DNA of 64,000 nucleotides from Nannocystis bainbridge. GTDB taxonomy: Bacteria > Myxococcota_A > Polyangia > Nannocystales > Nannocystaceae. The notes beneath the pieces were generated by a model. It searched no databases and had not been told where the DNA came from. It saw only the letters and a list, made by a program, of their open reading frames with translations. The DNA lies in the NCBI RefSeq assembly GCF_028368995.1, contig NZ_JAQNDL010000003.1, positions 704,001 to 768,000 of the forward strand, written 5' to 3'. The translations under genes were made by a program, and so were the position numbers. Shown in pieces: positions 1-64,000 of this stretch. Each line of letters opens with the position of its first letter. Position 1 is the first letter of the stretch.

Positions 1-2
1 AG

Positions 3-320
3 GCCGTCAAGCGCCGGCCCGGCGAATCGCGGCTGGCCCACGGGGTCCGCTTCGCCGCCCGCCTGCGCGATTTTAAAAATGACGACGAAATGGCGGCGCG
101 GGTCCTCGACCTGGCCTTGGCCCGCCCCGACCCCGGCGACCCGTTCGAGCGCGCCCGGGCCCTCGCGGCCCGCATCGAGCTGGCGATCGCCCTCGGCCAA
201 CCCGACCGCGCCGATGCCCTCGGCGCCGAGCTGGCGGCGCTGCCACTGTCGCCCGAACAGCGCGACGAGCTCGCGGCCGAGCTCGAGCGGGCCCACGCGC
301 TCGAGCGCTCGCAAGCGTGA
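3..320 (+). CDS. 3' end of a helical hypothetical protein (5' truncated by the window edge)
   Basis: The frame of ORF 90..320 is open back to position 3 (AVKRRPGESRLAHGVRFAARLRDFKNDDEMAARVL...ERSQA*). Ala/Leu/Glu/Arg-rich amphipathic helices and GC3-rich codons. Confidence 0.6.
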   Translation, partial: AVKRRPGESRLAHGVRFAARLRDFKNDDEMAARVLDLALARPDPGDPFERARALAARIELAIALGQPDRADALGAELAALPLSPEQRDELAAELERAHALERSQA

Positions 321-426
321 AGGCTGTCCCGCAGGACATGTCCTTCGGGATGTCCGGCCCCGACGCCCGCTCGAGCGCTCGCTCGCAAGCCTGATTGCTG
401 TCCCGCAGGACATGTCCTCCGGGACA
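300..426 (+). repeat. Imperfect tandem duplication of the upstream gene's 3' end plus a motif pair
   Basis: ctcgagcgctcgcaagcgtgaaggctgtcccgcaggacatgtccttcggga (300-350) versus ctcgagcgctcgctcgcaagcctgattgctgtcccgcaggacatgtcctccggga (370-424). Confidence 0.8.
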
Positions 427-548
427 CTCCAAAATCCCCTCTGGCGCCCGCCTCGCCGGCCAGCGGCCTCCTCCGCGCCGCGCCGCCGCGATCGCCCGCG
501 AGTCGGACCTCGCCCGCCGCGCCGGCCCGCGCCCGCCACCCTGAACTC

Positions 549-1682
549 GTGCCGCGCCTCGCCTTTGCGACGCTCGCCGGCCTGCTCGGCGCCTGCGGTC
601 CGTCGGCCGACAGCAAAGCCCCGCGCGACGACGAGTACCCGCCGACGATCCAGCCCTACGACGACGACGACGCCGACGCGAACGCCGACCTGCCGGCGTG
701 GCATTCGCTCGGGGGGGCGATCGCCGAACCAGCCGCCACCCTGAGCGCCGACGGTCGCCTCGAGGTGTTCGTGCGCGGCCGCGACGGGGCGCTGTGGCAC
801 ATCCATCAGGTCGCGCCGAACAGCGGCTGGTCGGAGTGGAGCTCGCTCGGCGGCCGGCTCGACGGCGGCGTCGTCGTCGTCGTCGGCGAGGACGGCGACG
901 GCCAGCTCGACGTGCTCGCGCGCGGCAGCGACGGCGCGCTGTGGCACCTGCGGCAGACCGGGCCGAAGCACGCGTGGCCGAGCTGGAAGCGGCTCGGCGG
1001 GCAGCTCGTCGCCGGCGACCGGCCCTCGGTGGTGCGCGGCCTCGACGATCGCCTCGAGGTGTTCGTGCGCGCGCCCGACCGCCAGGTCCACCACCTGCGC
1101 GAGCTGCCCGGGTCGGCGTGGAGCCGCTGGTACGTGCTCCCTGGCGCCGTCGGTCCGGTCACCGCCGCGCGCGACGGCGACGGTCGCCTCGCCCTGTTCG
1201 CCCGCGGGGACGACGGTCGACTGGTGCACCGGCGCCAGCTCGCGCGCGACGGCGGATGGAGCGAGTGGACCGCGCTCGCCGGACCCATCGCCGGCCGCCC
1301 CGCGGTGGCCCGCAACCACGACGGCCGGCTCGAGGTGTTCGCTCGCACGGACGCCGGCGACCTGGGCCACGCGTGGCAGACGGCCCCGGGCGGGGGCTGG
1401 TCGCGCTGGGCCTCGCTCGGCGGCGCGCCCGCTGACCCGGTGGCGATCGCCGGGCCCGACGGCCGCCTCGAGGTGTTCACCCGCGGCCTCGACCACGCGC
1501 TGTGGCGGATCGGCCAGATCACGCCCGGCGGCGCCTGGTCGCCCTGGAGCTCGCTCGGCGGCGCCTTCGCCGATGTGCCCGCGATCGCCCCCAACCAGGA
1601 CGGCCGCCTCGAGGCCTTCGTGCGCGGCACCGACGGCGCGCTGTGGCACCGCTGGCAGACCCGCCCGGGCTGCTGCTGGTGA
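549..1682 (+). CDS. Lipoprotein, PLL-like seven-bladed beta-propeller lectin
   Basis: Lipobox LLGAC. About seven ~47-aa repeats with W-x-S-L-G-G and DGRLEVF(V/A)RGxDGxLWH, typical of the Photorhabdus PLL fucose-binding lectin repeat family. Confidence 0.8.
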   Translation: MPRLAFATLAGLLGACGPSADSKAPRDDEYPPTIQPYDDDDADANADLPAWHSLGGAIAEPAATLSADGRLEVFVRGRDGALWHIHQVAPNSGWSEWSSLGGRLDGGVVVVVGEDGDGQLDVLARGSDGALWHLRQTGPKHAWPSWKRLGGQLVAGDRPSVVRGLDDRLEVFVRAPDRQVHHLRELPGSAWSRWYVLPGAVGPVTAARDGDGRLALFARGDDGRLVHRRQLARDGGWSEWTALAGPIAGRPAVARNHDGRLEVFARTDAGDLGHAWQTAPGGGWSRWASLGGAPADPVAIAGPDGRLEVFTRGLDHALWRIGQITPGGAWSPWSSLGGAFADVPAIAPNQDGRLEAFVRGTDGALWHRWQTRPGCCW

Positions 1683-1687
1683 ACCGC

Positions 1688-1757
1688 TGCTTCGTAAAGA
1701 ATATTCGAAAGAACATGCGCAAAAGGCCATGTCCCGAAGGACATGGCCTTTGGCACC
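1688..1757. repeat. Intergenic array of 4-5 phased 14-bp palindrome units between convergent genes
   Basis: TATTC-GAAA-GAACA / TGCGC-AAAA-GGCCA / TGTCC-CGAA-GGACA / TGGCC-TTTG-GCACC in exact 14-bp register (1702-1757). Confidence 0.75.
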
Positions 1758-1771
1758 TATCTCTTATGCCA

Positions 1772-3136
1772 TCAAGCCCGGCGCGCGCGCCAGCGGTCGC
1801 GCAGGGTCTTGCCCTGGCGCCACAGCCAGATGCCGACCACCACGTAGACCTCGAGCGCGAGCAGCAGCAGCAGCGGGTCGTAGGGCGCGCGCAGGCGGGT
1901 GTCGCCGAAGTAGATCGCGGCGGTGATCATCAGCGCCACCACGTGGAGGGCGATGAGGCCGTAGTTGGCGACCGTGCGGCGCATGAACAGGGTCACGAGG
2001 CCGAGCACCACCGGCGCGACGACGAAGGTGGTGTAGAGGCCCTGCCACCAGATCGCGCGCGGGCGCCATAGGTCGCGGCCGGAGTCGGGCCACGGCGTGT
2101 TGTAGCCGGCCAGCAGCAGCATGTTGACGATGCCGTACTTGATCTGGCCGAGAATGCCGGTCTTGCGGATGCACTTGGCCATCAGCGCGTCGAGGGCCTT
2201 GGCGTCGGCGATGTAGCCGCGGTACTCGAGCTCGGGGCCGAGCGCCGGGTCGAGCTGGACCCACGAGCGCGGCGCCGTCTTGGCCCGCTTCTCGAGCTGG
2301 ATCAGCGGCGGCGGCCCGAAGCGGATCTTGCCGCGCCCGGGCTCGGTCGGCGCCGCGGTGGCCTTCTTGTTGTGGCAGCGACCGAACAGCTGGTTGAACT
2401 TGCCGTTCTCGCTGACGAGGCCGAAGCGGCCGGTGTGGTGGTGCATGCGCGCGACCGAGAACCCGAGCACCGCGATCAGCGGGATGCCGGCGAACACCAG
2501 GTGACGCCAGCGCACGTTCGGCAGCGCCTTGCGCCACACCAGCCACAACAGCCCGAACAGCGCGATCGACATCAGGATCTGCGGCCGGCAGGCGGTCGCC
2601 AGCGCGGCGGTGACGCCGGTGGCCCAGGCGTCGCGGCTGCGGCCCTCCTGGACCAGGCGGACCAGGTAGAACATCGACGCCATCATGAACACGCCGAACG
2701 GGATCTCGCTCAGCGTGTAGCCGCCGAGCGAGATCAGCGGGTAGTAGAACACCAGCAGCGTGCCGAGCAGCGGCGGGATCCACTTGCGCGGGCTGATGCG
2801 CGCCGCGATCCGGTAGGCGTAGGCGACCATGCCGGTGCCCATCAACGCGTAGGCGATGCCGATCGCGGTGAAGTTGTCCTTGCCGAACAGGTACTTGATC
2901 AGCGCCAGGATGAAGTGCGTCCCGTAGGGGAAGAACGCGTGGTACTCGTTGGGCGCGCCGAACTTGTCGACCATCTGGTCGGCCCGCGAGACGTAGCCCT
3001 TCATGTCCGAAGAGACATAGTCGCCGAGCGGGTGGACCACGAGGTTCCAGTGCAGGCGGACGAGGAAGGCGCCCAGCACGATGACGAGCGGCCAGCGGTT
3101 GCGGTAGAGCCAGTCGAGGACGCGTTGCACGGGCAC
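1772..3136 (-). CDS. Polytopic membrane glycosyltransferase, GT-C fold (ArnT/PMT, GT39-like)
   Basis: About 10 hydrophobic helices, a 'SSDMKGY' acidic loop after TM1, 'PYGTHFILA', 'LSE', 'RP' and a C-terminal 'RLRAP', all typical of ArnT/PMT-like proteins. Confidence 0.7.
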   Translation of the reverse strand: MPVQRVLDWLYRNRWPLVIVLGAFLVRLHWNLVVHPLGDYVSSDMKGYVSRADQMVDKFGAPNEYHAFFPYGTHFILALIKYLFGKDNFTAIGIAYALMGTGMVAYAYRIAARISPRKWIPPLLGTLLVFYYPLISLGGYTLSEIPFGVFMMASMFYLVRLVQEGRSRDAWATGVTAALATACRPQILMSIALFGLLWLVWRKALPNVRWRHLVFAGIPLIAVLGFSVARMHHHTGRFGLVSENGKFNQLFGRCHNKKATAAPTEPGRGKIRFGPPPLIQLEKRAKTAPRSWVQLDPALGPELEYRGYIADAKALDALMAKCIRKTGILGQIKYGIVNMLLLAGYNTPWPDSGRDLWRPRAIWWQGLYTTFVVAPVVLGLVTLFMRRTVANYGLIALHVVALMITAAIYFGDTRLRAPYDPLLLLLALEVYVVVGIWLWRQGKTLRDRWRARRA

Positions 3137-3293
3137 CAGAGGGGGCGGAGAGTAGCAGCGTTCCGCACGCCGCGGGAGGCGCGAGCGGGGCCTTCACGCC
3201 CCGCCGGCGACGCGGGCGCGGGCGCGCCCCGTCGCAATTGCGCAGCCTCACGGGCGCCCCGCGACGGGACGCCCGCGAGGCGGCGCGCTCGGT

Positions 3294-5435
3294 TCAGTTC
3301 TGCGGGAACTCGACCCAGTGCGCGTCGCTCAGGTCGGCGAGCGCGCTGGCCTTGAGGCCCACGTCGGACAGCGTGAACACCTGCTCGCCGATGACGATCG
3401 AGCGGCGCAGCATCGGCGAGTAGTAGCAGCCGTAGTACTCGTCCCAGCACTCCTCGACCACCGGCTCGGGGTGCTGGACCTCGCCGATCAGCGAGATGCC
3501 GTCCTCCTTGTCGACGCGGAAGCCGAACGCGCCCTGCTCCCAGGAGTAGCCGATGTTCTCGTCGTAGGTGCCCCACTCGAGCGGCAGCATCGCCAGGCCC
3601 GTCTTGCCCCACCACAGGAACGCCTTGTGGTCGAACAGCGCCTCGGACCAGCCCCAGTCGTCGCCGATCGTGGCCTTGTGCAGCTGCTTGGGCGCGGCGT
3701 CGTCGGACACGTCGAACAGGCTGAGCTGGAGGCCGAGCAGCTGGCCCTCCTCGGTGCCGTCCATGCCGACGCCGAGGATCAGATCCTCGCCTACGGGGTG
3801 GAGGTAAGCCGAGTAGCCCGGGATCTTCAGCTCGCCGGCGACGACCGGCTTGGTCGGGTCGCTGACGTCGACGGTGTAGAGCGGGTCGGTCTGGCGGAAG
3901 GTGACCACGTAGCCCTTGTCGCCGATGAAGCGCACGCCGTGGATCTGCTCGGTCTTGCCGAGGCCGCCGACCTGGCCGATCTGCTGCAGCTCGTCGCCCT
4001 CTTGGCGCAGCACGCTGACGAAGCTCTCCGAGGTGGCCTGGTCCCAGCCGAGGCTGTCGGTGCTGGCCACCCGCAGGTCGCCCTCGTGCTCCGACATCGC
4101 CCACTGGCTGAGCAGCCAGCCGCGCACCGAGCCCGACGCGACGTAGTTGGCGCGCGAGCGGTCCTGGATGTCGAACTTGTGGACGTACGTGGTGCGGCCT
4201 TGCTCCTCGGCCGAGGCCTCCGGGTCCCAGTCGGCCGGGTTCCACGGGGTCGTCGCCACGTAGAGGTTCTGCTTCGAGGCGTAGACCGTCTCGCCCTCGG
4301 AGAACACGCCGACGCCGCCGGTCGGCGCCAGGTGGCCGTCGAGGTCGACCGTCAGCACGCCGAGGGTCGAAAGGCCCGAGTACTCGCCGGTGTGCATGAC
4401 ATCGTCGCAGGCCAGCAGCACGCCGCTGGTGACCGCGGCTTGCCCGTTGGACATGTCCTCACGGACATAGCGCGGCAGCCAGTTCTCGATCGTCGAGGCG
4501 TCGATGACCGAGCTGTTGTGCACCTTCGACTGCGCCAGCGCGATCTTCCACATGTGCTCGTAGAGCGCCTCGGTGCCGCCGCCCTGCTCGAACGCCGAGT
4601 AGTCGAAGAACTCGTACGGGTCCTTGAACTTCAGGCCGTTCGGGGCCGAGCGCACGACCACGCGGGCGACGCCTTCGACCATGCGGGCGCTGACCAGGTC
4701 GCCGGTGATGTGGAGGTTCGACACGATCTTCATCGCGTCGGGGTTGGCGATGTCGACCTCGATCAGGCGGGTGATGCCGGCGTAGTAGTCGGGGCCGAAG
4801 TACTGCTGGAGGTCGACCCCGGCCGGCTGCGGCGCGCCTTCCCAGTCGCCGTAGTAGTACGGCGAGCTGCGGACCAGCAGCAGCGCGCGGTCCTCGTGCA
4901 TGAACAGCTGCGCGTCGCGGACGTCGGCGCCGATCTCGAGCGAGCTGCGCAGGGTCGGCGAGGCGCCCGACGCGTCGACGAAGTGGAGCCTGCCGCCCGC
5001 GAACGCCAGGATCCGCTCGCCGTCGGTCTTGACGATGTCGGGCTCGTCGACGCCCGCCTCCTGCACGTTGGTGCCGGAGTAGTCGTCGCCCTCGACGCCG
5101 CCGTTGTCGCCGCCGTCCTGCGGGGCCTCGCCGCCGTCGCCGCCGCTGGACTCGCCGCCGCTGTCGGTGCCGCCGGTGGAGAGGCCGCCGCCGTCACCGA
5201 CAGGATCGCCGAACCAGCCGCTGCTGTAGTCGTAGCCCTGAAGGTTGCCGTACTTCTCGATCAGGCCCTTGGCCTCGCCCTTGGTGTACCCGAGCAGGTC
5301 GTCGCAGCTGTCGAAGCCGTAGAGGACGCGCGGGTTGAGGTCGCCGCCGCCGGGCGACTCCCGGTCCGAGCAGCCGGTGGCGAGGGCGCCGAGGAAGAGG
5401 AAGGCGGGGAGCGCGAGCGCGTAGGGGCGGGACAT
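3294..5435 (-). CDS. Secreted lipoprotein with a C-terminal beta-propeller domain (Beta_propel family)
   Basis: Start MSRPYALALPAFLFLGALATGC (lipobox). Hallmark motifs TNVQEAGVDEPDIVKTDG, VRFIGDKGYVVTFRQTDPLY, GELKIPGYSAYLHP and SEALFDHKAF. Confidence 0.85.
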   Translation of the reverse strand: MSRPYALALPAFLFLGALATGCSDRESPGGGDLNPRVLYGFDSCDDLLGYTKGEAKGLIEKYGNLQGYDYSSGWFGDPVGDGGGLSTGGTDSGGESSGGDGGEAPQDGGDNGGVEGDDYSGTNVQEAGVDEPDIVKTDGERILAFAGGRLHFVDASGASPTLRSSLEIGADVRDAQLFMHEDRALLLVRSSPYYYGDWEGAPQPAGVDLQQYFGPDYYAGITRLIEVDIANPDAMKIVSNLHITGDLVSARMVEGVARVVVRSAPNGLKFKDPYEFFDYSAFEQGGGTEALYEHMWKIALAQSKVHNSSVIDASTIENWLPRYVREDMSNGQAAVTSGVLLACDDVMHTGEYSGLSTLGVLTVDLDGHLAPTGGVGVFSEGETVYASKQNLYVATTPWNPADWDPEASAEEQGRTTYVHKFDIQDRSRANYVASGSVRGWLLSQWAMSEHEGDLRVASTDSLGWDQATSESFVSVLRQEGDELQQIGQVGGLGKTEQIHGVRFIGDKGYVVTFRQTDPLYTVDVSDPTKPVVAGELKIPGYSAYLHPVGEDLILGVGMDGTEEGQLLGLQLSLFDVSDDAAPKQLHKATIGDDWGWSEALFDHKAFLWWGKTGLAMLPLEWGTYDENIGYSWEQGAFGFRVDKEDGISLIGEVQHPEPVVEECWDEYYGCYYSPMLRRSIVIGEQVFTLSDVGLKASALADLSDAHWVEFPQN

Positions 5436-5883
5436 AACGAGTTCTCCGAGTGCGAGGGCGACCGGGCGGCCGCGACCTTGAAAGGTGAGGGTCGCCGGGG
5501 GGTCTCCGCAGCGATGCCGCCCCTTCAGCACGCTGCGTGCCAACGGCTCCCGGAGGCCACTGGCGGGCTTCGCGGCGGTTTTGGCCGGACCCGCGCGCCC
5601 GGGGCCCGCGGCACTGCGACCCAGGCGCCCGGACATCGACGCCAGCCCGCGGCGCCGCCGCTGCGACGATCTTTTCACGAGCCAACTCACGAGGTGCAGC
5701 CGGCTGCTCCGCCCGGGTGTGCGGGGTGGCTGCCGGGCGGCGCAGCGTCCGCCGCCGCAGACGCGCTGCGAACTTCCGCTCACACCTCAGAGAAACATAA
5801 AGACAGGTCCTTTCGGACATGTCCGTTGGAACATATGTGCATTGACCGCCAGGGCCTGAAGCTCGCAGCGGGCGCCTCGCCGC

Positions 5884-5917
5884 GTTGACATGATCTTGAT
5901 GTTGACGAAATCTTGAC
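5884..5917 (+). promoter_or_regulatory. 17-bp tandem direct repeat, probable regulator binding site
   Basis: GTTGACATGATCTTGAT / GTTGACGAAATCTTGAC (13/17 identical), AT-rich, ending 16 bp upstream of the ATG at 5934. A 14-bp palindrome array lies at 5792-5847. Confidence 0.5.
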
Positions 5918-5933
5918 CGCCAGAGGTTCTGGC

Positions 5934-7016
5934 ATGAAATCCACCAAGATCATCACGATGACCGTGGCGTGCACGCTTGGGCTCGGCATGGCCGGGGTAA
6001 AGACCGCGTACGGCAAGAGCGACGACACTGACCGCATGGTCGAAATCGACGGCGAGGCGGCCGCGCCGATCGCGGTGGAATCGCGCGACATCATGCTGCC
6101 GGCCGCCGACCACGCCCAGGGGCTCTCGATCCCGGCGCGCGTGTTCCAGCCGAAGTTCGCCGAGGGCGCCAGCCCCGGCCCGGCGGTCCTGGTGATGCAC
6201 GGCTCGGGCGGCCTGCACAAGATGCCGAACGGCGACGACGCCGGCGCGTGCAGCCGCCAGCTCGAGAATCAATACGAGCGCTGGGGCCAGGAGCTGGCGG
6301 AGCGCGGCTACGTGGTGCTGATGCCGTCCTCTTACACCGCCCGCGGCTTCTGCGACATGCACACCGACGTCGAGCGGATCCCCGCCGGCTTCGACGAGCG
6401 CCCCGAGGCCATCCTCAGCCGCCTCTACGACCTCGACGTGGCCGCGCGCTACCTCTGCGACATGGACGGCGTCGACTGCGACCGCCTCGGCGTGCTCGGC
6501 TTCTCGCACGGCGCGACCATGGCCATGCTCGCGCTCCACTGGCAGATGGACCACGCGCTCGACTATTACCGCGAGCACTCGCCGGACCGCGAGGACATCG
6601 ATTTCGCGCTGCCGAACCTCTCGGAGGATCGGCCCGCGTTCAAGGTCGGCGTGGCCTACTACCCCGGCTGCGGCACCGACGGGTTCCTCCCGCGCGAGAC
6701 CGACGACGGGGCCGACGTCGAGAACAAGTACTTCCCGACCGCCGACCTCTACGTCCTCCACGCCGAGCGCGACGCGCTGGCCAAGATCTGCACCGTCGAC
6801 CCCGACGTGAAGGGTGCCACCGGCGAGCGCGAGATCCAGTCGGCGCAGGTCGCCGCCGAGCTGGGTGTCGACGACCGCTACAACATCGAGGTCTACGCGC
6901 AGGCCGGCCACGGCTTCGACTCCGACGAAGAGGACGCGAACGAGCCCGGCAACCCCGACGCCGCCGCGCACGCGCGCACGGTCGCGCTGCGCCAGCTCTA
7001 TTCGCACCTGAACTGA
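5934..7016 (+). CDS. Secreted dienelactone hydrolase family alpha/beta hydrolase
   Basis: Signal-like N terminus, oxyanion 'VLVMHGSGG', nucleophile elbow GFSHG, 'YYPGC', and catalytic His in 'AGHGFD'. Confidence 0.85.
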   Translation: MKSTKIITMTVACTLGLGMAGVKTAYGKSDDTDRMVEIDGEAAAPIAVESRDIMLPAADHAQGLSIPARVFQPKFAEGASPGPAVLVMHGSGGLHKMPNGDDAGACSRQLENQYERWGQELAERGYVVLMPSSYTARGFCDMHTDVERIPAGFDERPEAILSRLYDLDVAARYLCDMDGVDCDRLGVLGFSHGATMAMLALHWQMDHALDYYREHSPDREDIDFALPNLSEDRPAFKVGVAYYPGCGTDGFLPRETDDGADVENKYFPTADLYVLHAERDALAKICTVDPDVKGATGEREIQSAQVAAELGVDDRYNIEVYAQAGHGFDSDEEDANEPGNPDAAAHARTVALRQLYSHLN

Positions 7017-7213
7017 TCAGATTCGCCCGCGCCTAGCGCCTCACGCGCACCGCACACCTGTCCCTTGTGACAGGTGCCGCAATTGTCCCAGCCACGCCCC
7101 GCGGCGCCGCGACGGTCCCGCGCCACCGCACACACGGCCGCCGACGTGACGCAGATTGCTTGTCGCGTCGGCGGCCTTTCCTACTTTGGGAGGCGTTACA
7201 GGGGGGGCATTGT

Positions 7214-9031
7214 ATGCCGACGAGAGTGGGAAACACGGTTGCGTATACTCGTAGGATTGCGTCGTGGGCGACGCTGCTGACGGTGGTCGGCGGCTGTCCG
7301 AACGACGATACCGGCATCACCAGCGCGACCGACGGCGGCAGCGGCTCCGGCGATTCGGCGACGCCCGCGACCGACGGCGCCGTCCCGACCACCTCGGGCA
7401 TGTCGGGCTCCGGGAGCGAGCCGACCGGCTGGCAGACCACCGGCACCACCGACCCCGTCGGCCCGTGCGGCGCCGATCCGCTGTGCGGCATCCCGCCGGA
7501 GGAGCACGAGCCCACGCCCAAGCCCGACGGCCTCCCGAGCCCCTTACCGGGCGTCTATGACGACCAGGGCCCGGCGCCGCTCGACAACGGGTTCCGCTCG
7601 CTGATGGGCTTCCCCAACCGCCAGCGCGCGCTGCTCGAGGAGCGCGTGGTCCGGCTCTACGACCCCGGCAGCCCCGAGTTCCGCAAGTACCTGTCGGTCG
7701 ACGAATGGATGGACGACCACGCGCCGCTCGAGTCCGACGTCGAGATCGTCAAGGCGTGGCTCAAGTCGCGCCACTTCACGGTCAACTTCGAGGCCAAGAA
7801 CCGCCTGCTCCTCCACTTCTCGGGCACGGTCAAGGACTTCAACGAGAGCTTCGCCACCGAGCTGCACATCTGCATGCGCAAGAACCCGCTGCACAGCGGC
7901 GACCCGTTCCCGGTCTATTGCACGCTGGACAGCTTCACCCTGCCCAAATTCGTGGCCGAGCGCACCAACGGCCTGGCGACCGCGGACCTGCCGGCCGAGA
8001 CCGGCTCGCTGGTCAAGGAGGTCGGCGAGGTGATCGAGGACTACCCGGGCGACCAGGCCTACGGCCCGCCGGCGTTCTTCGGCGCCTACGACATGCTGCC
8101 GCTGTTCGAGGCCGGCTACACCGGCCAGGGCTCGGCGGTCGGGGTGGTCGGCGCCGGCACCTATCATTCGATCGATCTGCAGATCTTCTGGAAATCGTTC
8201 GGCATCACGCGGGCGCTGCCGACCCGCGTGTCGCTGATGGAGCCGGTGTTCGAGCGCATCACCGAGACCGTGCTCGACACGCAGTGGTCGTCGTCGCTGG
8301 CGCCGGGGGCCGACGCGTACGTGTACGAGGGCCCCGACGCCCGCAACACCGCGCTGCTGTTCGCCTGGAACGAGGGGGTCGGCGACAACAAGGTCGACGT
8401 GCTGTCGACCTCGTTCGCCCACCGCGAGGACGCCGAGGCCAAGACGCTGCGCCACCAGTACGACGAATCGGCGCTGATGGGCGCGGCGATCGGCATGACC
8501 CTGCTGTCGGCCAGCGGCGACTCGGCCAACCCCGACACGCCGTGCTCGAGCCCGTACGTGACCTGCGTCGGCGGCACCAACCTGGAGGCCACCCCCGACG
8601 GCGAGCTCCACGACGAGACCGCCTGGTCGCTGTCGGGCTCGGGCCAGTCGAAGTCGTTCGCGCGGCCCTACTGGCAGGAGGGCGACGTCGACAGCAAGAC
8701 CCGCTCGATGTGCGACCTGTCGCTGTCGTCCTCGCCGGAGAACCCGATGTGGATGCGCCGCTGGACCAAATGGGAGGCCTACGGCGGGACGTCGTTCGCC
8801 TCGCCCGCGTTCGCCGGGATGGTCGCGGTCATCAACAGCTACCGCAAGGCCCACGGCAAGCCGCGCGTCGGCTTCCTCAACCCGCTGCTCTATCTGCACG
8901 GCCCGACCCGCGCGACCTTCCGCGACATCACCGAGGGCGCGACCAAATACTGGGAAGCGGGCGTCGGTTGGGACTACCCGACCGGCCTCGGCGCACCCGA
9001 TATCGCCGCCCTCGCCGAGGTCATCCCCTGA
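7214..9031 (+). CDS. Sedolisin/kumamolisin (peptidase S53) lipoprotein with pro-domain
   Basis: Lipobox VVGGC, pro-domain 'YDPGSPEFRKYLS', catalytic E-x3-D (ETVLD), SASGD, GGTSFASP, and Ca-site 'GWDYPTGLGAP'. Confidence 0.9.
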   Translation: MPTRVGNTVAYTRRIASWATLLTVVGGCPNDDTGITSATDGGSGSGDSATPATDGAVPTTSGMSGSGSEPTGWQTTGTTDPVGPCGADPLCGIPPEEHEPTPKPDGLPSPLPGVYDDQGPAPLDNGFRSLMGFPNRQRALLEERVVRLYDPGSPEFRKYLSVDEWMDDHAPLESDVEIVKAWLKSRHFTVNFEAKNRLLLHFSGTVKDFNESFATELHICMRKNPLHSGDPFPVYCTLDSFTLPKFVAERTNGLATADLPAETGSLVKEVGEVIEDYPGDQAYGPPAFFGAYDMLPLFEAGYTGQGSAVGVVGAGTYHSIDLQIFWKSFGITRALPTRVSLMEPVFERITETVLDTQWSSSLAPGADAYVYEGPDARNTALLFAWNEGVGDNKVDVLSTSFAHREDAEAKTLRHQYDESALMGAAIGMTLLSASGDSANPDTPCSSPYVTCVGGTNLEATPDGELHDETAWSLSGSGQSKSFARPYWQEGDVDSKTRSMCDLSLSSSPENPMWMRRWTKWEAYGGTSFASPAFAGMVAVINSYRKAHGKPRVGFLNPLLYLHGPTRATFRDITEGATKYWEAGVGWDYPTGLGAPDIAALAEVIP

Positions 9032-9121
9032 GGCCGCGCGCGGGCCCCTGCGCCCGCGCGTAGCGTCGAGGCGGGTCGACTTCGGCCCGTCCTGTGGAAC
9101 GTGGACTCCGGGAGATGTGCG

Positions 9122-12100
9122 ATGACTCCGTTCGAATTGCTCCCGCACGGCGGGCTCGACCAATCGATCCTCATCCCGGTCCTGGTCGGGGTCTACGTCG
9201 CCCTGCTCTTCACCGAGACGTTCGGCTGGGTGTTCGTCGGCCTGGTCGTGCCCGGCTACCTGGCGTCGGTGCTGGCGCTGCAGCCGACCACCGCCGCGGT
9301 GATCGTGCTCGAGGCGATCGTCACCTACCTGCTGGCCCGCGGCCTGGCCTACGCGCTGGCGCCGACCGGCGTGTGGGCGCCGTTCTTCGGCCGCGACCGC
9401 TTCTTCGTGATCGTCCTCGCCAGCGTGCTGGTCCGCCAGCACGACCAGCTGTGGATCTTGCCGGCGCTGTCGTCGTGGCTCGAGCTGCAGATGGGCACCG
9501 AGCTGCCGCCCGTGCGCGAGTTCTACAGCATCGGCCTGGTGCTGGTGCCGCTGACGGCCAACATGCTGTGGAAGCCGGGCCTCTTGCGCGGGCTCGGCCC
9601 GCTCGCGGTCGTCGTCGGCCTGACCTACGCGATCCTCGAGCTGGTCCTGCTGCCGCTGACCAACCTGTCGCTGTCGTCGTTCGAGCTGCTCTACGAGGAC
9701 AGCGCGATCGACTTCCTCGGCCACGCGCGCGCCTACGTGCTGCTGCTGACCACCGCGACGCTGGCCGCCCGCTTCAACCTGCGGTACGGCTGGGACTTCG
9801 GCGGCATCCTCGTGCCGGCGCTGCTCGGCCTGCTGTGGTTCACGCCGATCGAGATGATGGTGACGCTGGCCGAGGCCTGCATCCTGTGGAGCATCACCAA
9901 GCTGCTGCTGCGCTACACCCCGCTGAAGCGCTACAACCTCGAGGGCCCGCGCAAGCTGGCGCTGGTGTTCACCCTCAGCGTCGCGCTCAAGTGGCTGCTG
10001 TCGCTGATCGTCAGCGTCGCCATGCCCGGCGTGCGCGCCCGCGAGCTGTTCGGCTTCGGCTACCTGCTGTCGACCCTGCTGGCGATCCGCATGCTGCCGA
10101 AGAAGGCGACGCGGCGGGTGCTGCTGCCGACCATCACCACCGCGTTCGCCGGGTGGCTGATCGGCAGCGCCCTCGGCCTCGGCCTCGACATCGCCGCGCC
10201 GGTGCCGACCCCGGTGCCGGCCTTCAACCCGCGCAACACCAGCGATCGCCTGCTGCGCAGCGAGGCGGGCGCGCTCGCGCTGGGCCACGTGCGCGCCGAA
10301 CTCGCCCCGCCGCGCCTCGACGCGCCGCCAGCGTCCGCGCTCGTCGCCCACGCTGAGGCCTGGTCGGCGCTGGCCGCATGGATCGCCGCGCCGACCGACG
10401 ACGCGGCCGCGACCGCCCGCGACGCGGCCGCCCGCGCCGACCTCGGCATCCACGCGATGAGCGCCCCGACCGGTCTCTTCCACCATGTCTCTTACGCCAT
10501 CTCACCGATCGAGCGCGGGGTCGTGCACACCAGCTGGCCGTCGGCGCTGGTGGTGCCCGGCGCGAGCGGGCCGGCGATCGTGGTCCCGCGGCCGGTCGCC
10601 GAGGCGCCCGCCGCCGAGGCCGCAGGCCCGCTGTGCGCCGCGCTGGCGTGCCGCCTCGTCCTCGTCGCCGGGCGCGATCAGGTGCCCGGCGTGATCGACA
10701 TGACCTTCTCGGCCGCGCTGGCGCGCCTCGCCCCCGAAGGCGCGGTCGAGCTGCGCGCCGACTTCGACGCCCCGCCCGGACAGCCGCTCGTCCACCTCGA
10801 GGCCGCCGCGCCGATCGGCGCGCCGGCGCTGCAGCCGACCAGCCCGCGCGGCGTGGCCGGCCTGCCGCCGATGGCCGTGGCCGAGGGCGCCCCGCCGCTG
10901 CTGCTCGGCGCCCCGTGGGGCGAGGGCCGCCGCGCCGTGGTGCGCATGCACCCCGAGACGATGCGCGCCAGCCTGCTGCAGGGCGCGCCCGAGATCCGCA
11001 GCGCCCCCGCGCTGATGCCGTGGCTCGCCGAGCAGGTGCGGGCGTGGAGCGAGCGGCCCGACAGCGGCCTGGCCGCGCCGTCGGTCGCCGAGCTGACCTT
11101 CCTCGAGCGCCACGTCGCCGAGCCGCTGATCCACGGCTTCACCGAGGACCGCGCGCTCGCGGCCCGGTTCGCCCGCCTGGTCGACGCCGAGGTGTGGCAG
11201 CTGCGCGACTGCGGCTCGCGCCGGCCGTGCCGCGCCCTCGTGGCCGGCGGCGAGATCCTGGTCCTCGGGACAGGTCCCTCCCGGCTCGTGATCGAGGCCA
11301 TCCGCGTGCCCGAAGAAGCCGGCACCTGGCGCCTCGCCGCCGAGCTGTTCAGCGCCGCCAGCGGCCGCGCGCTGCTGATCGCCATCAGCCGCTCGGGCGC
11401 CGGCATGTCGGCGTTCACCCCGGCGCAGGCGCTGCACCAGGCGCTGTCGGCCGACGAGGCCGGGACCCCGCGCACGATCGTGCAGATCCGCGGCCTCGGG
11501 GCCCGCCCCGGCGCGCCCGCCGACGCGCTGGCGATCGGCCGCCCGCGCGCCGGCATCGGCGAGCTTCCACCTGTCCTCGCGGACATGTTGACCATGTCCG
11601 GCCCGCTGGCGTTCGTGCCGCGCTGGCGCCTGCTCGAGGACGCCCCCGAGCTGGCCGCGCTGGTCGGCGTGCGCGACGCCTTGATCGCCTTCTCGGCCGC
11701 CTTCACCGCCGACGCCGCCGCCATCCTGTGGTTCCCGCCCGCCCTGCGCCGCGTCTACGCGCTCGGCGACCCGTGCCTCGACCTGCGCCGGCTGTCGGCG
11801 CTCGACCTGGTCCCGACCGGCCGCAGCTGCGGCGCGTGGGTCCGCGACGAGGCCGCGCTGGCGCTCGGCGGGGTCGCGCCCGGCGCCCAGGATGCCCGAA
11901 CGGTCATGTCCAAAAAGACAGCTCAGGACGACCCTCCGGCGCGTCGCCAGGCCGCCGAGGCCCGCGCCGCCGCGGCCCGCGCCAAGGCGGGCCCTGGCGT
12001 CACCGTCACCACCACCGCCGACTTCATGGCCGCGCTGGCGCAGGTCGAGGCCTACGCCGAGTCGAACAACCTCCACTGGTTGCGCCTGGTGCTGGCCGAG

Positions 12101-12310
12101 CCGGGCCTGCGCCTGCAAGCCGGGCTCGGGCGCACCACCGGCCGCGGGTTCCTCTCGCTGTGCGAGACCGCGGGCGACCGCCGCTGCGCGATCGTCTGGC
12201 TCGGCCCCGCCCTGGCCGGCCGCACCGTCGTGCCGAGCAAGATGCGCGCGGTCGGCCCCGCCCTGTGGCGGCGCAACCGGACCCTGCTCGTCGACGGGGA
12301 GGAGCGCTGA
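9122..12310 (+). CDS. capC: Poly-gamma-glutamate biosynthesis PgsC/CapC-domain membrane protein (two CapC units plus a long C-terminal extension)
   Basis: ETFGWVFVGLVVPGYLA matches the CapC GLVVPGYLAL signature, followed by 'FGRDRF' and 'SIGLVLVPLTAN'. A second unit reads RYGWDFGGILVPALLG...EGPRK. About 700 aa of soluble tail follow. Confidence 0.8.
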   Translation: MTPFELLPHGGLDQSILIPVLVGVYVALLFTETFGWVFVGLVVPGYLASVLALQPTTAAVIVLEAIVTYLLARGLAYALAPTGVWAPFFGRDRFFVIVLASVLVRQHDQLWILPALSSWLELQMGTELPPVREFYSIGLVLVPLTANMLWKPGLLRGLGPLAVVVGLTYAILELVLLPLTNLSLSSFELLYEDSAIDFLGHARAYVLLLTTATLAARFNLRYGWDFGGILVPALLGLLWFTPIEMMVTLAEACILWSITKLLLRYTPLKRYNLEGPRKLALVFTLSVALKWLLSLIVSVAMPGVRARELFGFGYLLSTLLAIRMLPKKATRRVLLPTITTAFAGWLIGSALGLGLDIAAPVPTPVPAFNPRNTSDRLLRSEAGALALGHVRAELAPPRLDAPPASALVAHAEAWSALAAWIAAPTDDAAATARDAAARADLGIHAMSAPTGLFHHVSYAISPIERGVVHTSWPSALVVPGASGPAIVVPRPVAEAPAAEAAGPLCAALACRLVLVAGRDQVPGVIDMTFSAALARLAPEGAVELRADFDAPPGQPLVHLEAAAPIGAPALQPTSPRGVAGLPPMAVAEGAPPLLLGAPWGEGRRAVVRMHPETMRASLLQGAPEIRSAPALMPWLAEQVRAWSERPDSGLAAPSVAELTFLERHVAEPLIHGFTEDRALAARFARLVDAEVWQLRDCGSRRPCRALVAGGEILVLGTGPSRLVIEAIRVPEEAGTWRLAAELFSAASGRALLIAISRSGAGMSAFTPAQALHQALSADEAGTPRTIVQIRGLGARPGAPADALAIGRPRAGIGELPPVLADMLTMSGPLAFVPRWRLLEDAPELAALVGVRDALIAFSAAFTADAAAILWFPPALRRVYALGDPCLDLRRLSALDLVPTGRSCGAWVRDEAALALGGVAPGAQDARTVMSKKTAQDDPPARRQAAEARAAAARAKAGPGVTVTTTADFMAALAQVEAYAESNNLHWLRLVLAEPGLRLQAGLGRTTGRGFLSLCETAGDRRCAIVWLGPALAGRTVVPSKMRAVGPALWRRNRTLLVDGEER

Positions 12311-15147
12311 TGCAGCCCGATCGCTCGCTGTGGCGGCGCGGCGGCCCGCTCGCCAGCCGTCGCCTCGCCTTGCCGACCCTGGTGGCCCTGCTCACCGCCA
12401 TGGTCCTGGCCGCCCGCGGCCCCGCGGCCGTCGAGGAGGAGGCCGCCGACGACATGTTGACCGCGACCAGCGAGCGCATGATCGCCTACGTCCTGACGCC
12501 CGAGCACGGGCCGCGCTTCCGCCTGCCCGGCGGCCCCGAGTTGGTCCGCGTCACCGCCCACCTGGTGCTCCCGAGCGGCCAGACCTACGTGCCGACCCGC
12601 CGCTACGGGTTCGGCCTCGAGGCGACCTTGCGCGCGCCCAACGGCGAGATCCTGTGGCGGCGCCAGCTCTCCGATCGCACCGACCAGACCAAGGCCGGCC
12701 ACGGCGACGGCGGGTGGATCTACGAGGCCGCGTTCGCGGCCGACCACCGCTACGAGCTGGCCGACAGCGCCGGCCTCGAGCTGTCGCTGCCGAGCTGCCC
12801 GCCCTCCTCCACGCTCGAGCTGCGGCTGTCCCAAGAGACAGGCATCCTCGGCAGCGACGGCAACAAGATCGCCGTCCCGTTCACCAACCCGAGCGCCCTC
12901 GTCCGCGTCCACCGCCGCGTCGACCTCGGGCTCGCCGGCGAGAGCCTGCGCCGCAGCGCCACCCAGGCCGCGCTCGGCAAGGCGCGCCTGGCCGCCTCCA
13001 CCTTCCTCCCCTGGCACGCCCTGCGCGAGGCTCACCGGGCCCACGCCGAGGCCGAGGCGTGGGAGCGCATGCCCGCCGAGGGCCGCGCCGGCGTCGACTA
13101 CCGCGGCGAGAGCGTCTACGTGGCCGCTGGCCCGCCGCCCGCGCCGCCGCCTCCCGAGCCGCCCGCGCTGGCGATCGCCCCCGGTCAGGCGGCGATCGTC
13201 CACCTGCTCGGCCCTGGCACCGCGACCGTGCGCACCCGCGGGACCGCGACGGTCTCGACCGACATGCCGCAGGAGATCGCCGTGCGCACCCGCTGGCTCG
13301 GCCCGTTCCCCGCCGGCCCCGACCCGCTGCCGGCCTCGCCGCCGACCTCGATGCTCTCGATCCCGATCACCGACGCCTGGCAGGAGCAGGCGATCGCTCT
13401 GGCCGCCGGCTGGACCGCGATCGAGCTGTCGACCGCCGTCGGCGCCGCCGACGTCCAGGTGGTCGCCAGCGACGGCGCCCGCCACCCGACCACCGACGAG
13501 GCCGGCGGCGACGCGGCCCGCGAGTCGACCTTCGCCGCCCTGCGCATGCCGGCCGAGACCGAGCGCAGCGGCTGCGCCAACGCCCGCCTGACCTACCGCG
13601 CCGCCTGCACCTTGACGACCCCGCCTCCGCCGCCCTCGGCGCTGATCCCCGTCGACCTGCGGACCTTGCCGCTCTACCGCATCGGCCCCGACGTCGCGCC
13701 GCTGTCGTTCAACCTGATCGGCCCCGAGGACATCTACACCCGGACCCTGCGCTTCGACGTCCGCTCGCTCGGCGTCGTCGCCCCGGTCCGCCTCGGCCTC
13801 GAGTTCCTCGACGCCCGCGGCCACGTCGTCGCCGCCCACGAGCTGCTGGCCGAGCCGACCGGCCTGTCGCTGTTCGAGCGGGCCCGCCCGCCCTCGTCGT
13901 TCTTCGCCGAGTCGGCCGGCGGCGGCGACGACGAGGAGGGCCAGGTCCCGTCGCTGTTGCCCGCGCTCGGCCTCGCTCTGGCCGAGCGGCCCGTCAGCGA
14001 GCCGGTCTCGCTGCGCCTGCTCGCCCCGCCCGAGGCCGTGCGCCTGCAGCTCACCGGCGGCTCGCCGGCGCTGCTCGACGTCCGCACCGTCCTGCCGCCC
14101 CCGGCCGACGAGGTCGGCGGCTCGCCATGGGTCTGGCCTTACGACCAGGTGGTGGTCGACGACGAGCGCTGGCGCTACGCCCCGCGGCGGCGCGACCGGT
14201 GGTTCCCGCTGCGCGCGGAGGACCACGTGCTGCGCCGCGCCGCCGGCCAGGTGATGCCGCTGCAGGCCCAGATCCGCCGCGAATACGAGCCGCCGCGGCC
14301 GACCACCGACGGCCCGTGGATCACCGAGCGCCCGCGCAACGCAGCCCAGCGGCTCGACATCCTCGAGCTGGTGCCGCTGGCGCGCCGCGACGAGACCATC
14401 GCCAACTGGGGCCCCGGCGAGGTCTCCGTGTTGCGCCCCGGCGTGGTCGAGAAGATCGACCTGCGCCGCGGCTTCGCCCGCCCCACGCGCATGCGCTACC
14501 ACGCCATCGGCGCCGGCGTGCGCGCGCTCGGCCAGGACATCGCCCTCCGGATCAACGAAGAGGACGACGACTGGCTCATCACCGCCCGCGCCGAGAGCCG
14601 CCGGATCGCGCGGCCCAAGGGCGGGCTCGTGTCCCTGCTGTGGAACTCCGGACCGGAAGCCGTGCGCCTCCTCGTCAACCGCCCCACCCTGTCCGGCGCG
14701 CCGATCTACACCGCGCGCCAGATCTACCGCCTCGGCGACAACGCCCTCACGATCGACGTGCCCAAGCGCGGCGGCATCGTCGAGGCCCTGCACGTCGTCG
14801 TCTACTGGCTCGAGGGCGCGCCGACCACCGCGACCTCGTTGAAAGTGGCGATCGACGGCGGCGCGCCCAGGCGCCACGGCGCCCGCGGCGTCAACGTCTC
14901 GCAGGCCGAGCACTCGGTGGTCCTGATCCCCGACTCCGGCACCGAGCTGCTGCGGACCGACCGCGACACCCCCGTCCGCGCCCAGCGGACCACCTTCACC
15001 ATCCGCCTCGGCGACGACCTCGCCCCGGGCCGCCACTCCGTCACGTTCCGCCGCGACAGCGGCGCCCCGGTGTGGCTGCGCCTGTTCCGCGAGGCCCCGA
15101 AGAGCCAGGGCGCCGCCCCCGATCTCGAGCTCGGCCATGACGACTGA
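12310..15147 (+). CDS. Large exported or membrane-anchored hypothetical protein in the cap operon (945 aa)
   Basis: TGATG overlap with the upstream gene. N-terminal basic plus hydrophobic segment (RRLALPTLVALLTAMVLAARGP). Beta-rich body with GC3-rich codons. Confidence 0.75.
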   Translation: MQPDRSLWRRGGPLASRRLALPTLVALLTAMVLAARGPAAVEEEAADDMLTATSERMIAYVLTPEHGPRFRLPGGPELVRVTAHLVLPSGQTYVPTRRYGFGLEATLRAPNGEILWRRQLSDRTDQTKAGHGDGGWIYEAAFAADHRYELADSAGLELSLPSCPPSSTLELRLSQETGILGSDGNKIAVPFTNPSALVRVHRRVDLGLAGESLRRSATQAALGKARLAASTFLPWHALREAHRAHAEAEAWERMPAEGRAGVDYRGESVYVAAGPPPAPPPPEPPALAIAPGQAAIVHLLGPGTATVRTRGTATVSTDMPQEIAVRTRWLGPFPAGPDPLPASPPTSMLSIPITDAWQEQAIALAAGWTAIELSTAVGAADVQVVASDGARHPTTDEAGGDAARESTFAALRMPAETERSGCANARLTYRAACTLTTPPPPPSALIPVDLRTLPLYRIGPDVAPLSFNLIGPEDIYTRTLRFDVRSLGVVAPVRLGLEFLDARGHVVAAHELLAEPTGLSLFERARPPSSFFAESAGGGDDEEGQVPSLLPALGLALAERPVSEPVSLRLLAPPEAVRLQLTGGSPALLDVRTVLPPPADEVGGSPWVWPYDQVVVDDERWRYAPRRRDRWFPLRAEDHVLRRAAGQVMPLQAQIRREYEPPRPTTDGPWITERPRNAAQRLDILELVPLARRDETIANWGPGEVSVLRPGVVEKIDLRRGFARPTRMRYHAIGAGVRALGQDIALRINEEDDDWLITARAESRRIARPKGGLVSLLWNSGPEAVRLLVNRPTLSGAPIYTARQIYRLGDNALTIDVPKRGGIVEALHVVVYWLEGAPTTATSLKVAIDGGAPRRHGARGVNVSQAEHSVVLIPDSGTELLRTDRDTPVRAQRTTFTIRLGDDLAPGRHSVTFRRDSGAPVWLRLFREAPKSQGAAPDLELGHDD

Positions 15148-17302
15148 TTCCCCCGATCACCTCATGTCTTATGGGACATGTCCTCATGGGCATGTCTTAA
15201 AAGACACTATTTTGGCCTCCCCGGCCCCCCTCTGTCCTCGCGGCCGCGCGGCCCCGGCGGTTACATGTCCCTCCGGACAGGTCACATCGCCGCCCGCGAA
15301 GCCCCCGGGCGGCCGCTCGCACCTCGCCGCGACGCACGCCCCGGGTCAGCCGATCCCTCTCCCGGCCGCCCGCGCCTATCCCCCCGCCTCGCCCGTCATC
15401 CCGCCCGGAGCCCCGCCCCCGCCCGCTGCGAGCCGGCCCGATCGCGGGTCCGCGTCGACCGCCGCGGGCCAGGGCGACCCGCGCCTCGCCGTGGCCGCGA
15501 CCCTGCTCGACCCGCGGCTCGTGGCCCTGAGCCAGGCGCCGCAGGTCCGCCCGCCCGCCGTCCCCGGGCGGCCCGCGGCGCCGATCGCCCGCCCGCTCGC
15601 CGGCCCCGCAGAACCGCCCGCCGTCCCCACCTGTCCCCCAGGACATCTTAAAAATTCTCCCCCGCGCCCGCCCGCCTATCCCTCGGGACAGCTCGCAAGC
15701 CCCCGCTCGGCGCCCCTCATCGCCAGCCCATCGCCAGGCCTACGGCCCACCTACCCCTCGGGACAGCTCGCCATTACCCCCGCGTCGCCCAGCTCTTGTC
15801 CCGCCCTACAAGCCACCTGTCCCGCGGGACAGCTCGCCCATTCACCCTCCCCGACCGCGAGCCCGTCACTCGCCCTACAAGCCACCTATCCCTCGGGACA
15901 GATCGCCAGCTCGCCTGCGGCCCTGCCGGCAGCGAACCCATCCATCGACCCGCGCTCGCGCCCCGCCGCCCCGCGCCCGCCCGCCGTGCCTGCCCACCCG
16001 GCCCGGGCCGCGCGCCCCCCCGGCCACCCCGCCCAGCTCGCCGCCGGCGGTCCGCTGCAGCCTCCGCTCGCCACCTGTCCCGCGGGCCAGCCCGCCCACC
16101 TCCGCAACACCTGTCCTGAAGGCCAGCCGAGCTCCCCGCTCGCCGACCCGCCGCCGCGCCCGCCGGGCGCGCGCGGCTGGGCCATCGTCCTCGCGCTCTC
16201 GGCCGGCTGCCAGGGCAGCACCTGCGACTGCACCGACCCCGACCGGCCCGGCTGGGGCGCGCGCGCCCTGTTCAAAAATGACCGTACGGACATGCCCCCA
16301 TGGACAGGTCCCGAAGACCAGCCTGCCTCGGCCGCGCTGACCGGCGAGCGCCCGCGTCCGCCGGCCCGGCCGCTCGACGCCTACACCATGATCGACCCGA
16401 CCGAGCTCCGCCAACGGCTGTGGACCGAGCCGCCGCCGCCCTTCTACGTCCCGCCGACCCCCGAGCGCACGGCCGCCTTCGAGGCGCTGATGCGCGGCCT
16501 GCTGGCCACGCCGACCCCCGAGCCCGAGGCGCTCGGCGAGCTCGCCTGGGCCGCCGGTTACGAGGTCCACGCCTGGTACGTCTCCGGCCAGCGCCTGCTC
16601 GCCGCCGTCGAGCCGCGGACCCAGCAGACCGGCGGCGGCGCCTACCTCGTGCGCGTCGACGACGGCCCGGCCGCCGCCGCGCGCCCCGTCATCCTCCAGG
16701 CCCCGCACGCCTTCCACGACCTCGGCACCGAGCGGATCGCCCTCGCCCTGGCCCTGCGCGGCGACGGCTGGCCGCGCGCGCTGTTCGTCAACACCGTCCA
16801 CCGCTACCTCGACACCGACGGCCAGCGCCGCGAACGCGACGGCGCCCCCGCCGACCCCTGCCACAACCCGCAGCATTTATTCTCGGTCGCCACCGCCGCC
16901 GCGCTCGACGCCCTGCCGCGCGTCGAGGTCGTGCAGATCCACGGCTTCAGCGAGGACGACGAACCACTCGGCCCCGCCGCAGTCGTCAGCGCCGGCGACC
17001 GCGTCGCCGCCACCACCCGCACCCGCGAGGTCGCCCAGCGCCTGCGCGGCGGCCTCGGCGTCGAGGTCGCCCTGTTCCCCGACGACCGCACCCGCCTCGG
17101 CGCCACCGCCAACGCCCAGGGCCGGCTGGTCCGCTCCCGCGGCGGCGCGGCCCGCTTCGTCCACATCGAGCTGTCGCACGAGCTGCGGCGGCGGATCCAG
17201 CGCGACGCGCGGGCCCTGGCCAGCCTGGCCGAGGCGCTCCGCCCCGACCCCCGCGACCCCGATGAAACGCTCGGCCTCGGCCCGCCCTCGCGCCCGCTCT
17301 GA
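15137..17302 (+). CDS. Putative zinc hydrolase lipoprotein (PghP/poly-gamma-glutamate hydrolase- or N-formylglutamate amidohydrolase-like) with a ~340-aa low-complexity N-terminal insertion
   Basis: Motifs VILQAPHAFHDLGTE, VQIHGF, NAQG and FVHIELS. Lipobox-like WAIVLALSAGC (Cys codon 16208). Residues ~5-340 are Pro-rich with repeated CPxG(H/Q). The true start is uncertain. Confidence 0.6.
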   Translation: MTTDSPDHLMSYGTCPHGHVLKDTILASPAPLCPRGRAAPAVTCPSGQVTSPPAKPPGGRSHLAATHAPGQPIPLPAARAYPPASPVIPPGAPPPPAASRPDRGSASTAAGQGDPRLAVAATLLDPRLVALSQAPQVRPPAVPGRPAAPIARPLAGPAEPPAVPTCPPGHLKNSPPRPPAYPSGQLASPRSAPLIASPSPGLRPTYPSGQLAITPASPSSCPALQATCPAGQLAHSPSPTASPSLALQATYPSGQIASSPAALPAANPSIDPRSRPAAPRPPAVPAHPARAARPPGHPAQLAAGGPLQPPLATCPAGQPAHLRNTCPEGQPSSPLADPPPRPPGARGWAIVLALSAGCQGSTCDCTDPDRPGWGARALFKNDRTDMPPWTGPEDQPASAALTGERPRPPARPLDAYTMIDPTELRQRLWTEPPPPFYVPPTPERTAAFEALMRGLLATPTPEPEALGELAWAAGYEVHAWYVSGQRLLAAVEPRTQQTGGGAYLVRVDDGPAAAARPVILQAPHAFHDLGTERIALALALRGDGWPRALFVNTVHRYLDTDGQRRERDGAPADPCHNPQHLFSVATAAALDALPRVEVVQIHGFSEDDEPLGPAAVVSAGDRVAATTRTREVAQRLRGGLGVEVALFPDDRTRLGATANAQGRLVRSRGGAARFVHIELSHELRRRIQRDARALASLAEALRPDPRDPDETLGLGPPSRPL

Positions 17303-17374
17303 CCTGTCCTTCGCGACATTTCCCTCGGGACATGTCGCGCGTCGCTCTCGGCCCCTCCCCCGCAGGAGCACCCC

Positions 17375-20300
17375 GTGTCCACCGCCCTCCGCATCGCCTC
17401 GTGGCTGCTCGCCGCCGCCGCGCTGATCCCCCACGACGCCAGCGCCCGCCCCGGCCGCGCCGCCGCGCCGCTGGCCGACCCGGCCGTGCGCGCCGCCGTC
17501 GAGTGGCGCCCGGTCGAGGTCGTGCCGGTGGCGCTGACCGGCCCCGCGCCGTGGACCGCGACCGCGCCCGCCGAGGCCCCCACGGCCACCAGCGCGGTCG
17601 TCGGCCCCGACGCCGGCGCGATCGTCCGCCTCGGCTCCCTCGCGGTCCTGCAGATCCGCGCCGAGCCGGTCCGCGGCGGGGGTCGGCCCGCGCCGCTGCA
17701 GTTCTGGCGCCGCTCCGGCGAGCCCGAGGCCGGCCGCGCCGCCGTGCTCGAGCCGGCGATCGAGGTGGCCCCGGGGACATGGCTTTTGGAACATCCGCCC
17801 GGCGGGCCCGGCGAATGGCTGGTCCACGCCGCCGAGCCGACGCGGATCACCGCCCTCGCCCCCACGCCGCGCACCGGCGAGCTGATCTGGGAGCACGTGC
17901 TCGGGGCGACCCTCGAGTGGATCGATCACGGCGGACCGCCGCCGCCGCTGCCCGACCTGCCGACCTTCGCCGACCTGCGCCGCGAGCTGCTGGCCGACGC
18001 GGCCATCGCCGCGGCCCTGTTAAAAAGTGACCCGAAGGACATGTCCCTTCAGGCAGCCGTCCGGGCCTGGCGCGGCGCCGCCGCGGTCCAGCGGATCACC
18101 GCCATGCGCCCGCCCGGCCGCCCGACCTTCGCGCTCGAGACGAGCCCGCGCCCGCTGGCCGACGCCGCCCCCTTCGACCTCGACGGCCGCCCGTTCCAGC
18201 GCACCGCCGGCCATCGCAGCTGGGACCTCGAGCTGACCGGCCCGGGGGTGGCGTGGATCTCCGCCAGGCTCCTGGGACAGGACCCGAAGGCCAGCCTCTC
18301 GGTGCACGCCGGCGGCCGCCTGTTGGTCCGCGAGCGCCTCGCCCCCGAGACCCCGTGCCTGCCCGAGGCCGCCGAGTGCCGGATCGGCGGCCCCGAGCGC
18401 GAGCTCGCCGTGCCGCTCGCGCCCGGGCTTCACACCTACCGCCTGCAGCTCGACGGCGACGCCGCGCTGCTGCGGGTCCGGACCGGCCGCACTCTCGAGC
18501 GGCTGGCCGGCGCGCTGCGCCGCGAGAGCACCCTCGACCTGCTGCGCCTCGGCCGACGCGCCCTGGCCCGCTCGCGCTCGCCCCGGGCCGCGCTGGTCGA
18601 CGCCCTGCTGGCCCAGGTCGAGGGCCGCCCGCTGCCGACCCTCGCCAAACGCCCGAGCCCGCCGCCGCTGGCCCTGGCCCACGATTGGTTGCAGGCGCAA
18701 CAGGACGACCTGCCGCCGGCCCGCCGCCGCCAGCTGGCCTGGTCGCTGGCCCGCGCCGCCGACATGGTCAAAGACCGCGACCTCGCCGCTCGCGGTCGCG
18801 CCGCCGGCATCGAGCTGCTGGCCGGCACCGACGACGCCGGCCTGGCCCGCCGCCTGCTCGGCCCACGCCCGAGCGAGGCCCCGGCCCGCGCGCTGGCGGC
18901 CGCCTCGCGCCTGCTCGACGGCCCGCCGCTGCCGCTGGCCAGCCCGATGCTGGCGCTGTTCGAGCGGGCCCGCCGGCTCGACCCGTACGACGCCGAGCTG
19001 CGCGCGGCCTACCGCGACCACTGGCAGGCGACGCGCTGGTCGGCGCTGCAGCCGAGCGACGAGGGCCCGCGGCCGCTGCTGTGGATCGAGCACCTGCCCG
19101 CCGACCCGGCCCGGGCCCCGACCAGCGCGTCGCTGTGGACCTGGCCGAACGCACATGTGCAAACGGTCATGGCCCCGCCGCTGCCGGAGGCGCCGCGGCG
19201 ACCGGCGCTGCTGCGGCTGTACGCCCGCGCCTCCGCCGGCCTGACGGTGACGGTCGACGACGCGCGCTGGCGGACCTTGCCGCTGGCGCCGCTCGAGCTG
19301 CTCGAGCTGGCGCTGCCGCCCGGCCCGCACGCGCTCACGGTCGCCGGCCCGAGCGGCAGCGAGGTGTGGTCGTCGCTGCCGCCCACGCCCCCGCGCGCCC
19401 CCGACGCCCGCCTGCTCCGCCTGTGGCGCGCCGACGCCGAGCACCCGGCCCGCTTCGTCCTGCCCGGCGAGCCGGCCCACGCCCGCGTCGACATCCGCGC
19501 CCTCGATGCCGTCACCCCCACCCGCGTCGACCTGATCCTCAAGACCGACACCGGCCTGCGCCGCCGCTTCAGCGTCGAGCTGCGCCCGGTCGAAGGCACG
19601 GCGATCCCGCTCGACGGCAGCCCCCGCGTCGGCCCCCCGACCAGCGTGCTGGTCCCCCTCGACCTGCGCGCCCGCGCCCTCGAGGTCCAGCTCGCCGGCC
19701 CGGGCCCCGCGGTCGCCGTGTCCGCCGCCGTGCGCGCCCCCGGCATGGGCGAACCATTGCCCGGAGCTGTCCCCCAGGACAGCAGCGAGACCACGATCCT
19801 CGCCGGCACAAAAGGACATGCCCCCGAGGACATGTCCTCAAAGACTCTCACCGGTTCACTCGCCGCCGGCACCCCGGGCGAGCCCGGCCCGCCCGCGCCC
19901 ACCGCTCCCGACTCACCTGTCCCCGGGGACAGCCCGATCGAGACCCCGGCCGCCGCGCTCGAGCGGGCCAGCCGCGGCCTGCTGGTCCGCCCGAACGACC
20001 CGGACCTGCTGCTCGTCCGCGCCGGCGCCTTGCTCGACCTCGACCAGCGGACCTACGCCCTGTCCGACTGGACCCGCGTCGCCGCCCACCCGCTGCCGCC
20101 GGTCCTGCGCCCGCGCGCGCTCGCCCTCGGGCGCCGGATCGAGGCGCTCGGCGCCCCCAGCCACATCGACGTCACCACCGACGTGCCGGTCCTCGTCGCC
20201 CCCGCGCTCGCGGCCGCCGGCCTCGACGACCTCGCCCTCGCCCGCCTGGCCCCCGCGGCCGCCCGCGCCCGCGAGGCCGGCCCCGCCGCCGGCCTCGCCG

Positions 20301-22770
20301 CCCTCGACGCCCTCGCGCCCGCGAGCGCCCCCGCCGCGTCCGACATGTCCCAAAAGACACCCGGACGCTCCTCGCCCGCCACGAAGGACATGTCCCAGGG
20401 GACATCCCGAGAGCCCGCCGCGTCCTCCCGCCGCCCCGCCGCGCCTGCGAGCGCCGCCGCCGCCTCCTCGCCCGGGGGCCTCGCTCCGGCTGCCGAAAAG
20501 GACATGTCCCGAGGGACATCCTCGACCTCCCTCGCTCCGGGCGACCTGTCCTCGCGGCCATCCTCGCTGCTCGCCGCGCCTACGGCCGCCGCGTCCTCGA
20601 CCCCTGGCGACCTGTCCTCTCGGACATCCTCGCACGACCTGTCCCCCGGGACAGCCAAAGCCCTCCCATTGAAACCACCCGCCCGCCCGCAGGCCGACCC
20701 GGCCGAGCTCGCGCTGCGGGCCGCCCTGCTCGACGCCGCCGCGCGCCCCGACGAGGCCTTCCGCGCCTGGCACCGGGTCTACGCCGCCACCGATCGCTGG
20801 CAGGTCGGCCTCGCCGGCGTGCGCAGCGCCCTCGCGGCGCTCGACGAGCCTGCCACCAGCCCCGTCGGCGCCGGCCTCGCCTACGGCCTGGCCCTGCGCG
20901 TCCGCCCCGCGATCCGCACCCCCGCCCTCGACCGCCTCGCCAACATCGCCGGCGAGCGCAGTCGCTGGTCGCACCTGATCCTCAGCGAGGAACGCGGCAG
21001 CCGTGAGCACGTCGACCTGCCCAAGAAGCCCGCGCCCGCCACCGGCACCGCCGACACCCGCGCCACCTTGCTCGCCGCCCCGTTCCCGGCCAAGGGCGCC
21101 CTCATGCTGCGCCCCGGCGTGCCCGTGCTGATCGACCTCGCCCGCGGTCACGACGCGCTCGGCTTCGAGCTGTGGTGCCGCGAGGTCCGCCCCGAGCTCG
21201 GCGGCGTCGCCCCCAGCGTGCGCTTCTGGATGGGCGAGGAATTGCTGCACACCCAGGCCGTCGCCGCCGGCACCCTCACCCTCGCCGAGTTCGCGGTCCC
21301 GGCCCGCGACGCCGTCACCCTCGAGCTCGACGACGCCAGCCACGCCTACCTGTGCCTGGCCCGCCTGCGCCGCCCCGAGGCCCGCCAGACCGCCCGCACC
21401 GACCGCTGGCACGTCGCCCGCGCCCGCCGCCCCGTCGAGTTCATCGTCCTGGGCCCCACCACCGTCCAGATCGAGGTCCACGGCCACGCCGTCTCCGACG
21501 TCAGCGTCGCCCTCGCCCGCGGCAGCGAGCCGTTCGGCCCAGCCCGCCCGCTCGGAAGTCTCTCGGGACATGTCCCTTCGGGCCTGGCCCAAAATTCCAA
21601 AGACCTCACCCTGCACCCGCCGATCCAGGTCCTCACCCTCGCCGACTCCGGCCCGCTGCGCATGCGCCTGGCCCCCGGCGTCGGCTCGGCGATGGTGCGC
21701 GTGCACCAGCGGCTCGACGCCGAGGCCGAGCCGCCGCCGCCGCGACCGCCGCGGCGGCGCCCGGCTCGCCTGGCCGAAGAGACAGCTCCACCCGCCCCCG
21801 CGCCGCACCCCACCCCCGCCGTGCCGCCGGACCAGCGCCACGTCCAGAAATTCGGCACCCCCTACGTCGACCTCCACCTCGGCACCGACGACCTCGAGGA
21901 CAGCGACGACCTGCGCCCGCGCGCCTCCGGCATCATCCGCCTCGGCTGGGCCCGCGAGCTGCTGGCGCGTCGCCTGTGGATCGAGGTCAACCCCGAGCTG
22001 CGCCCGCGCGAGGGCACCGCTCTGGTCGCTGGCGGTCGCCTCGGCTTCCAGGCCCTGTTCCCCCGCGCCGGCCTGCGCGCGTGGGTCAGCGCCGCCGGCC
22101 TGGTCCAGACCGAGCACGCGCTGCAGCCGTGGAGCCTGCGCGCCGAGGGTCGCCTCGATCGCCCGACCTGGCTGGCCCCGCGCCTGCAGCTGTTGCCCGG
22201 CCTCGACCTCGCCTACCGCTACCAGTCGCTCGCCGAGGGCCACGGCTTCGCGCGCGGCGAGCTGCACCCGCGCGTCTACCAGTGGTACGTCGAGGATCAT
22301 CCGCTGGTGTTCCGGCCGACCCTCGACCTGCGGGTCGTCGCCTGGCAGGACGCGCGCGTGGTCGTCGGCGCCGACATGATGCCGAACAGCGACTTCCGCA
22401 GCGTCGACCAGGTCAGCATGCACGCCGGCATCGCCGGCGCCCTCGCCCTCTACGGCCGCGTCGTCCCCGAGTTCGCGCTCGACTACGAGGCCTCCCTGCG
22501 GCTCGCCGATCCCGACCGCCAGAAGACCTACCTGCGCAGCCGGATCCTCGCCGGCCTCGGCGTCGGCATCTGGCTCACCGACGGCGTCCGCCTCGCCTTC
22601 GGCGTCCGCAACAACCTCTACCTCTCCTCGCTGTACCCGGCGCGCAACGGCCTCGACCTGTGGCTGCGCCTCGACCTGCCCCTCGGTCGTGGCTTGCGCG
22701 ACTTCGGCCCGCTCGAGATGCCCTTCCGCGCCGCCCGCGAGCACCGCCTGTGGCGCCAGGAGCCGACACC

Positions 22771-22774
<4 letters not shown>
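17375..22774 (+). CDS. 1799-aa exported protein with TPR-like helices and a probable C-terminal outer-membrane beta-barrel
   Basis: AGGAG RBS and GTG start, signal peptide (…LIPHDASA|RP), TPR-like 'RPNDPDLLLVRAGALLDL'. The last ~310 aa are alternating amphipathic strands rich in aromatics. Confidence 0.7.
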
Positions 22775-27336
<4,562 letters not shown>

Positions 27337-27379
27337 CCCGTTGGGGCCGCGAGGTCGACCTGTTACCCTCGCCGCACCC

Positions 27380-28558
27380 GTGCCGACGCCCCTCCGCCTC
27401 ACCCACGCGAGCCTGCACCGCTTCAAGGCGGCCTATGCGCTGGAAGGCGTCCCCCTGCGCCCGTTCAACGTGATCATCGGCCGCAACGGCGCCGGCAAGA
27501 GCACCCTGCTCGAGGGGCTGCAATGGATCGACGCCGCGATTCGCGGCACGGTCAACACCGCCTGCGACCGCTACAACGGCATCGCCGATCTCGTCAATCA
27601 CCGCTACGCAAAGGGCGCTCGCGGCTTCGAGCTCCACACCCGACTGGAGTCCGCCGAGGGAGCGTTCGCCGACCATCATTGCAATGTCGTCGAAGTATTC
27701 GAAGACATCGCGACTGTCGGCTCCGAGCGGCTGCAGATCGGCCGACCCGGGAGCTCGCCGAGCGAAGTCCTATGGACCGAGAGGCACGAGCAGGACGTCC
27801 GCTTCTCCCCGCAGGGCAAGTTCGACCTCAGCGATCGTCTGGCGCTGTCGCGGATCGACGAGTTGATGGTCGATCCCCAGTTGCCCCTCCATGGCTCGGA
27901 CATCGCCGAGTTCTGGAAGAACGCGGTCTTCTTGCGCCTCGAGCCGACCGACCTCGCGCAGGGCGGCATCCTCCGCCGACCCTCGCTCGCGCCGCTGCTC
28001 GACGAGCGCGGCGCGATGTTGCCGGCCCTCATCGACGAACTGGGCGAAGAAGGCCGCGAGGAGCTCGCCGACATGCTGCGGTCGGTGCTCCCCGACTTTC
28101 ACGGCGTCGAGGTCTTTCGCGGCGGCGACAGCCGCAGCGGCAACTACGCGCTCCACGAGGACATCGTCTACCGCGGGCCCGCCGGCAAGAAGAGTTTTCG
28201 GATCCCCTCGTGGATGCTCTCCGAGGGCACCCGGCGCATGACCGCGATCTTCGCCCTGCTCGCCCATCGCCCTGGCCCCAGCCTCCTTTGCATCGAGGAG
28301 GTCGAGAACGGCCTCGACCCGATCTCCGTGCGCAAGGTCCTCGGCTACCTCAAGGAGGCCAGCCTGCGCGGCGTGCAGGTCCTCGTCACCACCCATTCGC
28401 CGTGGCTGCTCGACGACGTCGAAGTGGACGACGTCCTGGTCGTGCGCCGAGCCCTCGGCGACACCACGTACACCCGCCTCGCCGACGATCCTGCCAGTCA
28501 GCAAAGCGACCCGCGCGTCCGTCCTGGCGGGCGCTACCTCGACCTGCTCGAGTCCTGA
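27380..28558 (+). CDS. ABC-type ATPase (AAA_21/AAA_15 family)
   Basis: GTG start, 'LHRFKA', Walker A NVIIGRNGAGKST, signature LSEGTRR, Walker B/D-loop LCIEEVENGLDP, and H-loop VTTHSP. Confidence 0.85.
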   Translation: MPTPLRLTHASLHRFKAAYALEGVPLRPFNVIIGRNGAGKSTLLEGLQWIDAAIRGTVNTACDRYNGIADLVNHRYAKGARGFELHTRLESAEGAFADHHCNVVEVFEDIATVGSERLQIGRPGSSPSEVLWTERHEQDVRFSPQGKFDLSDRLALSRIDELMVDPQLPLHGSDIAEFWKNAVFLRLEPTDLAQGGILRRPSLAPLLDERGAMLPALIDELGEEGREELADMLRSVLPDFHGVEVFRGGDSRSGNYALHEDIVYRGPAGKKSFRIPSWMLSEGTRRMTAIFALLAHRPGPSLLCIEEVENGLDPISVRKVLGYLKEASLRGVQVLVTTHSPWLLDDVEVDDVLVVRRALGDTTYTRLADDPASQQSDPRVRPGGRYLDLLES

Positions 28559-28564
28559 ACGCTC

Positions 28565-29374
28565 ATGCGCATCGCGCTCTTCGTCGAGGGCAGCGCCCCG
28601 CTCGGCAGCAAGGACCACTGCGCCCGCCTGTGGAACGGCACGCTCCTGCCCGCGCTCGGCTGCGCCCCCGTCCAATTCATCGTCCCGATCGGCAAGGACG
28701 CCATCTCGCGGCTCCGTGGCCTCCGCACCAGCAGCTCCGCCCCCGGCCTCGACGCGAAGATCCAGGCACTCCTTCGCAATGAGAAGCTCGACCCCGACGT
28801 CGACGCCCTCGTGATCGCCTGGGACCTCGAGCCGATCGATCGAGGTCAGCGCCGCTGCGCCTGGGACGAGAAGATCGACCTCTATCGCAAGCTCTCGGAG
28901 TCGCCCTTGTTGAAGGGCACCGGTTGGGCCAGGGACGCCGCCCGGCGGGCCGCCGCGCTCGAGCGATTCCGTGGCCTGCCTCCCAGCGGCGCGAACCACA
29001 GCCGCGTCACCCCCGGCTCGGTCCTCGCATTGTGCATGCAGCCGATGTTCGAGGCGCTGCTCGCCCGCGACGGCCGGGCCCTGCGCCGCGCTCTCGGCCT
29101 CACGACCGATCCGGAGGGCTGGCCGAGCGGGTGGGGTCGGTCGGACCTCCGCGATCCGAGCGCCGAGCTGCTCGAACCAGCGATCGCCGCCCTGCGACGC
29201 ATTCGCCCGCGCCCGCCGGTCCGCCGACAGATCCGCGAGACCTGGGCCAACGCCAAGGACGAATGGGGTGAGTACATCCTGCGGCAGCTGTTCGCCGATC
29301 CCGAGCAGGCCGCACAGCTCCTGGCGCACCCGATCGCCCGCCGGCTCTCGCACGTGCTGCCGCGCGCCTCGTGA
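28565..29374 (+). CDS. Hypothetical partner of the ATPase, TOPRIM-like (DUF4276/DUF4435-like)
   Basis: Starts 6 bp after the ATPase. N-terminal MRIALFVEG, a central hydrophobic strand plus 'WDLE', and 'MFEALL' resemble TOPRIM-type acidic motifs. Confidence 0.55.
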   Translation: MRIALFVEGSAPLGSKDHCARLWNGTLLPALGCAPVQFIVPIGKDAISRLRGLRTSSSAPGLDAKIQALLRNEKLDPDVDALVIAWDLEPIDRGQRRCAWDEKIDLYRKLSESPLLKGTGWARDAARRAAALERFRGLPPSGANHSRVTPGSVLALCMQPMFEALLARDGRALRRALGLTTDPEGWPSGWGRSDLRDPSAELLEPAIAALRRIRPRPPVRRQIRETWANAKDEWGEYILRQLFADPEQAAQLLAHPIARRLSHVLPRAS

Positions 29375-30072
29375 CAGCGGGCGAGGGACCGCCGAGGAGC
29401 TCGAGGCGCACGCACGCTCACGCCACCGCGTCCCTTGGTAGGCACGCTGCCGCGTCCGCTCGGGTTCGGTGACATTCGCGAAGCATCGGCCTCGTCGATG
29501 CCTCCACATCCGCGTCGCTCGCATCATCCTCCTCTCCTCGCTGAAGATGCTCCCCGCGCCCGCGGTCCGGCGGCACCCGGCTCCATTGCCCGCACTCTCC
29601 CTCAGCACATTCCGCGCTCGCGGACTCGCATCCATCCCCGGCGAAGCGACCTCTTGCGGCGCGAACTGCCAGGATTTCCCATTCGATGCGGATCAGTCCG
29701 CTCGCCGCCCTCCCTATTTTGACGGTCCGGGGAGAGTCTGCGCCCGCAGAATGCCCCCCCGGTGCCGCTTCTACGCACGTCCGGATCCGCATCAGAACAA
29801 CGTTCAAGCGCCAAATCCTTGAGCTCCGGCTCCTGCGGACTGTGCGCACCACCCCAGATTCCCGCATTTCGCGCACCCTCCCGGACAGCTGTCCAGGAGA
29901 AAAGCGGGCGCAACCGGGCTCGGGTCTCGGCCCCCCAGATTGGCTCCTGAGCCCGCCAAACGCCGTTATCGGAGCGTTCTCCGGACCCTCGCGTCATTTC
30001 CGGGCCTGTTCGCGCTTCGTCACCTTACGATTTTTCATTGCTCGTCGTGCCCCTCTGGATCAGCCAAGGTGC

Positions 30073-30669
30073 ATGCAGCCCCGCAACAAGACCCTCTACA
30101 TGCTCTCCTTCGTGTTCGCCGCGGCCTGCTCGCGCACCTCTCCGGACACCAGTACGCCGGAGCCGGTCGTGGAACCTTCCCCGGCCGCGACTGCGCCGTC
30201 GGAGCGGAACACGGCCGATGACGAGATCTTCGGCGTCCTCGACACCATCAATGGTGAGGCGGTTGCCCACGGCGAATACATGAAGAAGTGGGCCAAGACC
30301 CAGAAGGTCAAGGAGTTCGCCGCCATGATGATCAACGACCACGAATTCGTGCGTGAGCGCGAAAAGAAGGTCCGCGACGCCCTCGACCTGCGCGCCACGA
30401 CCAGCCGGCTCGCCAGCGACATCGAGCAGGATTCGAAGCAGAAGCTCGACACCATGGGCAAGATCGACAAGGGCGACTCGCTCGACAAGGCCTACATCGA
30501 CATTCAGGTCGACGTGCACGCCACCTGGCTGTCCGCGCTCGACAACAAGCTCATCCCCTTCGCGCAGACCGACGAGCTGCGGGACGAGCTCGAGGAAGTG
30601 CGCAAGATCGTCGAGAGTCACTACAACCTCGCGGTCGACATGCGCAACAGCCTCAAGACCGGCAAGTGA
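30073..30669 (+). CDS. DUF4142 domain lipoprotein (ferritin-like)
   Basis: Lipobox FAAAC, with 'VKEFAAMMINDH', 'DKAYIDIQVDVH' and 'VESHYNLA' matching the DUF4142 pattern. Confidence 0.8.
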   Translation: MQPRNKTLYMLSFVFAAACSRTSPDTSTPEPVVEPSPAATAPSERNTADDEIFGVLDTINGEAVAHGEYMKKWAKTQKVKEFAAMMINDHEFVREREKKVRDALDLRATTSRLASDIEQDSKQKLDTMGKIDKGDSLDKAYIDIQVDVHATWLSALDNKLIPFAQTDELRDELEEVRKIVESHYNLAVDMRNSLKTGK

Positions 30670-30904
30670 CGCCTGGCACCCCTGGCTTCTCGCTTGAACT
30701 ACCGCCTCGCTTGAATTGACATCGCCACCGTCACGATCGCCTGGGCCCGCCGTTCGGCGCCCGGAGCCGGGCAGGATCCGCCACCTCGCCCCCGATACCG
30801 ACCCATTAATGCTACCTCGAGCGACCCTTCGAGCCGCGGACGGACACTTCTTACGGTCCACGGCCCTCCCTGCGGATCCTGCCCGGCACTGAGAGGAGAC
30901 CACC

Positions 30905-32143
30905 ATGCTGCGCGACCTCGCCACCGAGAACACCAGGGTTCCGGCCCAGGACTCCGCCCATCGCCCGCTCACCGCGTATTTCCGCGACCTCGCCGAAGTC
31001 AACGTCATGACGAAGGACGAGGAGACCACCGCGGCCCTCAAGATCGCCGACCTGCGCAAGGGACTCTGGGTGGCGATCCTCAACTATCCCCCGTTCGTCG
31101 GCCCGATCTGCGCCCTCGTGCGCCAGCGCCTCGACGACGACACCTGCCCGGTCGACGCCCTCGACGCGCTCGAGACGACCTCGCGGACGCTGCGCGACCG
31201 CGACCTGCGCTGCCACCATGACGCCTTCCACGCCGCGCGCAACGACCTCGCCGTCGCCATGCTCGCGGCCGACGTCGACAACGAGCTCGCCGACGCGATC
31301 CTCGCCGACCTCGACAGCCTCGAGGGCGACCGCAAGGCCGCCGTCGCGCTCGCTGTCAACCCGCCCCGCCGCGGCAGCCTCCCCTTCGCCCGCTTCGCCG
31401 CCGACGTCCGCAAGCAGCACGCCGCGCTGATGGCCGCCAAGAACGCCTTCGTGCGCGCCAACCTGCGCCTCGTCGTCGCCCTCGCGCGTCGCTTCCACCG
31501 CGGCACCGTCCCTCTGCAGGACCTCATCCAGGAGGGCAACCTCGGCCTGATCAAGGCCGTCGACCGCTTCGACCCCGCCCGCGGCTGCCGCTTCTCGACC
31601 TACGGCTCGTGGTGGATCCGCCACGCCATCAGCCGCTCGATCGCCGACAAGGCCCGCAGCGTCCGCCTGCCGGTCCACATGGTCGACGCGTGCAACAAGG
31701 TCACCAGGGCCCGCCGCGAGTTCGAGGCCCGCGAGGGCCGCGAGCCCACCGACAAGGAGCTGTCGGTCGTCAGCGGCGTCAGCGTCGAGCGGATCGCCCG
31801 CATGGGTTGGTCGCTCATCGAGACCCCGCTGAGCCTCGCCCTGCCCGCCTCGCGCGACGGGGAGGCCAGCCTCGTCGACACCGTCGCCGACCCCGACCAC
31901 GTCGCCCCGTCGGAGGTGCTCGACCGCGACCTCATGCACTCCCAGCTGCAGGAGGTGTTCGCCCAGCTCTCCCCGCTCGAGGCCGACATCCTGCGCAAGC
32001 GCGTCGGCCTCGACGGCGAGGACGAGATGACGCTCAAGGAGATCGGCGCCGGTTACTCGCTGTCGCGCGAGCGGATCCGTCAGCTCCAGGAGGGCGCGCT
32101 GGCCAAGCTGCGCGCCGAGTTCTCGCGCCGACAACTGATGTGA
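30905..32143 (+). CDS. RpoD/SigA-like alternative sigma-70 factor lacking region 1.1
   Basis: GAGGAG RBS. Region 1.2 'LTAYFRDL', region 2 'ANLRLVV..DLIQEGNLGLIKAVDRFD..RFSTYGSWWIR', region 3 'GREPTDKEL', and region 4 'TLKEIG..LSRERIRQ'. Confidence 0.92.
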   Translation: MLRDLATENTRVPAQDSAHRPLTAYFRDLAEVNVMTKDEETTAALKIADLRKGLWVAILNYPPFVGPICALVRQRLDDDTCPVDALDALETTSRTLRDRDLRCHHDAFHAARNDLAVAMLAADVDNELADAILADLDSLEGDRKAAVALAVNPPRRGSLPFARFAADVRKQHAALMAAKNAFVRANLRLVVALARRFHRGTVPLQDLIQEGNLGLIKAVDRFDPARGCRFSTYGSWWIRHAISRSIADKARSVRLPVHMVDACNKVTRARREFEAREGREPTDKELSVVSGVSVERIARMGWSLIETPLSLALPASRDGEASLVDTVADPDHVAPSEVLDRDLMHSQLQEVFAQLSPLEADILRKRVGLDGEDEMTLKEIGAGYSLSRERIRQLQEGALAKLRAEFSRRQLM

Positions 32144-32439
32144 CAAGGGCCGTCGGCGGCGCGGCGCGGACCCCAGGTCTTCCCGCTCGCCCGCTTCGCG
32201 AGGTCGATCTTCGCACCCAAACGGGCCGAGCTCCGCTGCTCGCCCGCGGAAACGATCTCCCGCTCGCGTCGCCGACCGGTCTGCCCCTCTCCCCCAAACC
32301 TCAGCGCGCTCCGACCCGGCCCCGCAGCCATGGCCCGGTCGGAGCGCGTCTCTCTTTCTCCCTCTTCTGAGATGAAGAGGAGCTGTCCCCCAGGACAGCT
32401 CTCCCTCTCCCCCACCTCACGCGCTCCGGTCGGCCCCCA

Positions 32440-32534
32440 CACCCACGGCCGGCCGGAGCGCGCCTCCGTTCAAGCTCTGTCCCCCGATTCGCCCCGCACC
32501 CACGCCGGAGCGCGCCTCCGTTCAAAGCTCTGTC
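32440..32534 (+). repeat. Intergenic ~30-40 bp direct repeat (2 copies)
   Basis: gccggagcgcgcctccgttcaa(a)gctctgtc at 32452-32481 and 32504-32534, each preceded by cacccac. Confidence 0.75.
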
Positions 32535-32669
32535 ATCGACCTGTCTCTCGGGACATGCCATGCTCCAGCGCGCCGCTGGAGCACGGCAGCCAGCGGCTGC
32601 CGCGCACGCTCGCTTTCGCGGCTCCCGCTCCGGAATCACCTGTCCCTCGAGACATCCGGTGATTCCCGC

Positions 32670-32700
32670 GTGGCGAATCGCCACAGTCGCGATTCGCCAC
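32670..32700. promoter_or_regulatory. Perfect 12-bp inverted repeat upstream of the esterase gene
   Basis: GTGGCGAATCGC-cacagtc-GCGATTCGCCAC, 77 bp upstream of ATG 32778. Confidence 0.5.
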
Positions 32701-32777
32701 ACATTCATACCTCCCCGGAATTCGCGCTGGGAGCTCCACGCAGGCGCCCCGCGGCCGCTTCGGCTACTTTCCGCCGC

Positions 32778-33959
32778 ATGTCCCTCCCTCGTGCATCGCT
32801 CGCGTCGCTCGCCATCCTGCTCGTCCTCGTCTCACCCGCGTGCGGCGGCGACGGCGGCGACGCCACCGACAGCACCACCGACGACACCACCGCGGGCACC
32901 GACGACACCACCGCGAGCACCGACGACACCACCGCGGGAACCGGGCAGCCGACCACCGGCGAAGGCGACCCGAGCGGCGCGGCGATCGACGCCCCGGCCG
33001 AGACCTGGACGTGGGTCCCGTTCCCCGACGCCTATTGTGCCAATGGTGAAACCACCGGCATCGCCGTCAACCTCACCGGCCGCAGCGACCGCGTCGTCCT
33101 CTACCTCGAGGGCGGCGGCGCCTGCTGGGACGAGGCCACCTGCTACACCATGAACGCCAGCGCCCACGTCGCCGACGGCTACGGCGAGGCCGAGTTCGCC
33201 GCCGAGTTCGACCCGCAGCTGCCCAAGGTCGCCACCGCGCAGATCTTCGACCGCGACGACCCGATGAACCCGTTCCGCGACATGAGCTACGTCTACGTCC
33301 CGTACTGCACCGGTGACATGCACGGCGGCGACAACGTCGTCACCTACGGCGAGCGCACCACCATGCACGTCGGCGGCGCCAACCTGCGCGCCTACCTCGA
33401 GCGGATCGTCCCGACCTTCGCCGACGCCGGGCGGGCCTACCTCGTCGGCGCCAGCGCCGGCGGCTACGGCTCGACCTTCCACTGGTGGCGCGTGCAGGCG
33501 GCCTTCGGCGACGTGCGCGTCGACCTCGTCGACGACTCCGGCCCCCCGCTCGACCCGCCCTACCTGGCCAAGGAGCTGTCCGACACCTGGCGCACCCAGT
33601 GGAACCTCGCCGCCTCGATGCCGCCCGACTGCCCCGAATGCCGCGAGACCTTCGGCGCGCTCTACGATTATTACGGGGCCCATCACACCACCCAGCGCTG
33701 GGCCTTGCTCTCGTACACCCGCGACTGGATCGTGCCGATCTACTTCGGCTTCGATCTCGACGAGTTCCCGCAAGCGATCGCCGAGATCGTGCAATCCCGC
33801 GTCGCCCCCCACGAGCACGCCCGCTATTTCCTGGTCGACGCCGTCGGCCACGTCCTGCTCACGGCCCCGTTCCCGCTGCTCAGCGCCGGCGTCGACCTCC
33901 AGGCCTGGCTCGGCCAGATGGTCGCCGACGACCCCGCCTGGGCCAGCGTCGACCCGTGA
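32778..33959 (+). CDS. Pectinacetylesterase/Notum family lipoprotein
   Basis: Lipobox SPAC, Thr/Asp linker, 'LYLEGGGACWD', 'VYVPYCTGDMHGG', GASAGG nucleophile and 'DDSGP'. Confidence 0.88.
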   Translation: MSLPRASLASLAILLVLVSPACGGDGGDATDSTTDDTTAGTDDTTASTDDTTAGTGQPTTGEGDPSGAAIDAPAETWTWVPFPDAYCANGETTGIAVNLTGRSDRVVLYLEGGGACWDEATCYTMNASAHVADGYGEAEFAAEFDPQLPKVATAQIFDRDDPMNPFRDMSYVYVPYCTGDMHGGDNVVTYGERTTMHVGGANLRAYLERIVPTFADAGRAYLVGASAGGYGSTFHWWRVQAAFGDVRVDLVDDSGPPLDPPYLAKELSDTWRTQWNLAASMPPDCPECRETFGALYDYYGAHHTTQRWALLSYTRDWIVPIYFGFDLDEFPQAIAEIVQSRVAPHEHARYFLVDAVGHVLLTAPFPLLSAGVDLQAWLGQMVADDPAWASVDP

Positions 33960-34151
33960 CCGGCGGAGGATCCGGGCCCCCCAATCATGGCACTCGGATC
34001 CGCGCCGACGATTCTCGGCGAGTGCGCGACGGCTCGATCCGCCGCGCCTCGATCGAGGTCATCCTTCGCCTCGCCCCGCCGGCGAAGCGGAAGTCACGCC
34101 AGGGCGAGTCGCGCCTCCAGGACCACGAATCACCGCAGCTCGCTCCTCTCG

Positions 34152-34838
34152 TCATTCCTCGCGCGGCGTCGTCGTCCAGCGTGAGCGCATCTCCGAGCGG
34201 GTCGCCGGCCCGAGCTTGCCTGGTGCGATCGACCACATCAGCCGCGGCTCGCCGAACGGCAATGGGTCGACCGCCGTGTTCCACGTGCGCCAGCCCTTCC
34301 CGTACGTCTCGCGCAGCTCGCCCATCAGCTCTGCGTGGGCCGCCCCCGTCAGCCCTGGCGCCACCAGCACCCCGCTGTCGACCTCCCCCGCGTGCGCGTG
34401 CCAGTACTGGCGCTCGATCGCCGGCAGCGTCGCGTACAGCCGCGGCGAGATCACGTACTCCACCCCCGTCAGGTGCGCCCCCGCGTCGGTCCCGTCGAAC
34501 AGCACGCACTGGCTGAATTCCGCGTTGTGCTGGCCGCAGAAGAACAGCGCCCGGTCCGGCAGGCCCTCCTCGGTCGTCTCGCGCTTGGCCCGCGTGTAGC
34601 CGTCGAGGACCAGCAGCTGCTGCTCGATCGCCGTCCGATCTTGCGGCCCCAGCGTCCCGCCCTCGAGCGCGCGGATCGTCGCCGAGCGGGCGGCCTCGTC
34701 GCGGCGCGCCGGCCCGTCCCCGGCCGCGCCGCCGCCCTTCACGGCCGACCCGGCCGGCCCGCCGCGGCCGTGGCAGCCCGCCAGCCCGAGCAGCGCGCAC
34801 AGCGGCAGCCGGGCGCGGGCCGGGAGCGCCCCTCGCAT
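34152..34838 (-). CDS. DUF1264/OBAP (oil-body-associated protein) family lipoprotein
   Basis: Lipobox LAGC, with 'QCVLFDG...LTGVEYVIS..LYATLP..E..YWHAH..EV.SG.L..PG' and 'TYGKGWRTW...LPFGEPRLM'. Confidence 0.75.
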   Translation of the reverse strand: MRGALPARARLPLCALLGLAGCHGRGGPAGSAVKGGGAAGDGPARRDEAARSATIRALEGGTLGPQDRTAIEQQLLVLDGYTRAKRETTEEGLPDRALFFCGQHNAEFSQCVLFDGTDAGAHLTGVEYVISPRLYATLPAIERQYWHAHAGEVDSGVLVAPGLTGAAHAELMGELRETYGKGWRTWNTAVDPLPFGEPRLMWSIAPGKLGPATRSEMRSRWTTTPREE

Positions 34839-35031
34839 GTCGTGGCCATGGCCCCGGCTGCGCTTGCGCGCCAGCGGCCGGGCCGTCGCCGGCCGCTCGC
34901 CGGCACCTCGGGACATGTCCTTCAGGACATCTTGCTGCGATTGCGGTCATCGCCGCGCCCGCCCCGGCCCCGGGCGCGCTGGCACGGGCGCGAACGGGCC
35001 GGTCCGGCGCGCTTCGGCTATCCTGCCGGCC

Positions 35032-37377
35032 ATGCCCGACCCTGGCGACGCCCCGGACGACGCCTCGCGCGCGGCCCAGAGCATCGCCGCGCGCGAGGTC
35101 CGGCGGATCAAGGCCGCGGCGCACGCCAAGCTGTTCGGGCGCGACGCCGCCGCCCCGCCGGCCCAGCCGCACCGGATCGCCCGCTACGCGGTCCTGCAGT
35201 CGCTCGGCGTCGGCGGCATGGGCGAGGTCTACCTCGCCTACGACGACAAGCTCGCGCGCGACGTCGCCATCAAGCTGGTCCGGCTCGACCGCGGCGGCGG
35301 GCTCGAGCGGGCCTCCTCGCGGCTCCTCCGCGAGGCCCAGGCCCTGGCCCAGCTGTCGCACCCCAACGTCGTCCAAGTCTACGAGACCGGCAACTTCGAG
35401 GGTCGGGTCTTCATCGCCATGGAGTTCGTCCGCGGCGTGCACATGCGGCGATGGCTCGAGACCGCCCCGCGGACCTGGCGGCAGGTGCTCGACGCCTATC
35501 TCCAGGCCGGCGAGGGCCTCGCCGCCGCCCACCGCCGCGCCATGGTCCACCGCGACTTCAAGCCCGAGAACGTGCTCGTCGGCGACGACGGCCGGGTCCG
35601 CGTCGTCGATTTCGGCCTCGTCCGCAGCGCCCCCGACCCTGACGCCCCCGCCGACGTCCCCGACAACGTCAGCGCCGACGACCTCGAGCGCAGCTCGCGG
35701 TTGACCCAGAGCGGCGCGCTCATGGGCACCCCCTCGTACATGTCCCCGGAGCAGTTCCAGGGCCTCAAGGCGACCGAAAAGAGCGACCAGTTCGCCTTCT
35801 GCGTCGCCCTCTACCGCGGCCTCTACGGCTGGCACCCGTTCGCCTCCGAGACCCGCGCCGAGCTCAAGCGGCGCGTCATGACCGGCCAGATCGCCGCCCC
35901 CCCGCGCGACGCCAAGGTCCCGCCGGGCATCTACACCGTGCTCGTGCGCGGCCTGCACGCCGACCCCGCCCAGCGCTACCCCTCGATGGAGGCGCTGCTG
36001 GCGGCCCTGGTCGCCCCGCCGCGGCGGCGCCGGGTCGGCCTGATCCTCGCCGCCGGCCTCGCCGGCCTGTGCGCCGTCATCGTCGCCGCCGCCAGTCCGC
36101 GCGTCGACCACGCCTGCGAGTGGGCCGCCGCCGCCGAGCTGCCCGCGCCGGGCACCAGCCTCGCCGGCGCCTTCGACGGCATCGACCTGCCGTTCGCCGC
36201 CGCCACCGCCGCGCGCGCCGGCGCCCAGCTCGACCGCTACGCCGCCGACCTCGGGCGGGCCCGCGCCGCCGCCTGCTCGGGCCCGCTCGCCGCCGAGCCG
36301 CTGCGCGAGCGCCACCGCGCCTGCCTCGACCGCCGCACCCGCGACCTCGCGGTCGTCACCGGCGCCCTCGCGCGCCTGCGCCCCAGCCAGCTCGGCGACG
36401 CCGAGCGCTTGGCCGAGTCGCTGCCCGCCATCGCCCCCTGCTTCGACCCCGGCAACCTCGTCGGCCCCGGCCCCCCCGCCCCCGACCTCGCCGCCGCCCT
36501 CGACGAGGCCCGCGTCTCGGCCCTCGCCGGCCGCCCCAGCGACGCCGCCCGCCAGGTCGAGCGCGTCCTCAAGGAGGTCGGCGGCGACCCGCTGCGCGCC
36601 GAGGCGGCCGCCCTGCTCGGCCACGTCTCGTGCGCCCGCGGCCTCGCCCAGCAGGGCCGCGACCAGCTCGGGTCCGCGCTCCAGCTCGCCATCACCCACC
36701 GCGACGACGACCTCGTCGCCGACGTCCAGCGCTACCTCGCCGAATGCACCGGCGACGAGGTCGTGGCCCGCCTCGCCGGCGCCACCGCCGAGCGCCTGCG
36801 CGACCCCAGGCGCCTCACCGAGGTCGCCCTGCTGCGCGCCGAGCTGCTGGCCGCCCAGGGCGACCCGACCAGCGCCCAGATGCTCCTGCGCGACACCCTC
36901 GGCCGCGCCGACGACCGCCCCGCCACCGCCGCCCGCGTCGAGATGCTGCGCGGCCGCATGCTCGCGCTCCAGGGCGGCAACCACGAGGCCCGCGCCCACC
37001 TCGACCAGGCCCTCGCCCTGCTCGCCGGCCTCCCGCGCCACCCCGCCGTCGCCGACGTGCTCGAGGAGCGCGCCCGCCTCCACCTCCGCCTCGGCGAAAA
37101 AGCCGACGCCCGCCTCCGCTTCGGCGAAGCCCTGGCGATCCGCGCCGCCCTGCCCGGCCAGGACGCCGCCCTCGCCCGCCTCCACCTCGCCCTCGCCGAC
37201 CTCGCCGCCGCCGCCGCCGAGCGCAGCCGGGCCCACCGCCACTACGCCGACGCCGTCACCCACGCCAACCGCCTGCCCGACCTGCTGCCCGGCCAGGAGT
37301 TCACCCGCGCCAAGCTGGCGCGCGATACGGCCACCGGCAAGCCCCAGCCGGGTGAATGGCCGCCGCGCCTGCCGTGA
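35032..37377 (+). CDS. Ser/Thr protein kinase with TM segment and TPR-like C terminus
   Basis: LGVGGMGEVY, VAIK, HRDFKPENV, DFGL, GTPSYMSPEQ and SDQFAFCVAL. Hydrophobic segment after the kinase domain, then helical repeats. Confidence 0.92.
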   Translation: MPDPGDAPDDASRAAQSIAAREVRRIKAAAHAKLFGRDAAAPPAQPHRIARYAVLQSLGVGGMGEVYLAYDDKLARDVAIKLVRLDRGGGLERASSRLLREAQALAQLSHPNVVQVYETGNFEGRVFIAMEFVRGVHMRRWLETAPRTWRQVLDAYLQAGEGLAAAHRRAMVHRDFKPENVLVGDDGRVRVVDFGLVRSAPDPDAPADVPDNVSADDLERSSRLTQSGALMGTPSYMSPEQFQGLKATEKSDQFAFCVALYRGLYGWHPFASETRAELKRRVMTGQIAAPPRDAKVPPGIYTVLVRGLHADPAQRYPSMEALLAALVAPPRRRRVGLILAAGLAGLCAVIVAAASPRVDHACEWAAAAELPAPGTSLAGAFDGIDLPFAAATAARAGAQLDRYAADLGRARAAACSGPLAAEPLRERHRACLDRRTRDLAVVTGALARLRPSQLGDAERLAESLPAIAPCFDPGNLVGPGPPAPDLAAALDEARVSALAGRPSDAARQVERVLKEVGGDPLRAEAAALLGHVSCARGLAQQGRDQLGSALQLAITHRDDDLVADVQRYLAECTGDEVVARLAGATAERLRDPRRLTEVALLRAELLAAQGDPTSAQMLLRDTLGRADDRPATAARVEMLRGRMLALQGGNHEARAHLDQALALLAGLPRHPAVADVLEERARLHLRLGEKADARLRFGEALAIRAALPGQDAALARLHLALADLAAAAAERSRAHRHYADAVTHANRLPDLLPGQEFTRAKLARDTATGKPQPGEWPPRLP

Positions 37378-37496
37378 GCGCGCGATACGGCCACCGGCAA
37401 GCCCCTGCCGGGCGCCTGGCCGCCGCGCCTGCCGTGAGCGCGCGATACGGCCACCGGCAAGCCCCTGCCGGTGAATGGCCGCCGCGCCTGCCGTGA
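37318..37496 (+). repeat. Three tandem ~60-bp copies of the kinase 3' end including its stop codon
   Basis: gcgcgcgatacggccaccggcaagcccc(a/t)gccgg..ggccgccgcgcctgccgtga, three times (60, 60 and 59 bp). Confidence 0.92.
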
Positions 37497-37719
37497 ACCT
37501 TCGACATGTCCGAACGGACATGTCCGAAGATTCCGCCCCGCCACGCCGCGCGAATGCCGTCCGCGCCCGCCCACAGCGCCTCAGGCCGCCGCCGCAGCAG
37601 CCGTCCTCCGCCTGATTCACGCAGCGTGCGCGCGAGGCCACGCGTCCTCGGTCGACCCCCGATGCGTCTCACCGCAATGCGTGTTCGTCGCCGCCGATCT
37701 TCCGCGGTATGGTCCGCCG

Positions 37720-38421
37720 ATGCATCGCGGAATCATTACCCTTGCCATCGTGCTCACGGCCGCCTGCGGCCCCGGAAAATCCGACGACACCGAGACGGGC
37801 GAGCCCACCACCGCCGCCACCACCGAGACGGACCCGCCGACCACCGGCACCACCACGAGCACGGGCGATCCGCCCACCGGCACCACCGATACGACCACCA
37901 CCGGCACCGCCGGCTCGAGCACGACCTCGGAGCCGGGCACCAGCATCGGGACCACCGGCGACTCCGAAGATTTCGACCAACTCGGCGCCTGCGCCGTGCC
38001 CATGGTGTGCGAGGAGTTCTTCCACGGCGACGGCGAGGCTCAGGGCCACTGGGACGGGCCCGAGGGCTTCCTCGACATCGAGCGCTGCATCCTCACCGGC
38101 CTGCGCGACGCCACCCCGGGCCGCTACGTCTACGGCATCAACACCCAGGTCGCCAACGGCGGCTCGCTGGACAAGGCCAACATCATCGTCCACGCCGATC
38201 GCACCGTCACCTTCGCCGAGCACTTCTCGGGCAGCTTCTTCGACAGCGACACCGACAGCAGCACCGAGGTGTTCACCCCGGCCCAGACCTGTACGATCGT
38301 CGACGCCGCGTTCTTCGACAATTGCTTCGAGAACCACGACGATTGGTCGCACTACGCCGAATGCATGAAGATCGAGAAGTGGTGGACCGACTGCGTCGCC
38401 ATGGGCCCCCGCTGCGAATAA
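37720..38421 (+). CDS. Hypothetical lipoprotein (Thr-rich linker plus Cys-containing domain)
   Basis: MHRGIITLAIVLTAAC lipobox, a T/G/D-rich stalk and 8 Cys in the globular part. Confidence 0.75.
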   Translation: MHRGIITLAIVLTAACGPGKSDDTETGEPTTAATTETDPPTTGTTTSTGDPPTGTTDTTTTGTAGSSTTSEPGTSIGTTGDSEDFDQLGACAVPMVCEEFFHGDGEAQGHWDGPEGFLDIERCILTGLRDATPGRYVYGINTQVANGGSLDKANIIVHADRTVTFAEHFSGSFFDSDTDSSTEVFTPAQTCTIVDAAFFDNCFENHDDWSHYAECMKIEKWWTDCVAMGPRCE

Positions 38422-38811
38422 CCGCGCCGCCGCCTCGAGTCCTCGTCGATGCCTCGCGCCTGAACGCGAGGACATGTCCATTCAAACATACGCACAGGCG
38501 CCGGTGTCGTGCCCGCGAACGCGAGCCCATGGGCCGGCTTCGGCCGACCGAATCATGAGACTCGCTTCCTGCCCGTTCGAGCGACGCATTCCAGCCGTCC
38601 GCGCCGGCGATCGGATGCGGGTGCTCGTGGATCGCCCCACCCGGTGATCCGCGAGCCCTGCGCGACCCAGTCCTCAAAGGCAGACAGACCCCGCCGAATC
38701 CCCCGAACACGCCCGAATGGCGCCTCCCCGCGGCCCCGGCCCCGCCGCAACCAGCCCCTCGCCACCGCAGCCTCCACACCTCATCTCGCCGTTGCGATCG
38801 CCCCCCGGGGG

Positions 38812-39705
38812 ATGGTGTATCGTGCGCCCGAGGTGCCCTTCCTCGAAGCAAGACCGCGCGGCCGCCCGGACCCTTTGTGGCGCGCCGCGCTGGCTGGCCT
38901 GCTCGCGGCCCTGCTCGCCCTCCCGACCGCCTCCGCCGCCCCTGCCGCCGCCCCGGACCCTGCCGCTGTCGACGCCGGCTTTCGCAGCGGCCAGGACGCC
39001 TTTGATCGCCGCGACTACCCGGCGGCCGCGCGCACCTGGACCCGCACCGCCGACCTGTTGCCCGAGACCGCCGAGCACCGGGACAACCGCGCCGGCATCT
39101 ACGAGTACATCGTCGACGCTTACCAGCGAGCCCTGGCCCAGGACCCCTCGCCGCCGCTGCTCGAGGAGGCGCTCGCCGTCCTCGACGCCTACGCTGACGC
39201 CCACGCGGCCGCCCATCCCGGCCTCGAGCTGCCCGCCCCGGTCGCCGAGGCCCGGCGATCGCTGCGGGCCCGGCTCGCCGAGCTCCAGCCCGCCCCCGCC
39301 CCGGTCGAGCCCGAACGCCCCGCCCCCGCACCCCCCGTCCGACCCGACCCGCCGAAGCCCTGGAAGGGCCTCGTGATCGGCGGTGGCGTGGCTCTCGGCG
39401 CCGGCGTGGCGATGCTGGCGATGTTCGGGGCCGGCCTCACGCGGCTGCGCGCCCACGAGGACGATTTCGAGTCGCCCTCGCGGACTTGTGACACCGGAGC
39501 GCTCGTCGGCGAGTGCGCGGAGATCCACGCCCGTGGCAAGTCCGCCGACGCCCTCGCCACCGCCGGCCTCTACGCCGCCCCCGTGCTGCTCGGTGCCGGC
39601 GTCGCGCTGCTCGTCGTCGGCTTGCGGCGCCGGTCCGCCGCCCAGCGCTTCGCGCCGACCCTCGGCCGGTCGTCGATCGGGGCGACCTGGACGCTCCAAT
39701 TCTGA
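38812..39705 (+). CDS. Hypothetical exported protein with TPR-like N domain, Pro linker and two C-terminal hydrophobic helices
   Basis: Signal-like LAGLLAALLALPTASA, 'GQDAFDRRDYPAAARTW', hydrophobic glycine-rich helices and a terminal ...WTLQF. Confidence 0.7.
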   Translation: MVYRAPEVPFLEARPRGRPDPLWRAALAGLLAALLALPTASAAPAAAPDPAAVDAGFRSGQDAFDRRDYPAAARTWTRTADLLPETAEHRDNRAGIYEYIVDAYQRALAQDPSPPLLEEALAVLDAYADAHAAAHPGLELPAPVAEARRSLRARLAELQPAPAPVEPERPAPAPPVRPDPPKPWKGLVIGGGVALGAGVAMLAMFGAGLTRLRAHEDDFESPSRTCDTGALVGECAEIHARGKSADALATAGLYAAPVLLGAGVALLVVGLRRRSAAQRFAPTLGRSSIGATWTLQF

Positions 39706-39727
39706 ATCGGACCAGGCGGGACCTTCG

Positions 39728-41110
39728 ATGCCAATTCGCGCGCGATTCACCCCTGCCCTGGCCACGCTCGCCACCTCGGCCTGTTTCTTCAATCCCGGCA
39801 GTCCGTACGCCAACGGCACCACCGGCGATATCGACACCACGAACGTCGCCACCACCGCTCCCACCTCGACCTCCGGGGTGGCCCCGAATTGCGGCGACCT
39901 CGTCCTCGATCCCGGCGAAGAGTGCGACGACGGTCAGGCCGGCAACGGCGCCTGCACCCCCGATTGCAAGGACAACGTCTGCGGTGACGGCTGGCTCGGC
40001 CCCGGTGAGCTCTGCGACGACGACACCGCGACCTGCATCGATTGCCAGCGCGTCGTCTGCTCCGACGGCGTCGTCGCCGGCGACGAGCAGTGCGACGACG
40101 GCAACGGCAGCAACAGCGACGCCTGCACCAACGCCTGCAAGAACGCCACCTGCGGCGACGGCTTCCTGCACGAGGGGACCGAGCAGTGCGACGACGGCAA
40201 CCCCAGCGACGCCGACGGCTGCATCGACTGCCATGAGGCCGTGTGCGGCGACGGCGTCGTGTGGCAGGACGTCGAGGGCTGCGACGACGGCAACCAGGTC
40301 AACGACGACGCCTGCTCCAACAATTGCGCCCTGGCCTCCTGCGGCGACGGCATCGTCGGCCCCGGCGAGGCCTGCGACGACGGCAACGACAGCGACGCCG
40401 ACGCCTGCCTCAACACCTGCAAGGACGCCTTCTGCGGCGACGGCTTCGTCCTCGTCGGCGTCGAGGCCTGCGACGACGGCAACCAGCTCGACAACGACGC
40501 CTGCCTCGCCAATTGCGTGATCGCCTCCTGCGGCGACGGCCACGTCCACGACGGCGTCGAGGCCTGCGACGACGGCAACGCCACAGACGGCGACCTCTGC
40601 TCCAACGCCTGCGCTGCCAACCCCAAGCGCGTGTTCGTCAGCAGCAAGATGTACACCGGCGCCCTCGGCGGGGTCACCGGCGCCGATACGAAGTGCAAGT
40701 CGATGGCACAGGCCGCCGGCCTCGGCGGCAACTGGAAGGCCTGGATCTCCGGTGCCGACGACAGCAGCGCCCCCGCCGCGCGCTTCACCCGGTCGATCGG
40801 CGGCTACTTCTTGCCGAACGGGACCCAAGTCGCCAACAACTGGGACGACCTCGTCGACGGCCTCCTGCAGGCGAAGATCGGCCAGCACGAGCCCGGCGCC
40901 AACGTCCAAGGAGTGGGCCACACCGTGGTCCACACCAACACCAAAGCCGACGGCACGCGGACCGGCGACGCTCATTGCGCCGGCTGGACCAGCGATTCGG
41001 CCGACCTCTCGACCGCCCGTGGTTCGATGGCCCACGCGAACGTGCGCTGGACCGAAGACGACGTCCACTACTGCAGCATCGCGGCGCGCATCTACTGTTT
41101 CGAGCAGTAG
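39728..41110 (+). CDS. Cys-rich repeat (DUF4215/Myxococcus CDDGN repeat) lipoprotein with a C-terminal DUF1554-like domain
   Basis: About eight CGDG…E.CDDGN..DAC repeats. C-terminal 'KRVFVSS..YTGALGGVTGAD.KC..MA..AGL…WKAWIS…IYCFEQ'. Confidence 0.85.
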   Translation: MPIRARFTPALATLATSACFFNPGSPYANGTTGDIDTTNVATTAPTSTSGVAPNCGDLVLDPGEECDDGQAGNGACTPDCKDNVCGDGWLGPGELCDDDTATCIDCQRVVCSDGVVAGDEQCDDGNGSNSDACTNACKNATCGDGFLHEGTEQCDDGNPSDADGCIDCHEAVCGDGVVWQDVEGCDDGNQVNDDACSNNCALASCGDGIVGPGEACDDGNDSDADACLNTCKDAFCGDGFVLVGVEACDDGNQLDNDACLANCVIASCGDGHVHDGVEACDDGNATDGDLCSNACAANPKRVFVSSKMYTGALGGVTGADTKCKSMAQAAGLGGNWKAWISGADDSSAPAARFTRSIGGYFLPNGTQVANNWDDLVDGLLQAKIGQHEPGANVQGVGHTVVHTNTKADGTRTGDAHCAGWTSDSADLSTARGSMAHANVRWTEDDVHYCSIAARIYCFEQ

Positions 41111-41195
41111 GACACGGACTTTGCCAACCACCTGATCGCGCTCGCCTTTCGCCCCAAGTCCGCGTCCTGGCACAGAAATTCTGCTGACACTTGAG

Positions 41196-41224
41196 AGCCC
41201 GCGAGTCCCCAGGACTCGCGGGCT
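41196..41224. terminator. 13-bp stem hairpin between convergent genes
   Basis: AGCCCGCGAGTCC-cca-GGACTCGCGGGCT. No long U tract. Confidence 0.5.
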
Positions 41225-41343
41225 TCGACCTGTGTCTTGGAGAGCTGGTGGAGACGCTCCAGGTCCGCGCGACGGCGATCGCCTCGGCGCGCGTCTCGGG
41301 GTCGAGCCAGACCGGCGAGGCCGTAGCCGGCTTCCTCGGCGAA

Positions 41344-42120
41344 TCAGGCGACCACGAAGGCGGCGAGGTCGGCGAGCGTCGCACCGGTGGCGTGCCCGGC
41401 CGCTGACAGGGCCTCGGGGGCGACGTCCAGGCGATTGAGCCAGAACGTCGGGAAGCCGAACCACGCGGCCCCGGCGGCGTCCCAGCCGCCGAACGCGGCG
41501 AATACGATCTGCTCGCGCGCGAGGCCGAGTGCGGCCGGCCCCAGCGCGTACGCCCGCGGGCTCGGCTTGAAGGTCCGAGCGCGGTGGGTGCTGATGTGCG
41601 CGTCGAACAGGTCGGCGAGCCCCGCGTGCTCGAGCAGCCGCGCGAGCATCGACGGCGAATAGTTGGCAAGCGGGGCCAGGCGCAGGCCGTCGCGCCGCCA
41701 CGCCTCGAGAGCGGCGCGGGTGTCGGGCCACGGCGTGAGCTCGGAATACGCGGCCACGAGCCGGCGCCGGTCGGCGGCGGACAGGCTCAAGCCGCGCGCG
41801 CCGGCGGCGTAGTCGAGGGCTTCGCCGGTGACGATCTCGAAGTCCTGGTACTGCCCGGCGGTGGCGCGCAGCCATGCATATTCGAACTGGCGGACGCGCC
41901 ATTCACGGCATAGATCGGCGGCCTCACCGGGAGCGACGGCCTCGGCGACCCACTCGACGCCACGCGGATCGAAGAGAGTGAACAGGTCGAAACAGATCCC
42001 ACGGATGGTGGCGCGCCCGCTCGGGGGCGGCTGTGGGCCGCTGGCGGCCGGTCTGGGCCTGCACGCGCCGAGCAGCCCGCCGGCGCCCGCGACCAACTGA
42101 AGGAATCGGCGGCGAGACAT
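41344..42120 (-). CDS. Haloacid dehalogenase type II-like HAD hydrolase with a Tat lipoprotein signal
   Basis: MSRRRFL...LLGAC, motif I FDLFTLFD, WRVRQFEYAW, FKPSPRAY and GGWDAAGA..FG..TFWLNR. Confidence 0.85.
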   Translation of the reverse strand: MSRRRFLQLVAGAGGLLGACRPRPAASGPQPPPSGRATIRGICFDLFTLFDPRGVEWVAEAVAPGEAADLCREWRVRQFEYAWLRATAGQYQDFEIVTGEALDYAAGARGLSLSAADRRRLVAAYSELTPWPDTRAALEAWRRDGLRLAPLANYSPSMLARLLEHAGLADLFDAHISTHRARTFKPSPRAYALGPAALGLAREQIVFAAFGGWDAAGAAWFGFPTFWLNRLDVAPEALSAAGHATGATLADLAAFVVA

Positions 42121-42214
42121 ACGACGAGGATCGCGGGTCCGGGCGCCGCTGTCGATTGGCGATCGGCGTACCGCGTCTATGCATCTTTGTATGGGCCGCG
42201 TATGCTGGCGCGCA

Positions 42215-42241
42215 GTGCTCGACTGGGACGACCTGCGCTTC
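42215..42241 (+). pseudogene. Stub of a divergent LysR-type regulator (first 9 codons only)
   Basis: GTG-LDWDDLRF is a typical LysR N terminus, divergent from the HAD gene. An ATGCA-tcttt-GTAT dyad lies at 42179-42192. Similarity is lost immediately afterwards (SAPRKARP...). Confidence 0.5.
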
Positions 42242-42412
42242 TCCGCACCCCGCAAAGCACGGCCCGAAGCACCACGGCCCGCACCCGCACGACCCCGGCC
42301 CTGCCCGCCCCGGCCCGCGATAGAGGCGCGCGCCGCCTCCGCCCTGCAACTCCGGGCGACAGGTGCGAGCGCCGACGGCGACCACCGCAGCCGTCGCGGG
42401 CTCATTCGCCGC

Positions 42413-43354
42413 CTATTCGTCGACGAACTCGACGAGTTGGAGGTCCGCCGAGACGCGCGGCCACTTCGTGCTCACGCTTCGAGCGCTGCCGCTCGAGACG
42501 AGGATGCGCTCGAGGTAGACCTCGATGTCGACGCGACCGAAGTCGAGGTTGGCGAAGTAGTCGTCGACCGGCACGATGAAGAGCTCGCCCCTGGCCCGAT
42601 CCACACGGAGCGCCGTGCTGTGATAGGAGTGGAACGCGTCGAAGAGGAGCGTGTCGGCGTCGAAGTTGCCGCACGTCTCCGTCCAATCGGTGAAGAAGAC
42701 AGTCTCGATGTCGGGGATGCAGATGACCCCGACGAGGAACGGCGCCCCGTCGGTGGGCCGCGGCGCCTCGTGGATCGCCGCCCAGAAGTCGCCGCCTTCG
42801 TCGGCCGCCTCGTGCCAGGCGAGCGGCACGCGGCTCTCGACGGCGAGCGGCACCGTCGGGTCGTGGATGCCGTCGGCGAAGCCGCCGCGCGACGAGTGGA
42901 ACGCGAGCGACAGGCCGTTCATCTGCTGATAGAAGCTCCGCAAGGCCGCCGGGAGGGCGAACCCCAGCTTGGCCTCGACGCGCGCGAGCTGCTCGTCCGT
43001 CGCGCCGGGCGGCGTCGCCAGACGAAGGATGCGGAGCCCGTTCTCTCGCGCGCCGGCGAGGCTCGCCTCGAGCCGCGCGCGGTAGTCGACGAGCGGCGGG
43101 CCGAGCAGCTCGCGCACGTCGGCCTCGGCGACGACCCGTGCCCCGCGAGCGCGGGCTCGCTCGGCCATGTCCGACGACGCTTCTCGCACGACGACGAGGG
43201 TCTCCGCGTCGACGGGGACGGCGTCCGTCAGCCAGCTCTCGCTGACGAACGCTCCACGGCTCTCGAACAGATAACCGAGCTCGCGGGACGTACCGACGCT
43301 CGTGAGGCCAGGCTGCAGGATGACGTTGACATGGCGGAGGGGCTGGATGGTCAT
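42413..43354 (-). CDS. SMI1/KNR4 (SUKH) family protein with a BRCT-like N-terminal domain
   Basis: 'GATDEQLARVEAKLGFALPAALRSFYQQMNGL' is the SMI1 signature. The N-terminal 'RELGYLFESRGAFVSES…LVVV…AERARARGARVVAE' resembles BRCT. Confidence 0.7.
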   Translation of the reverse strand: MTIQPLRHVNVILQPGLTSVGTSRELGYLFESRGAFVSESWLTDAVPVDAETLVVVREASSDMAERARARGARVVAEADVRELLGPPLVDYRARLEASLAGARENGLRILRLATPPGATDEQLARVEAKLGFALPAALRSFYQQMNGLSLAFHSSRGGFADGIHDPTVPLAVESRVPLAWHEAADEGGDFWAAIHEAPRPTDGAPFLVGVICIPDIETVFFTDWTETCGNFDADTLLFDAFHSYHSTALRVDRARGELFIVPVDDYFANLDFGRVDIEVYLERILVSSGSARSVSTKWPRVSADLQLVEFVDE

Positions 43355-43913
43355 GAGCGGTCTCGTTCTTCAGGTGGCCGGCGCGCGCCCGCCCCTCGTC
43401 GAGCGTGACGAGGGCTCGGCGGGCCTTCAGGTGACGCGCGGGCGCGCAACCATGACACCGGAGCGTGCGGGCGTGTAGAGGAGGGGTCGCAGGCGCGATT
43501 GGGATGAAAGACGAGGGCGGAGCGTCTTCGCATGCTCTCGCATCCATGCGATTCATCCTCGCGCGCATGCGAGGCTGAGATCGGCACGAGCGCCGCTGGT
43601 CTGCGCGACGCCGACGTCCGCGGTGCCGCAGGCGCGCCCCCGCACGCGATCAGGCTGGCGACGCGCTCCAGCGCGACCGGACCGAGCTCGCGGTCGTACG
43701 TCGCGCTGAGCCGTGCGGAGTCGAGGTCGAGCGGGACCCACCGCTGCGAAGTCCCTCGCGGACGCCATGAGACCCGCGCCTGATGAGCGGCACGAACCTG
43801 CCGGCGAGATGTGGAGGATCTGTGGAGGATCGTCGACATGCACGCGCGCGCGGCCTCCGGGTCGGCGATGACCCCACCGCTTCGTGATAGCGTCGGACCC
43901 GGAGGAGCAATTG

Positions 43914-45512
43914 ATGGCGCGACATCCCAACATCCTGCTTATCATGACCGACGAGGAGCGTTACCCGCCTTGCTACGAGAGCGACGCGCTGCGGGCATTC
44001 CGGCGTGAACAGCTCCCCGGCCAGGCGGCCCTGCGGGCCCGCGCCACCGAGTTCCACCGCCATTACGCGGCCTCCGTCGCCTGCGCGCCGAGCCGGGCCA
44101 GCCTGTTCACCGGCCATTACCCCACCCTCCACGGCGTCCGCGCCACCGACGGCGCCGCCAAGGCCGCCCGCGATCCCGACGTGTATTGGCTCGACCCGAA
44201 CACCGTCCCGACCATGGGTCATTACTTCCGCGCCGCCGGCTATCGCACCTACTACCGCGGCAAATGGCACGTCTCGCACGCCGACCTCGTCACCCCTGAC
44301 ACCCATGCATCGCTGGCGAGCAGCGACGACGGCGGCGTCCCGCTCGTCGAGACCACCGCCCTCTACGCCGCCAGCGAGCGGCTCGCCCCGCACGGCTTCT
44401 CCGGGTGGATCGGCCCCGACCCGCACGGCCCCGCGCAATCCAACTGCGGCCTCCTGCGCGACCCGCTGTTCGGCGACCAGATAGAGCAGACGTTCGACGC
44501 GCTCGAGGCCGGGGACGACGCCGCCCCGTGGCTCGCCGTGGCCTCCTTCGTCAACCCGCACGACATCGTCCTGTTCGGGCTGCTGTGGCGCTCGTGGGGC
44601 TACGACCTGTTCGACGACAGCGTGCCCGAGATCGACGCGCCGCCGACCCAGGACGAGTCGCTGCGGACCAAGCCGAGCTGTCAGGCCGACTTCATCGACA
44701 AGTACCGCAAGATCTTCATCGCCCAGCCGCAGACCGCGAATTATCGTCGGTTCTATTATTATTTGCACAAGCTCGTCGACGCCCAGGTAAACCGCGTGCT
44801 GCAGCGCCTGGCCGCCTCGCGCTTCGCCGATGACACCGTCATCGTCTACACCTCCGACCACGGCGACATGCTCGGCGCCCACGGCGGCATGCATCAGAAG
44901 TGGCACAACGTCTACGACGAGAGCTGGCGCGTCCCGCTGCTGGTCGCCGGGCCCGGCATCCCGGCCGGACGGCGCGTCGATCGCCCCACGTCGCACGTCG
45001 ACCTGCTGCCGACCCTGCTCGGCCTCGCCGGGCTCGACGCCGCCGCGCTGTCCGCCGACCTGGCGCGCACCCACAGCGAGGCGCTGCCGCTGCCCGGCCG
45101 CGACCTGTCGCCGCTGCTGCGCGGCGGCGCCGGCGAGGACGCGCCGATCTATCTCATGACCGAGGACGAAGTGTCCGAAGGCCTCGACCAGACCTCGACC
45201 GTCGGGCTCGCCTACGACGCCGTCGAGGAGCCGGCCAAGGTCGAAGCCGTGCTCACCCGCCTCGACCCCGACGGTCCGCTCTACAAGTACGCCCGCTACT
45301 ACGAGCAGTCACAGATCGGCGTAGACGGCCCGCCGCGGCGTCAGCGCGAGGAGTTCGAGCTCTACGACCTGGACGCCGATCCGACCGAGCTCGTCAACCT
45401 CGCGCACCGCAAACACGACGATCACCGCACCCGCGCGACGCAGGCGCGGCTGGCGGCGCTGCTCGACGAGGTCCGGGCGCAGAAGGCCCTGCACCCGCGC
45501 CGACGCGGCTAA
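43914..45512 (+). CDS. Formylglycine-dependent sulfatase (arylsulfatase/choline-sulfatase-like)
   Basis: GGAGG RBS, PNILLIMTD, CAPSRASLFTG (C-x-P-x-R), GKWH, NPHD, TSDHGDMLG and ELYDL..DP.E..NL. Confidence 0.92.
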   Translation: MARHPNILLIMTDEERYPPCYESDALRAFRREQLPGQAALRARATEFHRHYAASVACAPSRASLFTGHYPTLHGVRATDGAAKAARDPDVYWLDPNTVPTMGHYFRAAGYRTYYRGKWHVSHADLVTPDTHASLASSDDGGVPLVETTALYAASERLAPHGFSGWIGPDPHGPAQSNCGLLRDPLFGDQIEQTFDALEAGDDAAPWLAVASFVNPHDIVLFGLLWRSWGYDLFDDSVPEIDAPPTQDESLRTKPSCQADFIDKYRKIFIAQPQTANYRRFYYYLHKLVDAQVNRVLQRLAASRFADDTVIVYTSDHGDMLGAHGGMHQKWHNVYDESWRVPLLVAGPGIPAGRRVDRPTSHVDLLPTLLGLAGLDAAALSADLARTHSEALPLPGRDLSPLLRGGAGEDAPIYLMTEDEVSEGLDQTSTVGLAYDAVEEPAKVEAVLTRLDPDGPLYKYARYYEQSQIGVDGPPRRQREEFELYDLDADPTELVNLAHRKHDDHRTRATQARLAALLDEVRAQKALHPRRRG

Positions 45513-46030
45513 GTGAACCACGCGAGCCGTTTCACGCGGCCCTCGGGGGTCCGGGAGACGACTCGCGTCTTTCGTCCCGCGCGCGCCCCGAGCAGCCGCC
45601 TTGCCCGCGGGATGGCGAGCGCGCGGCGCTCCTGTTCTCGCGCCGGCTGCGGACCCGCGCGACCTGGCGGCCTGGCGCTCACCGTGCATGCACTGCGACG
45701 GCGAGTGCGGACAGTCGAGGGCGCTTCAATGTTGCGCGCGCGTCGACCCGCGCCATGGTGACGGGACAGCGCCTGTCGCCACGACCTCTTTCATGTTCGC
45801 CACCGGTACCGAGGATAGTTGCCCGACGGTCGGCGGCCGCAGGGTCGACGAGACGGCGAAGCGCGGCATTACGACCTCTGGCGGCGCGGCTTTGATCTCG
45901 TGGACAAGTGGGAGCTCCGTGCCGTTCGCGCTCGTGGGCGGCGTGGCAGGCGCGCGGTGGACCGGCGGTGCGTTCGACGGAGCCGTGCCGTGAGCCCCGT
46001 GCCGTCATCCTCCGCGATCGGAGCGTCGCC

Positions 46031-47572
46031 ATGACGATTCCGATCGCGGAGCGAATCCAGTGCGACGCGCTGCGGCGCAAGCTGGTGCCGGTCGAGGAGG
46101 CCGTCCAGCACGTGCGCAGCGGCGATGTCCTCGCCGTCAGCGGGTTCACCAAGGCGGGTGAGCCCAAGGCGTTCTTGCCGGCCCTCGCCCGCCACCTCGC
46201 CACCCTCCCCGACGCGCGCATCAGCGTCTACAGCGGAGCCTCGCTGTCGGAGGAGGTCGAGGGTCCTCTCGCGCCGTTCATCGCCCGCCGCGGGCCCTAC
46301 ATGGCGAGCGCCGCGTCACGCCGGTTGATCCACGCCGGCAAGATGCAGTACGCCGACGCGCACCTGTCTCACTTCGCCCGCGGCCTGATGTACGGGTTCT
46401 ACGGCGACATCGATCTGGCGGTCGTCGAGGTCTCGCGGATCCGTCCGGACGGCAGCGTCGTTCTCTCCTCGTCGGTCGGCATCTCGGCGGAGGCGCTGGC
46501 GCGCGCCCGGGCCGTCATCCTCGAGGTCAATACGACGATCCCCGACTTTACCGGCATGCACGACATCGTGCTGCCGCCGGCGCCGCCGACCATCGGCTGG
46601 CCCGTGCCCGTCACCGGCGTGCGCGACCGCGTCGGTCTCCCCTACGTCCTGCTCGATATGGCCAAGGTGATCGCCGTCATCGAATCGTGCCAGCCCGACT
46701 TCCCGGTAGCGTTTCGGGCTGGCGGAGCCGCCTGCGACGCGATCGCCGACCACGTCCTCGCCTTCCTCGGCGAGTGCCGCGATCGCTTCGGCTGGCATCA
46801 CTGGGTCCCGCCGCTGCAATCGGGGGTGGGCAACATCGCCAATGCGGTGATCGCCGGGCTTGCCCGCTCGCCGTTCCAGCGCCTGCACTTCTGGACCGAG
46901 GTGTTTCAGGAGGGCCTCCTCGGGGTGGTCGCCGACCGCGACCGGTTCGCGGGTGCCTCGGCGTCGGCGATCTCGCTAGCCGACACGGCGCCGGCGCGCG
47001 TCGAGGCGCTCATGCGGGCGGCCCGAGGTGACCTCGTCCTGCGGCCGATGTGGATGTCCAACAACCCGGAGCTCATCGCCCGACTTCACGTCGTCGCCAT
47101 GAACACGCCGATCGAGGTCGACATCTATGGCCACGCCAATTCGACGCGCGTCGACGGCTCGCGGGTCGTCAACGGGCTCGGCGGGAGCGGCGATTTCTTC
47201 CGCAACGCCTACCTCAGCGTCGCCCACACGCCCTCGGTGCGGACCCTCCGCGACGGTCGCACGATCTCGTGCGTGTTGCCGTACGTGAGCCACGTCGACC
47301 ACACTGAGCACGACATCAAGTGCATCGTCACCGAGCACGGCTACGCGACCACCTTCGGCATCCGCTCGCCGCGGGCCCGCGCCGGCGAGATCATCGACCG
47401 CTGCGCTCACCCGCACTTCCGCCCGCTCCTCCACGAGTACGTGGCGATGGCAGGCGAAGGCGACGAACCGCGGCTGCTGGCGACGGACCGGCTCGAAGGG
47501 TGGTGGCGTGATTATGACGCGGCCTGCACCGCGTTCCCACGCGGACCCGGGTGCGCATCGCAAGGTGCTTGA
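46031..47572 (+). CDS. Acetyl-CoA hydrolase/succinate CoA-transferase
   Basis: SGFTKAGEPK, DAHLSH, PLQSGVGNIANAV, EVDIYGHANST, NGLGGSGDF.RNA and SHVDHTEHD. Confidence 0.92.
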   Translation: MTIPIAERIQCDALRRKLVPVEEAVQHVRSGDVLAVSGFTKAGEPKAFLPALARHLATLPDARISVYSGASLSEEVEGPLAPFIARRGPYMASAASRRLIHAGKMQYADAHLSHFARGLMYGFYGDIDLAVVEVSRIRPDGSVVLSSSVGISAEALARARAVILEVNTTIPDFTGMHDIVLPPAPPTIGWPVPVTGVRDRVGLPYVLLDMAKVIAVIESCQPDFPVAFRAGGAACDAIADHVLAFLGECRDRFGWHHWVPPLQSGVGNIANAVIAGLARSPFQRLHFWTEVFQEGLLGVVADRDRFAGASASAISLADTAPARVEALMRAARGDLVLRPMWMSNNPELIARLHVVAMNTPIEVDIYGHANSTRVDGSRVVNGLGGSGDFFRNAYLSVAHTPSVRTLRDGRTISCVLPYVSHVDHTEHDIKCIVTEHGYATTFGIRSPRARAGEIIDRCAHPHFRPLLHEYVAMAGEGDEPRLLATDRLEGWWRDYDAACTAFPRGPGCASQGA

Positions 47573-47858
47573 CCGGCCCCGGCTTGGCTCGGCATCACCC
47601 GGCACGCGCCGCGGCGCCGATCGAGCTCGTGTTGGAGTGGCAGAGACGGCGCGGCCTGCGGCTGTTCTCGTCAGCGCACGCATCGCCGTCCGTCTGTATG
47701 ACAACCGCCAGCCGCCGCCGCGCATCCGTGACGCTCGAGGCAGGCCCCATACCTCCGTCGTTCGCACGTTCGCTTGACCGGATTGTACGTATAAGCTCTA
47801 GCTTCCGCGCCGACCCATGGAGCGCCAGGCGCGAATCGTCGGGTCGTGAACGAAGCCG

Positions 47859-48035
47859 ATGTCGCTGCTGTCTGCGCCGCTCACCGTCGCCCTGCTGGTC
47901 GCACCGACGCCCTCGTCTGCGAGTTGTCGGGGCCCGCTCGGTCGCGCGGCGGTGGTCGCCTGTGCGCTCGCCCAGCACCCGAGCAAGGCGCTCGAGCTGG
48001 CGCGCGTGGTCGGGCTGCTGCGGGAGAGTGTTTGA
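47859..48035 (+). pseudogene. Collapsed TolC/CzcC outer-membrane factor (internal deletion remnant, 58 aa)
   Basis: ORF missing from the track: MSLLSAPLTVALLVAPTPSSASCRGPLGRAAVVACALAQHPS|KALELARVVGLLRESV*. It has a signal peptide, an OMF-like first helix and an OMF-like last helix, and ends 2 bp before czcB. Confidence 0.55.
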
Positions 48036-48037
48036 GC

Positions 48038-49183
48038 ATGCGGAGGTCGTCGCTGTTGGCGCTGTCGCTCGTCGGCTGTGGCGCGCGGCCGGTCGAGAGC
48101 GGCGGGCACGACGGAGCCAAGCCCCACGAGCTGCCGCGCCGCGTCGAGCTGTCGAAGCAGGTGATCGTGGAGGCGAACATCCAGACCGAGCCCGTGCAGC
48201 GCCGGGTGGTGGCGCCGGTGCTGCTCTCGGTGGGGAGAGTCGAGGCCGATCCGGGACGCACGGCGCAGGTGCCCGTCAAGGTCGGCGGGATCGTCGAACA
48301 GGTGCTGTTCCGCGAGGGCGACCTGGTGAAGCAGGGCCAGGTGATGGCGACGGTGCGCGCGCCGGCCCTCGGGAGCCTGCGTGCCGACCTGGCGTCGCTG
48401 CGGGCGCGGACGACCTCCGCGCGCTCGAACCTGCGACGGCTGCAGGCGCTGGCCCAGCGCAACATGACGTCGCTGCAGGAGCTGGCGGCCGCGCGCGCCG
48501 AGGCCACCGCCCTCGAGGCCGAGGCGGCGGCGGCGAAGGAGCGGCTGCAGGCGCTCGGGCTGAGGGCGAAGGGCGACCCGGTGGTGTTCCAGCTGCGCGC
48601 GCCGATCTCTGGCCACGTCCTGCAGCGCAACGTGGTGACCGGTCAGCCTGTGACGCCGGAGCAGACGCTGGCGACGATCGCCGACCTCGACCACGCATGG
48701 TTCATCGCCCGCCTGTTCGAGCACTTGCTGGCGAAGGTCCGCGTTGGCGCGGCGGTCGAGGTCGAGCTCAACGCGTATCCCGACCACCCCCTTCACGGGA
48801 CGCTCGATTATATCGCGCCCAGGGTCGACGCCGAGGCGCAGACGGTGGTCGCACGCGTCCCGCTCGACAACCGTGAGGACCTCCTGCGCATCGGCCTGTT
48901 CGGCAAGGCGAGGATCGTCGTGACGGACCACGGAGCCTCGCCCGAGCCTCGCCTCGCGGTCCCGCGCGACGCGATCGTCGACGTCGCCGGCATGACGATG
49001 GTGTTCGTGCGCGCCGAGGACGGAGCGTTCGAGCCGCATGAAGTGGTTCTCGGGACGGCGGGCGAGGGGGTCGTGGAGATCCTGCGAGGCCTACGCGAGG
49101 GCGAGTCGGCGGTGACGCACGGGGCGTGGACACTCAAGAGCGTGCTGCTCAAGAGCACCTTCGGTGAGGAGCCCGGGCACTAG
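48038..49183 (+). CDS. czcB: Heavy-metal RND efflux periplasmic adaptor (CzcB/CusB family), lipoprotein
   Basis: Lipobox LVGC, 'GGIVEQVLFREGDLVKQGQ', 'LRAPISG.V..RNV..GQ', 'AVPRDAI' and 'GLREGE'. Confidence 0.88.
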   Translation: MRRSSLLALSLVGCGARPVESGGHDGAKPHELPRRVELSKQVIVEANIQTEPVQRRVVAPVLLSVGRVEADPGRTAQVPVKVGGIVEQVLFREGDLVKQGQVMATVRAPALGSLRADLASLRARTTSARSNLRRLQALAQRNMTSLQELAAARAEATALEAEAAAAKERLQALGLRAKGDPVVFQLRAPISGHVLQRNVVTGQPVTPEQTLATIADLDHAWFIARLFEHLLAKVRVGAAVEVELNAYPDHPLHGTLDYIAPRVDAEAQTVVARVPLDNREDLLRIGLFGKARIVVTDHGASPEPRLAVPRDAIVDVAGMTMVFVRAEDGAFEPHEVVLGTAGEGVVEILRGLREGESAVTHGAWTLKSVLLKSTFGEEPGH

Positions 49184-49185
49184 GC

Positions 49186-52100
49186 ATGCATGCGCTGACC
49201 GCGATCGTCGGATGGTCGCTGCGCAACCGGGCGCTGGTGCTGGCGGCAACGCTGCTGTTCGTCGCCGCCGGCGCACGAGCGGCGTTGCAGCTGCCGATCG
49301 ACGCGGTGCCTGATGCCACCAACATCCAGGTGCAGGTGATCACCACCGCGCCGGCGTTGTCGCCGGTCGAGGTCGAGCAGTATATCAGCGTTCCAGTCGA
49401 GCGGGCGATGTCCGGCTTGCCGCGGGTGACGCAGATCCGCTCGCTCTCGAAGTACGGGCTCAGCGTGGTGACGGTGGTGTTCGACGACGAGATCGACATC
49501 TACTTCGCGCGCCAGCTGGTCAACGAGCGCATGCGTGAGGCGAGCGACGCGGTGCCCGCGGCCTACGGACGGCCGGAGATGGGGCCCATCTCGACCGGGC
49601 TGGGCGAGATTTACCAGTTCACGCTGCGCAGCGAGACGCATTCGTTGATGGAGCTGGAGGAGCTGCTGCACTGGTACATCGGGCCCCAGCTGCGGACGGT
49701 GCCGGGCGTGGTCGAGCTCAACAGCTTCGGCGGCGAGAACCGAGAGTACCAGGTGGTGCTGCACCCGGAGCGGCTACAGGCGATGCGCCTGTCGATCGAT
49801 CAGGTCGCCGAGGCGCTCGGGCGCTCCAACGCGAACGCCGGCGGCGGGTACGTCGAGCGCAATGGCGAGCAGGTGGTGATCGGCTCGAACGGCCTGGTCC
49901 GCCGCCGCGAAGACCTCGAGCGCGTGGTTCTCGGTTCGACACCACAAGGGACGCCCATCACGGTGAGCGAGGTCGGCGAGGTCCGCTTCGGGCCCAAGCT
50001 TCGGCGCGGTGCGGCCACCCAGGACGGCGAGGGCGAGGTCGTGGTCGCTGTGACGCTGATGCTGATGGGCGAGAACTCGCGCACCGTCACGCGGGGCATC
50101 AAAGAGAAGCTGGCCGCGTTGGCGCCGTCCCTGCCCGAGGGCATGCGCATCGAGCCGTTCTACGACCGCACTCGGCTGGTAGAACGCACGATCCACACCG
50201 TCGCCACCAATCTCGCCGAAGGCGCCGCGCTGGTGCTGCTCCTGTTGTTCCTCGTGCTTGGCGATCTACGGGCGGGCCTGGTGGTGGCGACGACGATCCC
50301 GCTGGCGATGTTGTTCGCCGTCATCGTGATGAACTCGGCGGGGCTGTCGGGCAACTTGATGAGTCTCGGCGCGATCGACTTCGGCCTCATCGTCGACGGC
50401 GCAGTGATCGTGGTCGAGAACGCGGCCCGCAGGCTCGGCGAGGCGAGCCGCCGCGCCGGGGCGCACCTGTCCGAGGAGCAGAGGATCGCGGTGATCCAGG
50501 AGTCGACGGTCGAGGTACGCGGAGCCGCGGTGTTCGGCGAGATGATCATCGCCATCGTCTACCTGCCGATCCTCGCCCTCACCGGCATGGAGGGGAAGCT
50601 GTTCCACCCGATGGCGTACACGGTGCTGCTGGCGCTGGCAGGCGCGTTTATCTTCTCGCTGACGCTGGTGCCGGTTCTGACGAGCTACCTCGTGAGACCG
50701 CCGCCCGACGCGCGCGAGACGCTCCTGCTCCGCGCGGTTCACCGGGTGTACACGCCGATGCTGCACGCGGTGTTGCGGCGGCGCCGGCTGACCATCACCG
50801 TGGGGGTGCTGGTGTTGGTAGCCGGGGCGGCGCTGTTTGGCCGCCTGGGCGCGCAGTTCGTGCCGCAGCTCGACGAGGGCGACCTGCTGCTCGAGGCGCG
50901 GCGACTGCCTGGGACGGCGCTGTCGACGTCGGTGACGACGAATGGCCGGATCGAGCGCGCGCTGCGGGAGATCCCGGAGATCGTCCACGTGGTCTCTCGG
51001 ACAGGCTCGCCGCAGATCGCCACCGATCCGATGGGAGTCGAGTCGTCCGACGTGTACGTGCAGCTCAAGGAGCGCGACGCCTGGCGGCCGGGACTGACGA
51101 AGGACGATATTGCCGCCCAGATGTCGGCGCTGGTCGAGATGGCGGTGCCGGAGGTCTCGGGGGCGATCACGCAGCCGATCCAGATGCGCACCAATGAATT
51201 GGTGGCAGGCATCCGGTCGGATGCAGGGGTCGTGATCTATGGGCCCGACCTCGCCGCGCTGCGAACGCTGGGCGAGTCGGTGCTGGATAGAGTGAAGGGG
51301 GTGACAGGGGTCGTAGACGCCCGAGTCGAGCAACTGCAGGGGTTGCAGTACCTGCGCATCGACCCCGACCGCAACAGGCTCGCTCGCTACGGGCTGACAA
51401 TCGCCGACATCAGCCTCGCCACGGAGGCGATCGCGGTCGGGCACAAGGTCGGCGAGGTGCTGGAGGGCGAGCGCAGGTTCGACATCATGGTGAAGTTCGA
51501 GTGTCCCATCACCGGCGACCTCGATACTCTGTCGGCGCTCCCGTTGCGCGGGAACCAGGGACAGCTCGTGCCGCTCGGAGACGTGGCGAGCCTGCAGCAC
51601 CTGACGGGGCCGGTGCTGGTCAATCGCGACCAACAGTCGCGACGGGTGATCGTCGAGTTCAACGTCCGCGGGCGCGACCTGGTGTCGACGGTGGAAGCGG
51701 TACAGGCGGCGCTCGCAGGCGGACTCACGCTGCCGGTCGGCTACCGCCTCGGGTACGGCGGGTCGTTCGAACAGTATATCGCCGCCCGCAATCGCCTGGC
51801 GATGGTGGTACCGCTGGCATTGGCGCTGATCCTGTTCATGTTATGGACCGCGCTGAGGTCGATCCGCTCGGCCGCGATTATCTTCCTCGGGGTGCCGTTC
51901 GCGGTGGTCGGCGGGGTGATCGCCCTGTGGTTGCGCGATCTGCCGTTCTCGATCTCCGCCGGGGTCGGCTTCATCGCCCTGTTCGGCGTCGCCGTCCTCA
52001 ACGGCCTCGTGCTGGTGACCTTCGCCCAGCGTCTGCAGGCTGACGGCGCCAACCGGGTCGCGGCGATCGCCCAGGCCGCGGAACTGCGGCTGCGCCCGGT

Positions 52101-52308
52101 TCTGACGACGGCGCTGGTGGCGGCGCTGGGATTCGTGCCGATGGCACTTTCGACCGCGCCGGGCAGCGAGGTCCAGCGGCCGCTGGCGACGGTCGTGATC
52201 GGCGGCCTGGTGTCGGCGATGCTGCTGACGCTGCTGGTCTTGCCGGCGGTGTACGCCCGCTTCGGGCCGAGCGCCAGCGCCGGCATCAACGCGCGCGCGC
52301 CTTCGTGA
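49186..52308 (+). CDS. czcA: Heavy-metal RND efflux permease (CzcA/CusA family)
   Basis: LPIDAVPD.TN.QVQV, SKYGLS, NLMSLGAIDFGLIVDGAV..VEN, GFIALFGVAVLNG and RLRPVL.TALVA.LGF.PM…EVQRPLATVVIGG. Confidence 0.95.
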   Translation: MHALTAIVGWSLRNRALVLAATLLFVAAGARAALQLPIDAVPDATNIQVQVITTAPALSPVEVEQYISVPVERAMSGLPRVTQIRSLSKYGLSVVTVVFDDEIDIYFARQLVNERMREASDAVPAAYGRPEMGPISTGLGEIYQFTLRSETHSLMELEELLHWYIGPQLRTVPGVVELNSFGGENREYQVVLHPERLQAMRLSIDQVAEALGRSNANAGGGYVERNGEQVVIGSNGLVRRREDLERVVLGSTPQGTPITVSEVGEVRFGPKLRRGAATQDGEGEVVVAVTLMLMGENSRTVTRGIKEKLAALAPSLPEGMRIEPFYDRTRLVERTIHTVATNLAEGAALVLLLLFLVLGDLRAGLVVATTIPLAMLFAVIVMNSAGLSGNLMSLGAIDFGLIVDGAVIVVENAARRLGEASRRAGAHLSEEQRIAVIQESTVEVRGAAVFGEMIIAIVYLPILALTGMEGKLFHPMAYTVLLALAGAFIFSLTLVPVLTSYLVRPPPDARETLLLRAVHRVYTPMLHAVLRRRRLTITVGVLVLVAGAALFGRLGAQFVPQLDEGDLLLEARRLPGTALSTSVTTNGRIERALREIPEIVHVVSRTGSPQIATDPMGVESSDVYVQLKERDAWRPGLTKDDIAAQMSALVEMAVPEVSGAITQPIQMRTNELVAGIRSDAGVVIYGPDLAALRTLGESVLDRVKGVTGVVDARVEQLQGLQYLRIDPDRNRLARYGLTIADISLATEAIAVGHKVGEVLEGERRFDIMVKFECPITGDLDTLSALPLRGNQGQLVPLGDVASLQHLTGPVLVNRDQQSRRVIVEFNVRGRDLVSTVEAVQAALAGGLTLPVGYRLGYGGSFEQYIAARNRLAMVVPLALALILFMLWTALRSIRSAAIIFLGVPFAVVGGVIALWLRDLPFSISAGVGFIALFGVAVLNGLVLVTFAQRLQADGANRVAAIAQAAELRLRPVLTTALVAALGFVPMALSTAPGSEVQRPLATVVIGGLVSAMLLTLLVLPAVYARFGPSASAGINARAPS

Positions 52309-52532
52309 ATGTCGTACGAGCGAGCTCCAGCGTCGCCGTCTCAGCCGGCCGGCAGGAGGCTCCGCCTCACGCGCTCCCAGCCGAAGCCCGAGATGACTGA
52401 AAACAACCCCGGACAGACTGCGCACAGCTCGCCGCTGCCACGGGGGAGGAGGGCGTGTCATCGGCCATGCAGGGCCAGGCAGACGGCTCTGGCGCTCGCG
52501 CGCCAGCCTCCGACAGGCGACCGAGCGTCCGC

Positions 52533-53003
52533 TCAGTTCAGGTGATAGCGGGTTCCCCTGGCTTTTCCGGACCAGGTGAGCTCCCCGGCCTCGATGAGGC
52601 GGTTGAGACCTGCGCGGACCTGCATGTTGGAACCACCGATGCGCTCTTGAACTTGTGAGGCACTCACGGGGCCTCCGATCGCCGTCACGACCTCGAGAAG
52701 CCGCTTGTCGAATGCTTCGCGGCCGGCATGCGTTCGCGTATTGACGTCCGCCCCATCGACCGCTTTCGTCGGGCCAGACTTGGCCGAGGCAGCCTTGCCC
52801 CCCGGAGCATCTCGGACGGGGGCGTGTGCGCCATGATGCCCTTGCAAGTCAGAGAGGGTGATCGAGCGCAGCAGTGAGCCGAGCTCTCCGCGCGCCAACT
52901 GCTGCAGCTCCACGAGGGTTAGCTGGGGGTGCTGAAGCAGGAGCTCGATCAGGAGCTCACGCTTGCGGTCTTCCATTGCGGCCACGAGATCGAACTTGGA
53001 CAC
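52533..53003 (-). CDS. Small putative DNA-binding protein (helical N terminus, Ala/Lys linker, C-terminal winged helix)
   Basis: 'GPVSASQVQERIGGSNMQVRAGLNRLIEAGELTWSGKARGTRYHL' is a wHTH-like pattern. Confidence 0.6.
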   Translation of the reverse strand: MSKFDLVAAMEDRKRELLIELLLQHPQLTLVELQQLARGELGSLLRSITLSDLQGHHGAHAPVRDAPGGKAASAKSGPTKAVDGADVNTRTHAGREAFDKRLLEVVTAIGGPVSASQVQERIGGSNMQVRAGLNRLIEAGELTWSGKARGTRYHLN

Positions 53004-53430
53004 GGCCGCGACAGTAGCACGCTTGCGTAGGTGTCTGTACGCTCGTTCCGTCGTCGCTCCCGACCGAGCCCCGCCGAGCGCGAGTCGCGGCCGCGGGTAT
53101 CGAACGGGCCGAGTGTGTCGTGCTCCCTGTCACTGGCCTCAGTCGCACCCCGGCGCTGTCGCTATACGAGCAGCGACTCGCACCGCGCGGTCGTCGAAAG
53201 CGCAAGACCGTCCCGACACGACCGACGAGCGAACGGCTGCAAGAGCCGGCCGGGAGGTCGTGGCGCTCGCGCAAAGGTGGTCCAATTCTACGGCCCTCTC
53301 CATGCCGAGCCGTACCGACGAAGCGCCGACGCACGCCGTCTCGACCGGCGCGGGCGACCGCCACGCGCGCCCCTTGCAGGCGCGACGGGCGCGACGGGCC
53401 GAGGCACGCGTGGGGGTCGAGGCCGACCCC

Positions 53431-55983
53431 ATGCGGGCCATGACTGCGGCGCTGTCCGAAGCCTTTGCGCAGCTCCGCAGCTCCGAGCGCGGTCTGACCG
53501 ACCGCGAGGTGCGAGACCGCCTCGCGGCGCTCGGGCTCAACGAGGTCGTGCCTCCCCAGCGCGCCAACCTGGTGCGCGACGTCCTGGCCCGCTTCACCAA
53601 CCCGTTGATCGCCATCCTCGCGTTCGCCAGCCTCGTCTCGCTGTCGCTCGGGGACCTCGTCAACGCGAGCATCATCCTCGTGATGATCGCCCTGAGCATC
53701 GCGCTCGAGACGTTTCAGACCCGCCGTTCGCAGGCCGCGGCCGAGCGGTTGCGGGGTCGCGTCGCGCCCGAGGCCACCGCCCTGCGAGACGGGCACTTCA
53801 TCAGGGTCCCGCAGCGCGAGCTGGTGCCGGGCGACGTCGTGCGCCTGGCCGCCGGCGCCCTCGTCCCGGCCGATTGTCGCCTCGTCACCGCCAGGGACTT
53901 GCACGTGCAACAGGCCGCCCTGACCGGCGAGCCCCTGCCCGCCGAAAAGGAGGCCACCGCGGACCCGGCCGGCGATGTCCGCGATCCGGCCGGGATGGCC
54001 CACGCCGTCTTCCTCGGCACCTCGGTCGTCAGCGGTGTCGCCACGGCGCTGGTGGTCGCCACCGGCGCGCGCACTCAATTCGGCGACATCGCCCGCGCGC
54101 TCGCCCGCCGGGGCCCGCGAACCGAGTTCGAGGTCGGCATGTTCGACTTCGGCGCCTTCATCCTGAAGACGGTCGTCTTCCTGGTGCTGTTCGTGTTCGT
54201 GATCGCGGCGGCGGGCCACCGCCCCGTGCTCGAGGCGCTGCTGTTCGCGCTCGCGCTCGCCGTCGGGCTCACGCCTGAGTTCCTGCCGATGATCACGACA
54301 GTCACGCTCGGAGAGGGCGCGCTGCGAATGGCGAAGCAGCGGGTCATCGTCAAGAACCTGGCGGCGATCCAGAACCTCGGCAGCATCGACGTGCTGTGCT
54401 GCGACAAGACCGGCACCCTCACGGAGGGGCGGATGACCCTCGAGCGCCACGTCGATCCGTTCGGGGCCGCGGACGAGCGCCCGCTCCGGCTCGCCAGCAT
54501 CAACAGCTTCTTCGAGAGCGGCATCGACTACGGCTTCGACGACGCGGTGCTCGACCGCGCTGGCATCGATCCGCTCGACGCCGCCGTGCTGCGCCACGAG
54601 CACCCCGATCTGCGGGGATGGCGAAAGCTCGACGAGCTCCCCTTCGACTTCGAACGCCGCCGCATCAGCATCCTCGCCGAGAAGGACGGCGCGAGCCTCC
54701 TCGTCACCAAAGGCGCGCCGGAGGGCTTGCTGGCGCAGGCGACCTCCTGCGAGACGGGCGGCGCTCGGCGGCCCCTCGACGCCGAGCTGCGCGCGCGCTG
54801 CGAGGCGACGTTCCGGGAGCTCTCCACCCACGGTTACCGCGTGCTCGCCGTGGCCTACAAAGAGATCAGCGCCGTCGCGCCGCTGCGCGCGGGCGACGAG
54901 GCCGGCCTCACCCTCGCCGGCTTCCTCGCCTTTGTCGACGCGCCGCTCCTCGGCGCGGCTCGAGTGCTCGCGGCGCTCGCCGCCGAGGGTGTGCGGGTCA
55001 AGATCGTCAGCGGCGACAACGAGCTCGTCGTGCGTCACATCGCCGATCGCGTCGGCATCGATCCGGGCCAGCTCCTCCTCGGCGCCGAGGTCGACCGCCT
55101 CGGCGACGCCGCGCTCGGCAAGGTCGCCGAGGAGACCCGCCTCTTCGCCCGGGTCTCGCCCGCGCACAAGAGCCGCATCATCCGCGCGCTCCGGGCCCGC
55201 GGCCACGTCGTCGGCTACCTCGGCGACGGCATCAATGACGCCCCCTCCCTCCACGGCGCCGATGTCGGGATCTCCGTCGCCGGCGCCGTGGACGTGGCCC
55301 GCGACGCCGCCGAAGTCATCCTGCTCGAGCGCGACCTCGGGGTCCTCCTCGCCGGCATCCTTGAGGGTCGGCGCGCCTTCGGCAACGTCATGAAGTACGT
55401 CCTGATGGGGACGAGCTCCAACTTCGGCAACATGGTCAGCATGGCCGGGGCCTTCGTCATCCTGCCGTTCTTGCCGATGCTCCCGACCCAGATCTTGCTC
55501 AACAACTTCCTTTACGACCTGGCGCAGATCACGATCCCGACCGACAACGTCGACCCTGGCTTCCTCAAGAAGCCGCGGCGGTGGGACATCGGCCTGATCC
55601 GTCGCTTCATGGTCGTCCTCGGCCCGGTCAGTTCGCTCTACGACATCCTCACGTTCTACGCGCTCCTCCACCTGTTCCATGCGTCGCCCGCGCTGTTCCA
55701 CACCGGGTGGTTCGTCGAGTCCCTGGTCACGCAGACGCTGGTGTTGTTCGTCATTCGTACCGCCGCGCGCCCGTGGGACAGCCGGCCGAGCCGGCCGCTC
55801 GTGCTCACCGCGCTGGCCGTCGTAATCACCGCGCTCGTGCTGCCCTGGACGCCGCTCGCCACCCCGCTCGGGTTCGTCGCGCTACCGCCGGGGTTCTTCC
55901 TGTTCCTCGTCGTCGTCGCCGTCACCTATCTGGCGTTCGTCGAGGGCGTCAAGCGCCGGCTGTTCGCTCGGTTCCTCGAGTAG
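53431..55983 (+). CDS. mgtA: Magnesium-translocating P-type ATPase (start uncertain)
   Basis: LTGE, AVGLTPEFLPMI, DKTGTLT, PFDFERRR, GDGINDAPSL, SSNFGN, ILLNNFLYD and FHTGWFVES..TQTL are MgtA/B-type motifs. Confidence 0.9.
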   Translation: MRAMTAALSEAFAQLRSSERGLTDREVRDRLAALGLNEVVPPQRANLVRDVLARFTNPLIAILAFASLVSLSLGDLVNASIILVMIALSIALETFQTRRSQAAAERLRGRVAPEATALRDGHFIRVPQRELVPGDVVRLAAGALVPADCRLVTARDLHVQQAALTGEPLPAEKEATADPAGDVRDPAGMAHAVFLGTSVVSGVATALVVATGARTQFGDIARALARRGPRTEFEVGMFDFGAFILKTVVFLVLFVFVIAAAGHRPVLEALLFALALAVGLTPEFLPMITTVTLGEGALRMAKQRVIVKNLAAIQNLGSIDVLCCDKTGTLTEGRMTLERHVDPFGAADERPLRLASINSFFESGIDYGFDDAVLDRAGIDPLDAAVLRHEHPDLRGWRKLDELPFDFERRRISILAEKDGASLLVTKGAPEGLLAQATSCETGGARRPLDAELRARCEATFRELSTHGYRVLAVAYKEISAVAPLRAGDEAGLTLAGFLAFVDAPLLGAARVLAALAAEGVRVKIVSGDNELVVRHIADRVGIDPGQLLLGAEVDRLGDAALGKVAEETRLFARVSPAHKSRIIRALRARGHVVGYLGDGINDAPSLHGADVGISVAGAVDVARDAAEVILLERDLGVLLAGILEGRRAFGNVMKYVLMGTSSNFGNMVSMAGAFVILPFLPMLPTQILLNNFLYDLAQITIPTDNVDPGFLKKPRRWDIGLIRRFMVVLGPVSSLYDILTFYALLHLFHASPALFHTGWFVESLVTQTLVLFVIRTAARPWDSRPSRPLVLTALAVVITALVLPWTPLATPLGFVALPPGFFLFLVVVAVTYLAFVEGVKRRLFARFLE

Positions 55984-56148
55984 CGGCAGCACACGGCGCA
56001 TTGTGTCGTGGCCGGCAGCCGAGCGCACGGCATGCGGACGCCGCGCAGCTCGATACGGACGGCGGGGAGGATTCCCACGCGGCGCCGCCGCTCCCGAGAC
56101 AATGGCTTCTCGCGCTCGGGCGCGGCATAGCTGTCGCGTCGGGCGCAG

Positions 56149-58809
56149 TTGATGCTCCAAACGAACTTCGATCTCACCACAGGCCTCGGCTCGGCGGAGG
56201 CGGCGCTTCGATTGGCGCGCGACGGAGCGAATGAGCTGTCGAGCCACGCTCAGCGGACGTTGCTGAGCGACGCGCTGGCGCTCGTGCGCGAACCGATGTC
56301 GCTGCTGCTCGTCGCGTGCGGGGCGATCTATCTCGTCCTCGGCGACGTCCACGAATCCATCATGTTGCTGGCGTTCGTGCTCTTCATCATGGGCATCACG
56401 CTCGTGCAAGAGCGGAAGACGGAGCGCGCGCTCGCGGCCCTGCGCGACATGACGAGCCCGCGCGCGCTCGTGATCCGCGACGGACGGCGCGTCCGGATCC
56501 CCGGAAGAGAGGTCGTGTCGGGCGACCTCCTCGTGCTCTCCGAGGGCGATCGAGTGCCGGCCGACGTGGCCGTGCTCGATAGCAGTCATCTCACCGTCGA
56601 CGAGTCGCTGCTGACGGGCGAGTCCGTCGCGGTGCGCAAGACGGCGTGGGACGGCGCGGCAGCGGTCTCTCGGCCAGGTGGCGAGGATCTGTCGTTCGCG
56701 TTCGCGGGCACGCTCGTGGTCGAAGGGACAGCCGTCGCCCGGGTCCACACCATCGGCGCGGCCACCGAGATCGGGCGCATCGGCGCGGCGCTCGAGCGGT
56801 CCGTGCCCGAGCAGACGACGCTCCAGCGAGAGACTCGGCGATTGGTCCGCCGCCTGGCATGGGTCGGAGGGGCGCTCTCGTTGCTCGTGGTGGTCGTCCA
56901 CGGCGTCGCGCGTTCGAGCTGGCTCGAGGGCCTGCTGGCCGGGATCACCCTCGCCATGGCGATCCTCCCGAACGAGTTCCCGGTCGTGGTCACCATCTTC
57001 CTCGCCCTCGGCGCGCAGCGCCTGGCCAAGCGCCGCGTCCTCACGCGCCGGATCCCCGCCATCGAAGCCATCGGCTCGGCGACGGTGCTGTGCGTCGACA
57101 AGACCGGGACGCTGACCGAAAATCGCATGGCCGTGCAGACGATCGCGGCCGACGGCGAATCTTTCGACGCTCGTCGCCTCGAACACGAGCCGCTGCCGGA
57201 GGCCTTTCACGAGGCGGTCGAGTACAGCATCCTGGCCAGTCGCCAAGACCCGTTCGACCCGATGGAGCGCGCGTTCAAGGAGCTCGGCGAGCAACGCTTG
57301 GCGGGCACGGAGCACCTTCACCCCGACTGGACCCTGGTGCGCGAGTATCCGCTGTCGCGCGAGCTGCTCGCCGTGACGCAGGTGTGGCGCGCGCCGGGCG
57401 AGGCCGCGCTCGTCGTCGCCACCAAGGGCGCCCCCGAAGCCGTCGCCGACCTGTGTCACCTCGACGAGCAGGCCCGGACGCGGCTGCGCGGGCAGGTCGA
57501 GCGCCTCGGCGCGGACGGCCTGCGCGTGCTGGCCGTCGCGCGTGGCCGCGTCCGCGACGCCCCACCGGCGATCGCACACGACATGGACTACGAGTTCGTC
57601 GGCCTCGTGGGCCTCGCCGATCCCGTGCGCAAGCACGTCCCGAGGACCGTCGCCGAATGTCATGCCGCAGGGATCCGCGTGGTCATGATCACCGGCGACT
57701 ATCCGGCCACGGCCGCGGCCATCGCCGGCCAGATCGGGCTCGACGCCGCCGGCGCGGTCGTCACCGGGACCGAAGTCGCGTCGATGACGGACGCCGAGCT
57801 GCAGGCATGCGTAGGCGACACCGCCGTGTTCGCGCGTGTCCTCCCCGAGCAAAAGTTGCGGATCGTCGAGGCATTGCGGACCGCCGGGGAGATCGTCGCC
57901 ATGACCGGGGACGGCGTGAACGATGCCCCGGCGCTGAAGGCCGCCGACATCGGTGTCGCCATGGGCGGGCGCGGCACCGACGTGGCGCGCGAGGCGGCCA
58001 CTCTCGTGCTGCTCGACGACGACTTCGCTTCGCTGGTGGACAGCGTCCGCTCGGGACGCCGTATCATCGACAACCTTCGCAAGGCGCTCGCGTACATCCT
58101 CGCGGTGCATGTGCCGATCGTCGGTCTCACCTTGATCCCCATTTTTTTGGGATGGCCGCTCGTGTTGCTGCCGATCCACATCGCGTTCCTGCACCTCGTG
58201 ATCGACCCGGCTTGCTCCGTCGTCTTCGAGGCCGAGCCGGAGGAGGCCGATGTGATGCTCCGTCCGCCGCGGGACCCGCGGGCGCCGCTCTTCGATCGCC
58301 GCTCCATCGCCCTGAGCCTGGTTCAGGGCGCGCTCGTGATGCTCGTCGTCGTCGCGGTCTACGGTCTCGCGTTGAGTCGTGGGCGCGGAGAAGCCGACGC
58401 CAGGGGGTTGACGTTCACAACCTTCATGGTGGCCAACCTGGGCCTCATCTTCACCAATCGCACGTGGTCTCGGGTACGGACCGCGATCAGGGGCCGAAAT
58501 GCTGCGCTCTGGTGGGTGACCGGCGGCGCGGTCGTCTTCCTCGCGCTCGTCCTCTACGTGCCGGGCCTGCGGGAGCTGTTCCGGTTCGCCCCCCTGCGAC
58601 CGCGCGACATTCTGTTCTGCATCGGCGCGGGCGTCCTGAGCGTGTCGTGGTTCGAAGCCTTCAAGGCCATCCGGCCGCGTGAGAGGCACGGGATCGCTGC
58701 GGTCGCACCCGTTGAACGACGGGCTCTCGCGAGCGAAACCTTGCTCCGCGGGGAGGCAGCCCCGACAGAACGACCCTCCGCTGGCGTGGTCCGAAAAGCC
58801 AGCCCATGA
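56149..58809 (+). CDS. Cation-translocating P-type ATPase (type II, CtpF/Ca2+-like)
   Basis: DESLLTGES, PNEFP, DKTGTLT, KGAPE, MITGD and TGDGVNDAPALK. Confidence 0.92.
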   Translation: MMLQTNFDLTTGLGSAEAALRLARDGANELSSHAQRTLLSDALALVREPMSLLLVACGAIYLVLGDVHESIMLLAFVLFIMGITLVQERKTERALAALRDMTSPRALVIRDGRRVRIPGREVVSGDLLVLSEGDRVPADVAVLDSSHLTVDESLLTGESVAVRKTAWDGAAAVSRPGGEDLSFAFAGTLVVEGTAVARVHTIGAATEIGRIGAALERSVPEQTTLQRETRRLVRRLAWVGGALSLLVVVVHGVARSSWLEGLLAGITLAMAILPNEFPVVVTIFLALGAQRLAKRRVLTRRIPAIEAIGSATVLCVDKTGTLTENRMAVQTIAADGESFDARRLEHEPLPEAFHEAVEYSILASRQDPFDPMERAFKELGEQRLAGTEHLHPDWTLVREYPLSRELLAVTQVWRAPGEAALVVATKGAPEAVADLCHLDEQARTRLRGQVERLGADGLRVLAVARGRVRDAPPAIAHDMDYEFVGLVGLADPVRKHVPRTVAECHAAGIRVVMITGDYPATAAAIAGQIGLDAAGAVVTGTEVASMTDAELQACVGDTAVFARVLPEQKLRIVEALRTAGEIVAMTGDGVNDAPALKAADIGVAMGGRGTDVAREAATLVLLDDDFASLVDSVRSGRRIIDNLRKALAYILAVHVPIVGLTLIPIFLGWPLVLLPIHIAFLHLVIDPACSVVFEAEPEEADVMLRPPRDPRAPLFDRRSIALSLVQGALVMLVVVAVYGLALSRGRGEADARGLTFTTFMVANLGLIFTNRTWSRVRTAIRGRNAALWWVTGGAVVFLALVLYVPGLRELFRFAPLRPRDILFCIGAGVLSVSWFEAFKAIRPRERHGIAAVAPVERRALASETLLRGEAAPTERPSAGVVRKASP

Positions 58810-59189
58810 AATCCCGCATGCTCCGAAACCCTCACTCTCTGGCGCTCCAGCTCTTCGGAATCGCTCACCAGATCGCCGGTGCGATCGCCGAGGGCAGCAT
58901 CGACGACCAAAGCTTCTTTCCGGGTCGGCTGACTCGCAGTCAACTGGCCGAGGGGCTAGCCAGCCATCTGCTCACGGTTCGCCCGATTCCAGGGGAGGCG
59001 ATCATCTACATGCAGGTCGAGAGCCGCCCGAACGCGGAAGCGTGGCGCGTCAAGCTGCCGTTCTGGACGGTGGAGGAAGGCGGTCGCAGCGACCTGTGCC
59101 TGTGTTTGCACATCCGTCGCCAAGGCGCGGAGCTGGTCGGTCAGATCGAGGACGTTCATCCCTCCACACAGTCGCTGGCGACCGCGTAA
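58806..59189 (+). CDS. Hypothetical protein (127 aa)
   Basis: ATGA overlap with the ATPase stop and a globular-looking sequence. Confidence 0.55.
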   Translation: MKSRMLRNPHSLALQLFGIAHQIAGAIAEGSIDDQSFFPGRLTRSQLAEGLASHLLTVRPIPGEAIIYMQVESRPNAEAWRVKLPFWTVEEGGRSDLCLCLHIRRQGAELVGQIEDVHPSTQSLATA

Positions 59190-59341
59190 CCGCGAGAGTG
59201 GAGCGAACCGCGACACCAACGCCTCGATCGCCGATCGGACCCGGACGGGCGGCCACGCCCCGCGCGCCCATGACGCCCGGCCCACCAGGCCCGATCACCT
59301 CGTGGAGCGCGCCGTTTGAGCTCTCGGCCCAGCACCGACGC

Positions 59342-61618
59342 TCAGGCCAATGTGCGACGGGCGGCATCGAGCAACAGCCGGCGCTCGGCGCTCGCCATTA
59401 CGTGGCGGGAGGCATCGACGGCGTCGACATTGACCGAGATGGAGGTGATCCCGAGCCGCACGAGGGTCTCGGCGAACTCGGGGCGATTCGAGGGCGCCTG
59501 CCCGCAGAGGGATGTCGTGAGGCCGTGAGCCTTCGCGGCGTGGATGATGCGGGCAATCGCGTCGACGACCGCCTCGTCGGCCTCATCGAACAGCTCGGCG
59601 CAGATCTGCGAATCGCGGTCGACACCCAGCATGAGCTGCGTCAGATCGTTCGAGCCGATCGAGACGCCGTGGATCCCCAGCTTGGCGTAATGAGGGATCC
59701 AATACGCCACCGAGGGGACCTCGGCCATGATCCAGCGCAGCAGCCCTCTGTCCCGCCCGAGCGGGCTCGCGTCGACCCGCTCGAGGCAGCGCTGGAGCTC
59801 CCAGCGTGTGCGGACGAAAGGGATCATGAGATGAATGTTAGGGGTCTGTTCGCGCACTTGTGCGAGCGTCTCGAGCTCTAGGTCGAACAGCGCCGGATCC
59901 TTGACGTAGCGGAAACACCCCCGGTAGCCGATCATCGGGTTGTCCTCGCGGGGCTCGTGGTGCTCGCCGCCCGAGAGGTTGCGGAACTCGTTGGTACGGA
60001 AGTCGTACGTCCGATAGACCACCGGGCGCGGCATGAACGCGCGGGTGATCCGCAGCAGGTGCTCTCGCATAGCCTCGATGAACTTTCGACCGCCGCCCTG
60101 CGCGACGATCTCTTGGGGGTGTCGGCCGCCGAGCGTGTCGAGGATCATGAACTCGGCGCGCAGAAGGCCGACCCCGTCGACCGGCAGCGCAGCTGCCTCC
60201 GCGGCGCGATCGGCCATGGCGAGGTTTACGTAGAGGCGCGTGGACAGGGTCGTCGAGACTGCCTGGGCCGCTGCGCGGGCTTCGGTCGGCGGAGCCGTCG
60301 CTCCAGACGGTGCGGCGCCGGCGTAAACCTTGCCCTGGCGGCCGTCCACCGTGACGAGCTCCCCGTCGCGCAGCACGCGAGTCGCCTCGCGTGCGCCGAC
60401 GATGCAGGGGATCCGCAGCTCGCGGCTGACGATCGCCGCGTGGCAAGTCATGCCGCCCGAGTCGGTGACGATCGCCGCGGCGCGGCGCATCGTCGGCACC
60501 CAGTCGGGCGAGGTCATGGGCGCGACCAACACCTCCCGAGGCTGCAGACGCTCCGCCTCGGCGAGGCTCATCAACACACGCACATTCCCAGCGGCGACGC
60601 CGGGCGAGGCGCCGAGTCCGGCGATCAACGCTGGGCCCGCCGTGGCATCTGCCGGGCCCTCTGCGGCAGGTGTAAGCGTCGTGATCGGGCGCGCCTGCAC
60701 CAACGAAAACGCGCCCCCGGCCTCCGCCCATTCGATGTCCTGCGGCGCGCCGTAATGCCGCTCGACGCGCTGGCCGAGCCTGGCGAGCTCGATCAACGCG
60801 CCGTCGTCCAGGACTCGGCGCCCTGCCTCCTGAGCTGCGAGGACGATCTTCTGCTCGCGGCCGTCCGCGTCGCGAACGATCTTGAAGGCCTTTCGACCGA
60901 TACGGACCGAACGCACCCTCGGGCCCTCCTTGTCGAGGACGTACGTGTCCACTTCGACCTGGCCGCCGACGACGACCTCCCCGAGCCCGAACGCGGCCTC
61001 GATCACGAGCGTGTCCCGATCGCCCGTCGAGGGATCGGCGGTGAAGAGCACGCCCGAGCGCTCGGCGGGGACCATCGCCTGCACGACGACGGCGAGGGAC
61101 GGCTCCTCGGTCATCGCCGCGGCCTTGCGGTAGCTGAGCACGCGCGGCCCGTAGGCGGATTTCCAGCACGCGAGGACCTGCTCGATCAGGGCTTCTTCGC
61201 CGACGACATTGGTGAAACTCTCGTGCATGCCAGCAAAGGAGGTCGTGGCGGTGTCCTCACTCGGCGCCGACGATCGAACCGCGACGGCTGTTCCTGGCCC
61301 GAGCTGCGCGTACGCGGTCGTGAGCGCCGCCCGGACGTCGCGCGGCACGCCAGCGCTCTCGACGAGCGCCTGCATCTTCGTGGACGCGGACGCGAGCGCC
61401 TGAGGGTCGCTCTCGTCCAATTCTGCGAACAGGCTGCGCAGCTCCCCGCGCACACCAGCGGCGTCAAGCGCTGCGAGAAACGCCGCCGTGGTGACGACGA
61501 AGCCATCGGGAACGGGCATTCCGTTGCGCGCCATCTCTCCGAGGTTGGCGCCTTTGCCCCCCGCAAGAGGCAGGTCCGTGCGAGAGAGATCCTTGAACCA
61601 AACGATGGACTCGGTCAT
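59342..61618 (-). CDS. ppsA: Phosphoenolpyruvate synthase (pyruvate, water dikinase)
   Basis: [19 protein letters not shown]…[24 protein letters not shown] (phospho-His), [27 protein letters not shown] and CGQAPS. Confidence 0.95.
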
Positions 61619-62026
61619 ATCCACTCCGGCCGGCGAACGACGGCATGCGGTGCATTCGCGCCGCATGCGGACAGTCTGAATTCCTCTCGAGATCGGCGCG
61701 ACGGATGAGCGGTAGACCCCGCTTTGTCGCGGCTATCCCGTCGGCGTACCAGACCAGGGTGGCACGAGGTTCGCCCTGGCGCCATGACGGAGGGGTTGGC
61801 CACCCCGGCCGGCGGTCGACCGTTATGCTCGCCCGCCAGTTCAGTCGAGTTCGACGAGGCCCCGTGAATCTGGCGAGCGCAAGATGTGGCTCCGGGGAAT
61901 CCATGAAGCAGCCGAATCATGACAGGCGGATGACCTGGGCTGGCAGTCGACTCGTCCGGCGGTCAGTCCGAACGTAGCCGACAGGGGTCGGGCTCTTCCC
62001 CGACGCGCAGCCCACGCCCTGAAAGG

Positions 62027-62506
62027 ATGTTCCCTTGCCACCAGCCCCCGCTTTCACCGACCCTCGTGTTGGTGTTTCAGCACACAACCGCGTCGCTCGC
62101 AGAGTGCGCCGGCTGCCTCCCGACCACGATCCTCGAATGGCGGCGCCTCGGCCTCTTCGCGGGGATCGAGACGAGCCGGACCAGCGCCGGCAAGAGCAAG
62201 GGAGTCCAACTGCTCTGGCACACCGACGCGCTGGAGCGGGTCAAGGAGATCGTGGCGCTCAAGGCGCAGGGTTACAACACCGAGCGGCTCCAGGCCTATT
62301 TTCGTGAGCCCGAGTCCCGCAAGAAGCGGGCGAAGAAGACGGGCGGACGCGCGATGTCAGCCCCGCCGCTCAAGCCGCTGCGGACCACACGCAAGACGGC
62401 CGCCGAGCAGCCGAGGCAGAGAGTCACGCCGTCAGCCGAGACACCCAAGAAGCGCAAGACTTCGCCCGCAGCGACGAGCAAGGCGCCGAAGCGCAAGCCT
62501 CGGTAG
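62027..62506 (+). CDS. MerR-type HTH protein with a long Lys/Arg-rich tail (start may be GTG ~62072)
   Basis: 'TTASLAECAGCLPTTILEWRRLGLF…LLWHTDALERVKEIVALKAQGYNTERL' follows the MerR HTH layout. The C terminus is basic. Confidence 0.6.
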   Translation: MFPCHQPPLSPTLVLVFQHTTASLAECAGCLPTTILEWRRLGLFAGIETSRTSAGKSKGVQLLWHTDALERVKEIVALKAQGYNTERLQAYFREPESRKKRAKKTGGRAMSAPPLKPLRTTRKTAAEQPRQRVTPSAETPKKRKTSPAATSKAPKRKPR

Positions 62507-62516
62507 CTCGGCGAGT

Positions 62517-62987
62517 TCAGGCTTCCTCGGGGACAAAGCCCGAGCGGAGCCTGCGGTCGTACGCCTCGATGATGCTGCGGCGCAGTTCTTCGGCGATGCA
62601 GGCGTCTCTGTTGGCCTTCTCTTGACGCTCAGAGGAGGCAGCCGCGATGTTGTGCCGCAGCGACTCGTCGTCGCACGAGCGCGCGAAGCCTCGCGCCCGC
62701 AGCTCGACGAGGCACGCGCCCTTGTACACGGCCCGCTCCGGTGAATCCGGTAGGCCGAGGATTCGGTCGAGCTCCGCATCGCTGCAGATGTCGGCGATGC
62801 GCCGCGCGTCGCGCTCGAGGAAACACGCCTCCCGGTAGGCCCTCCCGAGCGGCGTATCGGGCGCAAAGGCGACGATGCGGTCGAGGTCTTCGTCGTCGCA
62901 TCGACAGGCGAACTCCCGTGCGCGCTGGCGCCACCATGCGGGGTTGGGGTCATCGGCCGGCTCAACGACGTCGAGGAGGAGGTTCAT
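62517..62987 (-). CDS. Hypothetical protein with an internal ~35-aa repeat
   Basis: ATGA-coupled to the upstream gene. Repeats 'C.D.(E/D)LDRI....PD.P..RA.Y..AC..E' twice plus a partial third. Confidence 0.6.
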   Translation of the reverse strand: MNLLLDVVEPADDPNPAWWRQRAREFACRCDDEDLDRIVAFAPDTPLGRAYREACFLERDARRIADICSDAELDRILGLPDSPERAVYKGACLVELRARGFARSCDDESLRHNIAAASSERQEKANRDACIAEELRRSIIEAYDRRLRSGFVPEEA

Positions 62988-63286
62988 CGACCTGGGGCCT
63001 CCCCAGCGCCGGCAGCACGAATGATCACCCGCGGGCGCTTCGCGCCTCCATCGCCCGCCGTATCGATGCCCCGCACCTCGCCCGCCACGCTCCTGTACAT
63101 GCGGCAGACGGGCCCATGCTCGCCGCCCTGGCCACCGCATTCGCATGGCGCACTGCGCCGCTCCGCGGCCTGGCGGGCCCGGTCCTCTCGTTGACGAGCA
63201 CGACAGGTCTCCGTGAGCCGGGTCGAATTGCTCGGCAGCATGTCACAGATCGCGGCGAACCGCCCGCACGCGCACAGCTCAGGCAT
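62984..63286 (-). CDS. Small Cys-rich hypothetical protein
   Basis: CxC…C and CxC…H…C clusters, overlapping both neighbours. Confidence 0.5.
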   Translation of the reverse strand: MPELCACGRFAAICDMLPSNSTRLTETCRARQREDRARQAAERRSAPCECGGQGGEHGPVCRMYRSVAGEVRGIDTAGDGGAKRPRVIIRAAGAGEAPGR

Positions 63287-63566
63287 CTGCGCACCCCTCC
63301 GCCTCGATTCGGATCGAGGCCACCGCCCGCACGGCTGCGTCCCGCTCTTCCCGCGCCAGCGCCAACGCCCTCTCGACCTCCTGCACCTGAGCCTCGAGGC
63401 GGCGCTTGTCCTCCAAGAGCTCGCCGATCTGCAGGATCAGCGACGCAGCCCAATACGTCGCAGTGCCCACCACGATGAAGAGACCTCCGAACAGCAAACG
63501 AGAGTCGCCATAGTGGACGCCGGCGACGACCAGGCATAGAGCGACGATACAAGCTTCGATCGGCAC
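63279..63566 (-). CDS. Small membrane protein with a coiled-coil tail
   Basis: GGAGGA RBS then GTG at 63566. Two hydrophobic segments followed by a heptad-like 'LLEDKRRLEAQVQEVERALALAREERDAA'. Confidence 0.55.
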   Translation of the reverse strand: MPIEACIVALCLVVAGVHYGDSRLLFGGLFIVVGTATYWAASLILQIGELLEDKRRLEAQVQEVERALALAREERDAAVRAVASIRIEAEGCADA

Positions 63567-64000
63567 ACGATCCTCCGGGCAGGCGGCGAGCCGCGCCGTT
63601 GCGCCGTTGCACGCGGCGCCGCGGTGCACTTCACCGTTATTTCATTCTCATTCTATCATGGGTTCATGTTGGTTCCAGAGCGATTTTTTACATCGCTACT
63701 CTGGAGGGGTCCAGGGCCCTCCGCAAGGGCGGCGCACCTGGCGCAGGTGTCATAACTGTCTCGAAGCTCCCCCAGCAAATCTGACGGCGCCGTGGGGCGC
63801 TCATGCCGGCTGATCCGGGTGAGCGCCGCAGGTCAGCGATGGTCGCGCCAGCCTCGGCAAATCGAAACATACTGGTTCGCGTGAGCAGCATGTTATGGCA
63901 AGTTCGACGCGATGACGCCCGTCTCGACTCAGGATGAAGCCTGCACGCTCGCGCATCCCACCACCTCGTCTTTTGCCGCCTGGATGGCAGGCTCCGCTGA

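Follow-up and report, generated by a model that had tools for sequence, protein, structure and literature searches.

A genus-restricted 14-bp palindrome, TGTCC-N4-GGACA, forms phased arrays 3' of protein genes in Nannocystis bainbridge

The 11-Mb genome of Nannocystis bainbridge carries 1,987 exact copies of the palindrome TGTCC-N4-GGACA, spread over all five contigs, set in exact 14-bp phase and most frequent just past stop codons. In our judgement there is about an even chance that the motif is the recognition site for a putative symmetric DNA-binding protein that binds cooperatively. A literature search retrieved no published description of the motif.

Abundance, spacing and phasing

In the window, i.e. 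the whole stretch of 64,000 nucleotides analysed here, we counted 20 exact copies between 325 and 37520; shuffled sequences averaged 0.03 copies and none of 100 reached 20. Allowing one mismatch gave 46 sites in 1-38,600 versus none in 38,601-64,000, in agreement with the preliminary description of this DNA, which had put about 40 loci, roughly one per kb, in 38 kb. With up to two mismatches the whole window holds 83 sites. Genome-wide, the spacers N0-N3 and N5-N12 gave 0-16 matches each compared with 1,987 for N4; 12.8 (about 13) N4 sites were expected from half-site frequencies, and a reversed-pattern control gave 3 matches. The comparison of N4 with other spacers and with expectation, to which the preliminary description had pointed, thus came out firmly for N4. 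Up to one mismatch, the genome total rose to 6,245, with 4,258 one-arm variants versus the 1,987 perfect sites.

Units abut head-to-tail at 325/339, 399/413, 4440/4454, 5806/5820, 11893/11907, 15165/15179/15193, 16279/16293, 17305/17319, 18028/18042, 19819/19833, 20491/20505, 21557/21571 and 38461/38475. Across the genome, half-site pairs were enriched only in the 14-bp register, whether inverted (N4 1,987, N18 379, N32 243), everted (N0 956, N14 638) or direct (N9 682, N23 315), while the out-of-register spacings tested gave 2-35 pairs each; the exact 14-bp abutment claimed earlier is therefore borne out both in the window and genome-wide. Arrays reach 8 strictly phased units, and 58% of exact units (1,145/1,987) stand alone. 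With 23,769 copies, the half-site TGTCC/GGACA falls mid-range among the 30 pentamers that share its composition (7,136-72,755), and about 42% of its copies have an N4 partner. Given that the isolated half-site is not over-represented, we concluded that the palindrome is the unit. Regions richer in GC have a higher motif density (rho 0.47). Neighbouring units have the same spacer in 3.1% of pairs, versus 1.3% for random pairs, and certain arrays repeat almost perfectly. Together, the data confirm the original observation and make it stronger than first described. The loci of the window are these:

325..352: two abutting units, exact then two-mismatch, 5 nt past the TGA of ORF 3-320; fold -17.1 kcal/mol, z -3.2
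399..426: a pair of exact units meeting at a GGACATGTCC junction, in a duplicate of about 74 bp of the gene end and unit at 300-352
1702..1757: array between the convergent ORFs 549-1682 (+) and 1772-3136 (-); fold -26.3 kcal/mol, z -5.3; central exact unit 1730-1743 lies in GGCCATGTCC-CGAA-GGACATGGCC; orthologues retain the arms and differ in the spacer
3004..3017: one-mismatch unit in the PMT-like glycosyltransferase gene 1772-3136 (-), identical in 5/5 orthologues
4440..4467: double unit in the beta-propeller gene 3294-5783 (-); 4454-4467 exact in this genome only, orthologues reading GGTCC, so that a G-to-T change (Leu to Met, coding strand) made the perfect unit
5792..5847: array in the divergent, promoter-side gap between 3294-5783 (-) and 5934-7016 (+); fold z 0.2; position kept in 5/5 relatives, spacers drifting
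7059..7072: one-mismatch unit 43 nt past the stop at 7016
11572..11585: exact unit in the CapC-like ORF 9137-12310 (+), read ccT-GTC-CTC-GCG-GAC-Atg; arms kept in 5/5 orthologues, spacer changing (TCGC, TCTC, TTTC)
11893..11920: double unit (two and one mismatches) near the end of the same CapC-like ORF 9137-12310 (+), kept in 5/5 relatives with the first spacer in four versions
15165..15206: three abutting units starting 17 nt past the stop at 15147; TRF period 14; fold -25.2 kcal/mol, z -7.3
15233..16125: nine units (15233 to 16112), mostly CCACCTGTCCC-NN-GGGACAGCTCGC, in C-rich, non-coding DNA that includes a 69-bp tandem repeat (15747-15908); no alignment in five relatives
16279..16320: one-mismatch array (TGACC..GGACA, TGCCC..GGACA); fold z -0.4
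17305..17332: double unit starting 2 nt past the stop at 17302
18028..18055: double unit, first arm TGACC here and in 5/5 relatives; on the minus strand a hairpin followed by a T-run
19768..19931: units 19768, 19819/19833 and 19918 in a short stretch poorly conserved between species
20346..20653: seven-unit cluster (five exact) filling a gap absent from relatives; conserved blocks stop at 20336 and restart at 20676
22974..26253: four units in ORF 22771-27336 (+), 22974 and 26240 one-mismatch, 24354 and 25101 exact; arms kept in 5/5 orthologues at 22974, 24354 and 25101, substitutions codon-periodic near 22974 and 24354; at 26240 one of five orthologues (G003) has TGGCC as first arm
32384..32654: three intergenic units, placed between the sigma-70 gene 30905-32143 and the ORF that follows; 32384 with a stem of 10 bp, fold -17.7 kcal/mol
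34916..34929: intergenic exact unit, with ORF 34152-34838 (-) on one side and the kinase gene 35032-37377 (+) on the other
37507..37520: exact unit with GGACATGTCC junctions; a 60-bp gene tail occurs in triplicate, and the unit lies 11 nt past its third copy
38461..38488: final double unit, each member with two mismatches, lying where the syntenic block ends; synteny with relatives stops near 37.4-38.4 kb
38600..64000: no copy at 0-1 mismatch; ordinary gene content by Pfam (sulfatase, RND efflux pump, P-type ATPases, PPDK); of 38600-58500, searched in five relatives, scattered pieces match and synteny is lacking

Position relative to genes and conservation among relatives

By the calls of a crude GC3-based gene caller, which merges genes and clips starts, sites concentrate directly 3' of protein-gene stop codons: an array lies within 30 nt past the stop of 17% of ORFs and within 100 nt of 26%, compared with 1/102 (p 2e-7) and 8/102 (p 6e-6) tRNA genes. 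None of the three 5S rRNA genes carries a unit, and all three end in a canonical hairpin and T6 run. A site is found in 56% of convergent, 27% of tandem and 16% of divergent gaps, and exact sites per kb number 1.50, 0.59 and 0.23 in these gaps, respectively, and 0.05-0.08 in coding DNA. Arrays begin in register with the stop, with peaks at -3 and +2 and the TGA inside the first unit; in tandem gaps the median distance to the upstream stop is 82 nt. This pile-up, the strongest positional fact, had been missed in the preliminary description.

Every compartment is far above chance. Divergent gaps hold 133 exact sites, and 761 of the 1,987 exact sites lie in called genes, at least 475 of them with strong GC3 periodicity on both sides. 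Inside ORFs the frame preference is 2 > 1 > 0. The exact units 4454, 11572, 24354 and 25101, inspected by eye, all read nnT-GTC-Cnn-nnG-GAC-Ann, and at 11572, 24354 and 25101 the third-codon-position T is kept in 5/5 orthologues. The conserved in-ORF sites (3004, 4454, 11572, 12827, 17766, 20061, 22974, 24354, 25101 and 26240) fall in six or seven genes; the earlier count of at least seven was thus correct in placing sites within genes and somewhat too high. Long ORFs over 15.1-16.1 kb and 19.75-20.65 kb were discounted, as alignment with five relatives revealed no conserved coding sequence there.

Alignment of orthologous sites from five species showed 91.1% identity in the arms (1020/1120), compared with 80.8% in the flanks (1809/2240; Fisher p 1e-15 for arms against flanks) and 73.9% in the spacer (331/448). 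The conservation at orthologous sites, proposed as a check earlier, was therefore found; the arms evolve under purifying selection and the spacer drifts. Some one-arm variants (3004, 18028, 22974) are also kept across species. All 10 other Nannocystis genomes searched carry the motif (114-2,090 copies); two sister genera have 87 and 161 copies and the remaining 18 relatives at most 7. The motif thus characterises Nannocystis as a genus. The motif-rich part of the window, 1-37.4 kb, is syntenic in 5/5 relatives (three query segments). Four stretches lacking any copy with 0-1 mismatch were tested, two in the window (38.6-58.5 kb and 27.35-29.83 kb) besides L087 and L088, and all are non-syntenic accessory DNA, mosaic or present in some relatives only; the islet at 27.35-29.83 kb is present in 2/5 relatives, and one of the mosaic regions holds multi-copy, IS-like pieces. 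Enrichment in the core genome with absence from recent acquisitions is also the pattern by which DUS and USS are recognised.

The high copy number, the mainly extragenic location and the occasional tandem duplication of units, seen as identical adjacent spacers, would suit a mobile element such as a RAYT-mobilised REP, a MITE or an IS end, an origin that we consider extremely improbable. A search for Y1_Tnp/RAYT (IS200/IS605-like; PF01797) gave no match in the N. bainbridge genome (90.5% complete), while 6 of 14 control genomes matched. We compared 1,567 loci, each with 120-bp flanks, by all-against-all BLAST and inspected the three best-connected ones; these matched other loci only within the 14-bp-period array and shared no flanks beyond it, and a MITE or IS terminus was rejected on this ground. 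The preliminary description had staked its reading on the motif not being the terminus of a known IS, MITE or REP family, and neither RAYT nor shared flanks turned up. The 189 different spacers, the orthologous positions across five species, the absence from the mosaic accessory regions tested, including the one with IS-like pieces, and the origin of unit 4454 by point substitution also speak against a mobile element.

Half-site preferences, RNA folding and the possible reader of the motif

The spacer takes 189 of the 256 possible tetramers, which fits the earlier statement that spacers vary freely as far as breadth is concerned; the freedom is limited by a bias to Y as first base (78% of sites) and R as last (76%) and by enrichment of A/T-containing over GC-only spacers, TTCG/CGAA being the most enriched (8.3-fold). 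With the other positions at consensus, G2/C13 are near-invariant (at most 25 variants each) and T3/A12 and C5/G10 are tolerant (up to 461 variants). The full half-site approximates R-C-(A/C)-T-G-T-C-C-Y-Y. Half-sites vary almost independently: the mutual information amounts to 0.013 bits over the spacer, 0.07 over the junction and at most 0.03 in the flanks, and the palindrome does not extend beyond what half-site preferences account for. These values (0.013-0.07 bits) speak against the compensatory changes and stem extension expected of a hairpin selected for its structure. Compensatory changes are rare and single-arm variants far commoner than compensated pairs; the only compensated excess is TGCCC..GGGCA, observed 146 times versus 86 expected from marginal frequencies, or about 60 by a hand estimate from single-variant counts. 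The spacer is symmetric relative to transcription, i.e. the loop has no strand preference.

Multi-unit arrays in the window fold at -17 to -26 kcal/mol (z -3.2 to -7.3), single units weakly at -5.7 to -8.2 kcal/mol, and two arrays (5792-5847, 16279-16320) no better than shuffles. Downstream of 637 oriented sites we found no T enrichment of the kind expected of intrinsic (Rho-independent) terminators; a T-run is present on the minus strand at two of the window's arrays. Few ORFs are followed by a canonical T-tract terminator: 357 genes in sense versus 241 in the antisense control, of 8,029. It is conceivable, if on balance unlikely, that the arrays are REP-like hairpin modules acting in mRNA. 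Transcribed arrays would fold past the stop, adjacent GGACATGTCC decamers giving 10-bp stems; the hairpins would shield mRNA 3' ends from exonucleases or aid termination as clusters, and a hairpin-specific RNA-binding protein may impose the common sequence. The ORF-specific location near stops, the ranking of gaps (convergent > tandem > divergent), the stability of the arrays, the paucity of T-tract terminators and the prominence of the UUCG-type spacer all agree with this, and post-stop hairpin clusters have been proposed as terminators in work described in PMC8355165. It is harder to reconcile with the 58% of exact units that stand alone and fold weakly, the two arrays indistinguishable from shuffles, the near lack of covariation and stem extension, the strand-indifferent loop and the exact sites in ORFs (at least 475) and divergent gaps (133). 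Moreover, one mismatch would break the 5-bp stem, yet one-arm variants are twice as frequent as perfect sites and some are conserved.

Symmetry of five bases on either side of a free 4-bp centre is shared by the sites of many enzymes whose cuts are staggered by 4 nt, and the motif might be a place where a nuclease, recombinase, topoisomerase or restriction-modification enzyme cuts across N4, as its target or its footprint. The enrichment at the ends of convergent genes is consistent with such an enzyme, as positive supercoils would have to be relieved there. We regard it as very improbable, since restriction targets are usually avoided and the motif is enriched 150-fold, no enzyme has been linked to the motif, and it is not obvious what use these enzymes would have for arrays phased at 14 bp.

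The distribution also resembles that of a tag marking native DNA, of the DUS/USS or HIP1 kind. The motif would then be favoured by a protein active in DNA uptake, recombination or methylation-coupled repair, selection or molecular drive would slowly spread it through resident DNA, and it would survive best in permissive places such as gene 3' flanks and tolerated codon frames. Consistent with this are the frequency of about one site per 1-2 kb on all contigs, the restriction to one genus with a gradient into two sister genera, the presence in all compartments with the frame preference in ORFs, the conservation of orthologous sites, the rise of density with GC, and the synteny of the motif-rich 1-37.4 kb in 5/5 relatives beside four of four motif-free stretches that are mosaic or confined to some relatives. 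Neisserial DUS are described as following the same pattern, in the core genome, missing from recent acquisitions, in permissive locations and as inverted pairs in terminators (PMC2397512), and HIP1 sites as likewise conserved within and between ORFs (PMC5861425). The lone half-site is not enriched, which argues against a monomeric uptake word (DUS and USS are asymmetric words over-represented as single copies); strictly phased arrays of up to 8 units are unneeded for tagging; and the stop bias, judged against tRNA flanks, exceeds what permissive location would predict. No C5 methylase was found in the genome, and the 12 matches to N6_N4 methylases are non-discriminating, the family being present in 30 of the 31 genomes searched. 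Taken together, a native-DNA tag seems to us a doubtful explanation.

The reading that we prefer is that a symmetric, probably dimeric, sequence-specific protein would read the motif as double-stranded DNA, recognising each arm separately, with G2/C13 and C4/G11 as critical contacts. The 4-bp centre would count only by shape, which we propose as the reason for the Y...R spacer ends and the A/T-rich centre. Because units abut at exactly 14 bp with a GGACA/TGTCC junction, neighbouring dimers could touch and load cooperatively on arrays of 2-8. Sites occupy every compartment of the long-resident chromosome and accumulate at places that tolerate them and where they probably act, outward from the stop codon and most of all between convergent genes. 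Arrays placed there would flag the ends of genes, serving as a roadblock or insulator, as a topological barrier or as a nucleoid anchor.

In favour of such a protein we count the rigid N4 spacing and 14-bp phase; the conservation of arms, position-dependent tolerance, conserved one-arm variants and near-nil covariation; the spacer symmetric to transcription, the lack of a T-run and of enrichment of the half-site alone; the excess in all compartments and the third-position T kept in ORFs; and the lack of flank similarity between loci and of a Y1 transposase. Myxococcus CdbA, a ribbon-helix-helix nucleoid protein described as abundant and as having a GC-rich motif of repeats spaced by 4 bp, offers a precedent (PMC7156744). 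Against it we count that our analysis found no candidate protein; that the location, the stop-codon register and the array hairpins of -17 to -26 kcal/mol resemble an mRNA 3' element; that TGCCC..GGGCA is in excess and TTCG/CGAA is the top spacer; and that the gene statistics come from a crude GC3-based caller. The pile-up at stop codons and the avoidance of tRNA and rRNA ends and of accessory DNA keep REP-like roles in mRNA and DUS- or HIP1-like roles alive. The cooperative dimeric DNA-binding protein suggested in the preliminary description accordingly gains from the arm selection, half-site independence and rigid spacing, while the protein itself is still putative.

Comparison with known systems

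The likeness to parS, Noc NBS, SlmA SBS and matS drawn earlier fails on number and distribution, the two features compared: the motif has thousands of sites on all five contigs, whereas they have a few to about 100 sites in one chromosomal domain. REP/BIME elements of enterobacteria and pseudomonads, which are RAYT-mobilised, share with the motif short palindromes in hundreds to thousands of copies, arrays clustered in gene 3' flanks and the ability to form mRNA hairpins. REP/BIME elements bind proteins such as gyrase and IHF. The motif differs in its 14-bp unit, free 4-bp centre and strict 14-bp phase, in the lack of a RAYT match, in positions orthologous across species and in not being extragenic only (761/1,987 exact sites in called genes, at least 475 copies in ORFs). 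In its abutting symmetric units it can be likened to ribbon-helix-helix operator arrays (MetJ met-boxes, omega heptads), where linkerless units are read cooperatively by neighbouring dimers; those are few, local promoter operators, compared with thousands of sites at gene ends here.

Like HIP1 (GCGATCGC) of cyanobacteria, the motif is a hyper-abundant, lineage-typical palindrome of coding and non-coding DNA, conserved at orthologous sites; HIP1 is described from most cyanobacteria and the motif is confined to one genus, and the function of HIP1 is presented in that source as likewise unresolved (PMC5861425). HIP1 is a contiguous 8-mer reported to be tied to two orphan methylases (PMC4390886, PMC13756078), while the motif is bipartite, with phased arrays and a strong gene-end bias. 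DUS of Neisseriaceae are described, like the motif, as occurring about once per kb, enriched in the core and missing from recently acquired DNA, commonest in permissive places yet conserved, and often placed as inverted pairs after genes (PMC2397512). DUS and USS (Neisseriaceae and Pasteurellaceae) further resemble the motif in occurring as lineage-specific 'dialects', by the account of PMC2397512 and PMC3630211. A DUS is an asymmetric 10-12-mer working as a single copy, unlike the motif with its unenriched half-site, fixed spacing and arrays of up to 8. The CdbA motif of Myxococcus xanthus, compared by description only, is unlike ours in that it is a direct repeat, gave 569 ChIP peaks and is weakly specific; it is like ours in being a myxobacterial, GC-rich, sequence-biased motif of two repeats 4 bp apart, with sites both in genes and between them (PMC7156744).

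Abundance and phasing of the palindrome

Searching the N. bainbridge genome (GCF_028368995.1; 11.05 Mb in five contigs, 71.5% GC), we found 1,987 exact copies of TGTCC-N4-GGACA, while each of the other spacer lengths from N0 to N12 gave 0-16. The half-site frequencies predict 12.8 copies, an enrichment of about 150-fold; the pattern read backwards occurs 3 times, and the half-site alone is not over-represented. The window holds 20 exact copies compared with 0.03 expected from dinucleotide shuffles, all of them before position 37,520. With one mismatch allowed, 46 sites lie within 1-38,600 and none past 38,600, so the density claimed in the preliminary description, about 40 loci in 38 kb or roughly one per kb, holds. 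For N4 the genome holds 4,258 sites with one mismatch and 7,530 with two; the controls give about 250 with one (N3 and N5) and 2,058-4,617 with two (N3, N5 and N6), an excess indicating that the true family comprises some ten thousand sites, or roughly one in each kb.

The arms extend outward as R-C-(A/C)-TGTCC...GGACA-(T/G)-G-Y. The earlier claim that spacers vary freely holds only in part; 189 of the 256 tetramers are in use, but their choice is biased: the first base is a pyrimidine at 78% of sites and the last a purine at 76%, and relative to generic intergenic CC-N4-GG, spacers with A or T are enriched (most of all TTCG/CGAA, 8.3-fold) and GC-only spacers depleted. About half of the units run into a neighbour across a GGACA-TGTCC junction, a decamer present 956 times compared with 0-86 for control palindromes. 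The exact 14-bp head-to-tail period seen in the window extends to the whole genome, where enrichment is confined to everted pairs at N0 (956) and N14 (638), direct pairs at N9 (682) and N23 (315) and inverted pairs at N4 (1,987), N18 (379) and N32 (243), all in the 14-bp register; every other spacing tested gave 2-35. Chaining units of at most two mismatches at 14-bp steps, with at least one unit of at most one mismatch required, yielded 4,102 singles, 1,100 doubles, 289 triples and 146 arrays of 4-8 units. Neighbouring units share the same spacer in 3.1% of pairs, compared with 1.3% of random pairs; recent tandem duplication is obvious in a few arrays but not in most. Because the spacers differ, TRF detects just one 14-bp array in the window.

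Larger duplications were observed beside units in the window. The last 60 bp of a Ser/Thr kinase gene, including its TGA, stand in three tandem copies of 93% identity (37318-37496) with an exact unit 11 nt past the triplicated tail, and a duplication of ~74 bp comprising a gene end and its unit (~300-426) resembles this triplication. Arrays may promote local duplication.

Position relative to genes

Genes were called with a crude caller of our own, a log-odds score of GC by codon position, which cuts starts short and merges some genes into one; its 8,039 calls cover 82% of the genome. By these calls, 761 exact sites fall within genes and the other 1,226 between them. Exact sites per kb amount to 1.50 in convergent, 0.59 in tandem and 0.23 in divergent gaps and to 0.05-0.08 in coding sequence, each density far exceeding chance, and 56%, 27% and 16% of convergent, tandem and divergent gaps, respectively, carry a site with at most one mismatch. 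In tandem gaps the median site is 82 nt from the upstream stop versus 213 nt to the next start, and the gradient from the upstream stop is monotonic, also in gaps longer than 300 nt. An array follows the stop within 30 nt in 1,375 of the 8,039 ORFs (17%) and within 100 nt in 2,103 (26%); upstream of ORF starts the counts are 201 and 578. Array starts peak at -3 and +2 from the end of the stop codon, registers that place the TGA inside the first unit (TGACC or TGACA). The confinement to intergenic DNA grows with array length and reaches 91% for arrays of at least four units.

Downstream arrays are rare at tRNA genes (1/102 within 30 nt and 8/102 within 100 nt; Fisher p 2e-7 and 6e-6 versus ORFs). 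No unit follows any of the three 5S rRNA genes, all of which are followed by a canonical GC hairpin, GCCCCCTTCGTAAGAAGGGGGC, and T6:

Contig C1, 2062846-2062962: 5S rRNA gene with downstream GCCCCCTTCGTAAGAAGGGGGC-T6 terminator
Contig C1, 4462953-4463069: 5S rRNA gene with downstream GCCCCCTTCGTAAGAAGGGGGC-T6 terminator
Contig C5, 64878-64994: 5S rRNA gene with downstream GCCCCCTTCGTAAGAAGGGGGC-T6 terminator

Thus the organism does use U-tract terminators for stable RNA. T-rich tracts past ORF stops are barely more frequent than in the antisense control (357 versus 241, of 8,029).

Inside genes, 475 exact sites are flanked on both sides by strong codon-position GC periodicity and divide among the frames as 265, 162 and 48, the favoured one being nnT-GTC-Cnn-nnG-GAC-Ann. 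Since the in-phase spacer controls N1, N7 and N10 total 0, 2 and 11 genome-wide, the enrichment in coding sequence is real. Window sites 4454, 11572, 24354 and 25101, read by eye from the sequence and ORF starts, are all in the favoured frame. At the last three the T at the third codon position is retained in five of five orthologues, NNT codons being rare in this genome given its GC3 of ~0.9; at 4454 a single G-to-T substitution created the perfect unit in N. bainbridge. When substitutions were tested for codon periodicity, a clean classification was reached for only part of the sites, since several proteins encoded here are fast-evolving. The window also contains very large ORF regions without a Pfam match at E <= 1e-5 (12310-15147, ~17375-22774 and 22771-27336), the second of which is probably several genes parted by palindrome clusters.

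Conservation and restriction to resident DNA

The 46 window sites with at most one mismatch were compared with their orthologues in five Nannocystis species, and comparisons were kept if BLAST aligned the site and 10 nt on each side. In this sample of one 38-kb block from five related, non-independent species, with an alignable subset skewed to coding and conserved DNA and many intergenic arrays in unalignable stretches, identity was 91.1% in the arms (1020/1120), 80.8% in the 10-nt flanks (1809/2240) and 73.9% in the spacer (331/448; p 1e-15 for arms versus flanks and 0.001 for spacer versus flanks). Alignable intergenic arrays (1730, 5806/5820, 7059, 34916) keep their place and arms, with spacers that are different in nearly each species. 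Judged from these alignments, selection on the arms is clear. Window stretches 15.16-16.14 kb and 20.34-20.67 kb are unalignable among the five relatives. A 1-kb non-coding region at 15148-16140, unalignable among the five species, is strongly C-rich on the + strand, studded with copies of CCACCTGTCCC-NN-GGGACAGCTCGC, and includes a 69-bp tandem repeat (15747-15908).

Synteny at 85-93% identity with five Nannocystis genomes extends from position 1 to ~37.4 kb of the window. The region 38.6-58.5 kb, with only scattered matches in the relatives, is devoid of sites with at most one mismatch, and so is an islet at 27.35-29.83 kb present in two of the five relatives. The ORFs of the islet may form a defence gene pair:

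Window 27380-28558, within the islet (27346-29834): AAA_21/AbiEii-like ATPase
Window 28565-29374, within the islet (27346-29834): ORF without a family match

Two more 20-kb regions without a copy at up to one mismatch, picked from the density map, are also mosaics, and one of them holds multi-copy IS-like pieces. The motif distinguishes resident from acquired DNA and in practice tells native from foreign stretches of Nannocystis genomes. Its density tracks regional GC (rho 0.47 across 550 bins of 20 kb). Window positions 10000-38000 combine an unusually high GC (75-78%) with a GC skew that stays negative (-0.13 to -0.23); in the accessory part past 38.5 kb, GC is ~70% and the skew close to zero. 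Dozens of paralogues of the gene at 39878-41110, which encodes the cysteine-rich repeat DUF4215, lie scattered through each Nannocystis genome searched, with 67-78% identity.

Among the 31 related genomes searched, exact copies number 114-2,090 in N. bainbridge and all 10 other Nannocystis genomes, 87 and 161 in two sister genera, and 0-7, the level of their controls, in the remaining 18. In a scan of one genome per species the matches name the genus Nannocystis. Outside it, the abutting double unit was detected once per genome in ~15 Mesorhizobium species (search loci L003, L029 and ~13 others), plus three stray MAGs. The Mesorhizobium locus is a 28-bp palindrome built of the same two units; of the two loci fetched, it is perfect in L086 (1501-1528), where by our reading of the translations it sits between two ORFs resembling glycosyltransferases, and has one mismatch in L085. 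It is unrelated to the Nannocystis element.

Putative readers of the motif and likeness to known elements

When the remaining nine positions match the consensus, hardly any variants occur at G2/C13 (at most 25), and any base is accepted at T3/A12 and C5/G10 (up to 461 variants). One-arm variants outnumber compensated pairs, the sole compensated excess being TGCCC..GGGCA (146 observed versus 86 from marginals and, by hand arithmetic, ~60 from single-variant ratios). Mutual information amounts to 0.013 bits for positions paired across the spacer, 0.07 for those paired across the junction and at most 0.03 at flanking positions; past the three flanking positions, complementarity is no higher than random. 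Orienting 637 tandem-gap sites by their upstream gene revealed no significantly strand-biased spacer, multiple tests allowed for, and no T-run downstream. Predicted fold energies of single units are weak (-5.7 to -8.2 kcal/mol), and multi-unit arrays mostly fold well (-17 to -26 kcal/mol), two being no better than shuffles. Together, the arm-variant, covariation, strand, fold and half-site results point to symmetric, sequence-specific recognition of each arm rather than to a selected stem, and contacts between adjacent readers would agree with the rigid 14-bp phase.

We give an even chance to a putative symmetric DNA-binding protein that would load cooperatively on gene-end arrays. Its main rival, a REP-like element acting in mRNA, would agree with the closeness of sites to stops, their specificity to ORFs and the scarcity of canonical terminators, but the half-sites behave independently, one-arm variants are abundant and conserved, and sites also occur in ORFs and divergent gaps, so that we consider it rather unlikely. 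A tag of native DNA, in the manner of DUS or HIP1, would account for the contrast between core and accessory DNA, for sites in all compartments and for the restriction to the genus; it leaves unexplained both phased arrays of up to eight units and the absence of monomer enrichment, and we regard it as unlikely. The DNA methylase profile of the 31 genomes does not follow the motif distribution. We found little support for the target of an enzyme cutting with a 4-bp stagger, which seems very improbable, and least for a mobile element: the preliminary description had kept in view the terminus of an IS, MITE or REP family, but our search found no RAYT/IS200 transposase and the loci have no common flanks. 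A larger element around the motif was rejected, as flank clustering matched only within arrays.

The putative cooperative protein could also be conceived more specifically, though this seems quite unlikely, as a lineage-specific dimer polymerising on stop-codon arrays, a protein-based system for marking gene ends in Nannocystis. Such a dimer would polymerise on arrays strictly phased at 14 bp, which in about a quarter of ORFs start at the stop codon, and the arrays would serve as roadblocks or insulators for transcription in both directions, or as topological barriers. They would replace U-tract terminators, used at rRNA operons and hardly after protein genes in this 71%-GC genome, and lone sites in ORFs and promoters would belong to this network with low occupancy.

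REP, HIP1 and DUS/USS each opened a piece of genome biology, and the function of HIP1 is still debated after 30 years. A search of Rfam with the whole window matched 0 families, and a full-text literature search, with subscription journals outside its coverage, found no printed description of the element. The motif is a new, unusually clean case of a highly iterated short sequence: bipartite, with a free centre and a rigid 14-bp phase. It could lead to a new and abundant myxobacterial factor binding DNA or RNA, and to an understanding of how very GC-rich bacteria delimit transcription units; it is also relevant to the engineering of Nannocystis biosynthetic gene clusters. It is like REP/BIME in location but differs in that no RAYT was found and that it is not purely extragenic. 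HIP1, whose conservation is described by Xu et al. (PMC5861425), is similar in ubiquity and conservation; unlike the Nannocystis element, it is a contiguous palindrome with known cognate methylases. The likeness to DUS lies in the core-genome bias, the same core-versus-accessory and compartment pattern being described for DUS by Treangen et al. (PMC2397512), but DUS is a monomeric word and the Nannocystis element is not. Among myxobacteria, an abundant nucleoid protein that reads a motif has a precedent in CdbA, a ribbon-helix-helix protein with 569 ChIP peaks and a motif of two repeats 4 bp apart (PMC7156744); that motif is described as a direct repeat, whereas the Nannocystis motif is a palindrome.
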